Origin: an uncultured Acidobacteriota bacterium | Lineage (GTDB): Bacteria; Acidobacteriota; Vicinamibacteria; Vicinamibacterales; 2-12-FULL-66-21 | Length of the DNA: 64,000 nt | Direction: 5' to 3' | Assembly: GCA_963725325.1 (NCBI GenBank) | Contig: CAVRYF010000001.1 | Location: 171,723-235,722, forward strand | Part shown: piece by piece, positions 1 to 64,000 of the stretch | How positions within the stretch are numbered: the first letter of the stretch is position 1 | Layout of the letters: every line of letters begins with the position of its first letter | The notes under the pieces: generated by a model | The model's input: the letters and a program-made list of their open reading frames with translations, nothing else | What the model was told of the DNA's origin: nothing | Database searches by the model: none | Translations under genes and position numbers: made by a program

Positions 1-1213
1 TCGCCGGCTGGGAACCGGTCCGCGAGCTGGCAATGAGCAGGTAGCGGCCGTACTGGAAGTAGAGGGCGACAAGACCGGGATCGTCTCCGTTGCCGAATCC
101 ACGCACGCGCTCGTCAGTCGGCACGCGCTTCGAAGATCCGAGATCGAGCGTGAGGCGATTGAACAGCTGCTGATAATCGCGGACGTGCGCGGCGCGCAAG
201 GTGTCGACGCTCTTGCGCGATGCGGGATCGAACGCCGCCGCGACACGGGCCACGGGATCGGCGCCCACGTCTTCGTAGGTCCGATAGCCGGTCGCCGCCG
301 CGATCAGCAACGTGACGGCGTCGGCGTCGCGGACGACCACGGCGTCGCCGCTGGCGCGGCGCGTTCCTCCCGTCGGGAGCACGCGGACACATGCCGCGAA
401 TCGCAGCGCGCCGGTCATGGGACGGCCGTCGGCGGTCGTGCCCGGGCCATCTCCGTTAACGCCGCGCATCACCAGATCGCCGTCCGCAGTCGCTTCGACC
501 GTCGCGCGCTGCGGCGTCTGCATCCGCGCCTCGAAGGAGATCCGTCCAGGGCGGCTGGCGGTCAGCCGCACGACGATGACCTGGTCGGGCGCGCTCGCGA
601 ACACTTCACGGGAGAACGTCACGCCACCGCTGGTGAACGACACGTGAGCCGTTGCGGTCGTCAAGTCGAGATCGCGCCGGTAGTTCTCCACCGCGTCCAC
701 CTGTGGAAACGTCAACGCGAGATCGCCGACCGTCTGGTACGGCATCTGCGCGAGCGGCTTCGACATCACCTTCGCTTCGACGAGCTTCGCTGCCTCGGGG
801 TACTTTCGCTGTGCCAGCAGACGCCGGACTTCAGGTAGCGCGTCTTTCGCTTCGGGGTTCACCGGATCGTACGGCCGCCCCGCCCACAGCGTGTCCTCGT
901 TGAGTTGCAGCCGCTCATGGACGATGCCGCCAAAGACCATCGCGCCGAGACGGCCGTTGCCCACAGGTAGCGCGCGTACCCACTCTGCGGTGGCCGCCTG
1001 GCGGCGCTGCCGCGACGCATCCGGCGGCAGCAGCGGATGATCGGAGGCCGGCGCGCGATACCAGAGGCTGAGCACCGACGCGGGCGGCGCCGCCTCGCCG
1101 ATCAGGCGCGGTAAGGGCGGCGATTGCGTTGCCGCAGCGACGGCGCCTGCCACAAGAGCGCCCGCCAGACACGCGCCCGCGATGTACCGGGGCCGCGATG
1201 GTTCCCGTTTCAT
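1..1213 (-). CDS. Glycoside hydrolase family 95 (alpha-L-fucosidase-like), N-terminal part; gene continues past the left edge
   Basis: Not in the ORF track because it is open at the window edge. Own translation from ATG 1213..1211 gives MKREPSRPRYIAGACLAGALVAGAVAAA (signal peptide) ... SLWYRAPA ... EWVRALPVGNGRLGAMVFGGIVHERLQLNEDTLWAGRPYDP, the typical GH95 N-terminal motif. The frame stays open to nt 1. Confidence 0.8.
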   Translation of the reverse strand, partial: MKREPSRPRYIAGACLAGALVAGAVAAATQSPPLPRLIGEAAPPASVLSLWYRAPASDHPLLPPDASRQRRQAATAEWVRALPVGNGRLGAMVFGGIVHERLQLNEDTLWAGRPYDPVNPEAKDALPEVRRLLAQRKYPEAAKLVEAKVMSKPLAQMPYQTVGDLALTFPQVDAVENYRRDLDLTTATAHVSFTSGGVTFSREVFASAPDQVIVVRLTASRPGRISFEARMQTPQRATVEATADGDLVMRGVNGDGPGTTADGRPMTGALRFAACVRVLPTGGTRRASGDAVVVRDADAVTLLIAAATGYRTYEDVGADPVARVAAAFDPASRKSVDTLRAAHVRDYQQLFNRLTLDLGSSKRVPTDERVRGFGNGDDPGLVALYFQYGRYLLIASSRTGSQPA

Positions 1214-1565
1214 CTCGCGTTTCTCAGCGTCGCGACGACTGCGCCGAATGCCAGCTTTGGCAGACGCTGACGATCCCAGAGCAGCGGATAGTTCATGCGC
1301 CCGCGATTCAGCCATGAGTCCGCATCACTGAGTCCCCAGAACGTGACGCGCGTCACGGCATCGCGATGTTTCAGAAACACGCCGAACACGTGAGGTCGAC
1401 GGCGGTCGCGTCGGCGCCCGCGAACTGCCGCTGGTTCACGGCGACGCCGATCACCATCCCCTTTGGCATCAGGTCCTTCAGCGCCACATCCTGGCGTGCC
1501 GCCGCGCGTGGCACGGCGAGGGCGGCGGCAGCCAGAATCGTGCCCGACAACATGGAAGGCTTCAT
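1210..1565 (-). pseudogene. GH10 endo-1,4-beta-xylanase remnant (N-terminal and C-terminal stubs only, frameshifted)
   Basis: ATG 1565: MKPSMLSGTILAAAALAVPRAAA (signal peptide) then RQDVALKDLMPKGMVIGVAVNQRQF, which is GH10-like, then a stop at 1371. Another frame from ~1390 to TGA 1210..1212 reads HVFGVFLKHRDAVTRVTFWGLSDADSWLNRGRMNYPLLWDRQRLPKLAFGAVV, a GH10 C-terminus. The central catalytic part is missing. The stop overlaps the GH95 start (ATGA). Confidence 0.6.
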
Positions 1566-1584
1566 GGTGCGGAGTATTGTATGA

Positions 1585-2955
<1,371 letters not shown>

Positions 2956-3145
2956 GAGACGGAGGAAGCACGGGGTCTGCTGATGCAGCTCCTCGCGATC
3001 GTGCGAGCTCCCTGCTCTGCCGCGCGGCCGACTCGTTTGTTGGCTCTCAGGTTATCCGTAATACCTCCAACCGATCTGCTCGGATTCTTCCACTAACGAA
3101 ATAGCGGATCGCTTACCGCAACGTGAGAAGCGTTCAGGGTGGTCT

Positions 3146-3676
3146 CTAGGGAGCCCTGCGGTCGTTTGGGTGAGACACATTCAAGGTCTGCGCTTCTTTC
3201 GTTACTGTGCCAGTCTGCACCATGTCCCTGAAGCCTCCGGCACGCCAGAGGACAGCATTGCTCATCTGCGAGATTCTCCACTGGCCGTCCGACTGCATCA
3301 GCGTCGCGTGAATGACTCCGCCCGCGATAAAAAAGTTGTCCAGCTTGTTCGCGTCGGTTTTACTGCCTTGCCACATATGCATGGCGATGAGATTGGCCCG
3401 GACGTTCGCCGTACTGCCGTCGAGAGAAATATCGTGACCGGCGACAAAGTGTTGCGAACCTTCAAAACGGGTGAAGCTGTTCTCATGGCTAGCACTGATT
3501 TCTTCGGGCCCGATCAGTGACGCGCCGTTGGGGCGCGTGACTTGTGCCTGAGGCGTGAAGATGGAGGCGAAGTGCTGGGCGTCAAAATTCTTCTCATCAA
3601 GTGCGCGAAAGTAGCTGTTCACTATGCTCGTGATTTCAGATTTGTTGATTAATTCGGTGATCCTGTCCTGATCCAT
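3146..3676 (-). CDS. SnoaL-like / NTF2-fold protein
   Basis: 176-aa ORF. The N-terminus ITELINKSEITSIVNSYFRALDEKNFD is typical of SnoaL_4/NTF2-like proteins. Local GC is lower than in the flanks. Confidence 0.65.
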   Translation of the reverse strand: MDQDRITELINKSEITSIVNSYFRALDEKNFDAQHFASIFTPQAQVTRPNGASLIGPEEISASHENSFTRFEGSQHFVAGHDISLDGSTANVRANLIAMHMWQGSKTDANKLDNFFIAGGVIHATLMQSDGQWRISQMSNAVLWRAGGFRDMVQTGTVTKEAQTLNVSHPNDRRAP

Positions 3677-3688
3677 GGTCAGTCCTCA

Positions 3689-3924
3689 TCAGGCGACGCC
3701 GAGCTTCCCGCGTTCCCCCTCACGGGGCGCCGAGAGCTCCTCGGGCGTCATGAACAAACGATGCGCTTGGCCTGGGCGCTGTTCTTGAGACCGGCGGCGG
3801 CCACGAATACGCCGGCCTTGACCAGCTCCTCTATAAACCGGTCCATCGCGGCGAACGCCTCGGGCGCGGGTGGCGCGCCCTTTTCGCTGTCCTCATTGGC
3901 TTTTGCGAACACCATAACCCGCAT
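3689..3924 (-). pseudogene. YciI-like (DGPF) family gene remnant with internal deletion
   Basis: AAGGAG then ATG 3924: MRVMVFAKANEDSEKGAPPAPEAFAAMDRFIEELVKAGVFVAAAGLKNSAQAKRI matches the YciI-family N-terminus, then stops after ~58 aa. A different frame ends ...TPEELSAPREGERGKLGVA* at 3689, which resembles the family C-terminus. The middle part is absent. Confidence 0.45.
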
Positions 3925-4127
3925 CGTCTGTCTCCTTGTTTGAGCCGACCCCTGTTGGCGTCTCATCGATACGACGAACGAGCTTGCTGGAAATCGACAT
4001 CGTTCTGCAAATTCTGCTCGACGTTCGAGGCGCGCGGGAGGAACGGCCGCTTTTCCCTATGGACCGACGTCCGTTGACGTTAGCGTCGCTGCCGGGATCG
4101 ACTGCCAGGCGGAGCCTGAGTATGACC

Positions 4128-7100
4128 TCAGAACATCTGGCCGATTGAAAAGTGCCAGCGGACCCCGGTCTCGCCGAAGCTGCGCGGAAACCCGAGATCG
4201 ATGCGAATTGGCGCCAGGGGCGTCTTGATGCGAAGCCCGAATCCGAGTCCCACACCGAGCTCGTTCAACCGGATCGGCTGCGCGTTGGTGAACGTGTTCC
4301 CCGCATCGGCGAAGAGCACGCCGCTCAACCGCCAGAAGAGCGGCGCGCGGAGCTCGGCGTTACCCACGAACAGCTTCGTGCCTCCGAGTGGCGCGTCGAA
4401 GAACGAGTAGGCTGACAGCGCGTCTTGCGAATAGCCGCGCACGCTCTCCGTTCCGCCGGCATTGAAGAAGAGATCGAAAATCGTCAGCGTCAGCGGGCCG
4501 CCGAGCGGCTCCAGCTGGCCCCAGCGCACGTTGCCGGCCAGGACGACGGGACCGAGCGGCTGGTAATAGGACCCACGAATCAACATGCGCAGGTAATCGA
4601 CATCCGATCCGAACTCCCGCTGTCCCCACTGGAGGCTCACCGATCCGAACCAGCCGCGCTTGGCGTCGAAGAAGCTGTCCCGACGGTCGATGACCGCGGC
4701 ACCGTTCAGCGACGCCAGGATCCCGTTGAAGCCGAGGGTCTCCTCCCCGGTGGCATGCGACAAACGCACGTCGCGCCAGTCGTGGCTGTAGCCCCACGAG
4801 TACTCCACCGCGCGGCTCACCCGCCAGCGCTGCTCCATCGTCAGGTTGACCTCGTCTTCTCGCGCGGTGAGCTGCTCGTCCTGGTGTTCCTCGCCGCGCC
4901 CCGTCAGGAACAGGTTGGTTCGTATCGGGCGGCGCTGCAGCGTTGGCACCGAGAAGAGCGCTCGCGCGCTGCGCAGGTCTGGCTCGTACCGCAGACCCCC
5001 TCCGAGCGACATCCCTCGGCCGAGGAAGTTGCGGTCGCGGATATCCGCCGCAACGCCGAGCGCGTCGGTGCGTTGATCGAGCGCCGAGGTGTACTCCGAC
5101 GACAGCTCGAGCCCGTAACGCAACTGGAAGCGACGAGTCTCCTCGAGCGAGATCGTGGCCTTGACCGGAAGAGTCCCCTGGACCGGCCCAGGCGCAGGAA
5201 TCGGCTCGAGTCGAACTTCCGCGCGCCGGAAGGTCCCGAGCTGGTACAGCCGCTTCTCGGTTGCGGCGACGGCGGCCGCGCCGGCGGGTTGGCCCGGCGT
5301 CAGCTGAACGGCCTTGCTGACGAGCGACGGCCTGGTCGACTGCAAGCCCTCGATCTCGACGGAGCTGATCACGTGGAGCGGCCCCTCGTTCACCGCGAAC
5401 GTGAGCGCCATGTCCATTCCCTGCGACGCGGCGGTCGCCGTCGTCTCCACCTGCAGGTCGCGAAATCCGAGGTCGCGGTAGTAACGCTCCAGCCGCGCAC
5501 GTCCGGATCGATCCGCCCCGGCGGCAAATGGTGACCCCACGGCAAGGGCGATCGCCTCGAGCGCTCCAGCCCGCCGCTCGGGCGCAACGCCCGTCAGCTG
5601 GACTGCCGCCACCTGCGCCGCCCGCCCCTCGTCGATCCGAATCGGCAACGTCGCGGCGTCGTCCGCGAACTCGATTGGCCCGATGGTGACGCGCGCCGCG
5701 AGGTAGCCCTTCGCAGCGTATGCCTCGCGGATCGCCGCGATCAGCGGCCCCGGATCCGTCCACGCGTTGGCATCGAGTCGACCCGACGCTGTGAGCTCCT
5801 GCAACGTCTGAGTCGCGAGCACCTCGTTGCCTCGGAACGCAAGCTGGCGGGAGCCCGTGCGGCGGCCGGGATCGATGCGGACGCGTGCGCGCTCGGTGTC
5901 GCGGTCGGGGCGATCGACCTCGACCTCGATCCGGGCGCGGAGGAACCCGGCATCGATGAGATGATCGCGGGTTGCCTTGGTGAGCCTGTCGTCCAGCAGG
6001 TCGAGCACCACGTTTTCGGACCACGTCTGCCGAAGGCGATTGAGGAGATCGTCACCGCCCTCGTATCCAGTGACTTCGAGCACCGTTCGTCGTCCCCGCG
6101 CGATGCGGTACTGGAGATCGACGGGACGTTCCTTGCCTGTGCTCTCGGCCGTTGTGCGCATCGGAACGACTCGCGCGGTGTAGTACTCCCTGTCCCGGTA
6201 GAACCGCTCGATGCGATCGCGATCCTCCAGCCATGCTCGGAACTCGAAGCGGTGGCCCTGTCGGAGCTTGGTACCCGCCAGCACCTGCTCGGCGCTGTAG
6301 CCGGGATCGCCAGCGAGTGCCACTGCGCGCACCTTGTCCTCGACGACACTGGCGGCGCGGGCGCGGGGGCGCGGGGAGACACCGGGGCCGAAGGTAATCT
6401 CCTGACGGAACTCGAACGCCTCCTTGGTGTTCTCCTCCGACGACACACGGAACTCGTAACCGCTGACCGGGCGGTAGATGATGATCCAGGTGGACTCGTT
6501 CTCCTCGAGGTTTTCCGAGAACACGAGCTCGAACTTCGTACGCACCCGCTTCGACACCGTCAGGCGAGTGGCCGGGTCGACGTCGCTCGACACGAGGTCG
6601 AGGTCTTCAGTGCCAACGCTCACCGTATCGAGCCCGACGAACTGCCCGGCGACCCCAAGCACGTCGCCTGACACCGCGCCGACGGCGAAGGTATTGCTGT
6701 CGGTCGTTCCCCTCGCCGGATCCGCAATCTGGCCCGTGACGAGCAGGGAGCGTACGTCCCGCTCGCTCAGCGGCGGATCGGACGAGAAGTTCGTTTCAAT
6801 CTGGTCGGCTCGTCCGCTCATTCGCACGGTGACGAGGTACGAGCTGACGTGCGCCTCGCCGATGAGGTTCAGGCGTGGCAGAAGCCCCGTCGCTGGCGAA
6901 AACTCGAGCCGACTCTCCGTCAGTCGGTACGAGCGCCCTCCCATGCGAATCCGTCCGTCGTCCTGGATCGTCACCTGCCCGTCGAGCGCCGGGCGGCCGA
7001 CCGTGCCCGTGACGCGCACGTCGGGTACCAGTTCGACATTCAGCACGCTCTGATCGACGACGATGGGACCAACTGAGTTGAGGCGGATGTCGAGGGCCGT

Positions 7101-10100
7101 AGCCGCAATCCACGGTGCCACCGACCGCGGTGGCGCACCGCCAGGTGTGACAGCGGAGATCGCCGACGCAAGCGCAGTGATCGGTTCCCGATAGCTGTCC
7201 GAGGCGATCGTGATCTGACCGGACAGGCGTGACCCCGATGCGGCGTTCTCCCATGTGAGGCGCGTGTCGAGCTGACTGCGCAGCCCCTTGGGGACCTCGA
7301 CGAACAAACCGCGCGCTTCGACATGCAAGGGACGCGGCGCGACCGTGCCGGCGAAAATCGGAACCGCTCCTTCGATCGTGATGTCGCCGCCGTTCAACTG
7401 TGCCTTGAGCCCGCGGGTGTCGAGGACACCAGCCTCGAGCGTCAGCGGCCCCGAGAGGCCCGCGAGTGCCAGCTGCCAGTCCGGCTCGACGATGTTGACG
7501 TCGTGCAAGTCGATTTTCGCGGACGCGCGGCGCGCTCCGGGTGGCCCCGCAACACGAACCTGGAAGGTGGCCTCGCCACCGATTCCCGTGGCCATCATGC
7601 GGAGAAGCCCCAACGCGGTGCTCCCTTCAGCCCGAACCTCTCCTTCGGTGCCTGGCAGAAGGCCGATAGCGCCCGAGGCCGTGAGGAACGAGCGAGGTCC
7701 CTTCCAGTCGAGTGCCCCGACTTCCAGCCGCCCGCGATCGAATCGCAGCCTCGTCGGTACCTGCTGGGTCAGGCCGACATCGTCGACCGAGACCTGGGCA
7801 GCCTCGAAGGTGACCGTGGCCACGACATCGTCCAGTCGCGGCTCGGTCGCGTGGGCTTCAAGAGCGACCTTCGCGGTCCCCGTTATGTTCGTGTTCTTGA
7901 TGCCGAGCGCTTGAAGCGCCGGGACGAGCATTGCATCCGCTCGCGCCGTCACTGTTGCTTCGGTCGGTGAGATGTTTCCAGGAGCGGGCGGGCCGTCCGC
8001 CAGCCATGCGGGGACAGCCCAGCCGAGAGGCATTCGCGCCCTGGCGCTGAATGGTGCCCCGAGAACAACGCCATCGTCGACTGAGAACTCAATGGCACTC
8101 CCTCGAATGCGGGTCTGCAGGTGGACGCCACGTGCGAGCTCGCCTTCGGCGCGCATCAGCCGGTCAATCGTCGCGTCGGCATCGCCGGCGATCGCGAAGC
8201 GGTCCCCATCCTGGTCCAGCGAGACCTGCGCACGAACCGGTCCCTCCACCAGCCACGGCGTGATGAGCATGCTGGGTGGGAGGAAGGCGATCCCGTCCTC
8301 GATGCGGCCTTCGAGCGTGACCAGGACGCCGCTCTCGCGCTCGCGGACACGCGCGAGCCCCATCGAGAACCCCCCCAGCGTGATGCGGAGTGGCGCCTCC
8401 AGAGTTGGCCGACGCCCATCGAACCTGATTCGTCCTGGCTGAAGGAGGCGAAGCGGCCTGCCCCGAAGTTGTCCCTCGATCTCCGGGACGGTAACGACTC
8501 CGGTAGATTCGAGCGGCCGAGTGAGCTGACCTTTGACATCCGCAGATGCGGTGACCGTTGCGGAGGTGTCGGGCAGGGCAATCGTCCTACCCCACAGCGC
8601 CACGAGCGATGTCAGCTGGCTCCTGCGAAGGGTTGCGCGGGCCTCGAAAGGCCACTCCGGCTCGAAACCAATGCGGCCGCTGATTTCAGCGCTCAAGGTC
8701 GGCAGCCGGAAATCGAACCGGACTGCCGCGTCGGCACTGCCGGCGGTCAACTCGACTCGCCCGAGCGTGCGACCGTCGATGGCGACGTCGCCAGCAACCA
8801 TCGAGAACGTTCCCGTCGGTTGTCTGGGCGAGCCGGCGACATCGAATTCGACGGCGGCGTCACCGAGGTGTAGAGCCTCCGCCGCGGGCGGCGCCGCTGA
8901 CGGTGGAGACCTAGTGCCAGTGACAGTCCGCAATGACAGCGCGAGCTTCTCCCCGCGTCCGGAGATCCGCATGCGCCCCAGGCGGCGATCGATGCCGGCT
9001 TCGAGCCGGAGCCATCCGTCGCCACGATTCAGGCGAAGTCCGGTCACATTCAGGACGCCTTGCGCGAAAGTGACGTCCCCGTCGAGCGAGTCGATGGCGA
9101 TTCCGTTCGCATCGAGGCCGGAACCTGAGATTCGCGCCGCCAGCCGCGGATCGGCCGTCGATCCGTCCAGCGTCCCTGAGATAACGAGCGACCCTGATGG
9201 CCGCCACTCGGCCGGGAGCGCAGCAGCGAGGACCTCTGGCCTGTCGAGTCGGGCGTCCACGGCGAGATGGATCGGACCGTTGCCGGCCGTCGCCGTCCCG
9301 TGTACGTCGACTCGATTGCCGGAACCTTCGGCCGTCATCCGGGTGATCTCGACCGCTCGGCCCTGGAGGCGCACCTGCGCTTCGCCGCGGACCTGCTCTA
9401 TTCCCCCCAGTGCGAGCGAGTCCGCGGTGAGCCTTGCCTCGAGCCGTGGCGAGGCCAGCGTCCCAGTGAGCGTCGCATCCGCTGTCGCCCGCCCTGCTTG
9501 CAGCACCGCCGCGAGATCGGCCGGCAGGAATCCGTTCCGCTGCAGATCTCGCATCGCATCCTTTACGTTCGCGGACTGGGCGCCGAAGCGACCGGTCAGG
9601 GTCGATTGCGCCAAGCGCGCGCGATCGAGGACGACCGAGATGTCGGCGGCCACGCTCGTGTCGCCTTCGAGCGCGCCGCGGGAGTGCACGCGCCAACGCC
9701 CCCGTTCACCAGTGGCATCGACCGTCGCGATCGTGGCGCGCGGCGCCGCGACATTCAGGACGGCCATCTGGATGCGGCCGCTGAGTGACTCAGGGCCGGG
9801 CACCGACCCGGGCCACATGAGGTCGGCCGCGAGCGTCAGTGGCGCGGCGGGCAGCGCGGACGCCCTGGCCACAGGGGCAAGGCGGCTGGCATTCTCTACG
9901 GTCGCCGCAGCGCGCAGAGAGCTGGAGCCTTCGTGGTCACCGATAACCAGACGCGCGGCCCCGTTCAGATTCGCACCCAGCGCGCGGCTCGAAGCGGTGT
10001 ACCGATCGATCGTCAGATCCGTACCCGACCAGCGGCCGCCCGCCGACACGCTGGCGTCCGTGACCTCCTGCCATTGAAGGCGTCTGACGCGGCCATCGAA

Positions 10101-11012
10101 GCTTCCGACGGGATGTTCGAGCGTCCCGCCGACGGTGCCTGACGCCTCAAGGTCGCCCTCGAGCGGAGGCAACTCCTTCGACCATTTATTGAGCTCGCCG
10201 AGCGCGACCCGCGCGTCGTACTTCACCTCGAGATCGCCGCGGCTCACGTCGAGGTGAGCGGTCCCGCCGATCGCCGCCACCGGCGACTCCATCGTGATCG
10301 ACGTGAGGGCCAGCGACGTTCCGTTGAGTGACACGTCCGCCCGCGCCCGATCGAAGCCAATCTCCGCCGTTCCGCGCCGGACCGACCACCCGCCCGACAC
10401 GACGACCGCTCCCCGCACGACTCCTGGGCCTTCGCCGGTGAACGACAGCGAGAGCCCGCGAACAGAGACGTGCGTGCCGCTTAAACTGACAGACGTGACC
10501 GCGAGATCGCGAACCCGCCCGTCCTTGATGTCGAATGCGGGAACGGTTGAGGAGGATCGTGCGTGAGCCTGCCTCTCGCGGTCAGCCGCCGGAACCGGGG
10601 ACGCACCTCGCGTTGTGGAGTCGAGCACGACTTCGGGCTTGGTGACGTCGAGCCGGCGGAGCACCAGGGTTCCGCGGAGAATAGCGGGGGAAAAGTCGAC
10701 TTCTACGCGTTCCGCCTTGAGGAACGGATGCGCCGCGGTGGATTGCCTGATGTTGACGGCGCGCAACGTCACGCCGAGCGAACTGGGCCGGTAGTCGAGA
10801 CCGGCGGCGCGCGCCTCGATCCCAAGACGATCGAGAAGCGACGCAGACAGGGTGCGGAGCACGAGCGCCTTGCCCGCCGAAGAGGCAAGGAAGAGGGCAC
10901 CGCCGGCCAAGACCACCAGCAGCAGCAGGACGAGAACGATCGCCGGGCGCACCATCGCCCTGAGTCGACGCGCGATGAAGTGGCGAGTCTGCGGTTCCGA
11001 AGATGCTTGCAC
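4128..11012 (-). CDS. Giant envelope protein: TamB/AsmA-like (DUF490) region fused in-frame to a POTRA + Omp85 (BamA/TamA-family) beta-barrel
   Basis: Single 2294-aa ORF.
- N-terminal signal-anchor: MVRPAIVLVLLLLVVLAGGALFLA.
- TamB C-terminal type sequence: NFSSDPPLSERDVRSLLVTGQ ... YEFRVSSEENTKEAFEFRQEITFG, ending at nt ~6387.
- POTRA-like repeats follow, then an Omp85 barrel with FNAGGTESVRGY and terminal WHFSIGQMF. Confidence 0.85.
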   Translation of the reverse strand: MQASSEPQTRHFIARRLRAMVRPAIVLVLLLLVVLAGGALFLASSAGKALVLRTLSASLLDRLGIEARAAGLDYRPSSLGVTLRAVNIRQSTAAHPFLKAERVEVDFSPAILRGTLVLRRLDVTKPEVVLDSTTRGASPVPAADRERQAHARSSSTVPAFDIKDGRVRDLAVTSVSLSGTHVSVRGLSLSFTGEGPGVVRGAVVVSGGWSVRRGTAEIGFDRARADVSLNGTSLALTSITMESPVAAIGGTAHLDVSRGDLEVKYDARVALGELNKWSKELPPLEGDLEASGTVGGTLEHPVGSFDGRVRRLQWQEVTDASVSAGGRWSGTDLTIDRYTASSRALGANLNGAARLVIGDHEGSSSLRAAATVENASRLAPVARASALPAAPLTLAADLMWPGSVPGPESLSGRIQMAVLNVAAPRATIATVDATGERGRWRVHSRGALEGDTSVAADISVVLDRARLAQSTLTGRFGAQSANVKDAMRDLQRNGFLPADLAAVLQAGRATADATLTGTLASPRLEARLTADSLALGGIEQVRGEAQVRLQGRAVEITRMTAEGSGNRVDVHGTATAGNGPIHLAVDARLDRPEVLAAALPAEWRPSGSLVISGTLDGSTADPRLAARISGSGLDANGIAIDSLDGDVTFAQGVLNVTGLRLNRGDGWLRLEAGIDRRLGRMRISGRGEKLALSLRTVTGTRSPPSAAPPAAEALHLGDAAVEFDVAGSPRQPTGTFSMVAGDVAIDGRTLGRVELTAGSADAAVRFDFRLPTLSAEISGRIGFEPEWPFEARATLRRSQLTSLVALWGRTIALPDTSATVTASADVKGQLTRPLESTGVVTVPEIEGQLRGRPLRLLQPGRIRFDGRRPTLEAPLRITLGGFSMGLARVRERESGVLVTLEGRIEDGIAFLPPSMLITPWLVEGPVRAQVSLDQDGDRFAIAGDADATIDRLMRAEGELARGVHLQTRIRGSAIEFSVDDGVVLGAPFSARARMPLGWAVPAWLADGPPAPGNISPTEATVTARADAMLVPALQALGIKNTNITGTAKVALEAHATEPRLDDVVATVTFEAAQVSVDDVGLTQQVPTRLRFDRGRLEVGALDWKGPRSFLTASGAIGLLPGTEGEVRAEGSTALGLLRMMATGIGGEATFQVRVAGPPGARRASAKIDLHDVNIVEPDWQLALAGLSGPLTLEAGVLDTRGLKAQLNGGDITIEGAVPIFAGTVAPRPLHVEARGLFVEVPKGLRSQLDTRLTWENAASGSRLSGQITIASDSYREPITALASAISAVTPGGAPPRSVAPWIAATALDIRLNSVGPIVVDQSVLNVELVPDVRVTGTVGRPALDGQVTIQDDGRIRMGGRSYRLTESRLEFSPATGLLPRLNLIGEAHVSSYLVTVRMSGRADQIETNFSSDPPLSERDVRSLLVTGQIADPARGTTDSNTFAVGAVSGDVLGVAGQFVGLDTVSVGTEDLDLVSSDVDPATRLTVSKRVRTKFELVFSENLEENESTWIIIYRPVSGYEFRVSSEENTKEAFEFRQEITFGPGVSPRPRARAASVVEDKVRAVALAGDPGYSAEQVLAGTKLRQGHRFEFRAWLEDRDRIERFYRDREYYTARVVPMRTTAESTGKERPVDLQYRIARGRRTVLEVTGYEGGDDLLNRLRQTWSENVVLDLLDDRLTKATRDHLIDAGFLRARIEVEVDRPDRDTERARVRIDPGRRTGSRQLAFRGNEVLATQTLQELTASGRLDANAWTDPGPLIAAIREAYAAKGYLAARVTIGPIEFADDAATLPIRIDEGRAAQVAAVQLTGVAPERRAGALEAIALAVGSPFAAGADRSGRARLERYYRDLGFRDLQVETTATAASQGMDMALTFAVNEGPLHVISSVEIEGLQSTRPSLVSKAVQLTPGQPAGAAAVAATEKRLYQLGTFRRAEVRLEPIPAPGPVQGTLPVKATISLEETRRFQLRYGLELSSEYTSALDQRTDALGVAADIRDRNFLGRGMSLGGGLRYEPDLRSARALFSVPTLQRRPIRTNLFLTGRGEEHQDEQLTAREDEVNLTMEQRWRVSRAVEYSWGYSHDWRDVRLSHATGEETLGFNGILASLNGAAVIDRRDSFFDAKRGWFGSVSLQWGQREFGSDVDYLRMLIRGSYYQPLGPVVLAGNVRWGQLEPLGGPLTLTIFDLFFNAGGTESVRGYSQDALSAYSFFDAPLGGTKLFVGNAELRAPLFWRLSGVLFADAGNTFTNAQPIRLNELGVGLGFGLRIKTPLAPIRIDLGFPRSFGETGVRWHFSIGQMF

Positions 11013-11106
11013 GTATCCCCCGCCGCGGGTGTGCCATGAGTGTCGGCCTGGTCGTTCGGCGAAGCCGACCGTTGACCGGACCGTTCGTCACCCCGGCCAG
11101 TACCTG

Positions 11107-11275
11107 TCATTGTCCTCGACCCGGGAAGGACAGGTCCAGCCGTTGAACCGGCCCTTTCGGATGAGATCGCTTCGCGGTGAAGAGTTGACGTCCCGGCTCG
11201 AGCGGATCGAGCGTGGCCTTCTTGGCATTGAGGGATGTGCGAGTAGTGCTCGAGCATTCGCCGCGAGAAGGGCCC
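11107..11275 (-). pseudogene. C-terminal stub of a tyrosine recombinase/integrase (frameshifted)
   Basis: Own translation gives AGPFSRRMLEHYSHI (catalytic-Tyr box). After a frame change it reads LNAKKATLDPLEPGRQLF...*. No upstream integrase sequence is present. Confidence 0.4.
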
Positions 11276-11529
11276 CGCGATCGATTCAAAGCAGCTGATC
11301 GGTGCCGGCGAGCGTCACCGTCCGTTGCAGTGCGAAACACCTCTTTGCGGTGACACGCCCCACAGACGACCGCCGTCGCGCTCGCAGAGCGTCTGGGCTT
11401 CCTTGAAGTACTCCTGCGCGCGCTGTTGATCGATCTGAGCGACCGCAGGCGGCGGGTGGCCTATAACCACGTACGCCAAGACTGCCGTGCAAAACGCTGA
11501 TATCCGCTTGACTACTCCCTGGCCGTTCC

Positions 11530-12897
11530 CTACCTTGGCACCACCCACGTTCCGACGATGCTGTCGTGCGGTCCGCGGCCGGGAACGGCAATAGTCCACG
11601 CGACGCCTGCCGCCATCAATAGGAACGCGAGACTGCCCACGATGAACGCCACGTCCGGAGACACACGCGGCTCGCCGAACATCGGCACTCCGACACAGGC
11701 GATCCACGCGAGCGCCGGCGACCAGGCGACCAGGAATCGGATCGCCGATCGCGCCCGGCCAATCTCGCGGCCGTCGCGGCTCACTACCGCGTGCCCGAGA
11801 GCCCGAGTGACCAGACCGCCCGGCACGGCCAGCACCGATATCAGGCCGCACACAATCGAGACCAACACCGGGATGGATGCGAACCCGCTGGCGACAAAGC
11901 CCCGGAGCGCCTCGCCACCGGCGGGGAAGTTTGCGCTCAAGTTTGCGCTCTCGGCTGCCAGCTCTTGAATCTGCGGGGCGACGATGGCGGAGGCACGAGC
12001 GAGCTCGTCGGGAGAGACCGCCGGGTAGCGCGCGGCGATCTCCGCCGACGTTCGTCTCCAACTGAGAAACGGTTCAATCTGAGGCGCCTGAGTGTTCCAG
12101 AACTCGTCGCTCGTGAGCTGCGAGCGAAAGTGCGCAGCAATATACTGCTCCGCCGCGGTGCGCTGCTCTTGGGTCTTGAACTCGGCATCGGCACTAGAGT
12201 CAGCGATCCACATCATCCACCTCGTGAAGTCGCTTCTCTGACGGAATATATTGCTGGCGTCTCCCTGGAGGGATCTCGCGAACATGGGAAGCATCACACT
12301 GACGATCAGGAAAAGTACGGCCAACGGCATCGCCGCTATCACCATCGGCAGGGCACGACGGACGCGTGAGGGACGGCTGGGAATCGATGCGAGACGCAGG
12401 AGCTCCGCTTTGACGTCAGCGAGCGCTGGCGGCGCTCCGGTCGCAAGTCGATTCAGGAGCGTCGTGGCCGACAGGGGCGCGGCCGGCTCCATGCCTGGCG
12501 CAGCCAGTTGCCTCGAGGCGGCCGCCAGCAGCTCGACAGGACTGAGAGTCTGATTGGCGTGTGATGAGGCCAGTCCTGGCCACAGAAAATCGAGCAGAAC
12601 GAGGCGCCCGTCCGCCCTCTTCCAGACATGCGCGAGAGTGGGGCGGATGTCCATCTCTTCGCGAACCGAAGCGTCGAGTTCGATCGTGAGGCTCGAGAGG
12701 GAGCGATGTACCTCGCGCCAGTCGGGTGTCAACGGCGCTGACAGAAGCGGCTCGCCGCCTGGCGCCTCGAAGGCGTCCCAATTCTCCGTCGCCGATCGGC
12801 GCCCCGCGAGCCAGTACCAGCCGCCCGGGCCGTGACACATCGCGCCGGGTCGCGTCGACCGGCGGTGTCCCTGGCGCAACTTCGTGAATCCAGACAT
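11530..12897 (-). CDS. Distal part of the Ser/Thr kinase gene (TM segments + C-terminal RDD domain); separate ORF only because of a frameshift
   Basis: The first ~20 codons overlap the kinase ORF in another frame. From WYWLAGRRSATENWDAFEAPGGEPLL onward the sequence is protein-like. C-terminus: GLVTRALGHAVVSRDGREIGRARSAIRFLVAWSP...HDSIVGTWVVPR, which is RDD-family-like. Confidence 0.6.
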   Translation of the reverse strand: MSGFTKLRQGHRRSTRPGAMCHGPGGWYWLAGRRSATENWDAFEAPGGEPLLSAPLTPDWREVHRSLSSLTIELDASVREEMDIRPTLAHVWKRADGRLVLLDFLWPGLASSHANQTLSPVELLAAASRQLAAPGMEPAAPLSATTLLNRLATGAPPALADVKAELLRLASIPSRPSRVRRALPMVIAAMPLAVLFLIVSVMLPMFARSLQGDASNIFRQRSDFTRWMMWIADSSADAEFKTQEQRTAAEQYIAAHFRSQLTSDEFWNTQAPQIEPFLSWRRTSAEIAARYPAVSPDELARASAIVAPQIQELAAESANLSANFPAGGEALRGFVASGFASIPVLVSIVCGLISVLAVPGGLVTRALGHAVVSRDGREIGRARSAIRFLVAWSPALAWIACVGVPMFGEPRVSPDVAFIVGSLAFLLMAAGVAWTIAVPGRGPHDSIVGTWVVPR

Positions 12898-14542
12898 GAC
12901 GACGAAGGATCGGATCGACCCCGATGAACAATCGTCCGCTGCCGGTCTCGCCGACTATCGTGTGCACGGCGTACGGTCCGACGCGTCGCAAGGACGAAAG
13001 AGCAGGCACGAGATCGGCAGGTGAAGCTTTCGGAGGGGCCGAGGCGACGAGTCGAAGGACGTTCCGCTGCACGACATGCGTACGGCTCAGGAGCTCATGG
13101 ACGCCGGTCCATCCGTTGCCACGGCGGGCCGTCGAGAACAGCAGAATGGTCGACAGGAGCGACAGCCAGACGTTGGGCCGCACATTCCAGGCGCCCATGA
13201 AGAAAACAGTGGGCACAAGGAACACCGCAGTACGCAAGCCAAGGCGCAGCCACCACCGGGCATTGCTCTCCGATGGGGTTTGCGATGTGACGCGCAAGCC
13301 CATGAGCCGCTTGCCCAGCGACGCGCCCCAGCCGCCTTCCACAACGAAGTAGTAGATCAGCCCCGTGACCCACGACCACGGCGCCAGCCTAAGCAGCGTG
13401 GTCGTGGATCCGAGCGTCGCGGCCATCCACGCCGAGACACTGAGCAGCCACGTCATGATCGCGAAGACGACCGAGTCAGCGATCCAGGCGATGAAGCGCG
13501 CCCCGAGCGGGGCAGGGACTTCATCCGCGGATCCGTACGGCCGCAGGAGGTCCGCCAGCTCGGCGTACGACTGCGGTCGTCCGGCGGGAGCCTTCGCGAG
13601 ACAGCGCAGCACGACGGCCGCGAGTCCGCGCGGAATGTCACGCCGAAGCGCACGCGGCGACGCGGGCTTCTCGGTCGCGACCTTCGAGACGAGCTCACGG
13701 ACGTCCGGCGCGTCGAGCGGCGGCCGTCCCGTCAGGAGGTAGTAGAGCGTCGCGCCGACGGCGTAGATGTCGGCGCGGACGTCCAGCGGCTCGCCTCGCA
13801 ACTGCTCCGGCGCGGCGAATTGCGGCGTGCCTTCGAAGCCCGTCGTCCCGAGTTCGTGCCGCACGTCGCGGGTCAGCGTCGAGATGGACAGCCCGAAGTC
13901 CCCGACCTTGACGTCGCCGTCCGCGTCGACGAAGCAATTCGACGGCTTGATGTCGCGATGGAGAATCCCCGCCGCTTGCGCCGCGTCGAGGCCGCCGATG
14001 ACGTCGAGCACGGCCGATACGGCGGCGGATGGAGGCATCGGCCCCTCAGCCGAGACGCGGTCTTTCAGCGTGCCGCCGGAGAGCAGCTCCATCGTGATCG
14101 CGGGCGCGCCGCCCACTTCTTCGCTGCCGAAGATGTAGACCGTGTGGGCGTGGCTGATCGATGCCGCGAGCTGCCCCTCACGAAGGAACCGTGCACGATC
14201 TCCGTCGCCCCGCAGCGTGGCGCGCAAGACTTTCAGCGCCAGGCGTCGTCCTGTCTCGAGTTGCTCGGCTTCGTAGACCTCGCCCATTCCACCCCGACCG
14301 AGCAGCCGGACGATCCGATACGGCCCCCAGACTTGTCCGTTCGCGAGGCGGGGCGAGCCAGGCCGCGACGGATCGCTCGTGGACGCGACGCCAGTCGAGG
14401 TCGCGTCGTTCGACCCGCTGAGCGCTTCCACGCCGGCGGTCAGCAGGCACAATGCGCACAGGCCTTCGGGCGGATCCGGTGGCAGTTGCCGCCCGCACCG
14501 CGGACACCGACGCGACAGGTGGGGCACCGTTTCGGACATCAC
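12416..14542 (-). CDS. Ser/Thr protein kinase with N-terminal Cys-rich region and RDD domain; authentic frame probably ends near 12830 (frameshift)
   Basis: Motifs present: CPRCGRQLPPDPPEGLCALCLL; LLGRGGMGEVYEAE...ALKVL; HRDIKPSNCFV; DFGLS. An RDD-like membrane domain follows (FIAWIADSVVF...GASLGKRLMGLRV). The last ~140 aa of the ORF are Arg/Ala-rich out-of-frame sequence. Confidence 0.85.
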   Translation of the reverse strand: MMSETVPHLSRRCPRCGRQLPPDPPEGLCALCLLTAGVEALSGSNDATSTGVASTSDPSRPGSPRLANGQVWGPYRIVRLLGRGGMGEVYEAEQLETGRRLALKVLRATLRGDGDRARFLREGQLAASISHAHTVYIFGSEEVGGAPAITMELLSGGTLKDRVSAEGPMPPSAAVSAVLDVIGGLDAAQAAGILHRDIKPSNCFVDADGDVKVGDFGLSISTLTRDVRHELGTTGFEGTPQFAAPEQLRGEPLDVRADIYAVGATLYYLLTGRPPLDAPDVRELVSKVATEKPASPRALRRDIPRGLAAVVLRCLAKAPAGRPQSYAELADLLRPYGSADEVPAPLGARFIAWIADSVVFAIMTWLLSVSAWMAATLGSTTTLLRLAPWSWVTGLIYYFVVEGGWGASLGKRLMGLRVTSQTPSESNARWWLRLGLRTAVFLVPTVFFMGAWNVRPNVWLSLLSTILLFSTARRGNGWTGVHELLSRTHVVQRNVLRLVASAPPKASPADLVPALSSLRRVGPYAVHTIVGETGSGRLFIGVDPILRRHVWIHEVAPGTPPVDATRRDVSRPGRLVLARGAPIGDGELGRLRGARRRAASVSAVDTRLARGTSLPLEPHDRTRRFGSRRDGHPPHSRACLEEGGRAPRSARFSVARTGLITRQSDSQSCRAAGGRLEATGCARHGAGRAPVGHDAPESTCDRSAASAR

Positions 14543-14699
14543 ATCCCCCGGTTCGTCTGAGGCCAGATTTGCCGTCGCTCGCGCCAGAGTTTCACGTGAG
14601 CTACGGCGGACATCTGGATCAGACAGAACCGTCGCCCGGGGTTACGCGCTCAACGCCTGAATGAGATGACGGATTTCGTCGTCGACGTCCCGCCCATCG

Positions 14700-15344
14700 T
14701 CAACGGTTTCGCGCGACGCGCTGGCGCAACAGGGATTGAAACCGGCGCCTGAGACGATGGACCGCGGCTTTGACCGCGCCTTCCGACGTCTCGAGGCGGG
14801 CCGCCACGCCTGCGTATCCGCCAACCGGCGCCTGTCCGAGCAGGCACGCTTTGAGCTCGTCGAACTCGGCCGCCCGTCCCTGAGCGATCCATTGCGCGCG
14901 AAGGTCGGTGAGCAGGCGCTCGACGACCGTCAACGCCCAGCGCCGATCGAACAGCGTTTCGGGTGTTGCGTGATCCTTGGGTTCGACGACGTATTGGCCT
15001 TCAGCGTTCTCGAGCGGGACCATCTGCCGGCCACCGCCGCGCTTCTGCGTCCGTTCACGTGCCGACCAGTTGGACAGGTAGTGTTTCAACGACGCCAGAA
15101 GGAACGCGCGGAATCGGCCTCGATCCTGACGTAGTCCCTCGAAGTCCTGCCGCTCGATGAGCGATGTTAGGAACCCCTGCGTCAGGTCGCGCGCATCTTC
15201 TGGGTCGAGGCCTCGGCGGCGGAGGTAGGCGTAGAGCGGATACCAGTAGGTCTGGCAGAGCGAAGAGAGGGCTTCACGCGCCGCCTGCGAGTCGTTCCCG
15301 GCGGCCGCCAGCACGAGACTCCACCGCGTCGTTTCGAAGGGCAA
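14700..15344 (-). CDS. ECF sigma factor of the Ser/Thr-kinase-linked type (ECF43-like); C-terminal end frameshifted
   Basis: MPFETTRWSLVLAAAG...YWYPLYAYLRRRG...AVHRLRRRFQSLLRQ. The expected C-terminus (ETVDDGRDVDDEIRHLIQALSA*) is encoded in another frame down to 14642. The gene lies directly upstream of the kinase. Confidence 0.8.
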   Translation of the reverse strand: MPFETTRWSLVLAAAGNDSQAAREALSSLCQTYWYPLYAYLRRRGLDPEDARDLTQGFLTSLIERQDFEGLRQDRGRFRAFLLASLKHYLSNWSARERTQKRGGGRQMVPLENAEGQYVVEPKDHATPETLFDRRWALTVVERLLTDLRAQWIAQGRAAEFDELKACLLGQAPVGGYAGVAARLETSEGAVKAAVHRLRRRFQSLLRQRVARNR

Positions 15345-15441
15345 GGCGACGCATCGTACGCCAGATGGTCGCCGCTCGCCACCTGATGAACTGCAGTGTC
15401 TCGCGATTCTTGACGCAGCGTGCTAAGTCGAACTGGTTCTA

Positions 15442-15509
15442 CCGCTCGCAAGTCGCTGATTCTAAAGTGGCCCAGAACTCCCACGCTTTGTGCGTCCGTA
15501 AACCTCGAT
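15442..15509 (+). repeat. Junction scar related to the tRNA-Ser upstream region (no tRNA part)
   Basis: ccgctcgcaagtcgctgattctaaagtgg resembles ccgcaagtgcttgattctaaacgg, found upstream of the tRNA-Ser copies. The downstream ccgtaaacctcgat also occurs at ~22770. Confidence 0.35.
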
Positions 15510-15514
15510 GTTCC

Positions 15515-16105
15515 TCAGTCAGCAGGACATCGCTGCCAGGCATCAAGGGACTCGAGGAATTGCCTTGCCTCGACCGCGGAGTTCTCGGCGATGTACGCGA
15601 GCAGCAATGTCCGATGTGGGCAGAGCCGCTTCTCAACGTACCAATTGAGGGGAAACTGGACATCGTCTTTTCGCACCAGGCCCGAGCGCACCGCCGACTG
15701 CAACTGACTGACCTCGAACAGAAAGCGGTCATACCGGTCAGTGATGAATCGCTGTGTTTCCGTGCGCTTGCGCCCGTTTTTTCGTAAGGATGCTTCAATC
15801 GCCACAGGGACATCTGTTGGTAGGATGCGCACGACCGTGCCAGGCGCGATCTCGTACGTGCGGCCTTCCTCCCAGTCCAGCATCGTCATCGCCTGCCAGC
15901 CGTCGTCTTTGATCATGGCGTTGACCATCGTTCGGGCCATGTCGGCCTGCTTCCACTCGAGCTCCCGCATGCTCTGCGAGACCCCTCGCCGGTATTGACC
16001 GATACCCACCGCCGCGGCGACAAGGGCGCTGAGGATCGCTGCGTACTTCCCAATCCATTCCAGCCTGGTCGCGTTAGGCACGGCGTCTCTCTCCAGTAGT
16101 TCCAA
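15515..16105 (-). CDS. Hypothetical membrane-anchored protein (orphan)
   Basis: 196-aa ORF with one N-terminal TM segment (YAAILSALVAAAVGIGQY). Amino-acid composition is balanced, and GC is lower than in the neighbours. I recognise no family. Confidence 0.5.
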   Translation of the reverse strand: MELLERDAVPNATRLEWIGKYAAILSALVAAAVGIGQYRRGVSQSMRELEWKQADMARTMVNAMIKDDGWQAMTMLDWEEGRTYEIAPGTVVRILPTDVPVAIEASLRKNGRKRTETQRFITDRYDRFLFEVSQLQSAVRSGLVRKDDVQFPLNWYVEKRLCPHRTLLLAYIAENSAVEARQFLESLDAWQRCPAD

Positions 16106-16130
16106 GTCCTCGAGACTTCACAGCCGTGCG

Positions 16131-17060
16131 TCAGAACTTGAGCGTCCAGCCACTCTGAACCTGACTCGAGGAGGCGCGCTGGCCGTTCCTGTTGACACGC
16201 GTACCGGCCAGGTAATCGACGACGATATCCACGAACGGGACCCGATTCCACATCAGACTAATCGATGTCCATTGGGTCCGGTAGGGCGTTTCGCTGTCAA
16301 GCACGCCTCTTACCGACCTCCGCCCGACGCGGTGAGTGCCTGAAGCGTGAAGATGTCCGGCGCCAGTGTGACGCCGACTTCGACGCGCTCGACCTCGTAG
16401 ATCGTGCGTCCGATCTGATCGTTGGACTCGACGTAGCGGTGGGGCACGCGCATCCCGCCGACGTCGCGATAGTCCGAGTACGTCGTCGTCGCCGGCATCG
16501 CACCGGCTTCGGCAACCGACATCGTCCGCCGATCCTGAAGCACGTCGCCGGTCTCCGCGTCCACGGCCACCATCAGCCGCGGTCCCTGCCAGGTGCGCAC
16601 GAACCACCCCATCCCGTAGCCGACGGTGCCGCCGACTTGGATCTGCGGCGTCCAGGTCGTCGTCAGGGCGGCGGGACTGATTAGCGGTTTTGCCGTCGTA
16701 GACGCCCTGGCGCAGCAGGAAGCGAATCCACGAGGTCATGTCGAGGGTCGTGGCGCTGATCGCGCCTGCGGGTGCGATGCCGTCGATGTTGTTCCCGCGT
16801 CTCGAGCGTGACCAGCTGGAATCTCTTCCGCGCCTCGTCCCACGTGTAGCCTCGAGCCACGCGTGGATCCTTCCACGCTTTCAGCAGCGACGTGCGCGTC
16901 GCGGCCATGCCGAGCGGAGCGAGGATGCGCGCCTTCATGAGCGTGTCCCAGGACGTGCCGGCCGCCGCGGCCGCCGCCGATCCCGCCGCGAGGTAGAGCA
17001 CGTTGTTGTAGAGGAACCGCTGACAAAACGGAGCAAACCAGCCTCAACCGCGCGGCGCTG
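16131..17060 (-). pseudogene. Beta-lactamase-family serine hydrolase remnant: 5'-truncated, several frameshifts
   Basis: Fragments lie in three frames:
- GWFAPFCQRFLYNNVLYLAAGSAAAAAAGTSWDTLMKARILAPLGMAATR...
- GAISATTLDMTSWIRFLLRQGVYDGKT
- GYGMGWFVRTWQGPRLMVAVDAETGDVL...
A stop lies directly upstream of GWFAPF and the SxxK region is absent. The last ~55 codons (...FVDIVVDYLAGTRVNRNG...SGWTLKF*) look like an unrelated OM-barrel C-terminus. Confidence 0.55.
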
Positions 17061-17228
17061 TACCGTGCGCATCGCGAGGTCGGCCGCAGTGAATGTCGCG
17101 TTCGTTCCGGGCGCGGTTGGCGCGGTCATAGTGGCGAATCCTGTTCCGAATCGGGCGTGGCGACCCGGATCGCGAGACGAATCCGACGTCCGAGGTGCAC
17201 GGTCGACATCGGACCCGCTCGCGTCCTT

Positions 17229-18737
17229 CTACGACTTTGGCATCAGTTTCTCGACGATCTGGTCAACCGTGAAGCTCGCGGCCTTCTGTCGCGGCGGGAA
17301 CTCTTTGAAACTCTCGAGCCATTCGTGCACGACCGCCTGCGCGGCGTACTGGAACGGGACATGCTCGACGAACCAGTCGTTGTATCTGATGCTGTCCTCG
17401 CCCGCCTCGAACGGATCCGATCGCAGATCGAACATCTTGGGGATGCGCATCTGCTTCAGCGGCTCGCGCCAGACCTGAAGTCCCGTGGCGAGCTGCTCGG
17501 CGAACACGATCTTGTACTGCTGCACCCGCAGCGCCATCAGGTCCCCATCGTCGCTCCAGTAAATGAAGCCGTCGCGCGGGCATGGCTCCTTGCCGGAAAG
17601 GAACGGGAACAGGTTGTAGCCATCGAGATGCACCTTGAAGCTCGTTCCGCCGATCTCGTGTCCTTTCTTGAGCTTGGCCACGATGTCCGGATCCCCGGCG
17701 GCGGCCGCAAAGGTCGGCAGGAAGTCGGTGAGCGAACCCATCTCGTTGATGACCTCGCCGCCTTTGATGACGCCAGGCCACCGCATCACGCACGGGACGC
17801 GCCAGCCGCCCTCCCAATTCGTATCCTTCTCACCGCGGAAGGGCGTCGCGCCGCCGTCGGGCCAGATGCATTCCTCGGCGCCGTTGTCGGTGGTGAACAC
17901 TACGACCGTGTTGTCGGCGACGCCGAGATCGTCGAGCTTCTTCAGCAGGTCACCGACATAGCCGTCGAGTTCGACCATCCCGTCCGGGTAGATGCCGTGC
18001 CCGGTCTTGCCCACCGAGGACGGCTTCAGATGCGTGAACACGTGCATGCGCGTGGGATTGAAATAGCAGAACCACGGCACCTTCTCTTTGGTCTTGCGCT
18101 CCATGAAGTCGAGGGCCGACGCCAGGAACTCTTCGTCTACCGTCTCCATGCGTTTCTTGGTGAGCGGGCCGGTGTTTTCAATCGTTTGCTTGCCAACCTT
18201 CCCAAACACCGGATCCTCGGTCGCATCGTCCTTGTCGGTGGCCTTGCACTTGAGGACACCGCGCGGTCCGAATCGAGCCTTGAACTTGGGGTCCTTGGGA
18301 TAGTCGGTGTACTCGGGCTCTTCCTCGGCGTTCAGGTGATAGAGGTTCCCGAAGAACTCATCGAAGCCATGCACCGTCGGCAGATGCTCGTTGCGATCGC
18401 CGAGATGGTTCTTGCCGAACTGGCCGGTCGCATAACCAAAGCCCTTGAGCACCTGCGCGATGGTTACGTCTTCCGCCTTGAGCCCGAGGGTCGCGCCAGG
18501 CATGCCGACCTTGGTCAGGCCTGTGCGGATCGGCTGCTGGCCCGTGAGGAACGCCGCACGGCCAGCGGTGCAGCTTTGCTGGCCGTAGAAGTCGGTGAAC
18601 ATCGCGCCCTCGCGGGCGATCCGGTCCATGTTCGGCGTGCGATAGCCCATGAGGCCGTGGTTGTAGCAACTCAGATTGAACCAGCCGATGTCGTCGGCCA
18701 TGATGAAGAGAATGTTCGGCTTGCCGGTCTTTGCCAT
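17229..18737 (-). CDS. Arylsulfatase (formylglycine-dependent sulfatase family)
   Basis: GGAGGA then ATG 18737: MAKTGKPNILFIMADDIGW...QQSCTAGRAAFLTG (C-x-A-x-R FGly motif). No signal peptide is evident. Confidence 0.9.
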   Translation of the reverse strand: MAKTGKPNILFIMADDIGWFNLSCYNHGLMGYRTPNMDRIAREGAMFTDFYGQQSCTAGRAAFLTGQQPIRTGLTKVGMPGATLGLKAEDVTIAQVLKGFGYATGQFGKNHLGDRNEHLPTVHGFDEFFGNLYHLNAEEEPEYTDYPKDPKFKARFGPRGVLKCKATDKDDATEDPVFGKVGKQTIENTGPLTKKRMETVDEEFLASALDFMERKTKEKVPWFCYFNPTRMHVFTHLKPSSVGKTGHGIYPDGMVELDGYVGDLLKKLDDLGVADNTVVVFTTDNGAEECIWPDGGATPFRGEKDTNWEGGWRVPCVMRWPGVIKGGEVINEMGSLTDFLPTFAAAAGDPDIVAKLKKGHEIGGTSFKVHLDGYNLFPFLSGKEPCPRDGFIYWSDDGDLMALRVQQYKIVFAEQLATGLQVWREPLKQMRIPKMFDLRSDPFEAGEDSIRYNDWFVEHVPFQYAAQAVVHEWLESFKEFPPRQKAASFTVDQIVEKLMPKS

Positions 18738-18816
18738 GTGAGTCCTCCTGACGCGTATCGACATCTGCGCTGTATCCGATTCCGATCCCATGCGTTGCCT
18801 GACGCGAGCGATCGAC

Positions 18817-19149
18817 TTACGCCAAGACGACCTTCCAGTCGTTCTTCATGCTGACCACGGTCCACCCGTGCGCCTTCGCGAGATCGAGCGCCTTCTCGGC
18901 GCCCGCGACGTAGTCGAATTCGCGCGTGCTGTCGTCGTGGAGCACGAGCAACCGAAGCGCCGGGCGGTCCTTGCCTCCGGTGAACTGCAGCATCTCGATA
19001 TCGCCATTGGAGTTGCCGACTGCCAGGATCGGCCGCCGTCCAATCCGGCTCCAGATGCGGACGGGTTTCACGGGACCGTCGTCGAACACATCCGGCTTCG
19101 CGAGGTACGCGAGCGATCCCCCGTCAGGGCCGACCGGACCAAAACACAC
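18817..19149 (-). pseudogene. C-terminal fragment of a HAD-superfamily hydrolase (paralog of 23053..24003)
   Basis: IGRRPILAVGNSNGDIEMLQF...LVLHDDSTREFDYVAGAEKALDLAKAHGWTVVSMKNDWKVV aligns with the last ~100 aa of the full-length HAD gene at 23 kb. The DxDxT N-terminus is missing. Confidence 0.6.
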
Positions 19150-19562
19150 CTCCGTTCCAACATGCCGTGCCAGGCCACGGCATGTCGTGGGCTGCAGCCG
19201 CCCGCCTCGCGGGATCCGCAGGGATTCCCGTCAAAATCGGTGATCCTTGTCGGCTGCCGCTCCATTGAGCAGACACTGTACCTGCTTGGTGCGGCGGCGC
19301 GCTCCGTGCCTAGTTGAGCCCGACGACACGTAGTCTGACCAGAGTCTCTGGGAGAAGGTCCAAGCTGCTATGCGCATTCGGCAATGCGGAGGTGGACTGT
19401 CAGGCCAGCGGCGGACTAAGCGGTCTTACACAATTTCATCGACGAGCGATCTGGACAGGCCCGCAAGTCGCTGAATACAAACGGCATCGCGGGACGTTAG
19501 TATTTGAAGGAGGGTTTTGCGATAGCCTGTTCCAGGCCGCCCGCAAACCGTTGATTCTAAAC

Positions 19563-19601
19563 GGAGAGATGTCCGAGTGGTTGAAGGAGCACGCTTGGAA
19601 A
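19563..19601 (+). repeat. tRNA-Ser(GGA) 5'-half copy 1 (acceptor, D-arm, anticodon stem 5' side and loop), ends exactly after the anticodon loop
   Basis: ggagagatgtccgagtggttgaaggagcacgcttggaaa is followed by unrelated ttgattcc. It is preceded by ~130 nt similar to the sequence upstream of copies 2 and 3 and the real tRNA (…ttgaaggagggttttgcg…ccgcaaaccgttgattctaaac). Confidence 0.75.
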
Positions 19602-19844
19602 TTGATTCCTTTCGCGCGTGCTGACGCATTCCAAATCCCCCCAACGCATCCGATCAACGACTTCCCGCAACATCGATGTGCATCGGAGTGTCCCGTAAAT
19701 CGCGGTGTGTGACCGGGGTTTCAGGGGTATGTGACACAGTTCTGACACAAAACCGCTCGCAATTGCGGCGCACGACTCGGTGTGCCCTGGTACGCGTGGC
19801 GCGCATGGTCCAATCAGGCCGCTCATTTCGTATATACTAAATTA

Positions 19845-20129
19845 GTGTTCGAGTGGGACCCGCGGAAGGCTGAGGCCAACGCGGCGAAGCACGGCGTCTC
19901 CTTCGATGATGCCGTGACCGTCTTCCTGGATCCCGAGGCGCTCGATGGCCCAGACTTGCAGCACTCGTCGGCGGAGTCGCGGTTCCTGCGACTTGGTCGA
20001 TCTCGTAGCGGACGCGTGCTGATGGTCGCGTACACATTCAGGAGAAGTGGCGATGCGGAAGCGATCCGGATCATCAGCGCGCGGCGGGCGAGCCGCCGCG
20101 AGCGTGCGGCGTACGCGGCGACAGGTTGA
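19845..20129 (+). CDS. brnT: BrnT-family (DUF497) type II toxin
   Basis: VFEWDPRKAEANAAKHGVSFDDAVTVFLDP...IRIISARRASRRER. The likely start is GTG 19845, just after an AT-rich tatatactaaatta. The ORF track starts at 19782. Confidence 0.8.
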   Translation: MFEWDPRKAEANAAKHGVSFDDAVTVFLDPEALDGPDLQHSSAESRFLRLGRSRSGRVLMVAYTFRRSGDAEAIRIISARRASRRERAAYAATG

Positions 20130-20346
20130 TTTCTCCGACATTCCCGATTCATCGGTACACCAGCTGCAGGCAATGCGGCGCGTCGGCCGGCCTCCGCTCG
20201 GCGACGAGCCTCGTCAGCTGATCGCGATTCGCGTCGATCCGGAAGTGCTCGAGCAGTTCCGTAAGGAAGCCCGCCGCCGCCGTGTCGGGTACCAGACGCT
20301 CATGAACGAAGTGCTCGCCCGGCACGTGCGCAAGGATGTCGCGTAA
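20104..20346 (+). CDS. brnA: BrnA-family antitoxin (RHH/CopG-like)
   Basis: DFSDIPDSSVHQL...GRPPLGDEPRQLIAIRVDPEVLEQFRKEARRRRVGYQTLMNEVLARHV. The gene overlaps the brnT 3' end. The start is uncertain: GTG 20104 here, versus 20047 in the ORF track. Confidence 0.8.
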   Translation: MRRTRRQVDFSDIPDSSVHQLQAMRRVGRPPLGDEPRQLIAIRVDPEVLEQFRKEARRRRVGYQTLMNEVLARHVRKDVA

Positions 20347-20437
20347 CGCGCCCAGCCGCGAGCAGCACCTTGAGATCGGGAGTGGCGCGGTTGATTCACC
20401 GGTGGATGTGCTGGCGAGTAATCGCGCGAGGTCCGCG

Positions 20438-21009
20438 ATGAGCAGGAGCAGTCGACGCGCGTTTCTGGCGGGCGCCGTCGCCCTTGCGGCGACACCACAT
20501 GGAATCGTTGCTGCTGAGCCGGCGCGTACCCGACTCATCCTGCTTGGGACGGGTGGCGGGCCATTGAGGGCCTCGTCATGTCCGACGAGAACGTCAAGGT
20601 CACGGCCGCATTCGTGGATCACCCGCCGGTTATGCCCGCTTTCGGCTATCGATTCGATGCGCACGACCGGTCAATCGTAATCTCTGGGGACACCGCACCC
20701 TCTGACAACGTCGTCAAGCTCGCGCGCGGCGCCGACGTGCTTGTCCACTCGGTGATGTATCCGCCGGCCATCGATCGCCTGGTCGGCCGAGTACCCAATG
20801 CTTCGTCACTGAAGGAGAGCATCCTTGCCCACCAGACGTCAGCGGAGGACGCGGGACGGATCGCCGAAGCCGCTGGCGTTCATACCCTCGTACTCTCTCA
20901 CCTCGTGCCCGCTGACGATCCAGAGATCAGCGAGCGGATGTGGATCGACGCAGCGAAGTTGCACTTCAGCGGCAAAGTGATCCTGGGCCGAGATCTGTTG
21001 GAAGTCTGA
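20438..21009 (+). pseudogene. MBL-fold metallo-hydrolase with internal deletion (HxHxDH region missing)
   Basis: MSRSSRRAFLAGAVALAATPHGIVAAEPARTRLILLGTGGGP (Tat-like signal + first strand) switches frame directly to ...DENVKVTAAFVDHPPVMPAFGYRFDAHDRSIVISGDTAP...LVLSHLVP, the C-terminal half of the fold. Confidence 0.6.
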
Positions 21010-21059
21010 CCCGATGCAGGGTCGAGCGAAGCCCGCTGGCAAAGTGTCTGGAGGTCTGC

Positions 21060-21629
21060 ATGGTCAAGGTGGGTTTCGGACGTCGCGCGTTCGTGGAGGC
21101 GGCTGTGGCATTTCCGTTCCGAGGAGTCGCTCTATCAGCCCAGACGTCGAGGCCGCCCCTGGTCAAGGTGGCCGCCGGATCTGGGAAAGCGAATGACATC
21201 ATCACGCTGCCAGGCGGCGACCGCGTCCATGTCAAGGTCTCGACTGAGGACAGCGGTGGCGCGCTCTTTATGACCGAGCAGCCGATCGAGCGCCGCGGAT
21301 CGGGTCCACCCAAGCACTACCACGAAGAGCAGGACGAGTGGTTCTATTGCCTCGCCGGAGAATACGTCGTCGAAATCGGCGAGCAGCGGTTTCGGCTGGG
21401 TCCAGGCGATTCGGTCCTTGGGCCTCGACGGGTTCCACACGCGTTTGTCTATGACGGTGCGGGGCTGGGACGAATCCTCATCGGATTCACGCCCGCGGCA
21501 CGCATCGAGCAGTTCTTTCGTGATCTCGAGAAGCGGGGCGAGTACTTCGGCAATGGCTCGCCGGAGGACAAGGAACGGGTCCACCGGTTATATGGCATCG
21601 TGAATGTTGGGCCTCCGCTGAGACTGTGA
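21060..21629 (+). CDS. Cupin-domain protein, secreted
   Basis: GGAGG then ATG 21060. Contains GGALFMTEQPIERRGSGPPKHYHEEQDEWFYCLAGEYVVEIGEQRFRLGPGDSVLGPRRVPHAF (cupin motifs). Confidence 0.75.
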   Translation: MVKVGFGRRAFVEAAVAFPFRGVALSAQTSRPPLVKVAAGSGKANDIITLPGGDRVHVKVSTEDSGGALFMTEQPIERRGSGPPKHYHEEQDEWFYCLAGEYVVEIGEQRFRLGPGDSVLGPRRVPHAFVYDGAGLGRILIGFTPAARIEQFFRDLEKRGEYFGNGSPEDKERVHRLYGIVNVGPPLRL

Positions 21630-21653
21630 CCGACCTCGGCGGTTTTTGTCGGG

Positions 21654-22304
21654 CTACTTGCACGGCATCAATTTCGGCTCAGCCTCGCCTTCCATCCTCG
21701 TCGTCGGAGGCTGTGAGGCGTCGTAGACGATCACCGCCAACGCTCGTCGCGGCGTGGGTCCCGTCGCCACAAGTCGCATCGCGACGCCGGAGGGAACCAC
21801 GAGCGTGTCCCCTTTGTTCATCACATAGGTCCGGTCAGACGTTTCAAGACACTGCTGCCCATCGGCAACGAAGAAACCTTCAACGCCCGAGTGGTGATGA
21901 AACCGCGATGTCAATCCGGATGGAATGTACGCCGACATGGCGAGCATCGCGTACCTCTCCGCCGCCGGCAGCGCGGGCAGCGCCGCCGCGGCGACGTGCT
22001 GACCACCGTGGTGATCCGTCGCGGTGGGCTCGATCGTCATGAGCCACGCGACACCGTGCGCCGCGAACGCTATGCTGGTCGGACCGACCGCAGCCTTTGC
22101 CGCGGCCTCGGTTCTGAATTGATCGAGGTGCCAAACCAATGGCGCCTTGAGACCAGGAGGGAGCGCCTTGTTTTCAACAAGGCTGCACCCGATCTCTCCT
22201 CGACGTTCGGGCGAGTTTTCGACACAGCTCGGCTCCAATTGCGCCCACGCCATCCGCGCTGAACACATCAGCGCCAGGGCCACACTCAGAGTCGCGGTTC
22301 TCAT
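21654..22304 (-). CDS. Cupin-domain protein, secreted
   Basis: ATG 22304: MRTATLSVALALMCSARMAWAQ (signal peptide); ...SRFHHHSGVEGFFVADGQQCLETSDRTYVMNKGDTLVVPSGVAMRL. The upstream part of ORF 21654..22460 belongs to a repeat scar. Confidence 0.7.
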   Translation of the reverse strand: MRTATLSVALALMCSARMAWAQLEPSCVENSPERRGEIGCSLVENKALPPGLKAPLVWHLDQFRTEAAAKAAVGPTSIAFAAHGVAWLMTIEPTATDHHGGQHVAAAALPALPAAERYAMLAMSAYIPSGLTSRFHHHSGVEGFFVADGQQCLETSDRTYVMNKGDTLVVPSGVAMRLVATGPTPRRALAVIVYDASQPPTTRMEGEAEPKLMPCK

Positions 22305-22562
22305 CGGAACTCCAGACTGACGGGCTGCGCTCGCCCGACAGAAGGTCGATGTCACGATACACCTGACAAAGGCGATAGACCGCTCAACGAAATCGCCGTA
22401 AGTGATCGCAGCACATGAAGATGTCTGACACAGTTCCAGAAAACGCCCGTAGTCGCACACGCCAAACCGCTGAACGCAGACAAGATGCAGAACCGGTTAG
22501 GAATTCGTCGGCGTATGCGATAAGCGTATCAGGTTCGCCCGCAAATCATTGATTCTAAAAGC

Positions 22563-22677
22563 GGAGAGATGTCCGAGTGGTTGTCCTCCTCCGCGGCAGA
22601 CGCCGCTTCGGCGGGACATCTCGCCGTAGGTCGCGCTGAACTCACGCGCGAGGCGGATGAAGGAGCACGCTTGGAAA
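22563..22677 (+). repeat. tRNA-Ser(GGA) 5'-half copy 2, interrupted in the D-loop by a ~75-nt insertion
   Basis: The sequence runs ggagagatgtccgagtggttg, then insertion 22584..22658, then gaaggagcacgcttggaaa, followed by unrelated ttgctctg. Apart from the insertion it is identical to copy 1. Confidence 0.7.
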
Positions 22678-22810
22678 TTGCTCTGACGGTCTGCGATGGC
22701 GTGCTACAGATTTCGATTACTGTTGCGAAGCCAACCACTTAACCGCGATCGCGTCTACTCCATCGGTCGCCGTAAACCTCGATAGATCTCACTCGATCGA
22801 CAGCGTCACG

Positions 22811-23056
22811 TCACAGTTGCGTCACAGTCCGCGCGGCGTTGAATGAGCCGTCCGGCACGTCACGCATGCCAAACCCGGTGGCGGGAATGCGGTCGGCCTC
22901 CGTCCTGATCGCTGGCGCGTAGTCGGTGTCGGGACGCGTCGACTCGGTTGGAGTCGGAGCCGCGGGCTTCGCGACCAGCGGTTGCTGACCTTGCGCACTG
23001 ACGCCGCAACACCACGCGAGCGCTAGGGTGAGGCCGATCACTCGAGCCGTGATCAT
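22811..23056 (-). CDS. Small secreted hypothetical protein
   Basis: ATG 23056 overlaps the HAD stop (ATGA). Sequence: MITARVIGLTLALAWCCGVSAQG (signal peptide), then a Pro/Thr-rich stretch. The 3' end (…RTVTQL*) lies in the acacagtt repeat motif, so the C-terminus may be fortuitous. Confidence 0.4.
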   Translation of the reverse strand: MITARVIGLTLALAWCCGVSAQGQQPLVAKPAAPTPTESTRPDTDYAPAIRTEADRIPATGFGMRDVPDGSFNAARTVTQL

Positions 23057-24003
23057 TTCTTGTCGAATGGGAAGACGGTCTTCCAATCGTCCTTCATGCT
23101 CACGACCGTCCAGCCGCGCCGTGTTGCTTCCTTGAGCGCATTGACCAGCGCGCCCCACGGTGCCCCGGCGTCGTAGGCGAACTCGCGCTCGCCGTCGGTA
23201 TGGTGAACGATGAGCCCGAAACTGGGCCGCGGGTTGTCGATCGTGGTGTATTGCAGCATGGCCTGGTCGCCGTCGCTGTTGCCGAAACAGGCGATGGGCC
23301 GGCGGCCGATGAACTGGTGAATGCCGACGGGCTTGCCCACCTTGTCATCCACGAACAGATAGTCGAGCGTCTTCACCAGCATGGATCCGCTGTTTCGCAG
23401 CTCGAAGGTCGTCCGCGCGGTCGAGCCGACCACCTGCTCGGGCGGGATGCCGTAGACGCCCTCCACCCAGGTGCGCATGAAATCCGCGCCGCCACCCGAG
23501 ACGATGAAGGTCTTGAAGTCATTCGCCCGCAGGTGACGCAGGAGCTCCAGCATCGGCTGGTAAATGACCTGGTCATACGGCTTGCCGTATTTCGGATGCC
23601 TGCTCGATGCGAGCCACGCCTTCACGCCGGCCTCAAACTCGTCGGTCGTCATGCCGGCGTGGGTGAGCGCGAGGATCTGCATCAGGCCATCGTGATGCTT
23701 CCCTTCCAGGAGTTTCGCGAAGTCGCCCGCCAGGGCAGCTTGCACCATCGGGTTCGCGGCGAGCGCGGGCTCCGTGGCGGCGCGGCGCTTCAGGTCGTCG
23801 AGGACGAAGGCGAGCTGACCAATCAGCGGATACTCCGGCCAGAGCGTGCCGTCATTGTCGAAGACGGCGAGCCGTTCCGGCACCGGCACGAAGTCCGGAC
23901 CGCCTTCCGTCGTGACGCGCCGGACGAAGTCGAGAATGGATTGCCTGGCCTCACCGTCGTTCCACGATGGAAGCGGGTCAGCGCCGTCCTGTTTCATTGT
24001 CAT
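23053..24003 (-). CDS. HAD-superfamily hydrolase (subfamily IB-like)
   Basis: LAVFDNDGTLW (DxDxT)...FIVSGGGADF...CFGNSDGDQAML. The likely start is ATG 24003, overlapping the upstream stop (ATGA). The ORF track starts at 24021. Confidence 0.8.
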   Translation of the reverse strand: MTMKQDGADPLPSWNDGEARQSILDFVRRVTTEGGPDFVPVPERLAVFDNDGTLWPEYPLIGQLAFVLDDLKRRAATEPALAANPMVQAALAGDFAKLLEGKHHDGLMQILALTHAGMTTDEFEAGVKAWLASSRHPKYGKPYDQVIYQPMLELLRHLRANDFKTFIVSGGGADFMRTWVEGVYGIPPEQVVGSTARTTFELRNSGSMLVKTLDYLFVDDKVGKPVGIHQFIGRRPIACFGNSDGDQAMLQYTTIDNPRPSFGLIVHHTDGEREFAYDAGAPWGALVNALKEATRRGWTVVSMKDDWKTVFPFDKK

Positions 24004-24746
24004 TTGACTGAGCTCTGCCAAAGCTTTTTCGACGCGGTACCGAAGTTGCCGAGCTGGTACACCGCCACATCAGCCGGCTTGAACGAGAAGGCCTCAAACG
24101 GCGCGGCTTTCAGTTGCTTCACAAAGACCTCGGACGCGACACCCGAGGTGACGTGAGGCAGGTAGTTCTCGCCGGCCGATTTCGGCACGAACGTCTCGAC
24201 CCAGCCGATGGTCTCGGCATTGGCGTCTCCACCAACGAACGCCGCTGCGGCCCCCCCGCCCTGTGAAAACGGCGCGACCGCGTCGATGACCTTCTGGTGC
24301 AGGCGCATCAGCTCTGGCGTGCGCTCGACGACGAGGACCGTCACGGCCACGCCACCCCACATCACATAGTCGATTCCCTTTGCCTTCAGCGTGAGTGCGG
24401 TCGGACGTTCGGCGGTGAGCACCCTGGTGAGTGCAGCAGTGACCGCGTCGAGGTCCTTCGCTCGCACGAACCGCTGGAGGAGCGTGACGTGCGGAGCGTG
24501 CGTGGCATCCAGTTCGTAACCGGCGGGATAGTTCCCGCGCAATCGGGCGTTAAGCGCATTGGCCTTGCCAACCATCGCCGGATCCGGTTCGAGCAGGACG
24601 TCGATGGCGATGAGCGCGTCGTTGCCAGACTGCATGGGTGCTCCGTGGCGTGGGTGTGTCGAAGTGCCGGCGTGGACGGTGATCGGTCGTCCCATGGTCA
24701 GGACGACGCCCAGAGCTGCTATCAATCCGAAAAGGATTGTCTTCAT
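24000..24746 (-). CDS. Secreted 2H phosphoesterase-superfamily protein (2'-5' RNA ligase/cyclic phosphodiesterase-like)
   Basis: ATG 24746: MKTILFGLIAALGVVLTMG (signal peptide). Two H-x-T/S motifs are present (APHVTLLQRF and LPHVTSGVA). Confidence 0.65.
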   Translation of the reverse strand: MKTILFGLIAALGVVLTMGRPITVHAGTSTHPRHGAPMQSGNDALIAIDVLLEPDPAMVGKANALNARLRGNYPAGYELDATHAPHVTLLQRFVRAKDLDAVTAALTRVLTAERPTALTLKAKGIDYVMWGGVAVTVLVVERTPELMRLHQKVIDAVAPFSQGGGAAAAFVGGDANAETIGWVETFVPKSAGENYLPHVTSGVASEVFVKQLKAAPFEAFSFKPADVAVYQLGNFGTASKKLWQSSVK

Positions 24747-24825
24747 CGTCGGCCCCGTGATGGTTGAAGCGACGACCGGCAACCCCGCGGTGGGGCTGCC
24801 GGTCCCCGTTGAGTGCTGACTCGAG

Positions 24826-27150
24826 CTAGTCGACGGCCAGCGCGGCCGCGGCGAGACGCTCGAGGTCGAGGTACTGCGCTTTCTCGACGGTCACGCCGAC
24901 GAACTTGATCGTGCCGCCCTTGAACGGATTGGATCCCGCGTATTCGTTGCTGACCGCGTCGGCGCTGTCGAACCCGACGCACAGACCGTCGCCGCACAAC
25001 GTGAACTTGCCCACCTGCGTGCGCATCGGACCTTCGGCGACGACCTTGTCGTTGACGAAGAGCTTGGTCTTGCCCACGGCCTCGTGGTTCGGACCGGCGC
25101 CCTCGCGGGTGAACTCAACGCCCACCGTGTACTTGCCCGGCTTGAGCTCGGGCGAGACGAACTTCTGTTCCGGCGGGATGCCCAGGAAGTTGTAGGTGTA
25201 GAACAACTTCTTGTCCTTGAGGAACAGCGAGTGGCCGCCGAAGCGCGAGCCGTGCGCGAAGAGCACGCCCGAGGCGTCCGCCCCGAGTTCGACGTCGGCG
25301 ATGATCTTGTACGATCGCCCTCGCACGTTGACCGCGACGCTCTCCGGCACCGAGCCGGTACCCGGATAGTAGATGAAGCGTTCGCGCGCCTCCTCTTCGG
25401 TCGGACGCGGCTGGTTGAGGATCTCGAGCGCGCTGCGGTCGTCGAGCGGCAGCACCAGGTTCTTGTCCGCTTCCTCGAACCAGATCTTGATCAGCTCCGC
25501 GAGCTTCTCCGGATGCTCCTTGGCGAGGTTCTTGGACTCGGCGCGGTCCACGTCCACGTGGTACAGCTCCCACACGTCCTTGTCGAAGTGTCCCTTGCCA
25601 CTGATCGGCGCGTGCAGGGCGACGGCCTTCCAGCCGTCCACCCAGATGCCGCGCGTGCCGAGCATCGTGTAGTACTGCCGCTTCTTCGTCGTCGGCGCCG
25701 CCGGCGCGTCGAAGCTGTACTTCATCGAGACGCCGGACAGCGGGTACTGTTCGACGCCCTTGTAGACCTTGGGCATCTCCAGACCGCACACTTCCAGGAT
25801 CGTCGGGACGATGTCGGTGGAGTGGTGATACTGGTTGCGCACCTCGCCGCGCGCCTTGATCCCCTTGGGCCACGAGATCACCAGCGGGTCGCAGGTGCCC
25901 CCCGAGTATTCCGCGTAGCGCTTGAACATCTTGAACGGCGCCGACGTGGCCGCCGCCCAGCCGGTGGGGTAGTGCTCGTAGGTGTCCGGTCCGCCAAGCT
26001 TGTCGAGCAGCTTCATGTTCTCGGCCATCTCATCGGGGTAGCCGTTGAAGAACTTGTTCTCGTTGACGGTGCCGTCGGGGCTGCCTTCGCCAGACGCGCC
26101 GTTGTCCGCCGCGTACAGCACGATGGTGTTCTCGAGCTGACCGCTCTGCTCGAGATACTCGATGATCCGGCCGACCTGCGCATCGGTGTATTCGGAGAAT
26201 CCAGCGTAGACTTCCATCAGGCGCGAGAACAGCTTCTTTTCGTCGGCGCTGAGCGTATTCCACGGGCGCACGAAGTCGCTCGGGTTCGCCACGTCGTCTG
26301 CCAGCGGATTGAGCGGCGTGAGCTTCGTGTCAGGCGGCACGATGCCCTTGGCGATCATCGTGACCAGAACCGTCTCGCGGTAGGCCTCATAGCCGTCGTC
26401 GAACTTGCCTTTGTACTTGTCGATGTATTCCTGCGGCGCGTGGTGCGGGGCATGGTTGGCGCCCGGGCAGAACCACATGTACCAGGGCCGCGACGGATTG
26501 CTGGCCTTCTGGTCGCGGATCATCTGCATCGCCTGGTCCGCCAGATCCTTCGAGAGGTGATAGCCCTCTTCCGGGGTGTACGGCGCGTCGATGAAATGAT
26601 TGTCCTCCACCAGGTCGGGATACCAGTTGTTGGTCTCGCCGCCGAGGAAGCCGTAAAAACGGTCGAACCCCTTGTTGAGCGGCCACTGCTGGCGGCTCCC
26701 ACCCGGGCAGCAGTCGGTCTCGACGACGTTGTGGTTCTTGCCGAGCCAGAACGTGCTCCAGCCGCCGTCCTGCAGGACTTGGCCGATTGTTGCGCACGCT
26801 TCCGGGATGCGGTTGTGCGCGCCGGGGAATCCGGTCGCCGCTTCCGTGATCGCCGCGCAGCCGTTGAGATGATGGTTGCGCCCGGTCAACAGCGTCGAGC
26901 GGGTCGGCGAGCAGAGTGCCGTGGTGTGCCACTGGCTGTACATCAACCCGTTGTCCGCCAGCTTCTGCAGCGTCGGCATGTTGATGCGGCCGCCGAAGGG
27001 TGACCATGCGGCCAATCCGGTGTCGTCGTACAGGACGAATAACACGTTCGGGGCGCCCGCCGGTGCCTTCGTGGGTGTGTACGGTTCCCAGTCCGGAACG
27101 GAATCGCGAACATCAAGTTTGATCACGCCTTTGAACGGTTTCGTCGCCAT
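24826..27150 (-). CDS. Arylsulfatase, large (774 aa) subfamily
   Basis: AAGGAG then ATG: MATKPFKGVIKLDV...VLFVLYDDTGLAAWSPFGG...TTALCSPTRSTLLTGRNHH (C-x-P-x-R FGly motif). Confidence 0.9.
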   Translation of the reverse strand: MATKPFKGVIKLDVRDSVPDWEPYTPTKAPAGAPNVLFVLYDDTGLAAWSPFGGRINMPTLQKLADNGLMYSQWHTTALCSPTRSTLLTGRNHHLNGCAAITEAATGFPGAHNRIPEACATIGQVLQDGGWSTFWLGKNHNVVETDCCPGGSRQQWPLNKGFDRFYGFLGGETNNWYPDLVEDNHFIDAPYTPEEGYHLSKDLADQAMQMIRDQKASNPSRPWYMWFCPGANHAPHHAPQEYIDKYKGKFDDGYEAYRETVLVTMIAKGIVPPDTKLTPLNPLADDVANPSDFVRPWNTLSADEKKLFSRLMEVYAGFSEYTDAQVGRIIEYLEQSGQLENTIVLYAADNGASGEGSPDGTVNENKFFNGYPDEMAENMKLLDKLGGPDTYEHYPTGWAAATSAPFKMFKRYAEYSGGTCDPLVISWPKGIKARGEVRNQYHHSTDIVPTILEVCGLEMPKVYKGVEQYPLSGVSMKYSFDAPAAPTTKKRQYYTMLGTRGIWVDGWKAVALHAPISGKGHFDKDVWELYHVDVDRAESKNLAKEHPEKLAELIKIWFEEADKNLVLPLDDRSALEILNQPRPTEEEARERFIYYPGTGSVPESVAVNVRGRSYKIIADVELGADASGVLFAHGSRFGGHSLFLKDKKLFYTYNFLGIPPEQKFVSPELKPGKYTVGVEFTREGAGPNHEAVGKTKLFVNDKVVAEGPMRTQVGKFTLCGDGLCVGFDSADAVSNEYAGSNPFKGGTIKFVGVTVEKAQYLDLERLAAAALAVD

Positions 27151-28006
27151 CGTCTTGTTCTCCTTCGGATGCCTACGTTGAAAGCAGGGTTATCGCCTCA
27201 TCCCCATACCGTCCCTGCCGAAGCAGGCCGGCTGTGAGACACATAGGCGTGTCGATGTGGGTAAAGGTCGCGGTCCGTTAGGCCTAATGAGTGGAAATGG
27301 GGTTCGGGACCGAATGTCGCAGTACCCTTCGCAACAAACGGCCATTGAAGGGTTGCAAGGGCAGATAAGTATCTCACTAGCGGCGCGCACAATTGCTGGG
27401 CAATATGCCGCGGTGTCTCCGCGATCACTGCTCCCGTTGGTTCGGCGGAAGGATTGGGGAATATCTCGCGCTACGCCGGAAATACCCCAAGGTGGCAAAT
27501 TCCTCGACGTGTTCAAACGTGCGCCGCGCCCTCGACGCGAAATGCACGAAGCTGGCGAAGTGGGCACGCGAGGGGACGGACCTCGATCTTGATAATCGAA
27601 GCCGACGACATTCAACACTCGAACGTTTTCGTCGTCTACGAGGCCGTTGCGCGGGCGCTACCTGAGCGGAGTGATCAACCGGATATCGTTGTGTTGGTCG
27701 AGACCGACGGACACCCATGGAGCGGCTGGATTCTCAAGGAGCGCGATCGTCTCGGAGATGACGTGCCTCCGAACCGTGATGGCGGACATCTCTACGAGCG
27801 CGGCCGCGTCCGCTGAAGGGCACCCGCCGTCCAAGCCGCGGCGGCTATACTTGAAGCGGGTCGCCGACCGCACCTGTGGTCGTCCCGTGCGGGCTGGCCG
27901 GCATCGGCCGCGCCCGTAAGTGATCGCGGCACATTAGGAGGTCTGACACAATTGAGATCTGCCATGGGCAACGAGCGTTCGGCCCAGACGGCGACGACTA
28001 ATCGAA

Positions 28007-28321
28007 CTATCGGTTCAACGGTGTGCCGGCCGAACGCGCTTCTTGCTGATACAGATATTTCTGGAAGCCGATGAAGACTCGTCCAATGTCCTCAGGCTTG
28101 CCCAGGTGAGCCACCGCGTCGGCAATTGAGTTGTTGTATTTCAACCGCAACAATGGGGTCAGTTTCTCTTGGTCGAGTTCCTGCACGCCAACACGGACGT
28201 AGTGAGAGAGCACGAAGTCGAGAAAGGCTTGCTCTTTGCTCTCAAACGCCGCGCGGATCGCAACCTTGGCTCTCGCCGCGCGTTCCTCTCGGGTAAAGTC
28301 GTGTCTGCTGTAAGTGTTCAT
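28007..28321 (-). CDS. Stand-alone protein equal to the C-terminal domain of type I restriction enzyme R subunits (EcoEI_R_C-like)
   Basis: ATG 28321: MNTYSRHDFTREERAARAKV...FLDFVLSHYVRVGVQELDQEKLTPLLRLKYNNSIADAVAHLGKPEDIGRVFIGFQKYLY. This is only the tail of track ORF 28007..29368; the rest of that ORF is antisense to the permease. Confidence 0.65.
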   Translation of the reverse strand: MNTYSRHDFTREERAARAKVAIRAAFESKEQAFLDFVLSHYVRVGVQELDQEKLTPLLRLKYNNSIADAVAHLGKPEDIGRVFIGFQKYLYQQEARSAGTPLNR

Positions 28322-28353
28322 AGGAAACGAACGGCAGAAAACTACCGGCGTGG

Positions 28354-30855
28354 CTATTCGCTGCGGAGCGCTACGTTGGGATCGACCGCCGCGGCCCTGC
28401 GGGCCGGCAAGTAGCAGGCAAAGAACGCGGCACAGATCAACGGAATCGGCGTCACCACCAGCATCCACGGATCGACGATGGCGACGTCCAGCTCGAGATA
28501 CGCGCGCGCGATCGCCCGGCCGACGAGGCCAATCGACAACCCGAAGATGAGCCCGTCGAGGACAGGACGATAGCCGTCCACGAGCACCATGCGCTTGATC
28601 TGTCCGGCGGTGGCCCCCAACGACATCCGCACGCCGATCTCCCGCGTGCGGTTTGCAATGATATGCGACTGGATGCCGTAGAGGCCCGCCATGGCGAGAA
28701 GCAGCGTGATCGCGCCGAGGCCGACCGCCGTCATGCCGAGCCCGCGCAGGACCTGAGACGGTCCGGCGAGCACCGATCGTCCCGTCCCGATGGTGTCGAC
28801 CGCCACGTCCGGATCGGCACGCCGGATGGCCTCGCGCATCGCGCCCACCGCATTGGTCACCGATCCGGATGCCCGCGCGACGACCGTGATGAGCGGCTGG
28901 TAGTGCTGCGTCAGCGGCACGTAGGCCAGTGGCCGCGGATCCGCGAAGATACTGCCCACGTCCGTATCGGCGGCAACGCCGACGATCGTGGCCGTCGGGG
29001 ACCGCGTCTGGCCGACCGCCATCTCCCGCCCGACGACGTCGGCGGTACCGAACATCTGCCGTGCCGTGAATTCGCTCAGGACCACGACGCGTGGCGCGGC
29101 CGGCCCGTCGCGATCGTCGAAAGCGCGTCCACGCAGGATCTCCACCCCCAGCGTTCGGAACATCGAGGGGGCCCCGGCGATCGTCGTCACCACCTGCGGG
29201 TCCATTCGCGCGCCGCTCGTCTGTTCCAGTGGTGAGATGGACAGACGCAGCGTACTCGGCACGCCGAAGGGCAATCCACTCGACAGTGAGGCCGCCTCGA
29301 CCGACGGATGGCGCCGCAGCTCGTCGAGTACCCGGTCGAAGATGCGCCGTGCGCGAGGCTCGTTCCACTCCGGCGTGTCGAAATTGAGAACGGCGACGCC
29401 GATTCGATCCAGGTCGATGCCGGAATCATGGCGCGCCTCCGCGATCGAGTACTTCATGAACATGGTGGCGATGATGAAGAACCCGGCCGCGATGGCGACC
29501 TGCCACCGCAGGAGAAGCCGCTGGCGCCGGCCGCGCTGCGGTCCGGCGGCCGATCCGCCGGCGAGCGCGCCGCGAACGTCGAGCGTGCGCGTCAGCTGAA
29601 TCGCCGGCTCGAGGCCGAAGACGACGAGCGCGATGAGGAGCGACGAGACCGCGATCGTCAGCGCCGGCACGTTCAGCGCGGGATGAAACGACAGCGTGGT
29701 ACGGCCGCCGAAAGGCATGGCGAGGCTGAACTCGGTGTCCATCACGACGCGCAACAGCTCGAACATGACGTAGGACGCGAATGCGCCGCCGGCCGCCAGC
29801 ATCACGCTCTCGAGACACTGTTCGCGCACGAGCCGCCACCTCGATGCGCCGAGGGCGCGCCGCACGGCGAGCTCGCGCAGCCGTGTACTTCCGCGGGCGA
29901 GCACGAGGTTGCCGAGGTTCGTGCAGGCGACGACCAGCACCAACCCGACGAGCGCCACGAGCGTCATCCCGAACCGGCGCACGGCGGAGTCCTCGTCGTC
30001 GGAGATCGCCGCCATGGTCTTTGCGCGCCACGGGCGATCCGTGGCGCCGACGCCCTTGCCACGGAATCGCGGCGGAAAAAACTCGTCGAGCCGCTCGGCG
30101 ATGGTCTGCATTTCCGCCGATGCCGCGGCGATCGTCACCTCCGTTGCGAGGCGGCCAAAGACGGTGAGCCGTCGATCGTCTCGTGCTGTGGCGCGCGGCG
30201 CCGCCGTCCGGGGGGACTCCTTCAACCGTGACTCGGTACCGAGTGGAATCCAGAACTGCGTGCCCACCAGCCATCCGCGAGGACCGCTGAACGAGGCCGG
30301 CGCCACGCCGATAATCTCGAAGGGTTCTCCGGAGATCGCCACGGTGGCGCCGACGATCCGCGGATCGGACGCGAACCGCCGTCGCCACAGCGTATCGCTC
30401 AGCATCACCACACGTCCGCCGCCGGCATCGTCGCTCGGCTGAATCGTGCGTCCGAGCTTGGCGCCCACGCCGAGCGTGGCGAAGTACGATCCGCTCACCG
30501 ACTCGCCGATGACCATCTCCGTCACGGACGGCAGGGCAAGGCGGCGAACGAACGTGGCGGACGCGGCGACGTGGGAGAACGACGTCTGGGCGGTCTGCAC
30601 ATCGCGGAAGTCCGGCTCCGACACCGTGCCGGTCAGCAGCCGTCCGCTGTACGGGGTGACGATGACGGCGACGCGATCGGGCTCGTGGATGCCGAGGCCG
30701 CGCAGGAACACCGCATCGACGATCGAATACACGGCTGTCGTGATCGCGACGCCGACCGCGAGCGAGAGAATCGCGAAGGTTGTGAAGAGAGGCGTCGCGC
30801 CGAGCCGCCTGAGCGCGAGCCTGATGTCGCGGCCCACGGCTGTAGAGGGTAGCAC
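28354..30855 (-). CDS. ADOP-family duplicated MacB/FtsX-type ABC transporter permease
   Basis: 833 aa. Contains DIRLALRRLGATPLFTTFAILSLAVGVAITTAVYSIVDAVFLRGLG and two MacB_PCD + FtsX halves. This architecture is typical of the acidobacterial duplicated orphan permeases. Confidence 0.85.
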   Translation of the reverse strand: MLPSTAVGRDIRLALRRLGATPLFTTFAILSLAVGVAITTAVYSIVDAVFLRGLGIHEPDRVAVIVTPYSGRLLTGTVSEPDFRDVQTAQTSFSHVAASATFVRRLALPSVTEMVIGESVSGSYFATLGVGAKLGRTIQPSDDAGGGRVVMLSDTLWRRRFASDPRIVGATVAISGEPFEIIGVAPASFSGPRGWLVGTQFWIPLGTESRLKESPRTAAPRATARDDRRLTVFGRLATEVTIAAASAEMQTIAERLDEFFPPRFRGKGVGATDRPWRAKTMAAISDDEDSAVRRFGMTLVALVGLVLVVACTNLGNLVLARGSTRLRELAVRRALGASRWRLVREQCLESVMLAAGGAFASYVMFELLRVVMDTEFSLAMPFGGRTTLSFHPALNVPALTIAVSSLLIALVVFGLEPAIQLTRTLDVRGALAGGSAAGPQRGRRQRLLLRWQVAIAAGFFIIATMFMKYSIAEARHDSGIDLDRIGVAVLNFDTPEWNEPRARRIFDRVLDELRRHPSVEAASLSSGLPFGVPSTLRLSISPLEQTSGARMDPQVVTTIAGAPSMFRTLGVEILRGRAFDDRDGPAAPRVVVLSEFTARQMFGTADVVGREMAVGQTRSPTATIVGVAADTDVGSIFADPRPLAYVPLTQHYQPLITVVARASGSVTNAVGAMREAIRRADPDVAVDTIGTGRSVLAGPSQVLRGLGMTAVGLGAITLLLAMAGLYGIQSHIIANRTREIGVRMSLGATAGQIKRMVLVDGYRPVLDGLIFGLSIGLVGRAIARAYLELDVAIVDPWMLVVTPIPLICAAFFACYLPARRAAAVDPNVALRSE

Positions 30856-30861
30856 GCCCGG

Positions 30862-31377
30862 CTACCGGCCGATCACGACCTTGAAGCCGCCGCCGGCGTA
30901 GAAATGCCCTCCGTCGTCGGAGAACACCGAATGGCCGATGTTCGCGTACACGACGACGTTGCGCACGCCGTCGATGATGCCGGCGTTCACCAGCACGAGC
31001 CGATCTCGCTGGAAGTCGATGCTCGATTCGGTGCGCAGCTCGATCATCGCGGCGACCTTCCGCGTGAACGACCGGCCGAACGCGAAGCCGAATCCGGATG
31101 CGAGCTCCCGCGATGGATCGTGCAACGGTTTTTCGAGCTCGCCGTTGAACACGAACGTGAACGCGTGAAACTCGCGCGCGACGAGGAGCGGCAGCACGAT
31201 GGTCTGGCCGGCCTCCGAGAGTCCCTTCTCGGCCCCGTGCGCCGGCGCGAATTCGAGCTGTGGATACACCGCGACGGAAATGCCGCGGTGCTCGTCGCCA
31301 TAGAAGTCGAACTTCCCGCCGATCGCAGTCGTCCCGATGCCGGCCTTGTAACCCTCTCCGGCCTCATTGGCGGCGGA
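30862..31377 (-). pseudogene. 5'-truncated outer-membrane beta-barrel protein (MetA-pathway/phenol-degradation-like transporter family)
   Basis: Track ORF 30862..31269. The same frame continues upstream without a start codon (DPVSAANEAGEGYKAGIGTTAIGGKFDFYGDEHRGISVAV) to a TAA that lies inside the gtcttacac repeat motif at ~31383. Confidence 0.5.
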
Positions 31378-31524
31378 AACCGGGTCTTACACGATTCGCG
31401 CGATCAACTGTTGATGTGTGTCTTGTAAGCTGCTGATTCCAAGCCTGATGGAAGAACGCTGGGAATTGAAGGAGGGTTTTGCGTGACACTGTTCCTGGCC
31501 GTCCGCAAGTGCTTGATTCTAAAC

Positions 31525-31563
31525 GGAGAGATGTCGGAGTGGTCGATCGAGCACGCTTGGAAA
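31525..31563 (+). repeat. tRNA-Ser(GGA) 5'-half copy 3, ends exactly after the anticodon loop
   Basis: ggagagatgtcggagtggtcgatcgagcacgcttggaaa is followed by acgaatcc. The upstream ~130 nt are similar to copy 1. Confidence 0.75.
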
Positions 31564-31804
31564 ACGAATCCGGCGACGCTCACAGAGCGACATCGAAACA
31601 CCTCTTCACGCAATCGATTCAACGACTTGCCGCTCTGAAATGCCGCTCGATGTGAGTCCCTGATCGTCGGTATTCGTCGTCGATCTCAGGCCGACCTTAC
31701 ACAGTTTCTACACGATCTTCTCGTCGGCTTAGCCAAGGCGACGCCTCCGGGCTCGTGCCCCGGCGCGGCTTGACGGCGGGCAACGGGCGAGTCATATTAC
31801 TTCC

Positions 31805-32035
31805 ATGGCACTATCGAGGAAGAAAGCGACGACCATCGCTCTCGATCCGGAGGATGATCGGCTGCTCTCACGGGCGGCTCGGGAGCGTGGCATCTCGCGG
31901 TCAGAGTTCATTCGACAGCACCTCGCTCTGGTACTCGAGCAGTACCGACGGCATCCCAGGCCGCGAAGCGCGGGCATCGTCCGAGCGCTGACGGAGCGCG
32001 GCGACGAGCGCGAGCTGTTCGGTGCCGGCCGGTAG
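31805..32035 (+). CDS. vapB: RHH/CopG-type antitoxin (VapB-like)
   Basis: MALSRKKATTIALDPEDDRLLSRAARERGISRSEFIRQHL. The gene overlaps the start of the downstream PIN gene. Confidence 0.75.
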   Translation: MALSRKKATTIALDPEDDRLLSRAARERGISRSEFIRQHLALVLEQYRRHPRPRSAGIVRALTERGDERELFGAGR

Positions 32036-32468
32036 CGCGGCTGCGCTCATCTGCGATACTGGTGCGCTCATCGACTACCTCGTCGAAAGCGCGGCAGACC
32101 ACAGGCTCTTTCGCAACGCCATCGACCAAGCACGCACCCGCTACGTCCCTGGTCTCGTACTTGCCGAGGTCGATTACTTCCTCCGCGACGAGCGCCAGGC
32201 GATGCACGTGTTCATGCAGGATCTCGCCAGAGGCGCCTTCACCTACGCGCCGCCGACCGTTGGTCAGCTCTCACGTGCGATGGAGGTGGACCGACGCTTC
32301 GCGGATCTTGGCCTGGGCCTCGTCGATGGGTCGGTTGTAGCGCTCGCCGAGTCTCTCGGCATCCGTCGTCTGGCCACGCGCGACGTGCGTCACTTCGCAG
32401 CCGTTCGACTGCGTGACGGCCGCCCCTTCGAGCTGGTGGTTCGTCCGACCAATCCCGACCAGTCCTGA
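32022..32468 (+). CDS. vapC: PIN-domain toxin (VapC-like)
   Basis: GTG start. ALICDTGALIDYL...VLAEVDYFL...LGLVDGSVVALAESLGIRRLATRDVRHF carries the PIN acidic residues. Confidence 0.8.
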   Translation: MPAGSAAALICDTGALIDYLVESAADHRLFRNAIDQARTRYVPGLVLAEVDYFLRDERQAMHVFMQDLARGAFTYAPPTVGQLSRAMEVDRRFADLGLGLVDGSVVALAESLGIRRLATRDVRHFAAVRLRDGRPFELVVRPTNPDQS

Positions 32469-33887
32469 TTCCAGGCCCAGCAGCAGCAACCGCCCGTTTT
32501 CGCGGCCAGCGGCCCGCCTGCCCGCCGCGTCGAGCGCGTACGACCACAGACGCGCGGCACGTCGCGACGCACCGAACGCCAGCCGTCGGCCGTCACCTGT
32601 GATGCTGAAGTTGGTGGCTTCGATCGATGTCGTCATCGGGAGTGGACCCGTGACGATCCGGCGGGCGTTGCGATCGACACCGATCCGCCACACGCTCCTG
32701 AAGCCCTGCACGTTGCCGATGAAGAAGATGGCGTTTTCTCCAGCTACCCAGCGGATCGGCTCACTGCCTTCTACCGACAACTTGAGTTGGAGAAAGCGGT
32801 GCGCGACCGCGGCGTCCACCTGCCAGGTCCCGACCTCGCGGCCTTCGACATCGATGCTTTCCGCCGATGGAATGAACGGGCCGACGAGACACGCCAGCAC
32901 GACGATCTCGCCGGGCGCCAGCCATCCGAAGGCGCCACGCCGCGTCCCCGACAAAGGCCGCACGGCGCCAGTCCGGCCGACGGCGTGCAGTCCGGTAGTC
33001 GCGCCGCCGAGGACGGATCGCGCGAACACGATCGTCGCGCCGTCCGGCGACCAGGTGGGACGAAAGCCGAAATCGGCGAGCCGCTGTTCCGGTCCGCCAT
33101 TGATCGGCGCGACATAGATGCCGCCGCCGGCACGCTCCGAGCGAAACACGACCGAGTTTCCGTCGGGAGACCAGTCGGGCTGCCAGTCGTCGGCGGCGTC
33201 CGTGGTGATGCGTACGGGACTACCGCCCGAAATCCGCCGCGTATAGATGTCGAACTGGCCTGAGACATTCGCCGCGTAGGCAACCGACTGGCCGTCCGGC
33301 GAAAAGACCGGTTCCGTCTGCAGGCCATCCTCGAACGTCAGACGCAACGGTGCCCACTCGGCAGCGTCACCGTTCTTATCCGGCGACAAGGCCACGAGGG
33401 CGGCGTAGAGCGCCACCGCCGACAGCGTTGCGCCGAGTGCGATCCAGGATCGGACGTTTGTTCGACGAGCGGCTGTAGCAGGAGGAATAGGGCTATTTTC
33501 CGGTGCGCGCGGAGGAATCAGCGGTGCGTCCCCGGCAATGCCGCTACCCTCCTGTACCGGCGTGCTGCCGACCCGTGCGACGAACCGGTAGCCCTTCCGC
33601 GGGAGGGTCTCGACGAACTTCGGCCGATCGGCGGAATCGCCGAGCGCATTGCGCAAGCGGCGGATGGCGCTGTTCAACCCATGGTCGAAATCGACGAAGC
33701 TGTCGGCGGGCCACAGGCGCTCCCGCAGCTCGTCACGTGTGACGAGGTCGCCAGCGCGCTCCAACAGCGCCGTCAGGACCTGGGCTGACTGCTCGGCGAG
33801 GCGGATCCGGCGTTCGGACTTCCGAAGCTCACCCGTCAGCAGGTCGAAATGGAATTGACCGAACGTGACGTGTCGAGAGGTACCCAA
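32271..33887 (-). CDS. CadC/OmpR-type winged-helix transcriptional regulator + TM + TolB-like beta-propeller; 3' end probably replaced
   Basis: FGQFHFDLLTGELRKSERRIRLAEQSAQVLTALLERAGDLVTRDELRERLWP...ETLPRKGYRF, then a TM segment, then PD40-like repeats (YAANVSGQFDIYT, WSPDGNSVVFRS, WSPDGATIVFA). The last ~65 codons are antisense to vapC. Confidence 0.75.
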   Translation of the reverse strand: MGTSRHVTFGQFHFDLLTGELRKSERRIRLAEQSAQVLTALLERAGDLVTRDELRERLWPADSFVDFDHGLNSAIRRLRNALGDSADRPKFVETLPRKGYRFVARVGSTPVQEGSGIAGDAPLIPPRAPENSPIPPATAARRTNVRSWIALGATLSAVALYAALVALSPDKNGDAAEWAPLRLTFEDGLQTEPVFSPDGQSVAYAANVSGQFDIYTRRISGGSPVRITTDAADDWQPDWSPDGNSVVFRSERAGGGIYVAPINGGPEQRLADFGFRPTWSPDGATIVFARSVLGGATTGLHAVGRTGAVRPLSGTRRGAFGWLAPGEIVVLACLVGPFIPSAESIDVEGREVGTWQVDAAVAHRFLQLKLSVEGSEPIRWVAGENAIFFIGNVQGFRSVWRIGVDRNARRIVTGPLPMTTSIEATNFSITGDGRRLAFGASRRAARLWSYALDAAGRRAAGRENGRLLLLGLESGLVGIGRTNHQLEGAAVTQSNGCEVTHVARGQTTDAERLGERYNRPIDEAQAKIREASVHLHRT

Positions 33888-34116
33888 AGCTGCCTCAACG
33901 GCGCTCTACGCCCGCCCTTGTTGCGCGAAACGCCAGCGTCATGTGGCCGCTCACGAAGCTGACGATGTTGTCGATGGAAAAGATCAGCATCTCGGTGGTC
34001 CGCTGCCGCACGAGCGGGCACTTTGATCGAGTGCTCCTCGAGCTTGGTCATCCTACCGTCCGGACACAACGGGGATCAACCGGCTTGATCTCGAGACACC
34101 GTCGCGGCCCGTTCGC

Positions 34117-34855
34117 ATGGCTGACGACATCAAGTTTCTCGAGACCGCACGCGAAGCGGTTATGCGAACGGCCGGCGAACCCGAGGCAGTGGCGGCTGAC
34201 GCTGACCGGCTGTTCGACACTTCCGGTCGTCAAGACGGCTTCATTCTGGTGGCCCGGACGCTGTATCAAGAGGCTGTCAATAGCGAGAAAGGGACTGAAT
34301 TCAATGCTGCTTTCTCGTACTGCCAAGACCGAATCGCAAGAATTCGAGCAGCAGGCACGGTACCGAGGGCGGCACTACTTGAAGTGGCGGTGGACATCTA
34401 CTATCACTGGCGCGTCGTGCGGCGGGTGGTCACGGCGTCAGGTTTTCCCATCGAGTGGCCGCTGTTGAGAGAGGACCTGCGACGTCATCTTGCGCAGTAC
34501 GGCGACGCCCGACCCATTTCACGAATACCTGTTCGGTGTCTGCTTGGCTCACGTCGGCGAGTGGCCGCAGGCGTCTGCAATGTTCGCCAACCTACGCCGA
34601 AGTGCGCTGCCGAGAAGCATCTTGTGGGCGCCGAGGGATTTCCTACTCTCTGACAACGGAACGCCAAGGCGCGTGCAAGGAGAGATAAAACATGCCGGGG
34701 ACCGGACCTACTTGTACGTGCCCGACCTGCATTTCGACTTCTTGCTGAGTCGAGCTGAAAGTTGGCCGAAAGAAGGGGAAACGGGATACGCGTACGTCAG
34801 GTTTGCGTTTGGTGGACCAAGTGCGACGAAGTCAGTCGCGTTCACTTCAGCGTGA
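34117..34855 (+). CDS. Hypothetical protein, apparently one gene split by a frameshift near 34505
   Basis: ORFs 34117..34653 and 34490..34855 both have protein-like composition up to and from ~34505 (…LRRHLAQYGDA | PDPFHEYLFGVCLAHVGEW…). I recognise no family. Confidence 0.4.
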
Positions 34856-35630
34856 TGACGCGTCCATCTGAGTCGAGACGCTTCACGGACGCGACATCGG
34901 CAAAGTCGGCAAAAGTTGAACGGACCAACCCCCTTGCAGTCGCGAGGTGGTCTAGAAGATGGGCTAAGAAGAGGGCACTCGCCAGTCCGGAACAATCGAA
35001 CCCGACGATCTTCGCGGAGTTGCTGTTTCGGTACAGCCTGTAAGCCAAGTTGTGCGCTGTGGCGATGATATCGGGTCCGCCGCGTCGATCGCCGAAATCC
35101 ACAGCGGAGTATTGTGCCTGAAGGGCCTCTTCTGCATACGCATACGCAATGGTGGGTGAGTGCTCGACGGCGTCTGAAGGATAGTAGTGAAACGCGCCAC
35201 ACCAGATCTGCGCTGCGTCCACCCCTGCATGTACTGCGACGTCTCGCGCCGACCCAAGAGTGCTCGTCGAGTCGTCGAGCTCCGCTTTGCCGAGTCGAGT
35301 CTTCACGGAGATCGCTGCCCGAACGGTGTTTGGGAAGCTCACAATCACACCCCCCTGCTCAAAGACAGGTGCTTCGGTCGAGGTGTCGACGATAAGGATA
35401 TCTTGCTCGCGCGAGCAGATGTCAGGCTGTAGTGGACTGATTAGAAATCCTCGACCGACTGCGTGAGAGCCCGGCACGTGTCGACGGATGACCTCGGCGA
35501 GCAGGAATTCCTTGTGCGCCCCGTCGGTCAACCAGTGCGTATCACCGATAAGGTTCCGCACGCGCTGCGATTGAGCGCTCAGTTCGTCCGCCAACGAGCG
35601 CAGATACCTTTCGCGGTTTGCCTTGACCAT
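34842..35630 (-). CDS. Hypothetical protein with a restriction-endonuclease-like (D…xVK) N-terminal region, DUF6602-like by memory
   Basis: 262 aa. Contains HKEFLLAEVIRRHVP...GRGFLIS...CSREQDILIVD...VRAAISVKTRLGKAEL. The gene converges on the previous gene with a 14-nt overlap. Confidence 0.5.
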   Translation of the reverse strand: MVKANRERYLRSLADELSAQSQRVRNLIGDTHWLTDGAHKEFLLAEVIRRHVPGSHAVGRGFLISPLQPDICSREQDILIVDTSTEAPVFEQGGVIVSFPNTVRAAISVKTRLGKAELDDSTSTLGSARDVAVHAGVDAAQIWCGAFHYYPSDAVEHSPTIAYAYAEEALQAQYSAVDFGDRRGGPDIIATAHNLAYRLYRNSNSAKIVGFDCSGLASALFLAHLLDHLATARGLVRSTFADFADVASVKRLDSDGRVITLK

Positions 35631-35934
35631 TCAAGAGTCCTCGAACCTGAGACCGGGGCTTGAGCTGGAAAGCAATCGTGGCCCGGTTGATTCTAAGGGA
35701 GGGGCCGTATCCAACCAAATGGTCTGATCAGAGAACTCCCGACTCCTTCGGAAGACGCGTCGGAGCGCGCGATGCATGCTGCCGTCAGCACCCGACACCA
35801 CACGACGAGACCCTACGAAGCATTGCGGCGCTCCTGCACGCTGCTCATACTCAGAAGTGTCGTCGCCGAACTCGGGGCGTCACGTAGGTCATTGCGCACG
35901 TGTCCCGAGTCGACCCAGGGTGGCGGGAGGAACC

Positions 35935-36867
35935 ATGTTGGACAGGTACGATCCGCGCGACGACGGTCGCGATCGTGGCATCGCCTTGGACCGTAGCCTT
36001 GGTGGCCGTGGCGGCAGGAGCGATCGCAACCGGAACGACGAGCGCGATCCACGCGACGTGTTCACGAAAGACCTCGACTTGCCGCGTGGGCGTGAGCGCC
36101 AGCCCGTTTTCGAACGCGACCGTGTCTATGAGATCGACGGCACCGAGAGCCGTATGCTGGGGACCATCGGCGCGTTTCGGGTTGTAGCCGAGAGCGATCT
36201 GCACGACATGCGCGACGATTTTAATAGTCCGCGTCGGAGCGCTCGTCATCTCGAACGCGAGGGACTGATTCGGACGAGCCCGCTCAGCTCGGACGATCGC
36301 GCCGTGACGCTGACGGACCGCGGACGTGACCTGCTCGAGGCCAACCGCTACGAGCGTGACGACCGTACCCCCGAGCCCCGCCAGACGTTCCACGCCGGCA
36401 TCAGAAAGCCTCGCGAGCTGACGCACGACACCAGGGTCTATCGCGCCTACCAGCGCGCCGAGGAGCGTCTCCGCGGCGAAGGCGGTCGCGTTCGGCGCGT
36501 CGTCCTCGACTACGAGCTGAAGCGCGACTATCAACGATTCCTCCACGAGCGCAATCGCGGCAAGAAGGACTGCGACGGCCGGCCGGACCGTGAGCCCGAA
36601 GAGATCGCACGGTGGGCGCGTGAACACGATTTGCCGTACGACGATGGGCACGTCCGGTTCCCGGATGCCCGTATCGAGTACGAAGACCGCGACGGCCGCT
36701 CGCGGCACGAGGATCTCGAGGTCGTGACCGGCCACTACCGCGGGGCCCACGCCGGTGGCGCCGCCAAGTCCGGATTCACTTGCTATCTCTCGATCGGATG
36801 CTCGGTCGGCGGTCGCGGCGGCGGCGGGGGCCGGCACCCGCGAATCGCGGAGGAGTTGATCCGATGA
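35935..36867 (+). CDS. Replication-relaxation family protein (plasmid/ICE-type, wHTH N-terminus)
   Basis: GGAGG then ATG 35935. Contains RHLEREGLIRTSPLSSDDRAVTLTDRGRDLL and RFPDARIEYEDRDGRSRHEDLEVVTGHY (Replic_Relax-like). The next ORF (ATG 36864, ATGA overlap) has only ~35 codons before the convergent gene. Confidence 0.55.
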   Translation: MLDRYDPRDDGRDRGIALDRSLGGRGGRSDRNRNDERDPRDVFTKDLDLPRGRERQPVFERDRVYEIDGTESRMLGTIGAFRVVAESDLHDMRDDFNSPRRSARHLEREGLIRTSPLSSDDRAVTLTDRGRDLLEANRYERDDRTPEPRQTFHAGIRKPRELTHDTRVYRAYQRAEERLRGEGGRVRRVVLDYELKRDYQRFLHERNRGKKDCDGRPDREPEEIARWAREHDLPYDDGHVRFPDARIEYEDRDGRSRHEDLEVVTGHYRGAHAGGAAKSGFTCYLSIGCSVGGRGGGGGRHPRIAEELIR

Positions 36868-36970
36868 CTCTGCCGCCTCCGCCCGACCGCTGGACGATCG
36901 AGCTAGCCTATCGGACGCGACCTCGAAAGTCTGCCGGGCCTAGCTCAATCTCGAACGCTTCCGCACCTGA

Positions 36971-38236
36971 TCACCGATTGCGCGTCGCGGTCCACAGCCC
37001 CTCGGCGCGCGGCTCCACTCTCGATCGCCCCTTAGCCGACGCGCCGTCGAGCCAGCCCGCCAGCGTCGTCTTCACCACTCCGACCTTGCCGTCGATCATG
37101 CCGGTCGGCCACTCGCCAGGGAACGTCAGCTCGACGTAGCCATCGCGCCAGGTGCCCGTGACTTCGCGGTTCCGGCCTAACTCGCCCGACCACGAGCCGC
37201 CGAGGACGTTGCCGTCGCGCCGGAGCTGCAGCGTTCCCGCGAAATTACCGGCGTCGGTCGAGATCTTCACGTCCCATGTGCCGGCGGCATCGGATCCGTT
37301 CTTGATTGCCTGCGGCGCCGCGTGGGTGATGCGCACGTTGGAGAAGTAACCTTCCTGGCCGACGAACGTGAACAGCGACACGTTGCCATGCAGGTCCAGG
37401 CCCTTCAGGCCGTCGACGATCAGGGTGGGCTCGGGGTTGTGATTGAGATACAGCTTGGCGGCGCGGCCGGCAACTTCGATTTTCATGTGCGTCCAACCAT
37501 CGAGCCGCAGATCGGCATGGCTCTCGTAGACCCACGGCCAGGCGCGCCGCAGTGCATACCAGCTGAACCCGGGCGCGGCGCAGTACTGCACGACCTGATT
37601 GCGCGCCGCCTGATCCTCGGCCACGGCGGCGCCTGGACGGACGTAGAACATGTCGTAGCTGGAGGCGTCCGGACGGGCGCGGAACGCGATGCCGATGAAG
37701 CCCGGCATGCGGGTGCCGGGCGGCGCCGTGATCTTCACCGCGACGTCGGCTTCGATGGTCCCATCCTGGAAGTCGACCCCTGGCAGCGGTACGAACCCGT
37801 CGACCCCCTTTTCACGCGTCTTCACGAGCCGCACGGCCTTGCGCCCGAGGAAGTCGCCGCTGTCGATCATGAGATCCTGCGCGACGAGGCCCTTTGTGTC
37901 GTTAAGCGGAAACGATTGCTCGGCCGCCACAACGGAGACAAGTGTACCGTCGCGAGATAACCCATCATGGTTGGAGCGCGCCAGCGTCACTAAGGCTGTA
38001 CGGTCCGAGTGCCTGACGACCCCGGCAACTGGCAACGTGGCACCAGGAGCGGAGACGGCGAGTGACTCAATCAAGACGTTAGCCTCAGCGGCGTACGCTC
38101 TTTTCTGATAGGAGCTTCGGTCGTCGGCGATCGTCACAACGGGCGCGCGTCGATGGCCGGCCGCGTGAATTCCGGCGCCATTCGCGGCGGATACGACGCA
38201 AACGACGGTCACATACGCCATCTTTCGGTTCGACAC
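36971..38236 (-). CDS. Secreted LamG/DUF1080-like (concanavalin-type) protein with a chimeric N-terminus derived from a paralog of the 40363..41452 propeller gene
   Basis: By alignment with the paralog leader the start is GTG 38236, after AAGGAG. The concanavalin-like core is GFIGIAFRARPDASSYDMFYVRPG...DGWTHMKIEVAGRAAKLYLNHNPEPTLIVDGL...GYFSNVRITHA. The track ORF extends to 38320. Confidence 0.65.
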   Translation of the reverse strand: MSNRKMAYVTVVCVVSAANGAGIHAAGHRRAPVVTIADDRSSYQKRAYAAEANVLIESLAVSAPGATLPVAGVVRHSDRTALVTLARSNHDGLSRDGTLVSVVAAEQSFPLNDTKGLVAQDLMIDSGDFLGRKAVRLVKTREKGVDGFVPLPGVDFQDGTIEADVAVKITAPPGTRMPGFIGIAFRARPDASSYDMFYVRPGAAVAEDQAARNQVVQYCAAPGFSWYALRRAWPWVYESHADLRLDGWTHMKIEVAGRAAKLYLNHNPEPTLIVDGLKGLDLHGNVSLFTFVGQEGYFSNVRITHAAPQAIKNGSDAAGTWDVKISTDAGNFAGTLQLRRDGNVLGGSWSGELGRNREVTGTWRDGYVELTFPGEWPTGMIDGKVGVVKTTLAGWLDGASAKGRSRVEPRAEGLWTATRNR

Positions 38237-38484
38237 GATAATCTCCTTGAACATCAGAAATACCCCGAGCGCGCGGCCACAGGGCCACGGCTCAAACTCA
38301 TCCTGCAGGTAACGCCTCACCCCTCGTCTGTTCTGCGCGTACGCCGCGGCGTCAGTGCCAACTTCGATCCTGCCTCTGCGTACGCTGCGCCATTACGCCT
38401 CCGACGTACGGGGCAGTCTGGCAGGACTCGCAAACTGGACATGTGGCCGGAAGACGTCCGACGAGGACACGCGGTGCGGTCGTC

Positions 38485-38940
38485 TTACAGCGCTCGTCGC
38501 ATGGTGAGGCCGACACCGAATCGGGTCTCGATCGTCCCCGTCGAGCAAAAGCCACAGGACAAATAGAAGCCTTCCGCATGGGGATTGCCAATCACGTGCA
38601 GAAATGTGGCAGCTCTCATCCGGGCCACTTCGGCAACGTGCTCGACAAGTCGCCGTCCGATACCGTGCTTCCACAGGTGCGGCTCGACGAACAGCGCGTC
38701 CAACTCCGCACCGCCATCGGGGCGAGGCACCACGGCGGCAAAACCCACGACGACCCCATCACGTTCTGCCACGAAGGCGCAGCCGGTTGCGATCTGCTCA
38801 ATGGGCAGCGCAATCGCGTCAGGATGTGCGAGGAGCGCCTCGCGATCGCCAGGATTGTTAAGCGACGCACGCCGTTGTAGCGACTCAAGCATCGTGTGCT
38901 CGTCACGCCGTGCGAGCCGGATCGACACATCCTGTTCCAT
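38485..38940 (-). CDS. GNAT family N-acetyltransferase
   Basis: VVGFAAVVPRPDGGAELDALFVEPHLWKHGIGRRLVEHV...GFYLSCGF. Confidence 0.8.
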   Translation of the reverse strand: MEQDVSIRLARRDEHTMLESLQRRASLNNPGDREALLAHPDAIALPIEQIATGCAFVAERDGVVVGFAAVVPRPDGGAELDALFVEPHLWKHGIGRRLVEHVAEVARMRAATFLHVIGNPHAEGFYLSCGFCSTGTIETRFGVGLTMRRAL

Positions 38941-38960
38941 TCAGCCTCGCTCCTGCGACC

Positions 38961-39389
38961 TCACGAAGCAGGTGCCAGCCGCTTGCGCATCAGCAAGTTC
39001 CGATGTCCTCGGGGGTGATCGTCGACGGTCGCGAGAACTTCGAACCCGTGTCGCTCGTAGAACGAGGGCGCCTGAAAGGAGAACGTCATCAGCACGATTT
39101 GTGTGCAGCCGCGTCGACGCGCCTCCTGCTCCGCGGCCTGGAACAGCTGCGTACCGAGTCCACGGCCACGTTGCGACTGCTCGACCCAGAACTGGCGCAC
39201 CTCGCAAGTGCCGCCCCACGTGTTGCCGCAGATCCCCGCCACAATGCGGTGTCCTTCGCGCACGAAGAACGCGAGCCACTCGCCGCCGGCGATACCAGAA
39301 GCGCTCGCGTTGAACTCGTAGAGGCGATCTTCCAGATATTGCACGTCGTCCGGGCTCGGGTCGGCCGGACTCAACGCGACGTCAGTCAT
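38961..39389 (-). CDS. GNAT family N-acetyltransferase
   Basis: VRQFWVEQSQRGRGLGTQLFQAAEQEARRRGCTQIVLMTFSFQAPSFYERHGF. Confidence 0.8.
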   Translation of the reverse strand: MTDVALSPADPSPDDVQYLEDRLYEFNASASGIAGGEWLAFFVREGHRIVAGICGNTWGGTCEVRQFWVEQSQRGRGLGTQLFQAAEQEARRRGCTQIVLMTFSFQAPSFYERHGFEVLATVDDHPRGHRNLLMRKRLAPAS

Positions 39390-39921
39390 GTCGCCCGCCG
39401 TTCCACTTACTCGGCCGTTTCATCACGACACGACGAGATGGGTCAATGCCACGCTGGGTTTCGTCGTCGACCACGGTACGCAGCGCGTCGGAGAGTTCGT
39501 CGGGAGGAACGACAGCGAAACCGAGTCGTGCATAGAACGGCATGTTCCACGGCACGTCACGGAAGGTTGTCAACGTAACCGAATCGTACTCGTGCTTGGC
39601 CGCCCACTCGCAGACTCGCAGGATCAGCTTCGTTCCAAGGCCATGGCGGCCGTGGTCGGGATGGACGTCGATCTCTTCGAGATGTGCAGCCCCGGGCACA
39701 ATCACCTCGACGTGCGCGAACCCGACAGGAACATCGTCTGCCAGGGCGACCCAGAGACGTCCGTCGCGCTGAGCCCGCTTCAAGACGTCCAGGCTCGTCG
39801 TCTCGTTCAGCACGGACTCGGGCGCGTGTCCCTCGAGAAGGCGCGCGGCTGCCAGCTCAATTGCTGACAGCCGCGAGAGATCCTCCACGCGGGCTGCTGA
39901 AATCGTGTACGTCGGGATCAC
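39382..39921 (-). CDS. GNAT family N-acetyltransferase
   Basis: VGFAHVEVIVPGAAHLEEIDVHPDHGRHGLGTKLILRVCEWAAKHEYDSVTLTTF...PFYARLGF. Confidence 0.8.
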   Translation of the reverse strand: MIPTYTISAARVEDLSRLSAIELAAARLLEGHAPESVLNETTSLDVLKRAQRDGRLWVALADDVPVGFAHVEVIVPGAAHLEEIDVHPDHGRHGLGTKLILRVCEWAAKHEYDSVTLTTFRDVPWNMPFYARLGFAVVPPDELSDALRTVVDDETQRGIDPSRRVVMKRPSKWNGGRHD

Positions 39922-40352
39922 GCTCGCAACCCAATCGGTGCTCCCGCCGCTGCGCCCTCAACGGGGACGCGACGAGCCTGCGAGTCCGTTTGGCTCGTTC
40001 GGGTCTGGTAAGCGATATACGAGCCCGTCATCAGCGCCAGACCGACAGCTGCCGGCATCCAGACACTCGCCGGATCGCCGACGGACAGATGCGAATAGAG
40101 CGCACCGGTCAGATCGAATGTCAGGCCGGCGAACGCCCATTCCTTGAGCCTCGCCGGACCAGGGCTGAGAACGGCCGCGACGCCAAGAATCTTGGCCGTT
40201 CCCAGGAACAACAGCAAGTACGGCGGATAGCCGAGATGCCTGAACACCGCTACCGCACCGGGAATCCGAAGAACGTCCGGTGCTGCTGACAGCAGCATCA
40301 ACGCGGCCATCAATCCCGTGACGACCCACCCAATCCAGGTCCGAGCCTTCAT
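39918..40352 (-). CDS. DoxX-like family membrane protein
   Basis: ATG 40352: MKARTWIGWVVTGLMAALMLLSAAPDVLRIPGAVAVFRHLGYPPYLLLFLGTAKILGVAAVL. The stop overlaps the GNAT start. Confidence 0.7.
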   Translation of the reverse strand: MKARTWIGWVVTGLMAALMLLSAAPDVLRIPGAVAVFRHLGYPPYLLLFLGTAKILGVAAVLSPGPARLKEWAFAGLTFDLTGALYSHLSVGDPASVWMPAAVGLALMTGSYIAYQTRTSQTDSQARRVPVEGAAAGAPIGLRA

Positions 40353-40362
40353 GCCGGTCCCT

Positions 40363-41452
40363 TCAGTTCCGGTCGTCGTCGCGCGGCGAGAGAATCGCCA
40401 CGCCGTTTGCGTCGGGGACGCCGACCGTGATCGTCGTGCCCGTCGCCGCGAGCTCGCCAAAGCGGTTGTACGTGAACAGCGACAGGTGCGACTGACCGGC
40501 ACCGTGATCGATCACGCCCAAAATCCCCGAATCTGCATCGATGTCGGCCGGCGCTCCCGTCGGAATCTGCGCGGCCACTAGACCGTCGACGAAGACGTTG
40601 TTACCAGTCCCGACCACGCGGCTGATCGATCGGCTGCCCGTATTGGCGACGAAGACGTACTTGCCGGCCCGCGTCATCCAGCACGAAGCCGCCTGGCCCG
40701 CGGCAACGATGGACGTAAACGAGCCGTTCCGAAACAGCCCATCCTGATTCGAGTGCGCGAGCGTGATCAGCGCCGTGCCGTCGGGGTAGGTGGCGAATCC
40801 GAAGGGCGCCAGCGATCCATCTGGGGCGGAGACCGCGGTCGGCGGCAGATCCGCTGACTCGACCGCGGTCCAGATCGATGATGTCGATCGTGCCGGGATC
40901 TGGATCCGTCTTCAGCGTGACGAGCAGCTGCCTCTCGCCGATCACGCCGACCTGACTTGTGCTGCCCGTCGCCGGCGCCCCGCCGCCCGCCAGCTCGAGA
41001 GCCGTCGTGCCGTCAAGCCCCTGCACTGAATTCTGATGAAGCACGAACGAGTCGACGGTCGTGGCTCCGGCGACGTACAGATGGTCGTTGCCAAAGTCCA
41101 CGCTCACCGGAGCGCTGGTGGTCGGCACGACGTTGTCGAACTTCAGCACGTCCCCATCGCGCGTGAACAGCGCAACGCTGTTGGAACCATTGTTGACGAC
41201 AGCCACGAGTCTGCCGTCGTGCTGCTTGACGCCCCGTGCATTGCCTCCGACGCCGCCCTTGCCGTGAGTGGACAGCGTCTGCAGCAAAACATGGCTTTCG
41301 GCGTCGTAGACCCTGATCTGGTTGACATTCGGGTCGTTGGTCATCGTCACGACAAGCGTGCGGCCGTGGCCGCCACTCGCGTGAATTCCGGCGCCGCCTG
41401 CGGCGTATGCAAGGACGGCGACGATCACTCCTAACACGTTTCGTCTCAACAT
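40363..41452 (-). pseudogene. Secreted lactonase-type beta-propeller protein, one frameshift near 40860-40880
   Basis: GAGGAG then ATG 41452: MLRRNVLGVIVAVLAYAAGGAGIHASG...QIRVYDAESHVLLQTLSTHGKGGVGGNARG...VAVVNNGSNSVALF. After ...IDIIDLDRG the frame changes to AVESADLPPTAVSAPDGSLAPFGFATYPDGTALITLAHSNQDGLF...KYVFVANTGSRSISRV...*. Confidence 0.65.
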
Positions 41453-41522
41453 GACGTTCTCCTCGAACGTCAGAAATACCCGCACGCGACAGAAATATTC
41501 CGACGCGACTCGTGGAATGTCG

Positions 41523-42077
41523 CTATCGCATCGCGCCAACTCGCGCGACTCGAGCCAGCGCGACCAGCGACGCCCTTAGCAATCCCGACAGATACCCGTC
41601 CTGTTCAATGCCGGCGGCGTCGCTCCTCGAACCGTCAAGCGGAATCGTGACGGACGCGTCCTCAACGACGCGCCCCGACATCGTCATCAGCGTCTCCCGC
41701 AAGGATGCATACGCGAGCGTGGCACGGCCCGAGGAATTGATGAGCGCTATCGGCTTGTCCATCAGCTCTCCGCTGCCGACGATCCAGTCCAGCGCGTTCT
41801 TGAGCACGCCGGACACGCCGTGCGCGTACTCAGGACTGCAAATGAGGATCGCGTCGCAGGCCTCAAGAGCCGCTCGAAATCTGACGACTTCAACCGGTGC
41901 CGTATCGGTGTCCAGATCCGGGTTGAACGGCGGAACCTCCGCAAGCTCCCCGTAGACCGACACTTCGATCCCGGCTGGCGCCACACGAACGGCGGCAGAG
42001 ACCAGCGCGCTGTTCGAGGATGCCTTGCGTAGGCTGCCCGAGATAGCAAGAACTCGAACGGTGTCTGCGTTGCCCAT
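41523..42077 (-). CDS. NADPH-dependent FMN reductase
   Basis: MGNADTVRVLAISGSLRKASSNSALV...ILICSPEYAHGVSGVLKNALDW. ATG 42077 overlaps the upstream stop (ATGA). Confidence 0.8.
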   Translation of the reverse strand: MGNADTVRVLAISGSLRKASSNSALVSAAVRVAPAGIEVSVYGELAEVPPFNPDLDTDTAPVEVVRFRAALEACDAILICSPEYAHGVSGVLKNALDWIVGSGELMDKPIALINSSGRATLAYASLRETLMTMSGRVVEDASVTIPLDGSRSDAAGIEQDGYLSGLLRASLVALARVARVGAMR

Positions 42078-42529
42078 CACGACTCGTGCCACGCGTGCCA
42101 TTCCACGAGACCTTCGTCGGGGCGCGGCTCACCCTCGAGCATCGCGATGTATTCCAAGAGGTGACCATCGGGGTCGAGGAAATACACGGCCACCGCCGGC
42201 ATCCAGGCGAGCACGATCGGTTCAGCTGTTGGTCGCCCATTGAAGTCGAGAGCAACGATGCCTGCTGACTGAAGTCTCTGCGGAGCTCTAAGGACATCCT
42301 CAGCGGTTGTGGCAAAGGCAATGTGCGTGGTCGTTTTCTGAGGACCTGCGCCGGCTTGCCAGAGCCCCAGCATCGAGTCGCCTCGCGCACCGACCCAGAA
42401 AAACGCGGCTCGACGCGCCGGTACCACGTGCGCCAGCTCGAGTCCGAGACGGTCCCGATAAAACGTGATTGACATCTCGAGGTCGGCGACGATCAGGTGC
42501 GCCTCGAACAATCGGTCGATCGATGTCAT
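42077..42529 (-). CDS. VOC/glyoxalase-family protein
   Basis: MTSIDRLFEAHLIVADLEMSITFYRDRLGLEL...HIAFA...VYFLDPDGHLLEY. ATG 42529 overlaps the DoxX stop. Confidence 0.75.
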   Translation of the reverse strand: MTSIDRLFEAHLIVADLEMSITFYRDRLGLELAHVVPARRAAFFWVGARGDSMLGLWQAGAGPQKTTTHIAFATTAEDVLRAPQRLQSAGIVALDFNGRPTAEPIVLAWMPAVAVYFLDPDGHLLEYIAMLEGEPRPDEGLVEWHAWHES

Positions 42530-43071
42530 TGACTCTCTGTCCGTCTGTTCCCGCCGAAATGCGGCAGCCATCGATCGGCGGCGAGCGGGCCGGATCCGCC
42601 GAGGACCAATGTCGCCAGCGCGGCGATGTAGAGCAGGTCCGTTTCATAGCCCGGCGGACCGAATTGAGGGCCGGCTGCAGTCACGCCGCGAAGCTTGATC
42701 GAGCTGAACCCGTACGGCAGATGCACGGTCACGACCGCCACCAGGAGAATCACCGTCAGCGGAAGACTGATCAATGGGATGTACGCGCCAAGGAGGACGG
42801 CGAGACCGCCAAGGAGCTCGAATCCGATGGTCACCCACGCCATCAGGTGTGGCGCTGGAACCCCGAGCCCCTGAAGCGACGCAGCAAAGTGATCCGGCCC
42901 ATTCGCAACCTTGGCGTAGCCGTGCGCGATGAAGCCGTAGCCCACGATCAACCGCAAGGGAACCGCCGACCAGCGTCGAAGCGTTGAAACGCCGAAGCCC
43001 GTTGTCACCAGGTGCCTCCACCTCACGTTATGTCGAACGATGGCGGAAATATTCCGCGGAATATTCGGCAC
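42526..43071 (-). CDS. DoxX family membrane protein
   Basis: LRLIVGYGFIAHGYAKV...FELLGGLAVLLGAYIPLISLPLTVILLVAVVTVH. Confidence 0.75.
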   Translation of the reverse strand: MPNIPRNISAIVRHNVRWRHLVTTGFGVSTLRRWSAVPLRLIVGYGFIAHGYAKVANGPDHFAASLQGLGVPAPHLMAWVTIGFELLGGLAVLLGAYIPLISLPLTVILLVAVVTVHLPYGFSSIKLRGVTAAGPQFGPPGYETDLLYIAALATLVLGGSGPLAADRWLPHFGGNRRTESQ

Positions 43072-43129
43072 CGTCTCGACATTAGGTCATCAGGCGGGCG
43101 CGTTCAGCCTGCTCGAGGAGAGAGAACGA

Positions 43130-43624
43130 ATGAGAACGAACTGGGTACTGACCACGGCGTTGATGGCCATGTCTGTCACGGCGGCCGTGGGTGCGCAGTC
43201 CGCGAAGGCCATGCATCAGCCTTCGAAGGGCGACGCCATGAGCGTGGCGTATACGGGTTGCGTGGAGTCCGTCAATCACGGAGGCGCGTTCCTGCTGACC
43301 AAGATCGACAGCGTGGACTCCATGCACGACGACAAGACCATGAAACACCACGACGACATGGCGATGAAGCACGACGACATGGCGATGAAGAGTGATGCAG
43401 CCAAGACGATGCAGCACGAGCAGGCGCCCATGGCCGACGAAAAGATGGACGCGATGTCAGCGAAATCGTTCGCCCTGGCGGGCTCCACGAATCTCAGCAA
43501 GCACATTGGACAGAAGGTGTCCGTGACGGGATCGCTCTCCGACGGCTCGATGGGAACGATGCGCCAGGACCTGTCGACGCTCACGATCAAGACCTTGAAA
43601 GTGATTGCAAAGTCATGCTCGTAA
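43130..43624 (+). CDS. Secreted Met/His/Asp-rich protein (possible periplasmic metal binding)
   Basis: MRTNWVLTTALMAMSVTAAVGAQS (signal peptide). Central stretch: MHDDKTMKHHDDMAMKHDDMAMKSDAAKTMQHEQAPMADEKMDAMS. Confidence 0.6.
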   Translation: MRTNWVLTTALMAMSVTAAVGAQSAKAMHQPSKGDAMSVAYTGCVESVNHGGAFLLTKIDSVDSMHDDKTMKHHDDMAMKHDDMAMKSDAAKTMQHEQAPMADEKMDAMSAKSFALAGSTNLSKHIGQKVSVTGSLSDGSMGTMRQDLSTLTIKTLKVIAKSCS

Positions 43625-43932
43625 ACGCTCAAACCCTCACCGTCGGATTATCCGTACGCCTGGAAGCCAAGCCGGGACGCGAGACGGATCTGGAGGCGCT
43701 TCTCCGGGGTGCAGCGCCGCTCGCCGAGGCGGAACCCGCGACGTTGGTGTGGTTCGCCGTACGGCTCGGACCCACGACATTCGGAATCTTTGATGCGTTT
43801 CCCGATGAAGCCGGCCGCCAGGCCCACCTTGCGGGCCGTATCGCCGCCGCCCTCGGCGAACACGGCACGGCGCTGCTCGCCGCCCCACCGGCGATCGAAC
43901 GAATCGACGTGCTGGCAGCAAAACTGCCGTAG
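43615..43932 (+). CDS. ABM-domain (antibiotic biosynthesis monooxygenase-like) protein
   Basis: 105 aa. LTVGLSVRLEAKPGRETDLEALL...TLVWFAVRLGPTTFGIFDAFPDEAGRQAHL. Confidence 0.6.
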   Translation: MLVNAQTLTVGLSVRLEAKPGRETDLEALLRGAAPLAEAEPATLVWFAVRLGPTTFGIFDAFPDEAGRQAHLAGRIAAALGEHGTALLAAPPAIERIDVLAAKLP

Positions 43933-43950
43933 TCAGTTGGTGCCTGCACG

Positions 43951-44733
43951 ATGCGGACTGTTCTCGGGTGTGTTGCGATAGCGATCTCTGTTGCCTTCGC
44001 GATTGCGTCGACACCGTTCGCGCACCCCGCGACGTCGGTCGAGCGCGGCGTCCGCAAGCAGTACGCGGCCGTCGCGTTCGATTATCTCGTGCTGTTCGAT
44101 CCAGATTCCGTGGTGTCAGCTGTCGATCGGATTGCTCATGGCAGGGGCCGAGAATTCACCAGCATGTGGCGCACACGGCAGTTTGAGTACAGCTGGTTGC
44201 GATCGATCAGCGGTCGCTACGTGGATTTCTCCGCCATCACGAGCGATGCTCTCCGGTACACGGCGAATGCCATGCATGTTGAACTGACTGCGGTGGAGAG
44301 GGATCAGCTCCTGGACGCGTATTCGCGGCTCACGCCGTGGCCCGATACGGTAGAGGCCTTACGTCGACTGCGCGCCGCGGACCTCCGCGTGATCACGATC
44401 GCGAATTTCAGTCCGACGATGCTCCGGGAGAACGCCGAGCGTGCTGGCCTGACGCCCTTGTTCGACGCTCTGGTCAGCACGGACGCGAATCACACGTATA
44501 AGCCGGATCCGCGGGCATATCAGCTGGGCGTCGATCGTCTCAAGCTCGACAAGCGCGACATCGTCTTCGCCGCGTTTGGTGGATGGGACGCGGCCGGCGC
44601 AGTGTCGTACGGCTATCCAACCGTGTGGGTAAACCGACTGAATCAGCCGCCAGAGGAGCTGGGCCTGCATCCGGATCGGACCGTCACCGATCTGAACGGA
44701 CTGCTCGATTTTGTCTTGGAGCAAAGCCGGTAA
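43951..44733 (+). CDS. Haloacid dehalogenase type II-like HAD hydrolase with signal peptide
   Basis: AVAFDYLVLFDP...MWRTRQFEYSWLR...LTPWPDTVEALRRLR...STDANHTYKPDPRAYQ...FAAFGGWDAAGA. Confidence 0.7.
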   Translation: MRTVLGCVAIAISVAFAIASTPFAHPATSVERGVRKQYAAVAFDYLVLFDPDSVVSAVDRIAHGRGREFTSMWRTRQFEYSWLRSISGRYVDFSAITSDALRYTANAMHVELTAVERDQLLDAYSRLTPWPDTVEALRRLRAADLRVITIANFSPTMLRENAERAGLTPLFDALVSTDANHTYKPDPRAYQLGVDRLKLDKRDIVFAAFGGWDAAGAVSYGYPTVWVNRLNQPPEELGLHPDRTVTDLNGLLDFVLEQSR

Positions 44734-44925
44734 CGACCAGTGTGGCTGGCGCGAATTGCTGCCTCTGGAGTCCTTTGCGTGGATGAAGCGGCCGTGAGGC
44801 GGCGTGAAATCGGCAACCGGCTCGGACGGAGCGTAAGCAGGGAATATTTCGCATTGGTCTGGTGATTCAGCTCCTGTGAAGCGCAGGATCCCCTATCCGC
44901 GCTGAACGCGCGGTGTTGGCAATCG

Positions 44926-45519
44926 ATGGTGAAACAGAGCGCTCCGCACCAATCAGACGCCTGGGCTGCGTTCGAGGGAGAGGTGTTGCCCCATGCCGAT
45001 CGCCTATTCCGCCTCGCCATGTGGTTCGAGCGGAACCGCGCTGATGCCGAGGATGTCGTGCAGGAGACGATGATACAGGCGCTGCGTTCATTTCATCGCT
45101 TCCAGCCCGGGACCAACTGTCGCGCCTGGTTAACCACGATTCTTCAGCGCATTGTCAGCAACCGGCGGCGGGCGAAAGGCCGATCGATTGTCGTGAGCGA
45201 TCCTGACGACCGTATCGCTCAGACGGTGCCGTTCGTTCCTCCGGTCCCGCAAGATCTGACTGACGAACTCGTCTTGGGCAGCTTGAGGCGGCTGCCAACG
45301 GCGTTCCAAGAGGTCATTCTTCTGTGTGACGTCGAGGATCTGTCGTACAAGGAAGCCGCGGAAGCGTTGGCGATTCCGATTGGAACCGTGATGTCGCGTC
45401 TCCACCGAGGCCGCGCACAATTGCGCGCGGAGCTCGTTGCCGCGGACGCGGCCCTCGCAGGGCGTCGACCGAACGGCGAGGAAGTGGACTCTTCACACGA
45501 GAGAGTCGAGGCGTCATGA
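44926..45519 (+). CDS. ECF sigma factor
   Basis: ADAEDVVQETMIQALRSFHRFQPGTNCRAWLTTIL...FQEVILLCDVEDLSYKEAAEALAIPIGTVMSRLHRGR. Confidence 0.85.
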   Translation: MVKQSAPHQSDAWAAFEGEVLPHADRLFRLAMWFERNRADAEDVVQETMIQALRSFHRFQPGTNCRAWLTTILQRIVSNRRRAKGRSIVVSDPDDRIAQTVPFVPPVPQDLTDELVLGSLRRLPTAFQEVILLCDVEDLSYKEAAEALAIPIGTVMSRLHRGRAQLRAELVAADAALAGRRPNGEEVDSSHERVEAS

Positions 45520-46409
45520 ATTGTCGTGACGTGCGGGACGTCGCCGATTCGTTTCTCTGTGAGGAACTGTTGACGGAAACGAATCACGAGATCTTGCGGC
45601 ACCTCGATACCTGTCCATCGTGCCGGACCGAGCTTCACGCGCGTCGCCGTTTGCGCGGCGCTCTACGGACCGCCTTCAATCGCGCTCCAGAACTGCAGCC
45701 CGCTGGGGAATTCGCGGACCGCTTACGCGATCAGCTCCGCCAGGCGGCCGTGCACAGACATCGGTCGTGGGCGTTATCCAGTCGACGGCTCGCGCTCGCC
45801 GCCGGTCTCGTCCTGGCGGCCGGTGTAGCCGCCGTCGTGTTTCTCAACAGATCGTGGGCGCCGGCCGAGCCGCTGGCGCAGGACGCGATCGGCGATCATC
45901 GCAACTGCGCGTTGAAGTATCGGCTGGTCAGGAACCCGGTGCCGCTGGAAGAGGCGGCGCAGCGCTTCGACAGTGCCTATCGCTTGCTGCTCGACGCTCC
46001 GCCGGACGCCATCTCCACTCCGGATGGACCTGTTCGCGTGGTTGAGCGGCATTCCTGCGAGTATGGCGCGCATCGGTTTGGACACGTCATCCTGCAGTAT
46101 CGCGGTCACGTCGTGTCGCTGCTCGTGACAGTAAGCGACAGAACGACGGCCGTCACTGCGTCTGCGGAGGCGATTCCACATGTCATCGGCCATCCGATTG
46201 AGGGATTATCCGTGGTGTCGGTCGACGGATCGCGTCATGCGATCATGCTGGTCAGCGATCTGGAGAAGAACGAGCTCAGGCAGCTGGCGAAAATCGTGTC
46301 GGTGCCGCTGGCCCAACGCTTGGCAGATGCCACCTCGGATCGCACGAAGACGATTGCCTGGTTGTTCGCTCCGACGCCTCAGGAATTGAACTCCTCGCCC
46401 ATCCACTGA
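45516..46409 (+). CDS. Anti-sigma factor (zf-HC2, one TM)
   Basis: MNCRDVRDVADSFLCEELLTETNHEILRHLDTCPSCRTEL, with TM segment LALAAGLVLAAGVAAVVFL. There is a 4-nt overlap with the sigma gene. Confidence 0.8.
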   Translation: MNCRDVRDVADSFLCEELLTETNHEILRHLDTCPSCRTELHARRRLRGALRTAFNRAPELQPAGEFADRLRDQLRQAAVHRHRSWALSSRRLALAAGLVLAAGVAAVVFLNRSWAPAEPLAQDAIGDHRNCALKYRLVRNPVPLEEAAQRFDSAYRLLLDAPPDAISTPDGPVRVVERHSCEYGAHRFGHVILQYRGHVVSLLVTVSDRTTAVTASAEAIPHVIGHPIEGLSVVSVDGSRHAIMLVSDLEKNELRQLAKIVSVPLAQRLADATSDRTKTIAWLFAPTPQELNSSPIH

Positions 46410-46485
46410 CTCAGAGTCAGTTCGCGGCTCAAGGAACGCTCGTCGGCGAAGTGAACGGACTGGATCTCGTCCTCGATCTTCACAA

Positions 46486-47085
46486 CTAAACTTGACATCC
46501 GACCAACACTCCATTCGTCTCCGCGGCTCGAGTATTCGTGCTGATCGAAATACGCGACCGCGCCGCCTCGCTGTTGAGCGCAACCCGGAAAGCCTGACGC
46601 GCACGCGACAGGCCGGACATGATGGTTCCGATCGGAACCTCCAAGACGTCAGCCAGCTCTCGATACGACAACTCCTCGAGTTCGCGAAGCACGAGCAGTT
46701 CACGAAAACGATCTGGCAAGTTCTGCATCGCGCGCTTGATCAAGGTGACGTCGTCGGTGTGGAGCAACAACGCTTCCGGATCCTCGGAGATTGGACGAGC
46801 CCCGCTGTGCTGTTCTTCGTCGAACGGATCGGACGGCGCGAGCGAGCCTTTCCGGAGCCTGGCCCAACATGTGTTGCGCACAATTTGGAGGAACCAGGCG
46901 CGCCCATTTCCACCAGTAAAGGTCCGAAAGTAACGAAGGGCGTTCAGCACCGCGTCTTGCACGACGTCTTCGGCATCGTGCTCATTCCGCACCAGCCAGA
47001 CTGCCAACCGGTACGCCGCATCTAGATGCGGGAGCACAACGTCGTCGAATCCACCGGTCGCCGGAGCATCCTTGACTTCGATCAT
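46486..47085 (-). CDS. ECF sigma factor
   Basis: HDAEDVVQDAVLNALRYFRTFTGGNGRAWFLQIV...FRELLVLRELEELSYRELADVLEVPIGTIMSGLSRAR. The ATG overlaps the STAS stop (ATGA at 47082..47085). Confidence 0.85.
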   Translation of the reverse strand: MIEVKDAPATGGFDDVVLPHLDAAYRLAVWLVRNEHDAEDVVQDAVLNALRYFRTFTGGNGRAWFLQIVRNTCWARLRKGSLAPSDPFDEEQHSGARPISEDPEALLLHTDDVTLIKRAMQNLPDRFRELLVLRELEELSYRELADVLEVPIGTIMSGLSRARQAFRVALNSEAARSRISISTNTRAAETNGVLVGCQV

Positions 47086-47354
47086 CGCTTTTGCTCAATG
47101 GCCTTGAGTTGGTGCGTTACAAAGAGGGAACAGTTATTCAAGCTGACGTGTCGCGATGACAGTTCATGCAGAAGCTCGAGACCGTCGGTGTCGATGAAAG
47201 TGACTTCGGCGAGATCGAGTACAAGTCGGTTGGCGGGCTTCTGCAGGATTTCCGACGACAGGTGCCTGAGCTCGTCGACCCATTGGCCGCGCATCTTGCC
47301 TTCGAGCCTGAGCACCACCGAGCCGTCAACGTCGTTCGCCTGAAAGATCCTCAT
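47082..47354 (-). CDS. STAS-domain protein (anti-sigma-factor antagonist-like)
   Basis: MRIFQANDVDGSVVLRLEGKMRGQWVDELRHL...LVLDLAEVTFIDTDGLELL. The track ORF starts at TTG 47375. Confidence 0.7.
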   Translation of the reverse strand: MRIFQANDVDGSVVLRLEGKMRGQWVDELRHLSSEILQKPANRLVLDLAEVTFIDTDGLELLHELSSRHVSLNNCSLFVTHQLKAIEQKR

Positions 47355-47511
47355 CACCCTAACTAGCCAGGGCAACGAGGATGCCGGCCATCAGAGCTGC
47401 TGCCGCCAGACTGTGTATCTCTGGACGGCTCAACCACTTGTCGGGGAATCACCCCTGGTGCTGAGCGGGCGGCCCACCGTGATATTTCGTAGGTTGGGGC
47501 GAGCGCGGGAC

Positions 47512-49621
47512 CTAGCTTCGTGGTTGTGACGTCTGCCGGCCCTTACCGACGACGCCGAGCTTCCTCATGCGGCTGCGCAGAGTGTTCGGATTGAGATTGA
47601 GGATTCTTGCGGCGCCCTCGGGCCCTTCGATGACACCCTTGGTCTGTTTGAGGACGGACTCGATGTGTTGGCGTTCGGCGTCCCTCATGGACAAGGGCTG
47701 ACCGTCGTGAATCGACGTTTCCGGCACAGCGGGAGCGTCCATGTGATCGATCGACAGGAGTTCGGCGTCGACGGTCAACACGGGGCCGGTCGCCAGAACG
47801 ACGGCGCGCTCGACAATGTTCTGGAGCTCACGCACGTTGCCGGGCCACCGATATTGCATTAGCAGGTCCATCGTGTCCTTAGACACGCCATCAATCTTTC
47901 GCCCAAATTTCTTGGCGAAGCGCGAGACAAAGTACGACACGAGCGGCGGAATGTCCTCAGGCCGTTTTCGAAGGGGTGGCACGATCAATGGGACGACGTT
48001 CAGGCGGAAGAAAAGATCGGAGCGAAAGCGGCCCAAACGGACTTCTTCGGTCAGGTCACGATTCGTGGCGGCGATGATCCGGACATCCACCCGGAGTGTC
48101 TTGCTGCTGCCAACCGGCTCGAATTCCTGCTCCTGCAGTACGCGGAGCAGCTTGACCTGGGTGTCGAGGGTCAGCTCGCTGATCTCGTCGAGAAACAGTG
48201 TCCCGCCGTCCGCCAGCTCGAAACGACCGACGCGGCGCTCGATCGCACCCGTGAACGCGCCCTTCATGTGGCCGAACAGCTCGCTTTCGATCAGACTCGC
48301 GGGAACCGCGCCGCAGTTCACCTTGACCAGCGGCCGATGCTTGCGGGCGCTGCGGCTGTGCAAGGCGCGGGCAATCAGCTCCTTGCCCGTTCCCGTTTCA
48401 CCCGTCACGAGGACGGTGGCGTCGGTACCGGCTACGCGCTCGACTTTCTGCAAGACCGCCACGAGCGCGGGGCCCTGGCCCACCATCTCGTCGAACCCAT
48501 GTTCTGTCCTGATTTCTTCCTGCAGGTACACGTTCTCGGCCTGCAGGCGGTTCTTCAACGTCTCCACCTGGGCGAGCGCCTCGCGGAGTTTCTCTTCCGC
48601 ATGTTCCCGTTCCAATTCGACACCGGCGCGCGTCGCAAAGGTCTGCAGAACCGAGATCCAGAGTGGATCCTCGGACATCGGCTTGTCGTCGACGAGGACC
48701 ATATGGCCGATGACGCGGCGGGACGAGTCCCAGAGCGGCACGCCCAGGAAACTCTCGGCGTTCAGCTGTGCGAGCAATTCAATGTGCGGGAAGTACTGGC
48801 GCACGTTGTGCGAGTAGAGGCAGGTCTGGCCCGTGGTGACCTTCATGCACGGTGTGTCCCTCACGTCGTATTCGAAGGTCGGCCGAAAGCCATCCATCCA
48901 CAATGCGCGTGTGCGCGCGCGTTCGTGGTCGAGGCACTCGGCGACATACACTCGGCGCACCTTGAGCGCGCGAGCGAGGTGCTCGACGAGCGACGTGAAG
49001 AACCTGGTCCCGGTCACGGCCGCCGTGCCTTGCGTGATCGCGTGCAGCAGTTCCTCGGCTGGCCGCGTCGCGACTTCACGCAACGTCGCTCGACGAAGCT
49101 CCAGCAGATGCACGGTGTGCCTGGCGAGGGCGCGGAGCCCCTGGAGTTGTGACGCGCTCAGCTCTCGCGGCACGCGGTCCATGACGCAGATCATTCCGAG
49201 GGAGTGGCCGTCGCGAGTTGTGATCGGCGCGCCAGCGCAAAACCGTATGTGTGTCTCCGTCACGAGCGGATTGCCGGCGAAGCGCGCGTCGGTCGGAGGC
49301 GTCAGTCACGACGAAGACATCGGACTGCAGGATGGCGTGCGCGCTGAAGGAGATCTCTCGCGGTGCGGCATCGATCGAAATGCCTATCCGCGCCTTGAAC
49401 CACTCCCGCTCGCTGGCGACGAAGCTGATCAGTGCGACCGGCGCACCGCAGAGATGAGCCGCAAGCGTCGCGAGATCGTCGAACGGTACCTCGGGCGGCG
49501 TATCGAGAATGTCATACCGCCTGAGCGCAACGAGGCGGGCTGATTCGTCTCGATCCTTGGCGCCGACCTTCGGGATCATCGGGTCCGCAGAGCCTCCCGT
49601 TTCAGTCCCGTTCATCTCCAT
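47512..49621 (-). CDS. Sigma54-dependent transcriptional activator (GAF-GAF-AAA+-Fis HTH), one frameshift near 49290
   Basis: [19 protein letters not shown]...[15 protein letters not shown]...[21 protein letters not shown]. The N-terminal GAF domain ([25 protein letters not shown]...VVTDASD) is in ORF 49076..49621. The frames join at gac-c-gac (DASD|[17 protein letters not shown]). Confidence 0.8.
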
Positions 49622-49915
49622 CCGTCAGCGTATCAAAGCGCTCGCAGACCAGCAATGACGCTCACCTGGAATATTCGATGGCGGGTGCAGCTCTTATGGG
49701 CAGTGCAGGCCTCGCGTCGGCCGGGCGACGCTGTTCGACCGGGTGTGGTCTAGATCGCGCACGGAATATTTCTCGTGGTCACGACCTTTATTCTGGTGAC
49801 CGAGGCGCACGACGAGTCGCCTTGGCAAACGCGCTGACGATACTGAAACACCAAGTGATGCCTGACCGGGGATTCTGCCCGCTCCCCGGTCACCATCCTT
49901 CAACGAGCGGCTCCG

Positions 49916-50881
49916 ATGCTGATCAAACGAGCGGCGGACATTCGCAGTTCCGAAATCACCGACAAGCGGCTGTATTACAGCCGTCGTGAGTTCCTCCAGA
50001 CGGCGACGGGGACTGTCGCGGTGGCTGCCGCCGGCCTGGTTGGCGGCGAGGCGCTGCTCGACGCCGAGACGCCCGCTCCCCACGGGCGGAAGCTCGATCA
50101 CATCGCGAAGAGCCCGCTCAGCACAAACGAGAGGCCGAACACCTGGGAACAGATCACCACCTACAACAACTATTACGAGTTCGGCACCAGTCACGATTCG
50201 GCGTCGATGTACGCGCGGAGCTTGAGGCCCGAACCGTGGACGATCACGGTTGATGGCGAATGCACCAGGAAAGGCACGATGAACCTCGAGGACGTCCTGA
50301 AGGGGAAAACACTCGAGGAACGCATCTACCGCCACCGCTGCGTCGAGCGATGGTCGATGGTCATCCCGTGGATCGGCTTCCCACTCGCGGACTTCATCAA
50401 GCAATGCGAGCCCACGTCGAAAGCGAAATACGTGGAGTTCACGACGCTCAACGATCCCAAGCAGATGCCCGGCGTCCGCTCCTCCGTGTTGCGGTGGCCG
50501 TACACCGAGGGGTTGCGCCTGGACGAGGCGATGCACCCGCTCGCGCTTTTCGTCGTCGGCCTGTACGGGGAGGTGCTGCCCAATCAGGACGGCGCGCCGT
50601 TGCGTCTCGCCGTGCCGTGGAAGTACGGCTTCAAGCACATCAAGTCGATCGTCAAGGTGAGATTCGTCGAGAAGCAGCCGCTGAATTCCTGGCAGGAGTA
50701 CGCGGCGAACGAATACGGCTTCTACGCCAATGTGAACCCGAGCGTCGACCATCCGCGCTGGAGCCAAGCGCAGGAACGACGCATCGGCGAGTTCCTGATG
50801 CGGAAGACGCTCATGTTCAACGGCTATGGCGATCAGGTGGCGAGCCTGTACGCAGGCATGGACCTGCGCCGAAACTACTGA
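49916..50881 (+). CDS. msrP: Protein-methionine-sulfoxide reductase catalytic subunit MsrP (YedY)
   Basis: [14 protein letters not shown] (Tat)...[10 protein letters not shown]...[20 protein letters not shown]...[22 protein letters not shown]. Confidence 0.9.
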
Positions 50882-50884
50882 GCC

Positions 50885-51589
50885 ATGTCAGACCGCACCG
50901 TTCGCACCGTTCTCAAGCCCCTCGCCTTTCTCGCCTCGCTCGGACCGGCTGCGTGGCTGGTGTGGGCGGCGCTTACCGGCAACCTGAGTCCCAACCCGCT
51001 CGGCGATCTGACGAATGAAACCGGTGTCTGGACTCTGCGTTTTCTCTGCATCACGCTCGCGATCACGCCGCTCCGGCGGATCAGCGGCTGGAATCTTTGG
51101 ATCAGATTCCGGCGCATGGCAGGGCTGTTCGCGTTCTTCTACGGCACGCTGCACCTGCTTACGTACGTCATCGCCGATCGTTTGGCCGGCCTCGAGTTTC
51201 AGAACGCGGTCGTCGCCTGGACGACACTCACCGGCCTTGCGAGCGCCGTATGGGACGACATCTCCAAGAGACCGTACATCACAGCCGGATTCACAGCATG
51301 GGCGACGATGGTGCCCCTCACGATCACGTCAACAGCCGGCATGATTCGTCGGCTCGGTGGGAAGCGCTGGACGCGGTTGCACACGGTCGTCTACGCCACT
51401 GCGGCCCTTGGTGCTGTGCACTACTGGTGGTTGGTGAAAGCGGATGTCCGCAGGCCGCTGGCCTACGCCGCTGTCATCGCGCTACTGCTCACCTTCCGCG
51501 TGTACTGGAAATGGGCGCACGCCGTCCCGGCCGCCGTCCAACGCGCACCGTTGGCGCAATCGGCGACCGGCGCTCGGAAGGCGTCGTGA
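50885..51589 (+). CDS. msrQ: MsrQ (YedZ) heme-binding membrane subunit
   Basis: A multi-TM ferric-reductase-like protein immediately after msrP. LRFLCITLAITPLRRISGW...FFYGTLHLLTYV...HYWWLVKAD. Confidence 0.85.
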   Translation: MSDRTVRTVLKPLAFLASLGPAAWLVWAALTGNLSPNPLGDLTNETGVWTLRFLCITLAITPLRRISGWNLWIRFRRMAGLFAFFYGTLHLLTYVIADRLAGLEFQNAVVAWTTLTGLASAVWDDISKRPYITAGFTAWATMVPLTITSTAGMIRRLGGKRWTRLHTVVYATAALGAVHYWWLVKADVRRPLAYAAVIALLLTFRVYWKWAHAVPAAVQRAPLAQSATGARKAS

Positions 51590-51716
51590 GGCCGCTCGCT
51601 GATTCCCGTTGAAGGCCTCCCTCTACCTTTCCTCTCATGAATCCCGTTTCATCATCGGCACCGACCTGGTGATTGACGGCGGACGGATCCAACTTTAGTG
51701 ATCGAAGGAGCCGACT

Positions 51717-52809
51717 GTGACACTGACAGCGAACAGTGCAGATCTCTACACTCCGTATTCCCTCGGATCTCTTCGCCTCCCGAATCGCTTCGTCATGGCA
51801 CCGATGACGCGGAATCGCGCGGGGACGGGCAACGTGCCAACCGCGGTCGTCGCTCGCTACTATGAGCAGCGCGCCTCGGCGGGCCTCCTGGTGACCGAGG
51901 CAACGCAGGTCGCTCCGGAGGGTGTGGGATATCCCAACACTCCCGGCATCCACAGCATCGAGCAGGTGGCCGGCTGGCGACGCGTCACTGACGCGATCCA
52001 CCGGGCGGGCGGACGAATCTGTTCTCCAGCTCTGGCACGTAGGCCGTATCTCGCATCGACTCTTTCAACCGGGCGGCCGCTTACCGGTTGCCCCGTCCGC
52101 CGTAGCGCCGGCGGGTCAGGTGTACACCGTGAAAGGGATGATGCCGTTCGAGACTCCGCGCGCTCTGACGTCCGACGAGATCCCGGGAATCGTCGAGCAG
52201 TTCCGCCTCGGAGCCGCCAACGCTCTGAAGGCAGGATTCGACGGAGTCGAGATCCATGCCGCGAATGGGTACTTGCCCGACCAGTTTCTTCGCGATGGAA
52301 CCAACCGACGGACCGACGCGTACGGCGGTTCGGTCCAGAATCGCGCGCGGTTCCTGCTGGACATTGTCCGATCGGTGATCGGTGTCTGGGGTCCCGACCG
52401 CGTTGGCGTTCGACTGTCACCGGGCGGTACGTTTAACGATATGACGGACTCGGACCCGCTGAAAACATTCGGCTATGTGATCGGCGAACTCGACCAGCTG
52501 GGCATCGTGTATGTTCACCTGGTCGAGGCGAGCGAAGACGACATTCGCCACGGCGGCTCGACGGTTCCCACCGATCGTCTGCGCCCGTTGTTCCGACGGA
52601 CGCTGATCGTGAATGGTGGATACGATCGACAGCGTGCCGATGCTGTCATCAGAAGCGGCGTTGCCGATCTGGTCTCATTCGGCAAAGCGTTCCTGGCTAA
52701 CCCGGACCTGCCGCAACGGTTGAAGATCGGCGCAGCCCTCAACGTGCCGGATCCTGACACCTTTTACGGTGGAGGAGAGAAAGGGTACGTCGACTATTCG
52801 GCGTTGTGA
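51717..52809 (+). CDS. Old Yellow Enzyme-family NADH:flavin oxidoreductase, frameshifted at ~52020
   Basis: LRLPNRFVMAPMTRNRA...LLVTEATQV...AIHRAGGRI | (F)LQLWHVGR...GFDGVEIHAANGYLPDQFL...RTDAYGGS. Removing the g in atctGttctccag restores I-F-L-Q. Confidence 0.8.
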
Positions 52810-53222
52810 CCCGAGCAGCTCGATTGCGCGACGTCCGGACGACGAAGTTCTCGCCGTCGCGCGCGCTGGGGGCGGCGGTTACGCACGATACTCGGAGTCC
52901 AAGCTCAGGCGCGACGACAGTCCCAACCCGAGTCAGCAGGACACGAATACAGGTGCGCTCCAGTTCGGTGGCGGCATCAATGTGGGACCTGGTCGTGGCT
53001 TGGCTTCCGGGGCGAGATCCGCGACGTCCACACGGGTGCCCGCCGCTTCTCGATTCCCACCCCCGGCCCGCCCGTCCAGAATGTGGTGGCATCGGCGGTT
53101 TATCGTTGGAGTTTTGATCCCGCGCTTTCCGAGGGCCTATTTTTGATAGACATGGCACAGACAATCCCTCTCGGAATAAAGGACAGTACGCCGGGTATTA
53201 TCACGACAGAAAGGACCATTCC

Positions 53223-54305
53223 GTGATGTGCCACTCGTGCCGCCGCGCACCAGGCGTTTTCGTTCTCGCTCTTGCCCTGCTCGCCATCGGCGCCGGTCAG
53301 GCTCCTCCCCAGTCCGGCAATCCGGCCGCGAAGGTGGACGTGGAACGCGTGGGCCCGCAGGTCGGTACGGGATTGCCCGATTTCAGCCTTCGCGATCAGC
53401 ATGGCGACGTTCATTCCATGAAGTCGCTGCTGGGCCCGAAGGGCGCGCTGATCGTCTTTTTCCGCTCGGCCGATTGGTGACCGTACTGCAAGACGCAGCT
53501 CGTGGAGCTGCAAGGCCGTCTCACGGAGATTCGCAAAGCCGGAATGGGCCTCGCGGCGATCAGCTACGACCCTGTGCCGGTGTTGGCCGATTTTTCTGCG
53601 CGGCGTGGCATTACGTTCCCGCTGCTCTCCGACCCGGCGTCGGCGACGATCAAACGGTACGGCCTCCTGAATACAACGATTGATCCCACGAACGCGTTGT
53701 ACGGGTATCCGTTCCCCGGCACATTCCTCGTCGACCGGCAGGGCGTCGTCACGTCTCGAGTCTTCGAGGAGGCCTACCAGGAGCGCGATACGGTCTCGAG
53801 CATCCTGGTGCGACTGGGCCAGCGGGTCGACGTGCACGCGACGACAATCGCAGGCGCCCATGTGACGGTGACGTCCTACGCGACCGACGACGTCGCCGCG
53901 CAAGGCACCCATTTCTCGCTCGTGCTGGATGTCACACCTGGACCGCGGGTGCATGTCTATGCGCCGGGCGCGAGCGACTACAAGTCGGTCGCGATCAGCG
54001 TGCAGCCACGACCCGGCCTCGTCGTGAAAGCGCCGCGGTATCCCAAGTCCGAGGATTACTTCTTCAAACCGCTGAAGGAGCACGTCCCCGTGTACCAACA
54101 CCCGTTTCGGATCGTGCAGGACGTGACGCTCGATCCCTCCCGGGATGGGACCGTGGCGCTGAAAGATGTCACGAGTCTGACGATCACCGGCCGATTCGAC
54201 TATCAGGCCTGCGACGACAAGGTCTGCTTCACGCCGCAATCAGTGCCGCTCACGTGGACCATTGGTGTGAAGCCGCTCGATCGTGAACGCCCGAAGCAGG
54301 ACTGA
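53223..54305 (+). CDS. Secreted redoxin (AhpC/TSA-thioredoxin-like) + DsbD-N-like domain protein with in-frame TGA at the first redox Cys (candidate selenoprotein, U-P-Y-C)
   Basis: ORFs 53223..53480 and 53502..54305 share a frame and are separated only by TGA 53478..53480. Read-through gives LIVFFRSADW-TGA-PYCKTQLVELQ. The C-terminus has FDYQACDDKVCFTPQ. Confidence 0.6.
53495..53511 (+). promoter_or_regulatory. Candidate bacterial SECIS hairpin
   Basis: gcagctc-gtg-gagctgc is a perfect 7-bp stem starting 14 nt after the TGA. Confidence 0.45.
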
Positions 54306-54337
54306 ACAGTCGAGGCATCCAAGAACGGAGGGAGGCC

Positions 54338-54808
54338 ATGTCTGCGGTCGCGTACACCTCGAAGATACGCCTCGAGCGACGCAAGGGACCCTTGCGGATT
54401 GCGCACCTGCCGGGTGAAGCGCAGCCTGTCACGTTCAGTGTTCACGGCGCCATCGCTCAACACTACAAAATCGATCCGTCGAGCCTGACCGAATCGCACG
54501 CCGCGACGATCGACTATGTGATCGCGGCCACGGCCGGTTGAATGCTCGGCACCTTTGGAGGCGCGCTGGAGGCGCGCCAGATCGACGCGAGCGGCGGGCG
54601 CCTGACCGCGGATGTGACCGGCGAAGTGGAAACCGAGGATGGCGTCCTGGTCATTCGCCGGATTCATGTCGCGATGCTGCTGAAAGCACCGGACGTGATG
54701 CGGGCAACCGTCGACCGAGTCCACAGCATGTACCCGATGCGCTGTCCGCTGTACCGCACACTGCACCAGGCCATCGCGCTCTCCTCATCGTTCGAGCTGA
54801 CGTCATGA
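54338..54808 (+). CDS. OsmC/Ohr-family peroxiredoxin-like protein with in-frame TGA at the first conserved Cys (candidate selenoprotein)
   Basis: ORFs 54338..54541 and 54542..54808 are contiguous and in frame. Read-through gives DYVIAATAG-TGA-MLGTFGGALEA...MYPMRCPLYRTL, so the second conserved Cys-Pro is present. Confidence 0.6.
54560..54578 (+). promoter_or_regulatory. Candidate bacterial SECIS hairpin
   Basis: ggcgcgc-tggag-gcgcgcc is a perfect 7-bp stem starting 18 nt after the TGA. Confidence 0.45.
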
Positions 54809-54857
54809 AAGGGGCGCAGGATCCTGGAGTGAGGCGCCGCTGACGACGTTCCTGATC

Positions 54858-55253
54858 GTGGCCTGGACGGCCTGCGAACACGAACGTACCGATATCTATG
54901 CCGCCACGAGCGAAGACGGCGCCGTGCAATTTGGCGCGCCGGTCCGTGTAAACGATGTTGAGGGCGAGGCACACGTGTACGGTGAAGATCCGCCGCGTGT
55001 GGCCATCGTCCCGAGCGCGGCACACTCGCAGGCAGTTCTTCCCGAGACCGTCGTGATCTGGCCGTCCGACCGGACAAAGCACCTCGGGTTGCGATCGGCG
55101 CGCTCGCTCGATGGTGGCCGGACGTTTTTCCCGTCAACGTCGGTCGGTGACGAGGCGATCGCCGCCGAGCGAGGATTCCAGTCTGTGACAGTCGGCCCCG
55201 ATCGAGTCGTGCACGCCGCATGGCTCGATGGCCGACCCGGGTTCGTTGAATAG
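54858..55253 (+). pseudogene. Fragment of a BNR/sialidase-like repeat protein (both ends missing)
   Basis: VAWTACEHERTDIYAATSEDGAVQFGAPVRVND...SARSLDGGRTFF...VHAAWLDGR. There is no signal peptide, and the ORF is bounded by stops. Confidence 0.4.
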
Positions 55254-55308
55254 CGGGACACCAGATCACGCGAACGGTTGATCGCGGTGCTGGTCGAGAC
55301 GTCGACGT

Positions 55309-56800
55309 TCATCGGTCTTGAGGCACTGTTGTGGCTGGCGGACTTGAGCCGTCGGGCTCGTTTGCCTCTTCGTTGCGCGCGGCGCGGCCGAATTGGTGGA
55401 CCCGTTCGGTCAGACTGCCTTTGCGGATGCGCACGGATTCACGGGTGACGTCGCCGATCGCGCCGCCAAGCTCCACGTCGAGCCCAGCCGATTTCGAGAG
55501 GCCAATCTTCTGACTGGCGTAGACGCTGCGGTGCCCGACCATCAGGAAGGCTGTTGAGGCCGCCAACGCCGCATACACACCCTCAGGACCGGGCAACAGT
55601 TCCATGGCCATCACGGCGGCGGCGATTGGCGTGTTCGCAGCAGCGGCGAGCATCGCCACGAGCCCCACGGCACCCAGGAACGTGGTCGGCATGCCGAACA
55701 CGGGCGCCAACGCAGCACCACTGGTGGCGCCCACGAAGAAAATCGGCGTCACGATGCCGCCGCTGCCGCCTGTTTCGAGCGTGATCGAGGTCGCCAGGAT
55801 CTTGAGCAGAAAAGCGCCGGCGAACACGGGCGTCGTCCCCGCCAGCACACCGTTGATCGTGTCAGTCCCGAGACCGGCATAGGCGTCACCGGCCGCCATA
55901 TACAAGAGCACCAAGGCCACGCCGCCCGCGGCCGACAGCAGGTACGGCCGGCGTTCGAAGCGACGCAGTGCGCGCTCGAAGAAACGGAGCGACTCGATGA
56001 GCAGCAACGCGATCAGGCCGAACAGCGCTCCACACACCAGCATGATCAGGATGGTTTTCACCTGGCGCGTATCGGCGAAGGGCTGTCTGCAACGACGGAA
56101 ACGGAGGCCGCACGCCGCAGACGAGATGCGCGACGATGCCGGCCACCAGCGCGGGAAAGATCACCGTGTAATCGATCCGTCCGAGATAGAGCACTTCGAT
56201 CCCGAAGAGCGCTCCGGAGACAGGCGTGCCGAACACCGCCGCGAAACCGGCGCTGATCCCGCAAATCACCAGCCGCCGCCGGTCCTCGTCGCGAAGGCGC
56301 AGGATGTCGGCGAACAGACTCGTCAGGGCGGCGCCAATCTGCGCGGCCGGCCCCTCCTTGCCGACGGAGCCGCCAAACGCCAGCGTTACAACTGTTGCGC
56401 TCAGCTTCACGGGCGCGACGAGCCAATCGACGCGACCGGCCCGCTGGTGCACGGCGGCGATGACCGCCTCCGTGCCGTGGCCGCGCGCATCGGCGGCGAA
56501 CGTGCGAATGATCCAGACGCAGATCGGAAGCGCGACCGGCAGAAAGATGAAGACGGGAACGCGACCGGGCGTGAGCGCACGCGCCCAGTCAGCTGAGCGG
56601 GCGAGAGCCCAGAGAAACACGCGCGTGCCAAGACCGACGCAGATGCCTGCCGCCGCACCGAGCATCGCCCATTTGAGCGTGCTGATGAGCAGCGCCGTAT
56701 GCTCGGTGTACCAGCGAGTCTCGTCGGCGAGACGAGGAGACTCGTCGCGGGAGACCAAGCCGCGGAGCCGAGCCAATCGTTGTCGAAAGGTAGAGGACAT
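55309..56800 (-). CDS. ClC-family voltage-gated chloride channel, frameshift near 56060-56100
   Basis: ATG 56800: MSSTFRQRL...GGSVGKEGPAAQIGAAL...GTPVSGALFGIEV. The sequence continues in ORF 55309..56061 (…TGGSGGIVTPIFFVGATSG…AAVMAMEL). Confidence 0.8.
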
Positions 56801-57020
56801 CCGCTTCGTTAAGCCTATCCGAAGAGCCTCGGAGCAGGCGAAACGACGACGCCGGGGTGGTGCAGACCAAACTCCCGAGCGAGCTTCACGCGCTCGAGGA
56901 ACCACTGCTTTGGGTGGGGACGCGAGGTCATCCCTCACCAGTAGCAGGTTGACAGCGGTCCACGCGACGTGTAACTGTTTTGTTACGCATTTCAACGCGG
57001 GACCGCTCAAAGGAGGGCGC

Positions 57021-57509
57021 ATGACCAACGTTCCAGGCATTCTTGTCGTACGGAGATCCATTCACATTGCAGCATCGCCCGATCAGGTATGGAACGAGTT
57101 CGCCAGCTTCGAGCGGATGACGCAATGGTGGGGCGTGGTGATCGGCGCACCACGTGCGGGCACTCCTAACGGTCAGCGACTCCTGACGTACGAGCCGCGG
57201 CTGGGCGGCCGAATCGAAATGGAGGTGGAGCTGAATGGGTCGCCACTCCGGTACGGAGGAACGATCGTGACGCTGGACCCAGGGCGAGAACTGACCTTTG
57301 AGTGTGACTGGATTCCGAATCGGGGGTGGTTGCTGCCAACGCTTCTCACGATCCGGCTGACGCCCGCGTTGAGCGGCACTCTTGTCGAGTTGCTCCACCA
57401 CGGTTTTGAGCGAACTGGGGTCAGCGGCGCCGCCGACCATGCAGGGTACGAGGGCGGTTGGGGAATGACGCAATTGATGGCTCTGCGAGAGCTGGTGAAG
57501 GCGGCGTGA
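57021..57509 (+). CDS. SRPBCC (AHSA1/START-like) family protein
   Basis: AGGAGG then ATG 57021: MTNVPGILVVRRSIHIAASPDQVWNEFASFERMTQWW. Only the last third of track ORF 56226..57509 is genuine. Confidence 0.7.
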   Translation: MTNVPGILVVRRSIHIAASPDQVWNEFASFERMTQWWGVVIGAPRAGTPNGQRLLTYEPRLGGRIEMEVELNGSPLRYGGTIVTLDPGRELTFECDWIPNRGWLLPTLLTIRLTPALSGTLVELLHHGFERTGVSGAADHAGYEGGWGMTQLMALRELVKAA

Positions 57510-57898
57510 AGAGTAGACACGTCAGCCAAAGCCAAGACGCGTTCAAGGCTCTGTCGGACCCCACGCGTCGGGACATCCTCACGCTCTTGCGAAAGCGCCA
57601 GGATTGCTCGGCTGGAGAAATCGCCGATTCCTTTCCGAACATCAGCCGCCCGGCGGTTTCACGGCACTTGCGCGTGCTTCGAGAAGCAGGGCTTGCAATC
57701 GCAACGGGGATTGGTCGCGAACAGCGCTACACGCTCTCGCTGGCGCGTCTGGCGCGAGTGCATCACGACTGGTTCGCGCAGTTCGACGACGTGTGGGGCG
57801 CATCTCTAGCCGCGCTCAAGGGTCGCGTCGAATCGGCGGTCGCTGGAAGCCGCACGAAAAGGACTTCGGCCGAAAAGGAGAAAAAGCGCCGAGCGTAA
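57506..57898 (+). CDS. ArsR/SmtB-family transcriptional regulator
   Basis: GTG 57506 overlaps the upstream stop (GTGA). FKALSDPTRRDILTLLRKRQDCSAGEIADSFPNISRPAVSRHLRVLREAGL. Confidence 0.8.
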   Translation: MKSRHVSQSQDAFKALSDPTRRDILTLLRKRQDCSAGEIADSFPNISRPAVSRHLRVLREAGLAIATGIGREQRYTLSLARLARVHHDWFAQFDDVWGASLAALKGRVESAVAGSRTKRTSAEKEKKRRA

Positions 57899-57999
57899 CT
57901 CGCGATCTAAATACGACCGCGAAACTCGATGGCCCGTCCTGGCTACGCGGCCGACGATGATCCACGAGGAGGGCAGAACCGCTCGCCCTCCCCGAGTCC

Positions 58000-58917
58000 T
58001 CACGGACGAACGCGGATGATCGTCTTCCCCTTGATCCGCTTGGTCGGGTTGAAGGCGGCGACGGCATCGTCGAGGGTCGAGACGTTGCCGATGTTTGTCC
58101 GCAGCCGTCCGTCACGCACCCGCCGGACGATCTCACTCAGTTGGGCACGATCGGACTCGACAACGAAGTCGACCGCCAGGCCGTCGGCGGGCCGCGCCTC
58201 GGGCGGCCCGACGATGGACACCAGTGTTCCTCCGGCTCGAATCAGGCCTGCGGACCGCTTCCCGATGTCGCCGCCGATGACATCGAACACCAGATCGACT
58301 TCGCCGACATCTTCGAGGACGTCGTTCTCGAGGTCGACGAACTCCTGCGCGCCGAAGTCGAGCACCGTCTGACGGTCGGCGGCGCGTCCGGTGCCGATGA
58401 CGTAGGCGCCGGCCTCACGTGCGAGTTGCGTCACCATCGACCCGACTGCGCCGGCCGCGCCGTGCACGAGGACGCTCTGCCCCGCCTGAAGGCGGCCGTG
58501 CTCGAACAGTCCCTGCCACGCGGTCAGGCCCGAGATCGGCAGGCTCGCGCCCACCGTGAAGTCGACGTCGCCCGGCAGCGGCGCGAGGTTGCGTGCCTCG
58601 ACGGCCGCGTACTCCGCCAGGGTGCCGTCGCGATACCAGTCCGTGAGGCCGAACACCCGCTGTCCCACCGACAGCCCCGTCGTGCCATAGCCGAGGGCGG
58701 TGACCACTCCGGCCAGCTCGTGCCCGGGGATCGACGGCGTTCGGTCACGGTCGAGGCGATCGGTCCAGGTCGAGGGCCACGTCAGCTCAGTCGGAACGAA
58801 TCCCGACGCATGAACCTGAACGACGACGTCGTTTATCGCTGCCTGCGGCTCGGGCCGCTCCACCAGCGTCATCCCGGCCGTTCCCGCAGCCTGGTCCGTC
58901 ACCACGATCGCCTTCAT
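58000..58917 (-). CDS. Zinc-type alcohol dehydrogenase/quinone oxidoreductase-family NAD(P)-dependent oxidoreductase
   Basis: AAGGAGG then ATG 58917: MKAIVVTDQAAGTAGMTLVERPEP...IPGHELAGVV...VLVHGAAGAVGSMVTQLA. Confidence 0.85.
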   Translation of the reverse strand: MKAIVVTDQAAGTAGMTLVERPEPQAAINDVVVQVHASGFVPTELTWPSTWTDRLDRDRTPSIPGHELAGVVTALGYGTTGLSVGQRVFGLTDWYRDGTLAEYAAVEARNLAPLPGDVDFTVGASLPISGLTAWQGLFEHGRLQAGQSVLVHGAAGAVGSMVTQLAREAGAYVIGTGRAADRQTVLDFGAQEFVDLENDVLEDVGEVDLVFDVIGGDIGKRSAGLIRAGGTLVSIVGPPEARPADGLAVDFVVESDRAQLSEIVRRVRDGRLRTNIGNVSTLDDAVAAFNPTKRIKGKTIIRVRP

Positions 58918-58943
58918 CGTCCGCCTCCTTGTCCTGTCCAAAC

Positions 58944-58970
58944 GGAGAGATGGCCGAGTGGAGCCCGGCG
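58944..58970 (+). repeat. Short tRNA-Ser 5' fragment (acceptor + D-arm only)
   Basis: ggagagatggccgagtggagcccggcg lies ~115 nt upstream of the intact tRNA, preceded by ccaaac (compare tctaaac in the other copies). Confidence 0.45.
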
Positions 58971-59083
58971 TTCATGACGGTATACTTGTTCGTGCGAACG
59001 TGAGAGCGTCACTTTTCGAGGACTTATCACAATCGCCAAGAATCGTGGGTTGCGCGTGACCGTAAGTCGTTGATTTTACAGAC

Positions 59084-59173
59084 GGAGAGATGCTGGAGTG
59101 GTCGATCAGGCACGCTTGGAAAGCGTGTGTAGGGGAAACTCTACCGAGGGTTCGAATCCCTCTCTCTCCGCCA
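59084..59173 (+). tRNA. tRNA-Ser (anticodon GGA), class II with long variable arm, CCA encoded
   Basis: - Acceptor stem: GGAGAGA/TCTCTCC.
- D-stem: CTG(G)/(T)CAG.
- Anticodon stem CACGC/GCGTG with loop TTGGAAA.
- Variable arm: tgtaggggaaactctaccg.
- T-arm: GAGGG-TTCGAAT-CCCTC.
- Discriminator G, then CCA. Confidence 0.95.
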
Positions 59174-59184
59174 ACTAACCTGTT

Positions 59185-60308
59185 CTACACAGACGAGTTC
59201 GCGGTTTCGGTCGCCTCCGTTGCCACAATGTTGCCACGGCTCGCGAGAATGCTCGGGGTCTCCAGCAGTCGAATCGCGCTGTCGACCGCCGCTGGAGTCA
59301 AGTGCATGTATCGCTGCGTCGTCGTGGAGATCGGCATGCCCCGCCAACTCCTGAATCGCGCGCGCAGGCGCCCCGCGCATCGCCAGGTGCGAACAGAACG
59401 TGTGACGGAGCATGTGCGGCCCGTTGTTCTGCAGTCCGGCCCGCTGCGCAGCCCGCCGAACCAAGCCCTGAACCAGCCCTTCGGTCAACGGGAGTCCATC
59501 TTCCTGATAAAGCACTCGTGGCCCACGAAGATGTCGATGTTCCCGAAGGGCGCCGGCGAGTCGTGCGGTCAATCGTACGTATCGTAACCGTCCGCCTTTC
59601 GTTGACGCGATCTGTCCCTTCCACGCCGACCGTTGAACACACACGTGTCGCTTGTTGAAGTCGATGTCGCTCCATTCAAGCGCCACCATCTCGCCGAGCC
59701 GCAGCCCTGCTTCGCCCGCAAGCAGGACGAGGATCTACGCGCGTGGGTCGGTTTGCGCGCCGCCGCCACAAGCCGCTCGAACTCGTCGAAGTCGTAGAAC
59801 CGGATCGAACCCTTCGACACCGGCAGGACTTTGACTGTGCACGGCAGCCGTTCGATCACATCCCACTCCACGGCTTTCTTGAGCATCACGCTCAGCACGG
59901 TCAGGACGTTGTTGACGGTCTTCGGCGCCTTGTTCAGCAATCGATGTTTCAATCGCTGCACGTCCTCGTTCGTGATCGCGTCGAGCGCGCTTGCGCCAAG
60001 CGCAGGCACGAGATGCACTCGGACGATCATCTCTTTCGCCGCGATCCCGCTCGGCTTCTGACGATTCGCCCTCGCATGTCCCTCGATGAATCTCGACGCG
60101 AACTGTTCCAACGTGGGCACCTCCTTCTTGGGTTGGGGTGGACCGTGCTGCAGTAAGTGCCGCTCACGGTCCTGGCCCCATCGTTGAGCCGCCGACTTCG
60201 AGGCGATGGACAACCGCCGCCGCTCTCGATGTCGCGCCCCGTTCGACAGCCGGGTGTTGATGTCCACCATCCAGCCGCCTTGCGATACGGTCTGACTGTC
60301 ACGCTCAT
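59185..60308 (-). pseudogene. Tyrosine recombinase (phage-type integrase), multiply disrupted
   Basis: The pieces lie in three frames:
- MSVTVRPYRKAAGW | MVDINTRLSNG...EWDVIERLP...ERLVAAARK
- TDPRA-TAG-ILVLLAGEAGLRLGEMVALEWSDIDF...HMLRHTFCSHLAMRGAPARAIQELAGHADL
- STTTQRYMHLTPAAVDSAIRLL...SSV*
There are at least 3 frameshifts and 1 in-frame TAG. The stop lies 12 nt after the tRNA. Confidence 0.8.
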
Positions 60309-60314
60309 CGCTGT

Positions 60315-60450
60315 CTACCTTTCCAGCGATGGCGTGGACTTCTGGCGGAGCCAGTCTAGCAGAGCCTCTTCCCGAACCAGCACGCGTCGCCCGATGCGGA
60401 CGACGCCGGGTAGCTGCGCGCGCTCGATCATCGCGTAGATCGCCTTTCGA
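60315..60450 (-). pseudogene. Excisionase/AlpA-type HTH gene, 3' part (split by IS insertions)
   Basis: RKAIYAMIERAQLPGVVRIGRRVLVREEALLDWLRQKSTPSLER*. The 5' part is at 62597..62651. Confidence 0.7.
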
Positions 60451-61503
60451 CTAGTGGACCGTACTCGCTGAAGTACTACCAATTCGATGCGCCGGGTTGC
60501 GATAGGCCCAGCGGATCGGCTTCGGCGCTTTGTTGTAGCGATGGATGTATCGACGAATCTTGCGAGCCAGGTCGGCGACGGAGGTGAAGATGCCGCGCGC
60601 CAGCAGGTCTCGCTCGATCTTCGAAAACCAGAGTTCGACTTGGTTGAGCCAGGACGAATAGGTCGGCGTGAAATGCAGCTGCACGTTCGGATGCTCGAGC
60701 AAGAAGGTGCGCACGGCTTGCGTCTTATGGGTCGAGAGATTGTCCGCGATGACGTGAATCGCTCGCCGCTTCGGCTGACTGGCGACGATGTCGCCGAGGA
60801 AGTCGACAAAGGCGGCACTCGTGTGCCGCGGCACGGTCTGGCCGAGCACTTCGCCCGACTGGGTGTTGAGGGCGGCAAACAGCGAGAGCGTGCCGTGCCG
60901 GTAGTACTCGAAGCCGTGGCGCTCGGCGCGTCCGGGCGACAGCGGCAGCACGGGATCGAGGCGGTCGAGCGCCTGAATGGCGGTTTTCTCGTCGACGGCG
61001 AACACCGCCGCGTGGTCCGGCGGATTGACGTACAGGCCGATCACGTCGGCGGCCTTCGGTTCGAAGTCCGGATCGTCCGACTGCATGTAGCGCTCGAAGC
61101 GATGGGGCTGGAGGCCGGCGCGCTGCCAGGCCTTCGCGACGAGGTTGTGATGAATCTTCAGCACGCGGCCCAGCTTTCGCGTACTCCAGTGCGTGCTGCC
61201 GTCGGGCGGCGGTTGCTGCGTCTTCGCCAACACGCGCGCTTCCATCGCCGGCGTCAGCACCGTCGGCGGCTGCCCGCGATACCGCGGCCGCAGCCCCTCG
61301 AGCCGGTCGGCCAGAAAGCGCCGTCGCCACCGATTGATGTAATCGCGGTAGCACGGCACCGTGGCTTCGATCGTCGAGTACGATTCGCCATCGGCCAGCA
61401 TCAGAATCACCCGAGCCCGGCGCGCGTCTTCCGCTCGAATCTTGAGGCTGCGCACGCGGCGTTCCAGCTCGGTTCGTTCATCGGTCGTCAACGTCAGCGC
61501 CAT
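60451..61503 (-). CDS. IS630-family DDE transposase
   Basis: 350 aa, intact. ...STHWSTRKL...FAVDEKTAIQAL...HVIADNLSTHKT...HFTPTYSSWLNQVELWF. Confidence 0.9.
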   Translation of the reverse strand: MALTLTTDERTELERRVRSLKIRAEDARRARVILMLADGESYSTIEATVPCYRDYINRWRRRFLADRLEGLRPRYRGQPPTVLTPAMEARVLAKTQQPPPDGSTHWSTRKLGRVLKIHHNLVAKAWQRAGLQPHRFERYMQSDDPDFEPKAADVIGLYVNPPDHAAVFAVDEKTAIQALDRLDPVLPLSPGRAERHGFEYYRHGTLSLFAALNTQSGEVLGQTVPRHTSAAFVDFLGDIVASQPKRRAIHVIADNLSTHKTQAVRTFLLEHPNVQLHFTPTYSSWLNQVELWFSKIERDLLARGIFTSVADLARKIRRYIHRYNKAPKPIRWAYRNPAHRIGSTSASTVH

Positions 61504-61548
61504 ATGGCGCCAGACAGTACCAGTACTGCTTCAGTCAGTACAAGCCAC
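60454..61548 (-). mobile_element. IS630-family insertion sequence
   Basis: The terminal inverted repeats are gtggaccgtactcgctgaagtact... and ...agtactgcttcagtcagtacaagccac. The element is flanked by TA (60452..60453 and 61549..61550). Confidence 0.8.
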
Positions 61549-61551
61549 TAG

Positions 61552-62592
61552 TTGTGATTTCTAGCAAGGTTGTTCACTGCGCGACCCTCGGAAAGCGGGA
61601 GCACGGTGGTTGATAGCCGAGCGCAGCGTGCGGACGAGTGACATTGTAGGCGCGCAGCCACGGCTGCAGCGCGCGCGTGCGGCGAGCCGAGGTCGTGTAC
61701 GCCCGCACGTACGCCCATTCGCGAATCAGCGTTTGGATGAAGCGCTCCGCCTTGCCATTGGTCTGCGGTCGATACGGCCGGGCCCGTTTCAACCGGACGG
61801 TGTGGCGAGCGGCCACCGCCTGAACGCGCCGGCTCCGATAATTGCCGCCGTTGTCCGTCAGGATGCGCCGAATGCGGAGACCCCGCCGCGCAAACCATGC
61901 GAGGGTGCGCGCCAGGAACGCGGCGGTCGTGGCGCCGGTTTGATCGGGCAGGACCTCGACGTAGGCGGCCCGACTGTGGTCATCGATGGCGACGTGCGCA
62001 TATTCCCAGCCGATGCCTTTCACGACCGCTCGCCGATCGCCATGAATGCGGTGGCCGACCCCGGCAATGCGCGCCAACCGTTTGATATCGAGATGCACGA
62101 GATCGCCAGGATGGGGCCATTCGTACCGCACGACCGGCGCCGGCGGCGTGAGGCGCGCGAGCTGATTCAACCCCGCCCGCGCCAAGACGGCGGCGACGGT
62201 GGAGCGCGGCACCTGGAGCTGGACCGCGATGGCCCAGGCCGTGCGCCGCTCATAGCGGGCGGCGATGATGCGGGCGGTCACGGCCGGCGCGGTCCGGCGC
62301 GGTTGACCATGCGGCGTCGAGGGCCGATCCTCCAGCGCCATCACGCCGCCGGTGCGATGGCGGGCCAGCCATTTGTAGGCACTGCGCACGCTGATGCCCG
62401 CCGCGCTGGCCGCCGTGTGGGGGTCCAGCGCTGGTGACGAATCCGGTCGACGAGCAAGGCACGCATGTGGGGCGTCGTCTTCGCGTTAGGATGAAGCGTC
62501 ACTCGGGGTCTCCTCTCGGACTGAACGGAACGTGTGGTAACGCCCATTCTTTCCAAGGAATCCCGAGTGAACAACCTCATTAGAATTCACAA
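61552..62592 (-). mobile_element. IS481-family insertion sequence
   Basis: The ~30-bp inverted repeats are ttgtgatttctagcaaggttgttcact and agtgaacaacctcattagaattcacaa. The element is flanked by CTAG on both sides; the left copy is split by the IS630 element. Confidence 0.8.
61574..62580 (-). CDS. IS481-family transposase (HTH + rve integrase core), frameshifted in a C5 run at ~62418..62422
   Basis: LHPNAKTTPHMRALLVDRIRHQ... | ...GISVRSAYKWLARHRTGG...DLVHLDIKRL...HVAIDDHSRAAY...ILTDNGGNY...TNGKAERF. Confidence 0.85.
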
Positions 62593-62596
62593 CTAG

Positions 62597-62651
62597 TGCG
62601 CAGCAGCTCGGCCACTTCAGATGTCGTCAGCAGCACGGGCGTGCGCGGCAT
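62597..62651 (-). pseudogene. Excisionase/AlpA-type HTH gene, 5' part
   Basis: ATG 62651: MPRTPVLLTTSEVAELLR. Joined through one CTAG to 60450 it gives an uninterrupted 64-codon ORF. Confidence 0.65.
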
Positions 62652-62779
62652 ACGGTCGCTCCCTCTCGAGGCGCGTTTTCAGCAAGTTGCGTAAACGGCC
62701 AGGTCCTCGTCGAAACGGCTGTCAGAAATTGCCGAACGGGTCCGGGCTCTATCGGCTTGCTGGAATCGACGGCTCGGTA

Positions 62780-62861
62780 CACGCTGGCGATCCGCGAGTT
62801 CGCCTTGTCGAATTTCTCCGTCGTCGGCTCTGTCGATGAGACGACGCATGTCGTCTTCCGA
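62780..62861 (-). repeat. Arm A of an ~82-bp imperfect inverted repeat
   Basis: Its reverse complement matches 63167..63247 at about 71 of 82 positions with one 1-nt gap. It encodes SSEDDMRRLIDRAD..EKFDKA in a shifted frame. Confidence 0.7.
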
Positions 62862-63166
62862 CGAGGAACGTATTGAGACGACGGCGGTAGCGCGAACAGA
62901 AAAGGTTGGCGCGATCTTCGCCATGCAAGACGGCAGGCCAGCCGACGCACGATCGATCAGCACGAGTGCCGACGTCGAATACGACGCGATCGCCCAGACG
63001 CGCGGAACCGACGACTGGTGAGCGCGTATTCCGCGTCGGTCACCTTCGTGCTGTCGATCTCGTGCGTCAGCCTGATCCGCTGCACCTCCTGCTACTCGCG
63101 GAAGTGGTAGCGCTCAAACGATCGTCCTGGAATCTGCACTATGCCCTCGCCGCGAACCACCCATTG

Positions 63167-63247
63167 TCGGAAGACGCCATGCGGCGTCTCATCGACCGGG
63201 CCGACGCGGAGAAATTCGACAAGGCGAAGGATCGGATCGTCAGCGAG
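63167..63247 (+). repeat. Arm B of the inverted repeat
   Basis: tcggaagacgccatgcggcgtctcatcgaccgggccgacgcggagaaattcgacaaggcgaagg... encodes LSEDAMRRLIDRADAEKFDKAKDRIVSEF. Confidence 0.7.
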
Positions 63248-63364
63248 TTCCGAAGGAGGACCCGAGGTTCCGAGGCAGCACCCCGCGGGGGGTGATGGGA
63301 TGGACTCCTCCGTCAGAACGAGCATCATCTGGCCGGCCACCAATGGCCGTGGGAGGAGCCCAAC

Positions 63365-64000
63365 ATGCCGCACTCGACGCACATCGCCGTCGACCTCGCG
63401 AAGTCGGTCTTCGAGATCGTCGTGTCCGATCAACCGGGGAAGGTCCTCGAACGACATCGTCTCCCGCGGGCGAAGTTTCTGGAGTTCTTCGCGAATCGGC
63501 CGGCGGCTACCGTCGTCATGGAGGCCTGCGGCTCCGCACACTTCTGGGCGCGCAAGATCGAAAGCCTTGGACATGGCGTCGTCCTCTTACCGCCGGCCCA
63601 GGTGCGGCCCTACGTCCTACGTAACAAGACTGACCGTACGGACACGCGCGGCATCCTCGAAGCGCACCGCAACGAAGACATCTGCCCAGTGCCGATCAAG
63701 TCGATCGCGCAACAGGCCCTGACGTCGCTGCATCGGATCCGCTCGGCGTGGGTCGCCGAACGGACGGCCAAGATCAATCTGCTGCGCGGGCTCCTGCGCG
63801 AGTTGGGGCTGGTGATTCCCGTCGGCGCGAAGAAGGCGGTGCCGCATGCGTGGGCGTTCATCGAAGACGAGGCGTCTGGCATCCCGGATACGCTGCGTCC
63901 GCTCTTCGCCGAGCTGTGCGACGAGATCCGCGCTCTCGGAGACCGTCTCGACGGCGCGGAGCGCCAGCTCGAGGCGATCGCGAAGCAGCATCCCACCGTC
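63365..64000 (+). CDS. IS110-family (DEDD) transposase, N-terminal 212 codons; runs off the right edge
   Basis: Not in the ORF track because it is open at the edge. GGGAGGAG then ATG 63365: MPHSTHIAVDLAKSVFEIVVSDQPGKVLERHRLPRAKFLEFFANRPAATVVMEACGSAHFWARKIESLGHGVVLLPPAQVRPYVLRNKTDRTDTRGILEA... Confidence 0.85.
   Translation, partial: MPHSTHIAVDLAKSVFEIVVSDQPGKVLERHRLPRAKFLEFFANRPAATVVMEACGSAHFWARKIESLGHGVVLLPPAQVRPYVLRNKTDRTDTRGILEAHRNEDICPVPIKSIAQQALTSLHRIRSAWVAERTAKINLLRGLLRELGLVIPVGAKKAVPHAWAFIEDEASGIPDTLRPLFAELCDEIRALGDRLDGAERQLEAIAKQHPTV

Follow-up and report, generated by a model that had tools for sequence, protein, structure and literature searches.

TamB-type bridges are leading candidates for the long-sought route by which phospholipids reach the outer membrane in Gram-negative bacteria. 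To our knowledge, the TamB and Omp85 halves of these systems are separate proteins in every species studied. The contact between TamB and its Omp85 protein is currently being worked out by cryo-EM. In the E. coli TamAB structures, the last TamB strand pairs with beta1 of TamA and ends on the periplasmic side, the TamB C-terminal domain comprises two helices and six strands, and hybrid as well as non-hybrid barrel states are seen, with a reported gap of 23 Å to the membrane (PMC12800296). For Borrelia, a model has been presented in which TamB completes the barrel of a five-POTRA BamA and POTRA1 is located close to POTRA5 (PMC13382580).

Whereas the characterised Translocation and Assembly Module (TAM) consists of two subunits that dock non-covalently by way of the C-terminus of TamB and the POTRA domains and barrel of TamA, the locus described here unites both on one covalent chain encoded in one frame. 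The gene probably encodes a genuine, evolutionarily conserved, covalent and self-contained single-chain TAM. A preliminary description of this DNA knew of no earlier account of such an architecture, and our searches of the literature on the TAM, on TAM evolution and on TamL, and of an Omp85 survey, found no description of a natural TamB-Omp85 fusion.

The fused frame and its junction

Within the window, i.e. the whole 64-kb stretch of DNA that was analysed, the gene and its parts are arranged as follows:

4128..11012, minus strand: complete fused gene, with a GTG start and 2294 codons before the stop
11013..11052, minus strand: leader of about 40 nt, with a GGGGGA Shine-Dalgarno-like run directly 5' of the GTG
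10884..10946, minus strand: N-terminal hydrophobic helix (aa 23-43), PAIVLVLLLLVVLAGGALFLA, with Arg-rich residues before it
6765..10883, minus strand: long beta-rich TamB body (aa 44-1416), a predicted periplasm-spanning groove
6471..7409, minus strand: Pfam TamB/DUF490 match, PF04357 (aa 1202-1514, E 4.9e-28)
6387..6764, minus strand: TamB C-terminal domain (aa 1417-1541), a pair of helices and six beta strands in the AF2 secondary structure
6342..6386, minus strand: junction linker PGVSPRPRARAASVV (aa 1543-1557), 15 residues of Pro/Arg/Ala character
5139..6341, minus strand: five POTRA domains (aa 1558-1958), each modelled by AF2 as a beta-alpha-alpha-beta-beta unit
4131..5138, minus strand: 16-strand Omp85 barrel (aa 1959-2294), from Pfam and the AF2 strand count
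4431..4442, minus strand: loop-6 VRGY motif of Omp85 proteins
4131..4151, minus strand: C-terminal beta-signal FSIGQMF

The gene had been described as a single uninterrupted ORF, and it is indeed listed as one 2294-aa frame whose translation contains no internal stop; the predicted full-length product has a mass of about 245 kDa. The GTG start and the N-terminal peptide are kept in four related genomes (L001-L004), which also share the leader as a near-identical block, while the sequences diverge farther 5'. Promoter and terminator scans gave no signal above background, and the sole match in the Rfam scan was a tRNA. An exact database look-up of the window protein with both candidate starts returned no matching record.

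The junction, ...EFRQEITFG|PGVSPRPRARAASVVEDKVRAV, lies at aa 1542/1543 (nt 6387/6386); the preliminary description had placed it correctly, as well as FNAGGTESVRGY within the Omp85 half and the terminal SIGQMF. It had further claimed that the junction carries neither a stop nor a start context nor a signal peptide, which applies to the window protein and equally to 86 aligned full-length homologues. The Omp85 half has no cleavable signal peptide of its own, and only the Pro/Arg/Ala linker precedes it. An alignment across the junction reveals a constant order of a conserved EFRHxxxFG strand, a variable linker and POTRA1. The 87 aligned linkers are 15-29 aa long (median 18) and rich in A/R/P/G; they contain no Cys and no hydrophobic run, and Met is present in only 6 of them. 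With pLDDT values below 50 at aa 1550-1556 of the AF2 model, the linker is predicted to be disordered and flexible.

When compared with the intact orthologue in L001, the whole frame shows a dN/dS of 0.37. The ratio is 0.20 for the TamB C-terminal region and 0.19 for the barrel, whereas the linker, at 0.67, changes more rapidly than the two halves. Purifying selection acts on the frame before and after the junction.

The predicted disorder of the linker, its composition with much Arg, Ala and Pro and a dN/dS above that of both halves would also suit an export-coupled precursor, i.e. one chain that allows export of the signal-less Omp85 and is then cut at the linker by a periplasmic protease to give two subunits. 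Many autotransporters are cleaved in a comparable place, between passenger and barrel. However, no cleavage motif is common to the 87 aligned linkers, no dedicated protease gene is found as a conserved neighbour, and the narrow length range suggests that the linker is a tether with a set reach, not a disposable spacer. We regard processing into two subunits as unlikely, and slightly favour a mature protein that stays in one piece. It would be integral to both membranes, by an alpha-helical anchor in the inner and its own beta-barrel in the outer one, and would form a permanent covalent inter-membrane bridge for lipids or OMPs.

Conservation of the fusion

The closest genomes are metagenome-assembled genomes (MAGs) of Vicinamibacteria/Acidobacteriota, which bears out the acidobacterial origin assumed in the preliminary description. 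Five related genomes at the species level (L001-L005) cross the junction in frame, and one of them, L001, holds a fully intact fusion of 2295 aa. Beyond these, the fusion occurs in about 140 representative clusters with 29-95% identity, and roughly 90 members are full length (1900-2409 aa, 29-49% identity). The family is large and old and is found mainly in soil Vicinamibacteria. It also includes a protein of the cultured gammaproteobacterium Povalibacter uvarum (WP_184332029.1), which is present in two assemblies. The fusion is real and conserved across a large family. Public databases already contain members of it with unspecific labels, for instance 'TamB domain-containing protein' or 'BamA/TamA family outer membrane protein', and the pieces into which the gene is often broken in long-read MAGs are annotated as BamA or TamB.

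The comparison of fused with split orthologues, which had been proposed in the preliminary description, found the fusion conserved in independent genomes and, among the homologues examined, not a single genuinely split member of the family: every apparent split is a fragment or a frameshifted assembly. Five candidates for split versions (P0145, P0148, P0027, P0037 and P0130) were rejected, as they start in mid-domain and lack a signal peptide; for P0148, the lengths of its cluster mates (133-1082 aa) spoke against it as well. Another candidate, P0272, turned out to be a fused gene that carries two frameshifts, both away from the junction. In L002-L005, frameshifts are spread over the length of the gene and were read as assembly errors.

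Since related long-read MAGs carry many frameshifts in this very gene, the data type is error-prone, and one could suspect an artefact or pseudogene in which a mistake in assembly or sequencing, or the recent loss of a stop codon, merged two adjacent genes. Yet the scattered frameshifts never yield a separate signal-bearing Omp85 gene, purifying selection acts on both halves, and the fusion recurs in the 140 or so clusters and in an isolate genome that was assembled twice. An artefact is effectively refuted, and we give it hardly any credence.

In four divergent genomes the fused gene stands alone, without conserved neighbours, and no second Omp85 or TamB paralogue is encoded within the 64-kb window. 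A lone gene fits a single-chain TAM that is a self-contained system.

Architecture of the TamB and Omp85 halves

The preliminary description had assigned a TamB half to the N-terminal part and a POTRA/Omp85 half to the C-terminal part. Hidden Markov models assign both halves accordingly, with three Pfam domains above their gathering scores: PF04357 (98.9 bits versus a cutoff of 22.4), POTRA PF07244 from aa 1560 onwards (68.4 bits; POTRA_2 matches too) and Omp85 PF01103 at aa 1995-2294 (E 9.5e-41, 140.8 bits). The domain-model search that had been suggested thus recovered TamB, POTRA and Omp85 in Pfam, but neither half reaches an equivalog cut-off of NCBIfam, be it that of TamB (43.4 bits versus 825), of TamA (NF047950, 77.9 versus 625) or of BamA (TIGR03303, 166.6 versus 297). 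With this equivalog score, the TamB half is a distant member of the TamB family and not an orthologue of proteobacterial TamB.

The N-terminal signal-anchor mentioned in the preliminary description is readily recognised as a hydrophobic helix of 21 residues that follows basic residues, a predicted inner-membrane signal-anchor. An equivalent helix is found in 78 of the 90 full-length homologues. A possible signal-peptidase-like site, SSA|G, follows the helix in the window protein and counts against a single chain; it is not conserved across the family. For the first 1100 residues there is no significant Pfam match. The TamB body gives a weak match to YhdP, and homologues of the fusion give faint matches to AsmA, TamB_N and DUF748.

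A single-sequence AlphaFold model (pLDDT 32) was unusable. The AF2 model, which starts at aa 1101, reaches an overall pLDDT of 81 and a pTM of 0.61. It lays out the chain as a beta-taco of continuous strands (aa 1101-1416), followed by a unit of two helices and six strands and, beyond a flexible linker, by five POTRAs and a barrel of 16 strands. The last strand in TamB's C-terminal domain is EAFEFRQEITFG (aa 1530-1541); the domain is complete, yet the chain continues past it. With a profile built from the family, E. coli TamB gives a match at 1032-1196 (E 1.6e-10), and the number of residues remaining after this match agrees with the native TamB end. From these alignments, the fusion point coincides with the native TamB C-terminus.

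In its formal order of N-terminal domain, POTRA and Omp85 barrel, the protein has the layout of a type Vd system (PMC4104836; PMC10274916), so that the TamB-like region could be regarded as a passenger or adhesin that reaches the surface through its own POTRA-Omp85 part, as in PlpD. This is very improbable: the N-terminal part matches TamB/DUF490 right through the native TamB C-terminal domain, the family keeps a long N-terminal helix of the uncleaved type, the POTRAs are five rather than one, and Pfam finds no patatin or adhesin domain.

The hallmarks of Omp85 proteins are well conserved in the C-terminal half. In a 34-sequence alignment R and G of the VRGY motif are invariant and Y is nearly so, and the terminal F is invariant. 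Among the 90 full-length homologues, 86 keep the terminal aromatic residue, with an ending of the form ...G[QH]xF. By structure, Foldseek aligned about 830 columns to full-length BamA, which provides the best matches, and TamA was also found; by sequence, the closest solved chain in the PDB is TamA. With five POTRAs, where TamA has three, and a 16-strand barrel in the AF2 model, the half appears BamA-like in its build and not TamA-like.

This build raises the question of whether the fused Omp85 is the principal BamA of the cell, which would make the protein a covalent BAM-TAM hybrid, as in Borrelia, instead of an accessory TAM paralogue. Not only the five POTRAs, the 16 strands and the structural matches to full-length BamA agree with this reading, but also the higher NCBIfam score for BamA than for TamA and the gene order TamB-Omp85, which corresponds to that of the spirochaete tamB-bamA pair (PMC13382580; PMC4494059). 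The BamA score is, however, well under the equivalog cut-off, the nearest solved chain by sequence is TamA, and the genes adjacent to the fused gene are not envelope-biogenesis genes. Furthermore, as a gammaproteobacterium, Povalibacter is expected to possess a canonical BamA. For Acidobacteria, Heinz et al. 2015 report a canonical BamA together with a second copy. A principal BamA is unlikely, and we rate it slightly below cleavage of the linker.

Putative mechanism and comparison with known systems

For the preferred reading, a single-chain TAM, we infer residence in both membranes, intramolecular docking and a function in lipid transport or OMP assembly, which could be realised as follows. 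The signal-anchor would hold the chain in the inner membrane, its N-terminus facing the cytoplasm, and the next ~2250 residues would be exported through Sec. The TamB part would then form a long beta-groove across the periplasm, while the C-terminal Omp85 part would be placed in the outer membrane with the help of the cell's BAM machinery, guided by its own FSIGQMF beta-signal. Tethered to POTRA1 by the short flexible linker of 15-29 residues, the TamB C-terminal domain may dock within or next to the lateral gate of the barrel on its own chain, if the E. coli TamAB structure and the TamB-BamA model for Borrelia are a guide; such a short linker is geometrically plausible because POTRA1 is near POTRA5 in the latter. 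The outcome would be a permanent bridge from the inner to the outer membrane, along whose groove phospholipids could be transported, or which could aid OMP insertion, or both.

From the side of evolution, a natural fusion that is conserved constrains how TamB can engage its partner. It fixes a 1:1 stoichiometry of TamB to Omp85, makes the free carboxyl end of TamB dispensable, limits the movement of the TamB end relative to POTRA1, and implies that a five-POTRA, BamA-like barrel can serve as a TamB partner. If the chain remains uncleaved, it would demonstrate in a natural system that the end of TamB and POTRA1 are never farther apart than about 15-29 residues in the whole working cycle, the TAM could function without subunit dissociation, and a ready-made single-chain TAM would be available for structural and reconstitution work. 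Reconstitution could become simpler with a single-chain TAM taken from Luteitalea, Vicinamibacter or Povalibacter, which can be cultivated. If the proposal is true, the protein is one of the rare polypeptides embedded in both bacterial membranes, and its biogenesis poses a puzzle, as some 2250 residues have to be exported and the barrel passed to BAM with the N-terminus still in the inner membrane.

For VirB10/TraF of type IV secretion systems, insertion of a single polypeptide into the inner as well as the outer membrane has been reported. The outer-membrane part of these proteins, however, is an alpha-helical antenna of a multimer and no self-contained beta-barrel, and they are unrelated to the fusion in sequence and function. 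Other Omp85 proteins set precedents for a functional partner or passenger domain on the chain of the barrel: PMC4104836 describes PlpD, a patatin-POTRA-Omp85 protein, and Omp85 proteins whose WD40-like domain makes them 'reminiscent of a BamA-BamB fusion'. PlpD differs in its patatin passenger and single POTRA, in place of which the fusion has five POTRAs and no patatin, and both kinds of protein are devoid of an inner-membrane anchor and of a periplasm-spanning AsmA-like bridge. In the chloroplast TIC236-TOC75 system, a TamB homologue of the inner envelope is linked to an Omp85 protein of the outer envelope, but the two are separate proteins of a eukaryotic organelle.

The classical Omp85-TamB operon occurs in Acidobacteria according to Heinz et al. 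2015, and an example from the same order of bacteria as the window is L010 of the Vicinamibacterales (GCA_039916465.1). It encodes the same two modules, but split and in the order Omp85 then TamB, with a 635-aa Omp85 that has its own signal peptide; the proteins share 24-26% identity with the corresponding halves of the fusion. Since the gene order is opposite, the fusion does not represent read-through of such an operon, in agreement with the preliminary description. With this low identity, the fusion is deeply paralogous to the classical operon of split tamA and tamB and not a recent read-through product.

Compared with the TAM of E. coli and other proteobacteria, the fusion has in common a signal-anchored TamB with DUF490 and a two-helix/six-strand end, as well as an Omp85 with POTRAs and 16 strands; the TamB end that docks on TamA beta1 and in the lumen is the very end that is fused here. 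The differences are one polypeptide instead of two, a barrel half without a signal peptide, five POTRAs instead of three, the order TamB then Omp85 instead of tamA then tamB, and a sequence distance that leaves it below both the TamA and the TamB equivalog cut-offs.

The closest analogue of the fusion is the TamB-BamA pair of Borrelia burgdorferi. BB0794 (TamB) and BB0795 (BamA) are encoded by adjacent genes in the order tamB then bamA, the Omp85 has five POTRAs, the C-terminal strands of TamB are predicted to complete the barrel, and a POTRA ring puts POTRA1 close to it (PMC13382580). In Borrelia, however, the two are separate proteins, and the Omp85 is the sole BamA with BamB and BamD as partners, whereas the fusion is probably an extra paralogue.

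Reading frame, start and junction

The TamB-Omp85 fusion is encoded by a single ORF, and its 2294-aa frame contains no internal stop codon, as the preliminary description had proposed. All the landmarks quoted there were recovered from the translation, namely the signal-anchor-like N-terminus, the junction, FNAGGTESVRGY and the C-terminal SIGQMF. The features are as follows:

4128..11012, minus strand: fusion gene, single ORF, 2294 aa, GTG start
nt 6387/6386 (aa 1542/1543), minus strand: junction, YEFRVSSEENTKEAFEFRQEITFG followed directly by PGVSPRPRARAASVVEDKVRAV in the translation
11013-11052, minus strand: leader ccaggccgacactcatggcacacccgcggcgggggatac, ~40 nt with a GGGGGA run, directly upstream of the GTG

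The GTG start and the basic N-terminal peptide are kept in four related genomes (L001-L004), across which the leader is near-identical; divergence begins further upstream. The leader might represent a conserved 5' UTR or a regulatory element, if it is not simply the ribosome-binding region. Right behind the hydrophobic helix, at aa 44-47 (nt about 10872-10883), the window protein has SSA|G, a possible signal-peptidase I site, where homologues show a conserved H-[TL]-P-P motif instead. If cut here, the fusion protein would be set free from the inner membrane.

In the family alignment, the junction consists of a conserved EFRHxxxFG strand, a variable linker of 15-29 residues (median 18) and POTRA1, in this order. 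No stop, start or hydrophobic segment occurs at the junction in this alignment, which bears out the earlier claim that the barrel half has no export signal of its own. Ala, Arg, Pro and Gly abound in the linker and Cys is absent. That it is cut after export appears unlikely.

Relatives and carriers of the fusion

Screening a single genome for each GTDB species revealed five Vicinamibacteria/Acidobacteriota MAGs with 90-95% identity across the junction. One of them (L001) has an intact ORF of 2295 aa. The other four (L002-L005) carry frameshifts at scattered sites, which read as long-read assembly errors, and the junction is crossed in frame in all four. Relative to L001, the whole frame has a dN/dS of 0.37, with values of 0.20 for the TamB C-terminal region, 0.19 for the barrel and 0.67 for the linker.

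An exhaustive HMMER search with aa 1101-2294 against 1.84 billion 50%-identity representatives yielded 1180 matches under 1e-30. About 90 of the best 150 of these measure 1900-2409 aa (29-49% identity) and align with the entire query in one stretch reaching their C-terminus. Comparing fused with split orthologues, as had been suggested, we found that 141 of the best 150 of the 1180 matches have POTRA1-2 behind the TamB C-terminal domain within a single chain, and that 131 have the barrel as well; the domain order is conserved family-wide. The nine exceptions were rejected as split proteins, since their mid-domain starts without a signal peptide mark them as fragments. A seemingly stand-alone Omp85 of 695 aa, from a contig of 5.4 Mb, turned out to belong to a fusion gene that carries two frameshifts, both off the junction. 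The hydrophobic helix at the N-terminus is retained by 78 of the 90 full-length members, and 86 end in ...G[QH]xF. We regard the fusion as genuine; an artefact would be extremely improbable.

In long-read MAGs the 6.9-kb, 67% GC fusion gene is split by 1-6 frameshifts at varying sites (L002-L005, about 3950-10840; L009, a long-read MAG locus, 5307-12088). Gene callers therefore yield pieces, labelled BamA, 'insertion porin' or TamB in databases, and many short database 'proteins' are such pieces. Named members are:

Vicinamibacterales MAGs: HXW08565.1, HSC28398.1, MGE0124358.1, MCM3881757.1
Luteitalea sp.: MPY90131.1
Povalibacter uvarum (cultured gammaproteobacterium, Steroidobacterales): WP_184332029.1, 2238 aa, L006 10001-16717

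Database names such as 'TamB domain-containing protein', 'BamA/TamA family outer membrane protein' and 'BamA/autotransporter translocation and assembly...' indicate that annotation pipelines recognise both domains. The Povalibacter gene, which an independent Logan assembly recovered from SRR12223101 as well, is the only non-acidobacterial named member, and its clustering with Vicinamibacterales sequences is suggestive of lateral transfer. Its neighbour, in tail-to-tail orientation, is a 748-aa patatin-domain gene (L006 16732-18978). The 'Dehalococcoidia' label of another fusion protein, P0184 (MGD9903951.1 / MGE3411005.1), is probably a binning error; this protein shares a cluster of at least 90% identity with a Vicinamibacterales protein.

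The fusion gene is solitary, with unrelated neighbours that differ among the window, Povalibacter and two metagenome-derived contigs carrying other family members (L007, L008). In the window they comprise an esterase, a SnoaL-like protein and a Ser/Thr kinase. A 708-aa Ser/Thr kinase, which has an RDD domain, overlaps by about 480 nt, in another frame, a 455-aa ORF of multi-helix membrane type without a Pfam match; the two may be parts of one long gene with a frameshift. An upstream ORF of 214 aa, likewise without a Pfam match, resembles an ECF sigma factor by eye.

11530-12897 and 12416-14542, both minus strand: overlapping 455-aa and kinase ORFs
14700-15344: 214-aa ORF
59084-59173, plus strand: tRNA-Ser(GGA), sole RNA gene detected in the 64-kb window

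Domains and predicted structure

The Pfam assignment envisaged earlier succeeded for TamB/DUF490 (aa 1202-1514, E 4.9e-28), POTRA (from aa 1560, E 9e-19) and Omp85 (aa 1995-2294, E 9.5e-41), all far over gathering scores. With NCBIfam models the fusion scores 166.6 bits for BamA, 77.9 for TamA, 64.7 for TamL and 43.4 for TamB, all under the equivalog cut-offs; both halves thus belong to the families without being orthologous to their proteobacterial counterparts. Among solved chains, TamA (P. aeruginosa, E 2.4e-13) is closest in sequence to the C-terminal half, followed by BamA. TamB is the sole match of the N-terminal half. A type V-like passenger is very improbable. In a 34-sequence family alignment the terminal Phe and the R and G of the loop-6 VRGY motif are invariant, the Y nearly so.

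An AlphaFold model of aa 1101-2294 built from this alignment (pLDDT 81, pTM 0.61) begins with continuous beta strands, the predicted TamB groove. Two helices follow, at aa 1417-1426 and at aa 1441-1458, and then six strands, of which the final one spans aa 1530-1541. Past a stretch of low confidence at aa 1550-1556 come five POTRA domains and, finally, a 16-strand barrel. Two helices and six strands also make up the E. coli TamB C-terminal domain determined by cryo-EM (PMC12800296). The family profile of the TamB end matches E. coli TamB residues 1032-1196 (E 1.6e-10), beyond which 76 profile positions and 63 TamB residues are left, so that the fusion point corresponds to the native TamB C-terminus, without truncation.

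Foldseek ranks E. coli BamA chains of full length first (E 7e-36, with about 830 columns aligned), ahead of TamA (E 9e-28). Hence, the POTRA-like repeats and Omp85 barrel of the preliminary description stand, refined to a BamA-like build with five POTRAs. A second Omp85 or TamB was not found within the 64-kb window. That the fusion serves as the principal BamA, and not as an accessory paralogue, is decidedly unlikely.

A proposed tethered TAM and its known counterparts

We take the fusion protein to be a covalent, self-contained Translocation and Assembly Module (TAM). Its signal-anchor would remain in the inner membrane while Sec exports the rest of the chain; the C-terminal barrel would be inserted by BAM via its own beta-signal, the TamB groove would span the periplasm and the tethered TamB C-terminal domain would engage its own barrel. 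On this model the chain would stay uncleaved, reside in both membranes, dock onto itself and act on lipids or OMPs. By analogy with the proposals for TamAB, its function is likely anterograde phospholipid transfer, OMP assembly, or both.

The architecture had been put forward as one not known to have been described, and we likewise found no description of a natural TamB-Omp85 fusion in those parts of the literature on TAM evolution, the Omp85 superfamily, TAM (a 2024 review) and TamL that were covered. Domain-architecture databases are certain to contain entries that pair TamB with Omp85. Other partner-like fusions, with a WD40-like domain and with patatin, are noted in an Omp85 superfamily survey (PMC4104836).

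A Vicinamibacterales MAG (L010, GCA_039916465.1) has a classical split operon, in which a 635-aa Omp85 with its own signal peptide precedes a 1504-aa TamB. This order agrees with the BamA-TamB order that Heinz et al. report for Acidobacteria (PMC4494059). It is the reverse of that in the fusion, whose halves share only 24-26% identity with the two proteins. We conclude that the fusion is an old paralogue; as already argued, it is no read-through of the usual operon. The L010 Omp85 (568-2475) starts with MVRPSIRAVALCLLLLGAVAC|KEGG, which has the look of a lipoprotein-type signal with Cys at its end and recalls the TamL lipoprotein of Bacteroidota.

In E. coli, TamB loop LP5, which leads into the last strand, touches the extracellular loop ECL1 (PMC12800296). 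From this contact we infer that the last TamB strand runs downward and ends at the periplasmic barrel mouth beside beta1. The closest known analogue of the fusion is TamB-BamA of Borrelia, where tamB (BB0794) adjoins bamA (BB0795) in the order of the fused modules (PMC13382580). There, the partner of TamB is a BamA that has five POTRAs, like the Omp85 half of the fusion, and whose barrel the C-terminal TamB strands are predicted to complete (PMC13382580). POTRA1 is modelled near POTRA5 in a closed ring (PMC13382580), a geometry that would account for a linker of so few residues bridging the TamB end and POTRA1.

Follow-up and report, generated by a model that had tools for sequence, protein, structure and literature searches.

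The tRNA-Ser(GGA) gene of an uncultured Acidobacteriota bacterium very probably anchors an accretion array, built by site-specifically inserting elements that each carry a tRNA 5' half. The window (the whole 64,000-nt stretch of DNA that we analysed) holds several displaced 5' halves of this tRNA, each within an attP-like unit of ~400 nt with arm-type repeats on both flanks. Comparison with other genomes and with metagenomes establishes the anatomy of the array, its arm-site classes, a complete element, an insertion polymorphism and the recent spread of one cassette across species. An earlier sequence-only reading had proposed that the region was built by successive integrations; the complete element, the occupied and empty loci, the spread of the cassette and the placement of the halves all support that model.

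Anatomy of the array

The array runs from a decayed ATCAC junction through segments A, B (GACAC class) and C1 (GTCAC class), a cassette named here after its MacB-type permease, and segment D (TACAC class) to the intact tRNA. Its features are as follows.

15439-15516, + strand: decayed junction unit that joins the final 29 nt of a right end to part of an ATCAC-class left end
15517-19562: segment A, with its right end at 19413-19562 (+ strand; right-end profile E = 2e-38)
19563-19601, + strand: displaced 5' half, copy 1 (nt 1-39), D-stem UCC/GGA
19602-22562: segment B; cargo BrnT/BrnA, an MBL-fold fragment and two cupins
19602-19780, + strand: segment B left end, GACAC class (left_GACAC profile E = 8e-45)
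22382-22562, + strand: segment B right end (right-end profile E = 4e-32)
22563-22677, + strand: displaced 5' half, copy 2, D-stem UCC/GGA, broken by a 76-nt insertion (22584-22659)
22678-22851, + strand: segment C1 left end, GTCAC class (left_GTCAC profile E = 6e-55)
27913-27953, + strand: right-end remnant with arm motif GTCTGACACAATT (right-end profile E = 8e-12)
27952-31524, + strand: truncated MacB cassette, left end lost, right end 31379-31524, its half extending to 31563
31525-31563, + strand: displaced 5' half, copy 3, D-stem UCG/CGA, belonging to the MacB cassette
31564-31733, + strand: segment D left end, TACAC class (left_TACAC profile E = 1e-42)
31734-58943, no strand assigned: segment D body, with regulators, ECF sigma factors, MsrPQ, OYE, AhpC and OsmC
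58944-58970, + strand: 27-nt fragment of a GCC/GGC-type 5' half, ending after nt 27
59058-59083, + strand: tRNA-proximal conserved block CCGTAAGTCGTTGATTTTACAGAC, the sole part of a right end recognisable before the intact tRNA
59084-59173, + strand: intact tRNA-Ser(GGA) (ARAGORN, Rfam), the sole intact copy found
59188-60270, - strand: int1, a tyrosine integrase pseudogene with at least two frameshifts, in the classical 3'-side placement

The three 39-nt copies (nt 1-39) first read upstream of the intact tRNA, on its own strand, are all present. As also claimed, they stop together at ...CTTGGAAA, the last base of the anticodon loop, and beyond this shared end (...CACGCTTGGAAA) they diverge from the very next base. 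The insertion in copy 2 sits in the D-loop and is private to this strain lineage. The earlier reading of the D-stems was correct: the intact tRNA has CUG/CAG, copy 3 has UCG/CGA, and copies 1 and 2 share UCC/GGA. When any of the halves is fused to the 3' half of the resident gene, ARAGORN calls a valid tRNA-Ser(GGA) (for copy 2 only without its 76-nt insertion), in line with the suggestion that every half once belonged to a functional tRNA; and since the D-stem variants are compensated, the halves derive from different functional tRNA genes. The 27-nt fragment had been taken for a possible GCC/GGC type, and indeed 22 of its 27 positions match such a half found elsewhere, GGAGAGATGGCCGAGTGGTTGAAGGCG, with five D-loop bases differing when counted by eye; its break follows nt 27 instead of the anticodon loop. 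No second 3' half of tRNA-Ser(GGA) occurs elsewhere in the window, which excludes an intron-split or permuted tRNA.

Related sequence upstream of every copy had been reported too. For copies 1 to 3 the homology is strong (E = 2e-38, 4e-32 and 2e-30, using nhmmer with a profile from other genomes), but the fragment has none and the intact tRNA only ~30 nt. Homology also extends ~175 nt rightward of each break, which had been overlooked; across both sides of each window break it spans ~345 nt. Of two supposed upstream-only scars, the one at 15442-15509 is real and profile matches refine it to 15439-15516. Its right-end part (15439-15467; nhmmer E = 3.5e-6) is the promoter-proximal block and is collinear with the left-end part (15468-15516; E = 1.3e-6), which corresponds to ATCAC positions 67-115, an internal deletion of ~105 nt having taken the tRNA half and ~66 nt of the left end. 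The other, near 35678, finds no support: only the 11-mer GTTGATTCTAA matches there, with no profile match at E < 1. Also missed was the right-end remnant at 27913-27953, an 88% repeat of 22396-22435 with its boundary at 27952, where a deletion removed the rest of the unit together with ~1,109 nt from the start of the cassette that follows. Two boundaries in the window are eroded by deletions.

In the right end of segment A, the arm motif GGTCTTACACAATT (19422-19435) is accompanied by two blocks: TTGAAGGAGGGTTTTGCG, which is conserved, and CCGCAAACCGTTGATTCTAAAC, which is tRNA-proximal. Segment B bears tandem arm repeats GACACAGTTCTGACAC in its left end (19733-19748) and the arm motif GTCTGACACAGTT in its right end (22423-22435), the latter of GACAC class like its own left end. 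In segment C1 the arm repeats are GTCACAGTTGCGTCAC (22810-22825), the cargo comprises HAD, 2'-5' RNA ligase-like and sulfatase genes, and the right end is truncated. Segment D has arm repeats TACACAGTTTCTACAC (31698-31713), and its body also carries a split CLC channel, ArsR and Zn-ADH; Pfam and profile searches found no recombinase and no internal att remnant in that body. The contig of a related strain (L002) departs from the window at 52832 and shows a left-end remnant farther along. The 27.5 kb from 31564 to 59083, with ordinary-looking genes and an atypical right end, are a single insertion only putatively. Throughout 15-59 kb, tblastn, HMM and Pfam searches found neither an integrase nor a remnant of one, so that the window segments are either non-autonomous or decayed.

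Element ends and their arm-site classes

The right end of an element consists of the 5' half (nt 1-39) and ~185 nt of upstream sequence, and the conserved left end comprises ~175-190 nt. Both ends contain arm-type repeats with the core CACA(G/A)T. The left-end repeats form a tandem pair, 11 nt apart and located at +132 to +135, which falls into four discrete classes, GACAC, GTCAC, TACAC and ATCAC; the window retains three of them intact (class assignments at E = 1e-42 to 6e-55) and a remnant of the fourth, ATCAC. On its + strand the window contains (NNCAC)N6(same NNCAC) just four times: three of these pairs lie at +132 to +135 past the breaks and one at +100 past the intact anticodon loop. Among 89 distinct left ends, 84 have a pair that repeats one and the same 5-mer, versus 25.9 expected if the two 5-mers were independent. 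Arm class agrees between the left and right ends in six of seven distinct informative cassettes (eight of nine when two cases judged by eye are added), and blocks such as CCGTAAAC are conserved across classes.

The displaced halves keep their upstream region and could still be transcribed, so one might see in the 5' half and the following ~175 nt a gene whose product is a structured or regulatory RNA derived from the tRNA. We regard this as very improbable: compared across the four classes, the left ends give 0 conserved pairs in RNAalifold, Rfam matches the tRNA alone, and the co-varying elements are direct rather than inverted repeats. Neither is the region past the break a decayed 3' half, with 14-16 identities in 51 positions (p = 0.2-0.5).

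A pattern scan of reference genomes, whose counts are lower bounds, recovered at least 121 halves broken at the identical base in at least 116 stretches, mostly from Vicinamibacterales. The upstream arm motif lies at -135 to -138 in ~30 of the 121 halves listed, as expected between tandem elements, and is absent from ~74, as expected for outermost junctions; several intact tRNAs also have an upstream arm motif of the element type. Where a locus holds both, the displaced half is always upstream of the intact tRNA and on the same strand. The units contain multiple genes and measure from 1.6 to more than 6 kb, and many att-bounded segments, segment B and the MacB cassette included, have no recombination or transfer genes. 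If the copies were scattered tRNA pseudogenes, or had arisen by segmental duplication of the region around the tRNA promoter, without any relation to mobile-element boundaries, this would account for the mere presence of repeated tRNA pieces and for nothing more, and we give that explanation practically no credence. The same break point recurs in at least 121 cases, class-specific conserved sequence flanks it on both sides, and the compensated D-stems point to different functional source genes; together with an occupied/empty pair and a complete integrase-bearing element (see below), these comparative loci contradict the pseudogene dispersal that the sequence-only reading had named as its possible refutation.

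Mobility and candidate integrases

Among the related loci, one (L205) presents a complete element of 7,046 bp: a displaced half, a GTCAC left end (E = 3e-51), cargo, the tyrosine integrase gene int2, GTCAC arm repeats and the intact tRNA, with int2 immediately upstream of the donated 5' half. L204 and L206 show the same arrangement from int2 to the tRNA. Encoded by autonomous GTCAC-class members, int2 is co-directional with the donated half, and in 120 int2 homologues the open reading frame reads through an intact tRNA-Ser in 49 and through a displaced half in 32. L076 and L098 form an occupied/empty pair: they share a flank (96.7% identity over 1.17 kb) and differ by a 4,471-bp insert exactly at the anticodon-loop edge; this presence/absence pair concerns relatives and not the window's own segments.

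Recent movement is evident for the MacB cassette, which in its full form measures 4,720 nt from break to break and encodes an EcoEI_R_C-like protein, a MacB/FtsX permease and a 135-aa ORF. It is found in seven other species at 99.2-99.7% identity with identical end points, next to at least five different left and at least four different right neighbours. In four soil metagenomes its depth is 20-60x versus ~0-3x for its neighbours in the window (10-30 times deeper), and metagenome contigs fork exactly at 31563 and 19601.

The comparative loci confirm that elements enter the tRNA gene where the anticodon loop ends on its 3' side (after 59122 in the window). Recombination is very probably site-specific, and the 7-nt loop TTGGAAA is the probable strand-exchange region. 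The 5' half of the incoming element joins the resident 3' half, a fusion that keeps the tRNA intact, and the old 5' half is left at the element's left border; repeated integrations pile elements up leftwards. The right end presumably contains the tRNA promoter, making the element its supplier; a promoter search found no sigma-70 consensus. Most units, including all those of the window, lack an integrase and behave like cassettes that their ends alone define; they may be moved in trans by int2-like or int1-like recombinases.

Alternatively, the integrase-less cassettes could be relics of old integrations that are now shuffled by DNA uptake and homologous recombination, with the conserved ends of ~180 nt and the 39-nt half common to all as the stretches of homology. 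Crossovers inside halves do occur: the MacB right end has chimeric, unpaired D-stems in L032 (UCG/UGA) and L068 (UCA/GGA), and homologous recombination within halves therefore also reshuffles these loci. Homologous exchange would likewise give apparent boundaries where homology ends. Moreover, an integrase is found for just one of the four classes, with none for GACAC, TACAC or ATCAC among the at least 116 loci listed or among int2 relatives, and the Logan contigs (four soil runs) contain no circular or tandem junction, although assembled contigs of this kind lose rare forms. Nevertheless, the arm repeats are maintained and co-vary within class (the 84 of 89 above), the two ends of a cassette agree in class, and CCGTAAAC-type blocks are kept across classes, features resembling protein sites that homologous exchange alone would not preserve across species; and the GTCAC class demonstrably has an integrase. 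We consider relics a rather unlikely explanation.

The only integrase in the window, int1, converges on the tRNA and has its stop codon 15 nt past the tRNA 3' end. Conceivably, a resident int1 could serve as an integron-like platform that captures cassettes at the anticodon loop, the array being its cassette store. In many metagenome loci, in L066 and L098 and in the window, int1 relatives with at least 70% identity do lie 15-30 nt past the 3' end of tRNA-Ser(GGA), and the int1 3' end contains a tandem GCCAC-N6-GCCAC (GCCACAATGTTGCCAC, 59222-59237), in two different reading frames, laid out like the arm pairs of cassettes. This repeat, however, would be a fifth class, unseen in cassettes among the matches listed, and int1 is missing beside the tRNA in six of eight loci with both a cassette and an intact tRNA. 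Distant relatives occupy the classical position at Ser(GCT), Leu, Asp, Ala, His and other tRNAs, a placement resembling that of ordinary 3'-side island integrases, and the window copy is a pseudogene. A platform built on int1 therefore seems improbable. Returning to cassettes moved in trans, we tentatively suggest that tRNA-Ser(GGA) in soil Vicinamibacterales may be an integron-like exchange site, at which end-defined, integrase-less cassettes with spare 5' halves, mobilised by recombinases of int2 or int1 type, move from species to species and form a common reservoir of accessory genes.

Relation to known systems and significance

In most tDNA islands it is the 3' part of the tRNA that the element carries. 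The sequence-only reading had described the present orientation as the reverse of this rule; a 5' half is indeed carried here, but such an orientation, while uncommon, is already known. Zhao & Williams 2002 (J Bacteriol 184:859) is said to report an integrative element with 'reversed target orientation', and the likeness to it that we draw extends as far as its title and citing descriptions. Like other 5'-fragment elements, those described here lie upstream of the tRNA, restore the gene with their own 5' part, leave a displaced 5' fragment at the far end in direct orientation and use a tyrosine integrase (here in L205), at a site centred on the anticodon loop, which is one known crossover sublocation. 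The block of identity between fragment and tDNA ends with the anticodon loop in all three window halves and in at least 121 elsewhere; an integrase inside the element is absent from the window segments and present in L205 (int2). Different here are the lack of an integrase in most units and the four discrete arm-site classes.

CIMEs and their tandem accretion with ICESt1/ICESt3 of Streptococcus thermophilus were reportedly described by Pavlovic et al. 2004. They are likewise integrase-less, att-bounded segments in tandem at one attachment site, presumed to depend on the integrase of a related element, as may be the case here. Unlike our units, they derive from ICEs and target the 3' end of a protein gene rather than a tRNA anticodon loop, whereas each unit here carries a tRNA 5' half and no conjugation genes are seen. 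Integrons resemble the array in their ordered, integrase-less, cargo-only units at one primary site, with the newest adjoining that site. Here, however, imperfect palindromes of attC type are lacking (0 conserved pairs, and the co-varying repeats are direct), the units are multi-gene with ends of ~185 + 39 + 175 nt, a tRNA gene serves as the site, and the candidate integrases are of ordinary Phage_integrase type, none consistently adjacent.

In Islander, 159 of 3,919 islands have a 5' tDNA fragment and just 4 arrays consist of three or more (PMC4383910), whereas arrays with ~five or more junctions do occur here. A candidate island in that resource needs an integrase gene, and a member of a tandem array needs both an integrase and a tDNA fragment (PMC4383910). 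Finders that demand an integrase for each island and expect 3' fragments will miss most of these units. Prochlorococcus tycheposons, in the accessible part of their description, share partial tRNAs and degraded elements scattered in an island, and niche-adaptive-looking cargo, but have their own integrase and replication modules, neither of which occurs in the window segments; their integrases cluster by target across seven tRNAs, and donation of a 5' half is no hallmark in that part of the text (bioRxiv 10.1101/2020.12.28.424599). We found no replication module (primase, helicase, polymerase) in the window segments or in annotated relatives. The dusA-specific integrases, according to the portion of the source consulted, also target the 5' end of a conserved gene, so that the element must replace the gene's 5' part, but their target is protein-coding and their integrase family different (PMC4482086).

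The principle of 5'-fragment tDNA islands and of tandem accretion is thus already known, while this tRNA-Ser(GGA) family and its cassette-like, integrase-less form appear to be undescribed. A rare but known style of integration is widespread, and mostly integrase-less, in soil Vicinamibacterales. Bacteria of this order abound in soil; few strains are in culture, and few of their mobile elements have been described. At loci of this type, the sequence itself marks the exact limits of horizontally moving genes, a large pool that includes permeases, sulfatases, toxin-antitoxin pairs and redox or stress genes. The candidate integrase-att pair formed by int2 and GTCAC-class sites, with a conserved anticodon loop as target, might provide a genetic tool for Acidobacteriota. 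If mobilisation in trans is true, cassette-style gene exchange would arise from ordinary tyrosine integrases and a tRNA gene.

Displaced 5' halves of tRNA-Ser(GGA) and their attP-like units

The sequence-only reading had placed three copies of the 5' half of tRNA-Ser(GGA) upstream of the intact gene and on the same strand, at 19563, 22563 and 31525, and all three were confirmed. It had also proposed that they share one break point and that their D-stems differ yet stay paired, and both points hold: the three halves stop at ...CACGCTTGGAAA, on the final base of the anticodon loop, the sequences parting at the very next position, and the D-stem keeps its pairing despite the differing sequence (CUG/CAG, UCG/CGA, UCC/GGA). 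When fused to the resident 3' half, each gives a valid tRNA-Ser(GGA) according to ARAGORN, copy 2 only without its insertion. By eye, a fragment of 27 nt at 58944-58970, broken after nt 27, agrees at 22 of 27 positions with a GCC/GGC-type half of other genomes. Apart from the intact tRNA, the window has neither a 3' half nor a T-arm copy, and therefore intron-split, permuted or split tRNA genes can be ruled out.

Features of the tRNA-Ser(GGA) array in the window
15439-15516: decayed unit, with a promoter-proximal right-end block followed by a partial left end, half deleted (E = 3.5e-6 and 1.3e-6)
19563-19601, + strand: 5' half copy 1 (first 39 nt of the tRNA), sequence repeat
22563-22677, + strand: 5' half copy 2, with a 76-nt D-loop insertion at 22584-22659
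27913-27953: right-end remnant (E = 8e-12), overlooked in the sequence-only reading
31525-31563, + strand: 5' half copy 3, sequence repeat
59084-59173, + strand: intact tRNA-Ser(GGA), the sole intact tRNA in the window
59188-60270, - strand: int1, a tyrosine integrase pseudogene with at least two frameshifts, ending 15 nt past the tRNA 3' end and converging on the tRNA
60451-61503, - strand: IS630-like (DDE_3) transposase gene, directly behind the int1 pseudogene
61574-62389, - strand: IS481-like (rve) transposase gene, also behind the int1 pseudogene

Two upstream-only scars had been suggested as well; the one at 15439-15516 is real, but the one at 35678 is unsupported in a profile search. 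Between 11396 and 15363, a stretch with a Ser/Thr kinase-RDD gene, the window matches cassette cargo of L056, a locus from another genome, at 85-87% identity; the cassette there is TACAC-class, and to judge from this similarity the array may once have started near 11.4 kb. A left boundary at ~11396, suggested by these homologous genes, was not retained, and no att remnant lies there in the window. Just left of the array is an ORF of 2,294 aa (4128-11012, - strand).

Homology among the copies spans both sides of the break, with ~150 nt upstream and ~175 nt downstream. The upstream part carries the motif GGTCT(T/G)ACAC(A/G)(A/G)TT at about -136, and the downstream part a tandem pair of 5-mers at +132 to +135 with a spacing of 11 nt (GACAC/GACAC, GTCAC/GTCAC or TACAC/TACAC). 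The conserved ends also contain the block CCGTAAAC. On their + strand the 64 kb hold (NNCAC)N6(same NNCAC) at just four places: three of these are the post-break pairs, and the fourth, GCCAC/GCCAC, is found 100 nt past the intact anticodon loop, in the 3' end of the integrase gene. By its size, its layout and the direct repeats on both arms, we presume the unit to be like the attP of a lambda-type tyrosine integrase. Other readings of the post-break region were rejected. As a decayed 3' half it shows an ungapped identity of 14-16 out of 51 nt (p = 0.2-0.5) with all four class consensus sequences, and the nhmmer extension into the T-arm is weak, with low posterior support; as a structured RNA it has 0 conserved pairs in RNAalifold, and Rfam matches only the tRNA. 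Neither a sigma-70 promoter consensus nor an intrinsic terminator was found in the units.

Probable integration at the anticodon loop

Successive integration at the anticodon loop, each element bringing its own 5' half, was the mechanism put forward in the sequence-only reading; it is supported by a complete element, by a pair of occupied and empty sites and by a cassette shared among species, and is not new in principle. The complete element, in locus L205, is 7,046 bp long. This locus starts with a displaced half whose upstream flank is unrelated; behind the half come a GTCAC-class left end (E = 3e-51) and five cargo genes, then the integrase int2, and last an intact tRNA-Ser(GGA). This int2 (Pfam Phage_integrase) is ~25% identical to int1 and has the GTCAC arm repeats in its 3' end; the same arrangement from int2 to the tRNA is seen in L204 and L206. 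The int2 ORFs (L101, L204-L206 and the homologues P0121-P0240) have no stop before the tRNA, and the called proteins continue past both the arm sites and the half into whatever sequence lies beyond; therefore the predicted C-terminal tail and the length (~390-550 aa) vary with integration state. Among 120 int2 homologues, the called ORFs run through an intact tRNA-Ser in 49 cases and through a displaced half in 32. The loci L076 and L098 have a 1.17-kb flank in common (96.7% identity), which in the empty L098 adjoins the intact tRNA and in the occupied L076 is followed by a displaced half, a 4,471-bp TACAC-class cassette and the tRNA, with the flank homology stopping at the loop edge.

The MacB permease cassette (window 27952-31563) is present at 99.2-99.7% identity in seven other species-representative genomes, where its end points are always the same and the two breaks lie 4,720 nt apart, and its neighbours across genomes are at least five different ones on the left and four on the right. 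The window copy is truncated, its first ~1,109 nt and most of the unit before it having been lost. Across four soil metagenomes, which come from different studies, the depth of this cassette is 20-60x versus ~0-3x for its window neighbours; contigs begin exactly at 27952, carrying the ~1.1 kb missing from the window, and fork exactly at 31563 and 19601. No circular or tandem junction of the cassette was seen in the assembled metagenome contigs, a weak test confined to such contigs. At its right end, the halves in L032 and L068 have chimeric, unpaired D-stems (UCG/UGA and UCA/GGA), evidence that homologous recombination, or gene conversion, acts within displaced halves as well.

We consider it highly probable that the window is an accretion array of integrative elements that donate a 5' half. 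Its segments are non-autonomous or decayed members. GC content, whose stepwise change was a check proposed in the sequence-only reading, varies little (0.62-0.66) and is not diagnostic. No recombinase or transfer genes lie between the halves, where the cargo comprises BrnT/BrnA, cupins, a HAD hydrolase, a 2'-5' RNA ligase-like protein, sulfatases, a MacB/FtsX permease, regulators, sigma factors, MsrPQ, OYE, AhpC, OsmC, a split CLC channel and a Zn-dependent dehydrogenase. The BrnT/BrnA-type toxin-antitoxin pair (~19850-20346, + strand) is the first cargo behind the GACAC-class left end of segment B. The chloride channel gene (55309-57061, - strand), with two overlapping ORFs that both match Voltage_CLC, is probably a frameshift pseudogene. 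At its left, segment D (31564-59083, 27.5 kb) clearly has an end of the TACAC class, but its right end is atypical; the sequence of a related strain departs from it partway along, and the segment may be a mosaic. It also holds a 104-nt direct repeat with 71% identity (38162-38265 and 41378-41481).

The family in other genomes and its integrases

Scanning reference genomes for 5' halves followed by a base unable to pair, we found at least 116 stretches, nearly all from Vicinamibacterales or other Acidobacteriota MAGs, with at least 121 halves having the identical break base. Four discrete classes of left end can be told apart (GACAC, GTCAC, TACAC and ATCAC), and each has a conserved post-break sequence of its own; every one of the three window copies is of a different class, and the 15439 remnant represents the fourth. 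Among the matches listed, the tandem pair follows about three quarters of the halves, and in 84 of 89 distinct left ends its two 5-mers are the same, where independence would predict 25.9. An intact tRNA-Ser(GGA) sharing a locus with a displaced half lies downstream on the same strand, 2-6 kb off. The upstream arm motif, again among the matches listed, is absent in ~74 of 121 halves, the state expected at the outer end of an array, and stands at -135 to -138 in ~30 of 121, the state expected where stacked elements meet; an element-type motif also precedes several intact tRNAs. A related strain, L001, has the same array at 98% identity, falling to 88% over 19528-20562, with 346 nt extra at 20562. 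At 51620, in the adh_short gene region, the window misses 272 nt that are present in all six related contigs (L002-L007). A phage origin was rejected, with 0 matches in a viral contig collection.

No integrase of the GACAC, TACAC or ATCAC class was found in the at least 116 loci, among int2 relatives or beside cassette ends; neither int2 relatives with such arms nor a third integrase family were found. Cargo is variable with no conserved core gene, and no conserved gene stands beside left ends or upstream of right ends. In the window int1 is the sole integrase, and no integrase remnants were found after the breaks or in the rest of it. Its family is classically placed, 15-30 nt downstream of a tRNA, with close relatives at Ser(GGA) and distant ones at Ser(GCT), Leu, Asp, Ala, His, Met, Gly and SeC, and in 6 of 8 loci with cassettes no int1 stands next to the tRNA; this makes membership of ordinary 3'-side islands likelier for int1 than the role of a resident cassette integrase. 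Within the short flanks examined, neither a far att site of int1 nor displaced 3' halves beyond it were found. We regard the chances that integrase-less units are still mobilised site-specifically in trans as about even. Just downstream of the intact gene in L013, two 22-nt copies of the tRNA-Ser(GGA) 3' end (oriented 7568-7589 and 7675-7696) look like att repeats of another element class targeting the same 3' end. In L050, a Terriglobales MAG, a different tyrosine recombinase ORF directly follows a displaced half on the same strand (oriented 6496-7364) and may represent another 5'-side element family with its integrase at the left end.

Relation to known islands

Replacement of a tRNA gene's 5' part through integration is on record but uncommon, and was reportedly described by Zhao and Williams in 2002. 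Islander holds 159 islands with a 5' fragment out of 3,919, and only 4 arrays of three or more islands (PMC4383910), and 5'-part replacement has been termed 'considerably less frequent' (PMC6563490). For tycheposons, tRNA-proximal islands are described as growing through successive integrations (bioRxiv 10.1101/2020.12.28.424599), and att-bounded segments that lack an integrase have reportedly been described as CIMEs. As 5'-part replacement, island accretion and CIMEs are all known, the window shows a known kind of process. Literature text searches returned no description of these elements, which is not proof of absence. What seems new is the int2 family with the four classes of its ends, the fact that most cassettes lack an integrase and are defined by nothing more than ~400 nt of conserved ends, a spare tRNA half included, and the abundance and recent interspecies spread of such cassettes in Vicinamibacterales.

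Follow-up and report, generated by a model that had tools for sequence, protein, structure and literature searches.

A predicted selenocysteine codon at the peroxidatic position of an OsmC-like gene in soil Acidobacteriota, adjacent to a second candidate selenoprotein gene

Analysis of the 64-kb stretch of DNA studied here (the window) indicates that an in-frame TGA at positions 54539..54541 of the plus strand very probably encodes selenocysteine (Sec). The codon belongs to a gene for an OsmC-like protein (54338..54808, plus strand) of 156 codons including the single UGA, which would specify residue 68 (Sec68 or U68) at the peroxidatic position; the gene was characterised by its translation, Pfam match, AlphaFold model and dN/dS ratios, and the codon by its conserved alignment column, by the existence of Cys-containing forms and by alignments with known proteins. 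The open reading frames 54338..54541 and 54542..54808 constitute one frame, which is interrupted by this TGA only, has no other stop or frameshift, and ends with a TGA stop at 54806-54808 (plus strand). A Shine-Dalgarno-like motif, GGAGGGAGG, can be read from the sequence at 54327..54335 (plus strand), ahead of the ATG at 54338. The read-through product has the form ...IDYVIAATAG-U-MLGTFGGAL...RCPLYRTL, and the peptide around U68 is ...AATAG-U-MLGTFGGALEAR. The original prediction, made from the window alone, had described two contiguous in-frame ORFs, an intervening UGA and a hairpin beginning 18 nt further on, and the sequence matches that description exactly. A six-frame scan of the window for in-frame TGAs with coding-like flanks yielded only two credible sites, the one in the OsmC-like gene and one in the neighbouring redoxin gene; three others, at 42266 (plus strand), 32273 (minus strand) and 50879 (plus strand), were rejected as recoding sites. 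UGA otherwise acts as a normal stop codon in this genome, with TGA at the end of the redoxin, OsmC-like and msrP genes; the genetic code has thus not been reassigned.

We propose that SelB carrying Sec-tRNA(Sec) would be recruited by the hairpin located 18 nt downstream of the UGA, within the sequence coding for G-A-L-E-A-R, and that the UGA would then be read as Sec68 and not as a stop. The U68 selenolate would attack the hydroperoxide substrate and be converted to a selenenic acid, which Cys136 of the C-P motif would resolve to a selenenylsulfide; the latter would be recycled by a cellular thiol reductant. The gene product is a predicted cytoplasmic hydroperoxide reductase of the thiol type, with a putative peroxidase chemistry.

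Assignment of the protein to the OsmC/Ohr family rests on both profile and structural comparisons. With Cys put at the position of the TGA, the translation matches the Pfam OsmC family (PF02566) over residues 58-148 with 38.2 bits (gathering score 27.5). The NCBIfam OsmC model TIGR03562 gives 16.4 bits, below its curated cut-off of 85.8, and the product is not a canonical OsmC. A phmmer search of the PDB with the read-through protein returned no significant sequence match. The AlphaFold model, built from 35 homologs (pLDDT 94, pTM 0.87), has the OsmC/Ohr fold, and the 50 top-ranking PDB structures found by Foldseek are without exception OsmC, Ohr or OsmC-like proteins (TM scores of 0.55-0.73). 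Among them, E. coli OsmC (1qwi/1nye) and the Ohr proteins of Xylella (1zb9) and Chromobacterium (6ebc) share the fold with TM scores of 0.55-0.73 and a Foldseek probability of 1.00, but these Cys-based organic hydroperoxide reductases show only 11-18% identity to our protein, which differs from them in its distinct N-terminal region and in the predicted Sec in place of the peroxidatic Cys. The best structural matches are Ta0195 (2onf) and MPN625 of M. pneumoniae (1lql), with E-values of about 3e-07 and TM scores of 0.68-0.76; unlike the clade described here, both use Cys, and their function is unknown or little characterised.

The two predicted redox residues were located by alignment with the E. 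coli OsmC sequence, which we confirmed to be identical to that of 1qwi/1nye. The C-terminal one is firm: both profile-profile comparison with hhalign and HMM alignment place Cys136-Pro137 on Cys125-Pro126 of OsmC, and Cys136 (TGT codon at 54743..54745, plus strand), the predicted resolving Cys, belongs to a C-P motif that is invariant in 157 genes. The hhalign and hmmalign results against E. coli OsmC cover the C-terminal half only. U68 falls on Cys59 of OsmC in a global pairwise alignment (VIAATAG-U versus IGAAHAA-C), and on the first Cys of Ta0195 in a weak profile match (E = 0.025). The latter, 2onf, is the sole sequence-profile match in the PDB; in it, S-C-L-L-T-T-F is matched to G-U-M-L-G-T-F and the second Cys to Cys136. 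The redox residues are separated by 68 residues in the OsmC-like protein and by 66 in OsmC. Thus, the placement of U68 in the peroxidatic Cys column is supported, albeit by an N-terminal alignment weaker than the C-terminal one; the spacing and the secondary structure are consistent with it. The earlier claim that the TGA occupies the conserved first redox Cys is borne out by the alignment of U68 with Cys59 and with the 2onf Cys, as well as by the existence of true Cys-forms (see below). R20, E27 and D59 are invariant in the OsmC-like clade, and R20 together with D59/E27 may, as we assume, correspond to the Arg and Glu of the Ohr catalytic triad.

A protein search retrieved 4779 relatives, many of which are 88-aa C-terminal halves. 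In the 171 relatives surveyed first, the column of interest contains TGA in 165 cases, a Cys codon in four and TGG in two. TGA is found in 80 of 80 of the best species-representative loci, which are 66-84% identical to the window protein and come nearly all from Acidobacteriota MAGs (Vicinamibacterales, Acidoferrales/Acidiferrales, Terriglobales, Bryobacteraceae, Sulfotelmatobacter), as well as in independent assemblies of the window's own gene. The Cys-forms were checked in DNA (TGT in L005; TGC in L166, L167 and L171), and a further protein, P0001, has C at this position in its protein sequence. Two loci, L001 and L002, carry a genuine TGG, and beyond the first 171 relatives we found TCA (Ser; L179 and L180) and GGA (Gly; L181). 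Each of the non-TGA variants (TGG, TGY, TCA and GGA) is one nucleotide step away from TGA, as would be expected if TGA were ancestral in the clade.

Most of the full-length homologs, many of them JGI proteins, have "W" at the TGA column. When the sister clade was examined through metagenome loci queried with such "W/C" proteins, the DNA had TGA in 79 of 79 cases, and the same is true of the NCBI/ENA "W" protein P0050; the "W" is therefore an artefact of gene callers that translate TGA as Trp. On the strength of these DNA sequences we rejected the idea that the family is ancestrally Trp and that its TGA arose from TGG by nonsense mutation. The gene is thus misannotated in two ways, either split into ORFs of 67 and 88 aa (NCBI and ENA records included) or with a spurious active-site Trp (in many JGI/IMG entries), and the false "W" consensus enters protein databases; a dedicated model would mend hundreds to thousands of entries.

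The TGA is followed by the SECIS-like hairpin GGCGCGC-UGGAG-GCGCGCC (54560..54578, plus strand), whose start lies 18 nt past it. It can be read from the sequence as two 7-bp arms, GGCGCGC (54560-54566) and GCGCGCC (54572-54578), enclosing the loop TGGAG. The original prediction counted this perfect hairpin as evidence. For the single sequence that argument fails: the folding energy of the window hairpin does not differ significantly from that of dinucleotide shuffles (z = +0.16), and the hairpin carries little weight, since its GC-rich codons spell the conserved peptide G-A-L-E-A-R and two of the four Cys-forms (L005 and L166) keep it, so that it is not exclusive to TGA-forms. Across relatives the argument holds. 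We measured codon freezing in 157 unique TGA-form genes and found that the first Ala of the stem is GCG in 157 of 157 (entropy 0.0 bits), the Leu across the stem/loop boundary is CTG in 157 of 157 (0.0 bits), and the second stem Ala is GCG in 155 of 157 (0.1 bits), while all other conserved Ala or Leu columns use mixed codons (1.6-2.1 bits). The third positions of the Gly and Arg codons (GGY and CGY), which lie opposite G, contain C or T only, i.e. they alternate between G-C and G-U pairs, with about 0.8-1.05 bits. The conserved core comprises 6 bp (54561-54566 with 54572-54577) of the stem GGYGCGC/GCGCGYC, whose loop is UGGAR. Given the peptide and the codon usage of the family itself, this core should be intact in about 5% of sequences; it is so in 138 of 140 unique ones. 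In a control in which the 3' partner was slid by 1-3 nt, pairing dropped from 98% to 13-60%. Nucleotide identity is 92% in the hairpin versus 59% over the next 195 nt, and the RNAalifold consensus structure is this same hairpin.

Two Cys-forms, L167 (G-E-A-L-E-K-R) and L171 (G-G-M-L-A-A-R), have lost both the stem and GALEAR, which suggests that in TGA-forms it is the RNA structure that holds the peptide invariant. We regard the comparative synonymous-site signal as decisive and as indicating selection on the hairpin at the RNA level; a SECIS element embedded in a coding sequence can thus be demonstrated by the freezing of synonymous sites even though the fold of a single sequence is uninformative. 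A G in the apical loop is a hallmark of bacterial SECIS elements (PMC1088965), and the UGGAR loop contains one. Like the SECIS of E. coli fdhF, the element is a hairpin within the coding sequence that closely follows the UGA on its 3' side and has a G in its small loop; it differs in that its stem is a plain GC helix of 6-8 bp with no bulged U, and we consider it a putative SelB site. The G/U of the fdhF SECIS loop lies at about +23/24. Counted from the U of the UGA, the loop starts at 28 nt in the OsmC-like gene and at 24 nt in the redoxin gene.

The neighbouring gene (53223..54305, plus strand) encodes an AhpC/TSA redoxin with a signal peptide and a fused DsbD_N domain (Pfam AhpC-TSA 96 bits, DsbD_N 27.7 bits). 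Its internal TGA (53478-53480, plus strand) lies in a W-U-P-Y-C motif, and a strict search for W-U-P-[YF]-C found TGA in 37 loci, mostly adjoining the OsmC-like gene. A SECIS-like hairpin, GCAGCUC-GUG-GAGCUGC (53495..53511, plus strand), starts 14 nt past this TGA and is recovered in the RNAalifold consensus of 33 unique sequences. As a single sequence it too is not significantly different in folding energy from dinucleotide shuffles (z = -0.13), and its relatives contain compensatory changes: a G-C pair is replaced by A-U in CAACUG...CAGUUG (GCAGCU...AGCUGC to GCAACU...AGUUGC), and an outer G-C pair by C-G in CCAGCU...AGCUGG. The redoxin gene thus follows the pattern of the OsmC-like one. We propose that this exported AhpC/TSA-DsbD_N protein with U-x-x-C is likewise a selenoprotein, its UGA being decoded as in the OsmC-like gene.

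Genes for tRNA-Sec, SelA, SelB and SelD were sought in the 64-kb window and none was found there; among the window and the 85 loci searched, sel genes occur in one only, that of an Acidobacteriota MAG (L021). In this locus the gene order is redoxin(U), tRNA-Sec, selD, selA, selB and the OsmC-like TGA gene, the last about 200 nt beyond selB. The tRNA-Sec was called by ARAGORN and scores 62.7 bits against a threshold of 47 with the Rfam model RF01852, and the profile scores of SelD (338 bits), SelA (456 bits) and SelB (317 bits) are all over the NCBIfam equivalog cut-offs. SelB occurs widely across the Acidobacteriota: homologs with at least 63% identity number in the thousands, the named ones coming from MAGs of Acidiferrales, Acidoferrales and Acidobacteriia. 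A 2006 study (PMC1794560) had already assigned the Sec-decoding trait to Acidobacteria. The Sec machinery thus exists in the lineage and is physically linked to the OsmC-like gene in L021.

With this evidence at hand, alternative readings of the UGA can be weighed. It is conceivable that the codon is read through without selenium, by a near-cognate tRNA-Trp or by a suppressor tRNA, for instance an allo-tRNA, that inserts Trp, Ser or another residue, with the hairpin acting as a general stimulator. Allo-tRNAs that resemble tRNA-Sec and are possible nonsense suppressors have been described in Acidobacteria (Mukai et al., PMC5389517), and the variants with Trp (L001/L002), Ser (L179/L180) and Gly (L181) look intact, suggesting that the fold tolerates non-redox residues. 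We nevertheless consider this explanation unlikely, as the TGA column corresponds to the catalytic Cys of OsmC and true Cys-forms exist, the UGA of the neighbouring gene sits in a UxxC redox motif, neither the window nor the loci of 82 relatives yielded a suppressor tRNA, and in L021 the gene directly follows tRNA-Sec-selD-selA-selB, with a tRNA that passes the Rfam tRNA-Sec model. A related possibility is that the UGA is decoded as Cys by a tRNA-Cys(UCA) similar to tRNA-Sec, of the selC* type. Opal-suppressing tRNA-Cys species of this kind, which mimic tRNA-Sec, are known (PMC5389517), and the same alternation of Cys and UGA, as well as the hairpin, would be expected of them. According to the same work, however, selC* occurs in Firmicutes, Thermodesulfobacteria, Nitrospirae and Proteobacteria and not in Acidobacteria, and L021 has complete selD and selA genes next to the tRNA, which are needed only for Sec; Cys decoding is therefore less likely still than read-through by other amino acids.

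A further alternative concerns the codon that follows the TGA. In the window's sub-clade this codon is ATG in 83 of 83 sequences, and many 88-aa ORFs are present in databases, since gene callers annotate the region in this way; one could thus envisage two small proteins, one of 67 aa ending at the UGA and one of 88 aa re-initiated at TGAATG. Yet 76 of the 79 metagenome loci of the sister clade have CTN (Leu) directly behind the TGA, with the frame, the peptide and the hairpin all kept, so that there the C-terminal half has no start codon. In the window, the ATG at 54542 is not preceded by a Shine-Dalgarno-like motif comparable to that of the ATG at 54338. Moreover, the two halves make up one OsmC domain with a confident single-chain model, and either half alone misses one of the redox residues. 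Separate expression of the halves, which the original prediction had set against its own interpretation, is contradicted by the sister-clade CTN codons and by purifying selection in a single frame, and we rate the two-protein arrangement as more improbable than either kind of alternative decoding.

Compared with the window sequence, the N-terminal half has dN/dS values of 0.05-0.35 and the C-terminal half values of 0.11-0.31, which indicates purifying selection on both halves of the gene. Random decay had already been judged a poor explanation, and with TGA in 165 sequences and purifying selection on either side of it this judgement stands: a pseudogene or a sequencing error is in effect ruled out by the conservation and is the least credible of the alternatives, for although TGA is one step from both TGG and TGC and a probable frameshift lies nearby in the OYE gene, the codon recurs in diverged sequences that represent many species and come from numerous independent assemblies, in a gene with no further stop or frameshift.

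The type of enzyme is not new, contrary to what the original prediction implied: an "OsmC-like protein" selenoprotein family (PF02566/COG1765) with a UxxT motif was predicted in 2005 by Zhang, Fomenko and Gladyshev from three Sargasso Sea sequences (PMC1088965), so the kind was already known, and a 2026 review (PMC13188914) continues to list it. The Acidobacteria clade resembles that family in its membership in PF02566, the Sec at the N-terminal redox Cys, the SECIS-like hairpin with G in a small loop, and the existence of Cys-homologs. It differs in the motif, UxxT in the three marine sequences versus U-x-x-G-T here (U-M-L-G-T, and U-L-T-G-T in the sister clade), where G at +3 and T at +4 are invariant, as well as in being found in soil, numerous, Sec-dominant (165 TGA versus four Cys among the relatives surveyed) and paired with a UxxC redoxin-DsbD_N protein. 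Both belong to the same Pfam family and, judged by the published motif and not by the sequences, may represent different subfamilies.

We tentatively put forward a broader reading, to which we give rather less than full confidence and slightly less than even weight, namely that the genes define an undescribed OsmC subfamily (U-x-x-G-T ... C-P) that is Sec-dominant, probably Sec-ancestral and found mostly in soil Acidobacteriota; that it forms a two-selenoprotein module with the exported U-x-x-C AhpC/TSA-DsbD_N protein, flanking a sel operon in at least one genome; and that its SECIS dictates the GALEAR peptide. Soil Acidobacteriota, which are dominant and poorly cultivated, appear to spend selenium on peroxide defence, and this bears on the selenium ecology of soils. 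A natural Sec/Cys pair on the OsmC/Ohr scaffold would also allow the contribution of selenium to be tested directly.

The redoxin resembles the Prx-like and thiol-disulfide isomerase-like UxxC selenoproteins (PMC1088965, Table 3) and the SelL-related/PrxU proteins of NCBIfam in its AhpC/TSA fold and U-x-x-C motif. It scores below all NCBIfam cut-offs (at best 42.9 bits versus 140; SelL-related 34.5 versus 120) and, unlike the Prx-like and SelL-related/PrxU proteins, possesses a signal peptide and, at its C terminus, a DsbD_N domain. The suggestion of a small selenoprotein redox cluster beside msrPQ and an OYE reductase is upheld: the order msrP-msrQ-(short-chain dehydrogenase)-OYE-redoxin(U)-OsmC(U) is found again on nearly identical contigs of other samples. 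The OYE gene of the window itself contains a probable frameshift. Metatranscriptome contigs, short and of low depth, cross the redoxin TGA.

The gene next to that of the OsmC-like protein (window 53223-54305) encodes a redoxin with a signal peptide and AhpC/TSA and DsbD_N domains, and its W-U-P-[YF]-C motif contains an in-frame TGA (53478-53480) that is conserved at the 37 loci retrieved by a strict-motif search. In most of these the OsmC-like gene adjoins the redoxin(U) gene. The hairpin located 3' of the redoxin TGA (53495-53511) exhibits compensatory changes among relatives, with G-C pairs replaced by A-U or C-G. In the comparison with NCBIfam profiles, the redoxin product scored under every cut-off for selenoproteins or peroxiredoxins.

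Two codons near the predicted Sec codon of the OsmC-like gene depart from background usage. Among the 157 unique TGA-form genes compared, the Gly codon directly 5' of the UGA (window 54536-54538) is GGT in 124, against a background GGT frequency of 22%, and roughly half of the genes, family-wide, use CGT for the Arg encoded by the hairpin's 3' stem (54575-54577; background 10%). These patterns point to putative sequence-context preferences of the recoding site on top of base pairing.

In many OsmC-like proteins from JGI/IMG, and in some from ENA/NCBI, the active-site column contains Trp (e.g. proteins P0002-P0024 and P0036-P0053), but the corresponding DNA (among loci L086-L170) has TGA at this position. 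Evidently, the gene caller applied a code with TGA=Trp to these contigs, and by this route a false "W" consensus for the OsmC-like family enters protein databases. Rare variants at the Sec column include TGG (Trp) in L001/L002, TCA (Ser) in L179/L180 and GGA (Gly) in L181, each of them one step away from TGA. These genes are apparently intact and most of them retain the hairpin; their products may be inactive, may have another function, or may result from a recent loss of Sec decoding.

In one Acidobacteriota MAG a complete sel operon is located between the two selenoprotein genes (L021, 4037-10465), in the order redoxin(U), tRNA-Sec, selD, selA, selB, OsmC-like(U). Similarity of the selD ORF to the SelD profile begins only at position 35, so the true start of SelD may lie farther upstream, and the extension would perhaps span the Sec/Cys codon of SelD itself. 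Typical acidobacterial-type genes were also found at the loci L036, L051, L073, L077 and L079, which belong to MAGs labeled Verrucomicrobiia, Dormiibacterota, Bifidobacteriaceae or Acidimicrobiia; this reflects either mis-binning or horizontal transfer.

The gene-order match with the near-identical contigs L172-L178 stops immediately 3' of the OsmC-like gene (window 54858-55253 compared), where the window has a 131-aa ORF and the other contigs have a MOSC-domain gene or a methyltransferase. These differences suggest a possible rearrangement hotspot or strain variation. Farther downstream (55309-57061, minus strand), overlapping ORFs of 391 and 250 aa in different frames both look like portions of a single ClC-type chloride channel, which suggests a possible frameshift, the second in this region. 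The first candidate lies upstream in the Old Yellow Enzyme-family gene (51717-52809), where a one-base indel at ~52010 spreads the coding sequence over two frames; the ortholog in L177 (contig 98% identical) is intact, with 363 aa. The split represents either a genuine frameshift or a mistake in the assembly.
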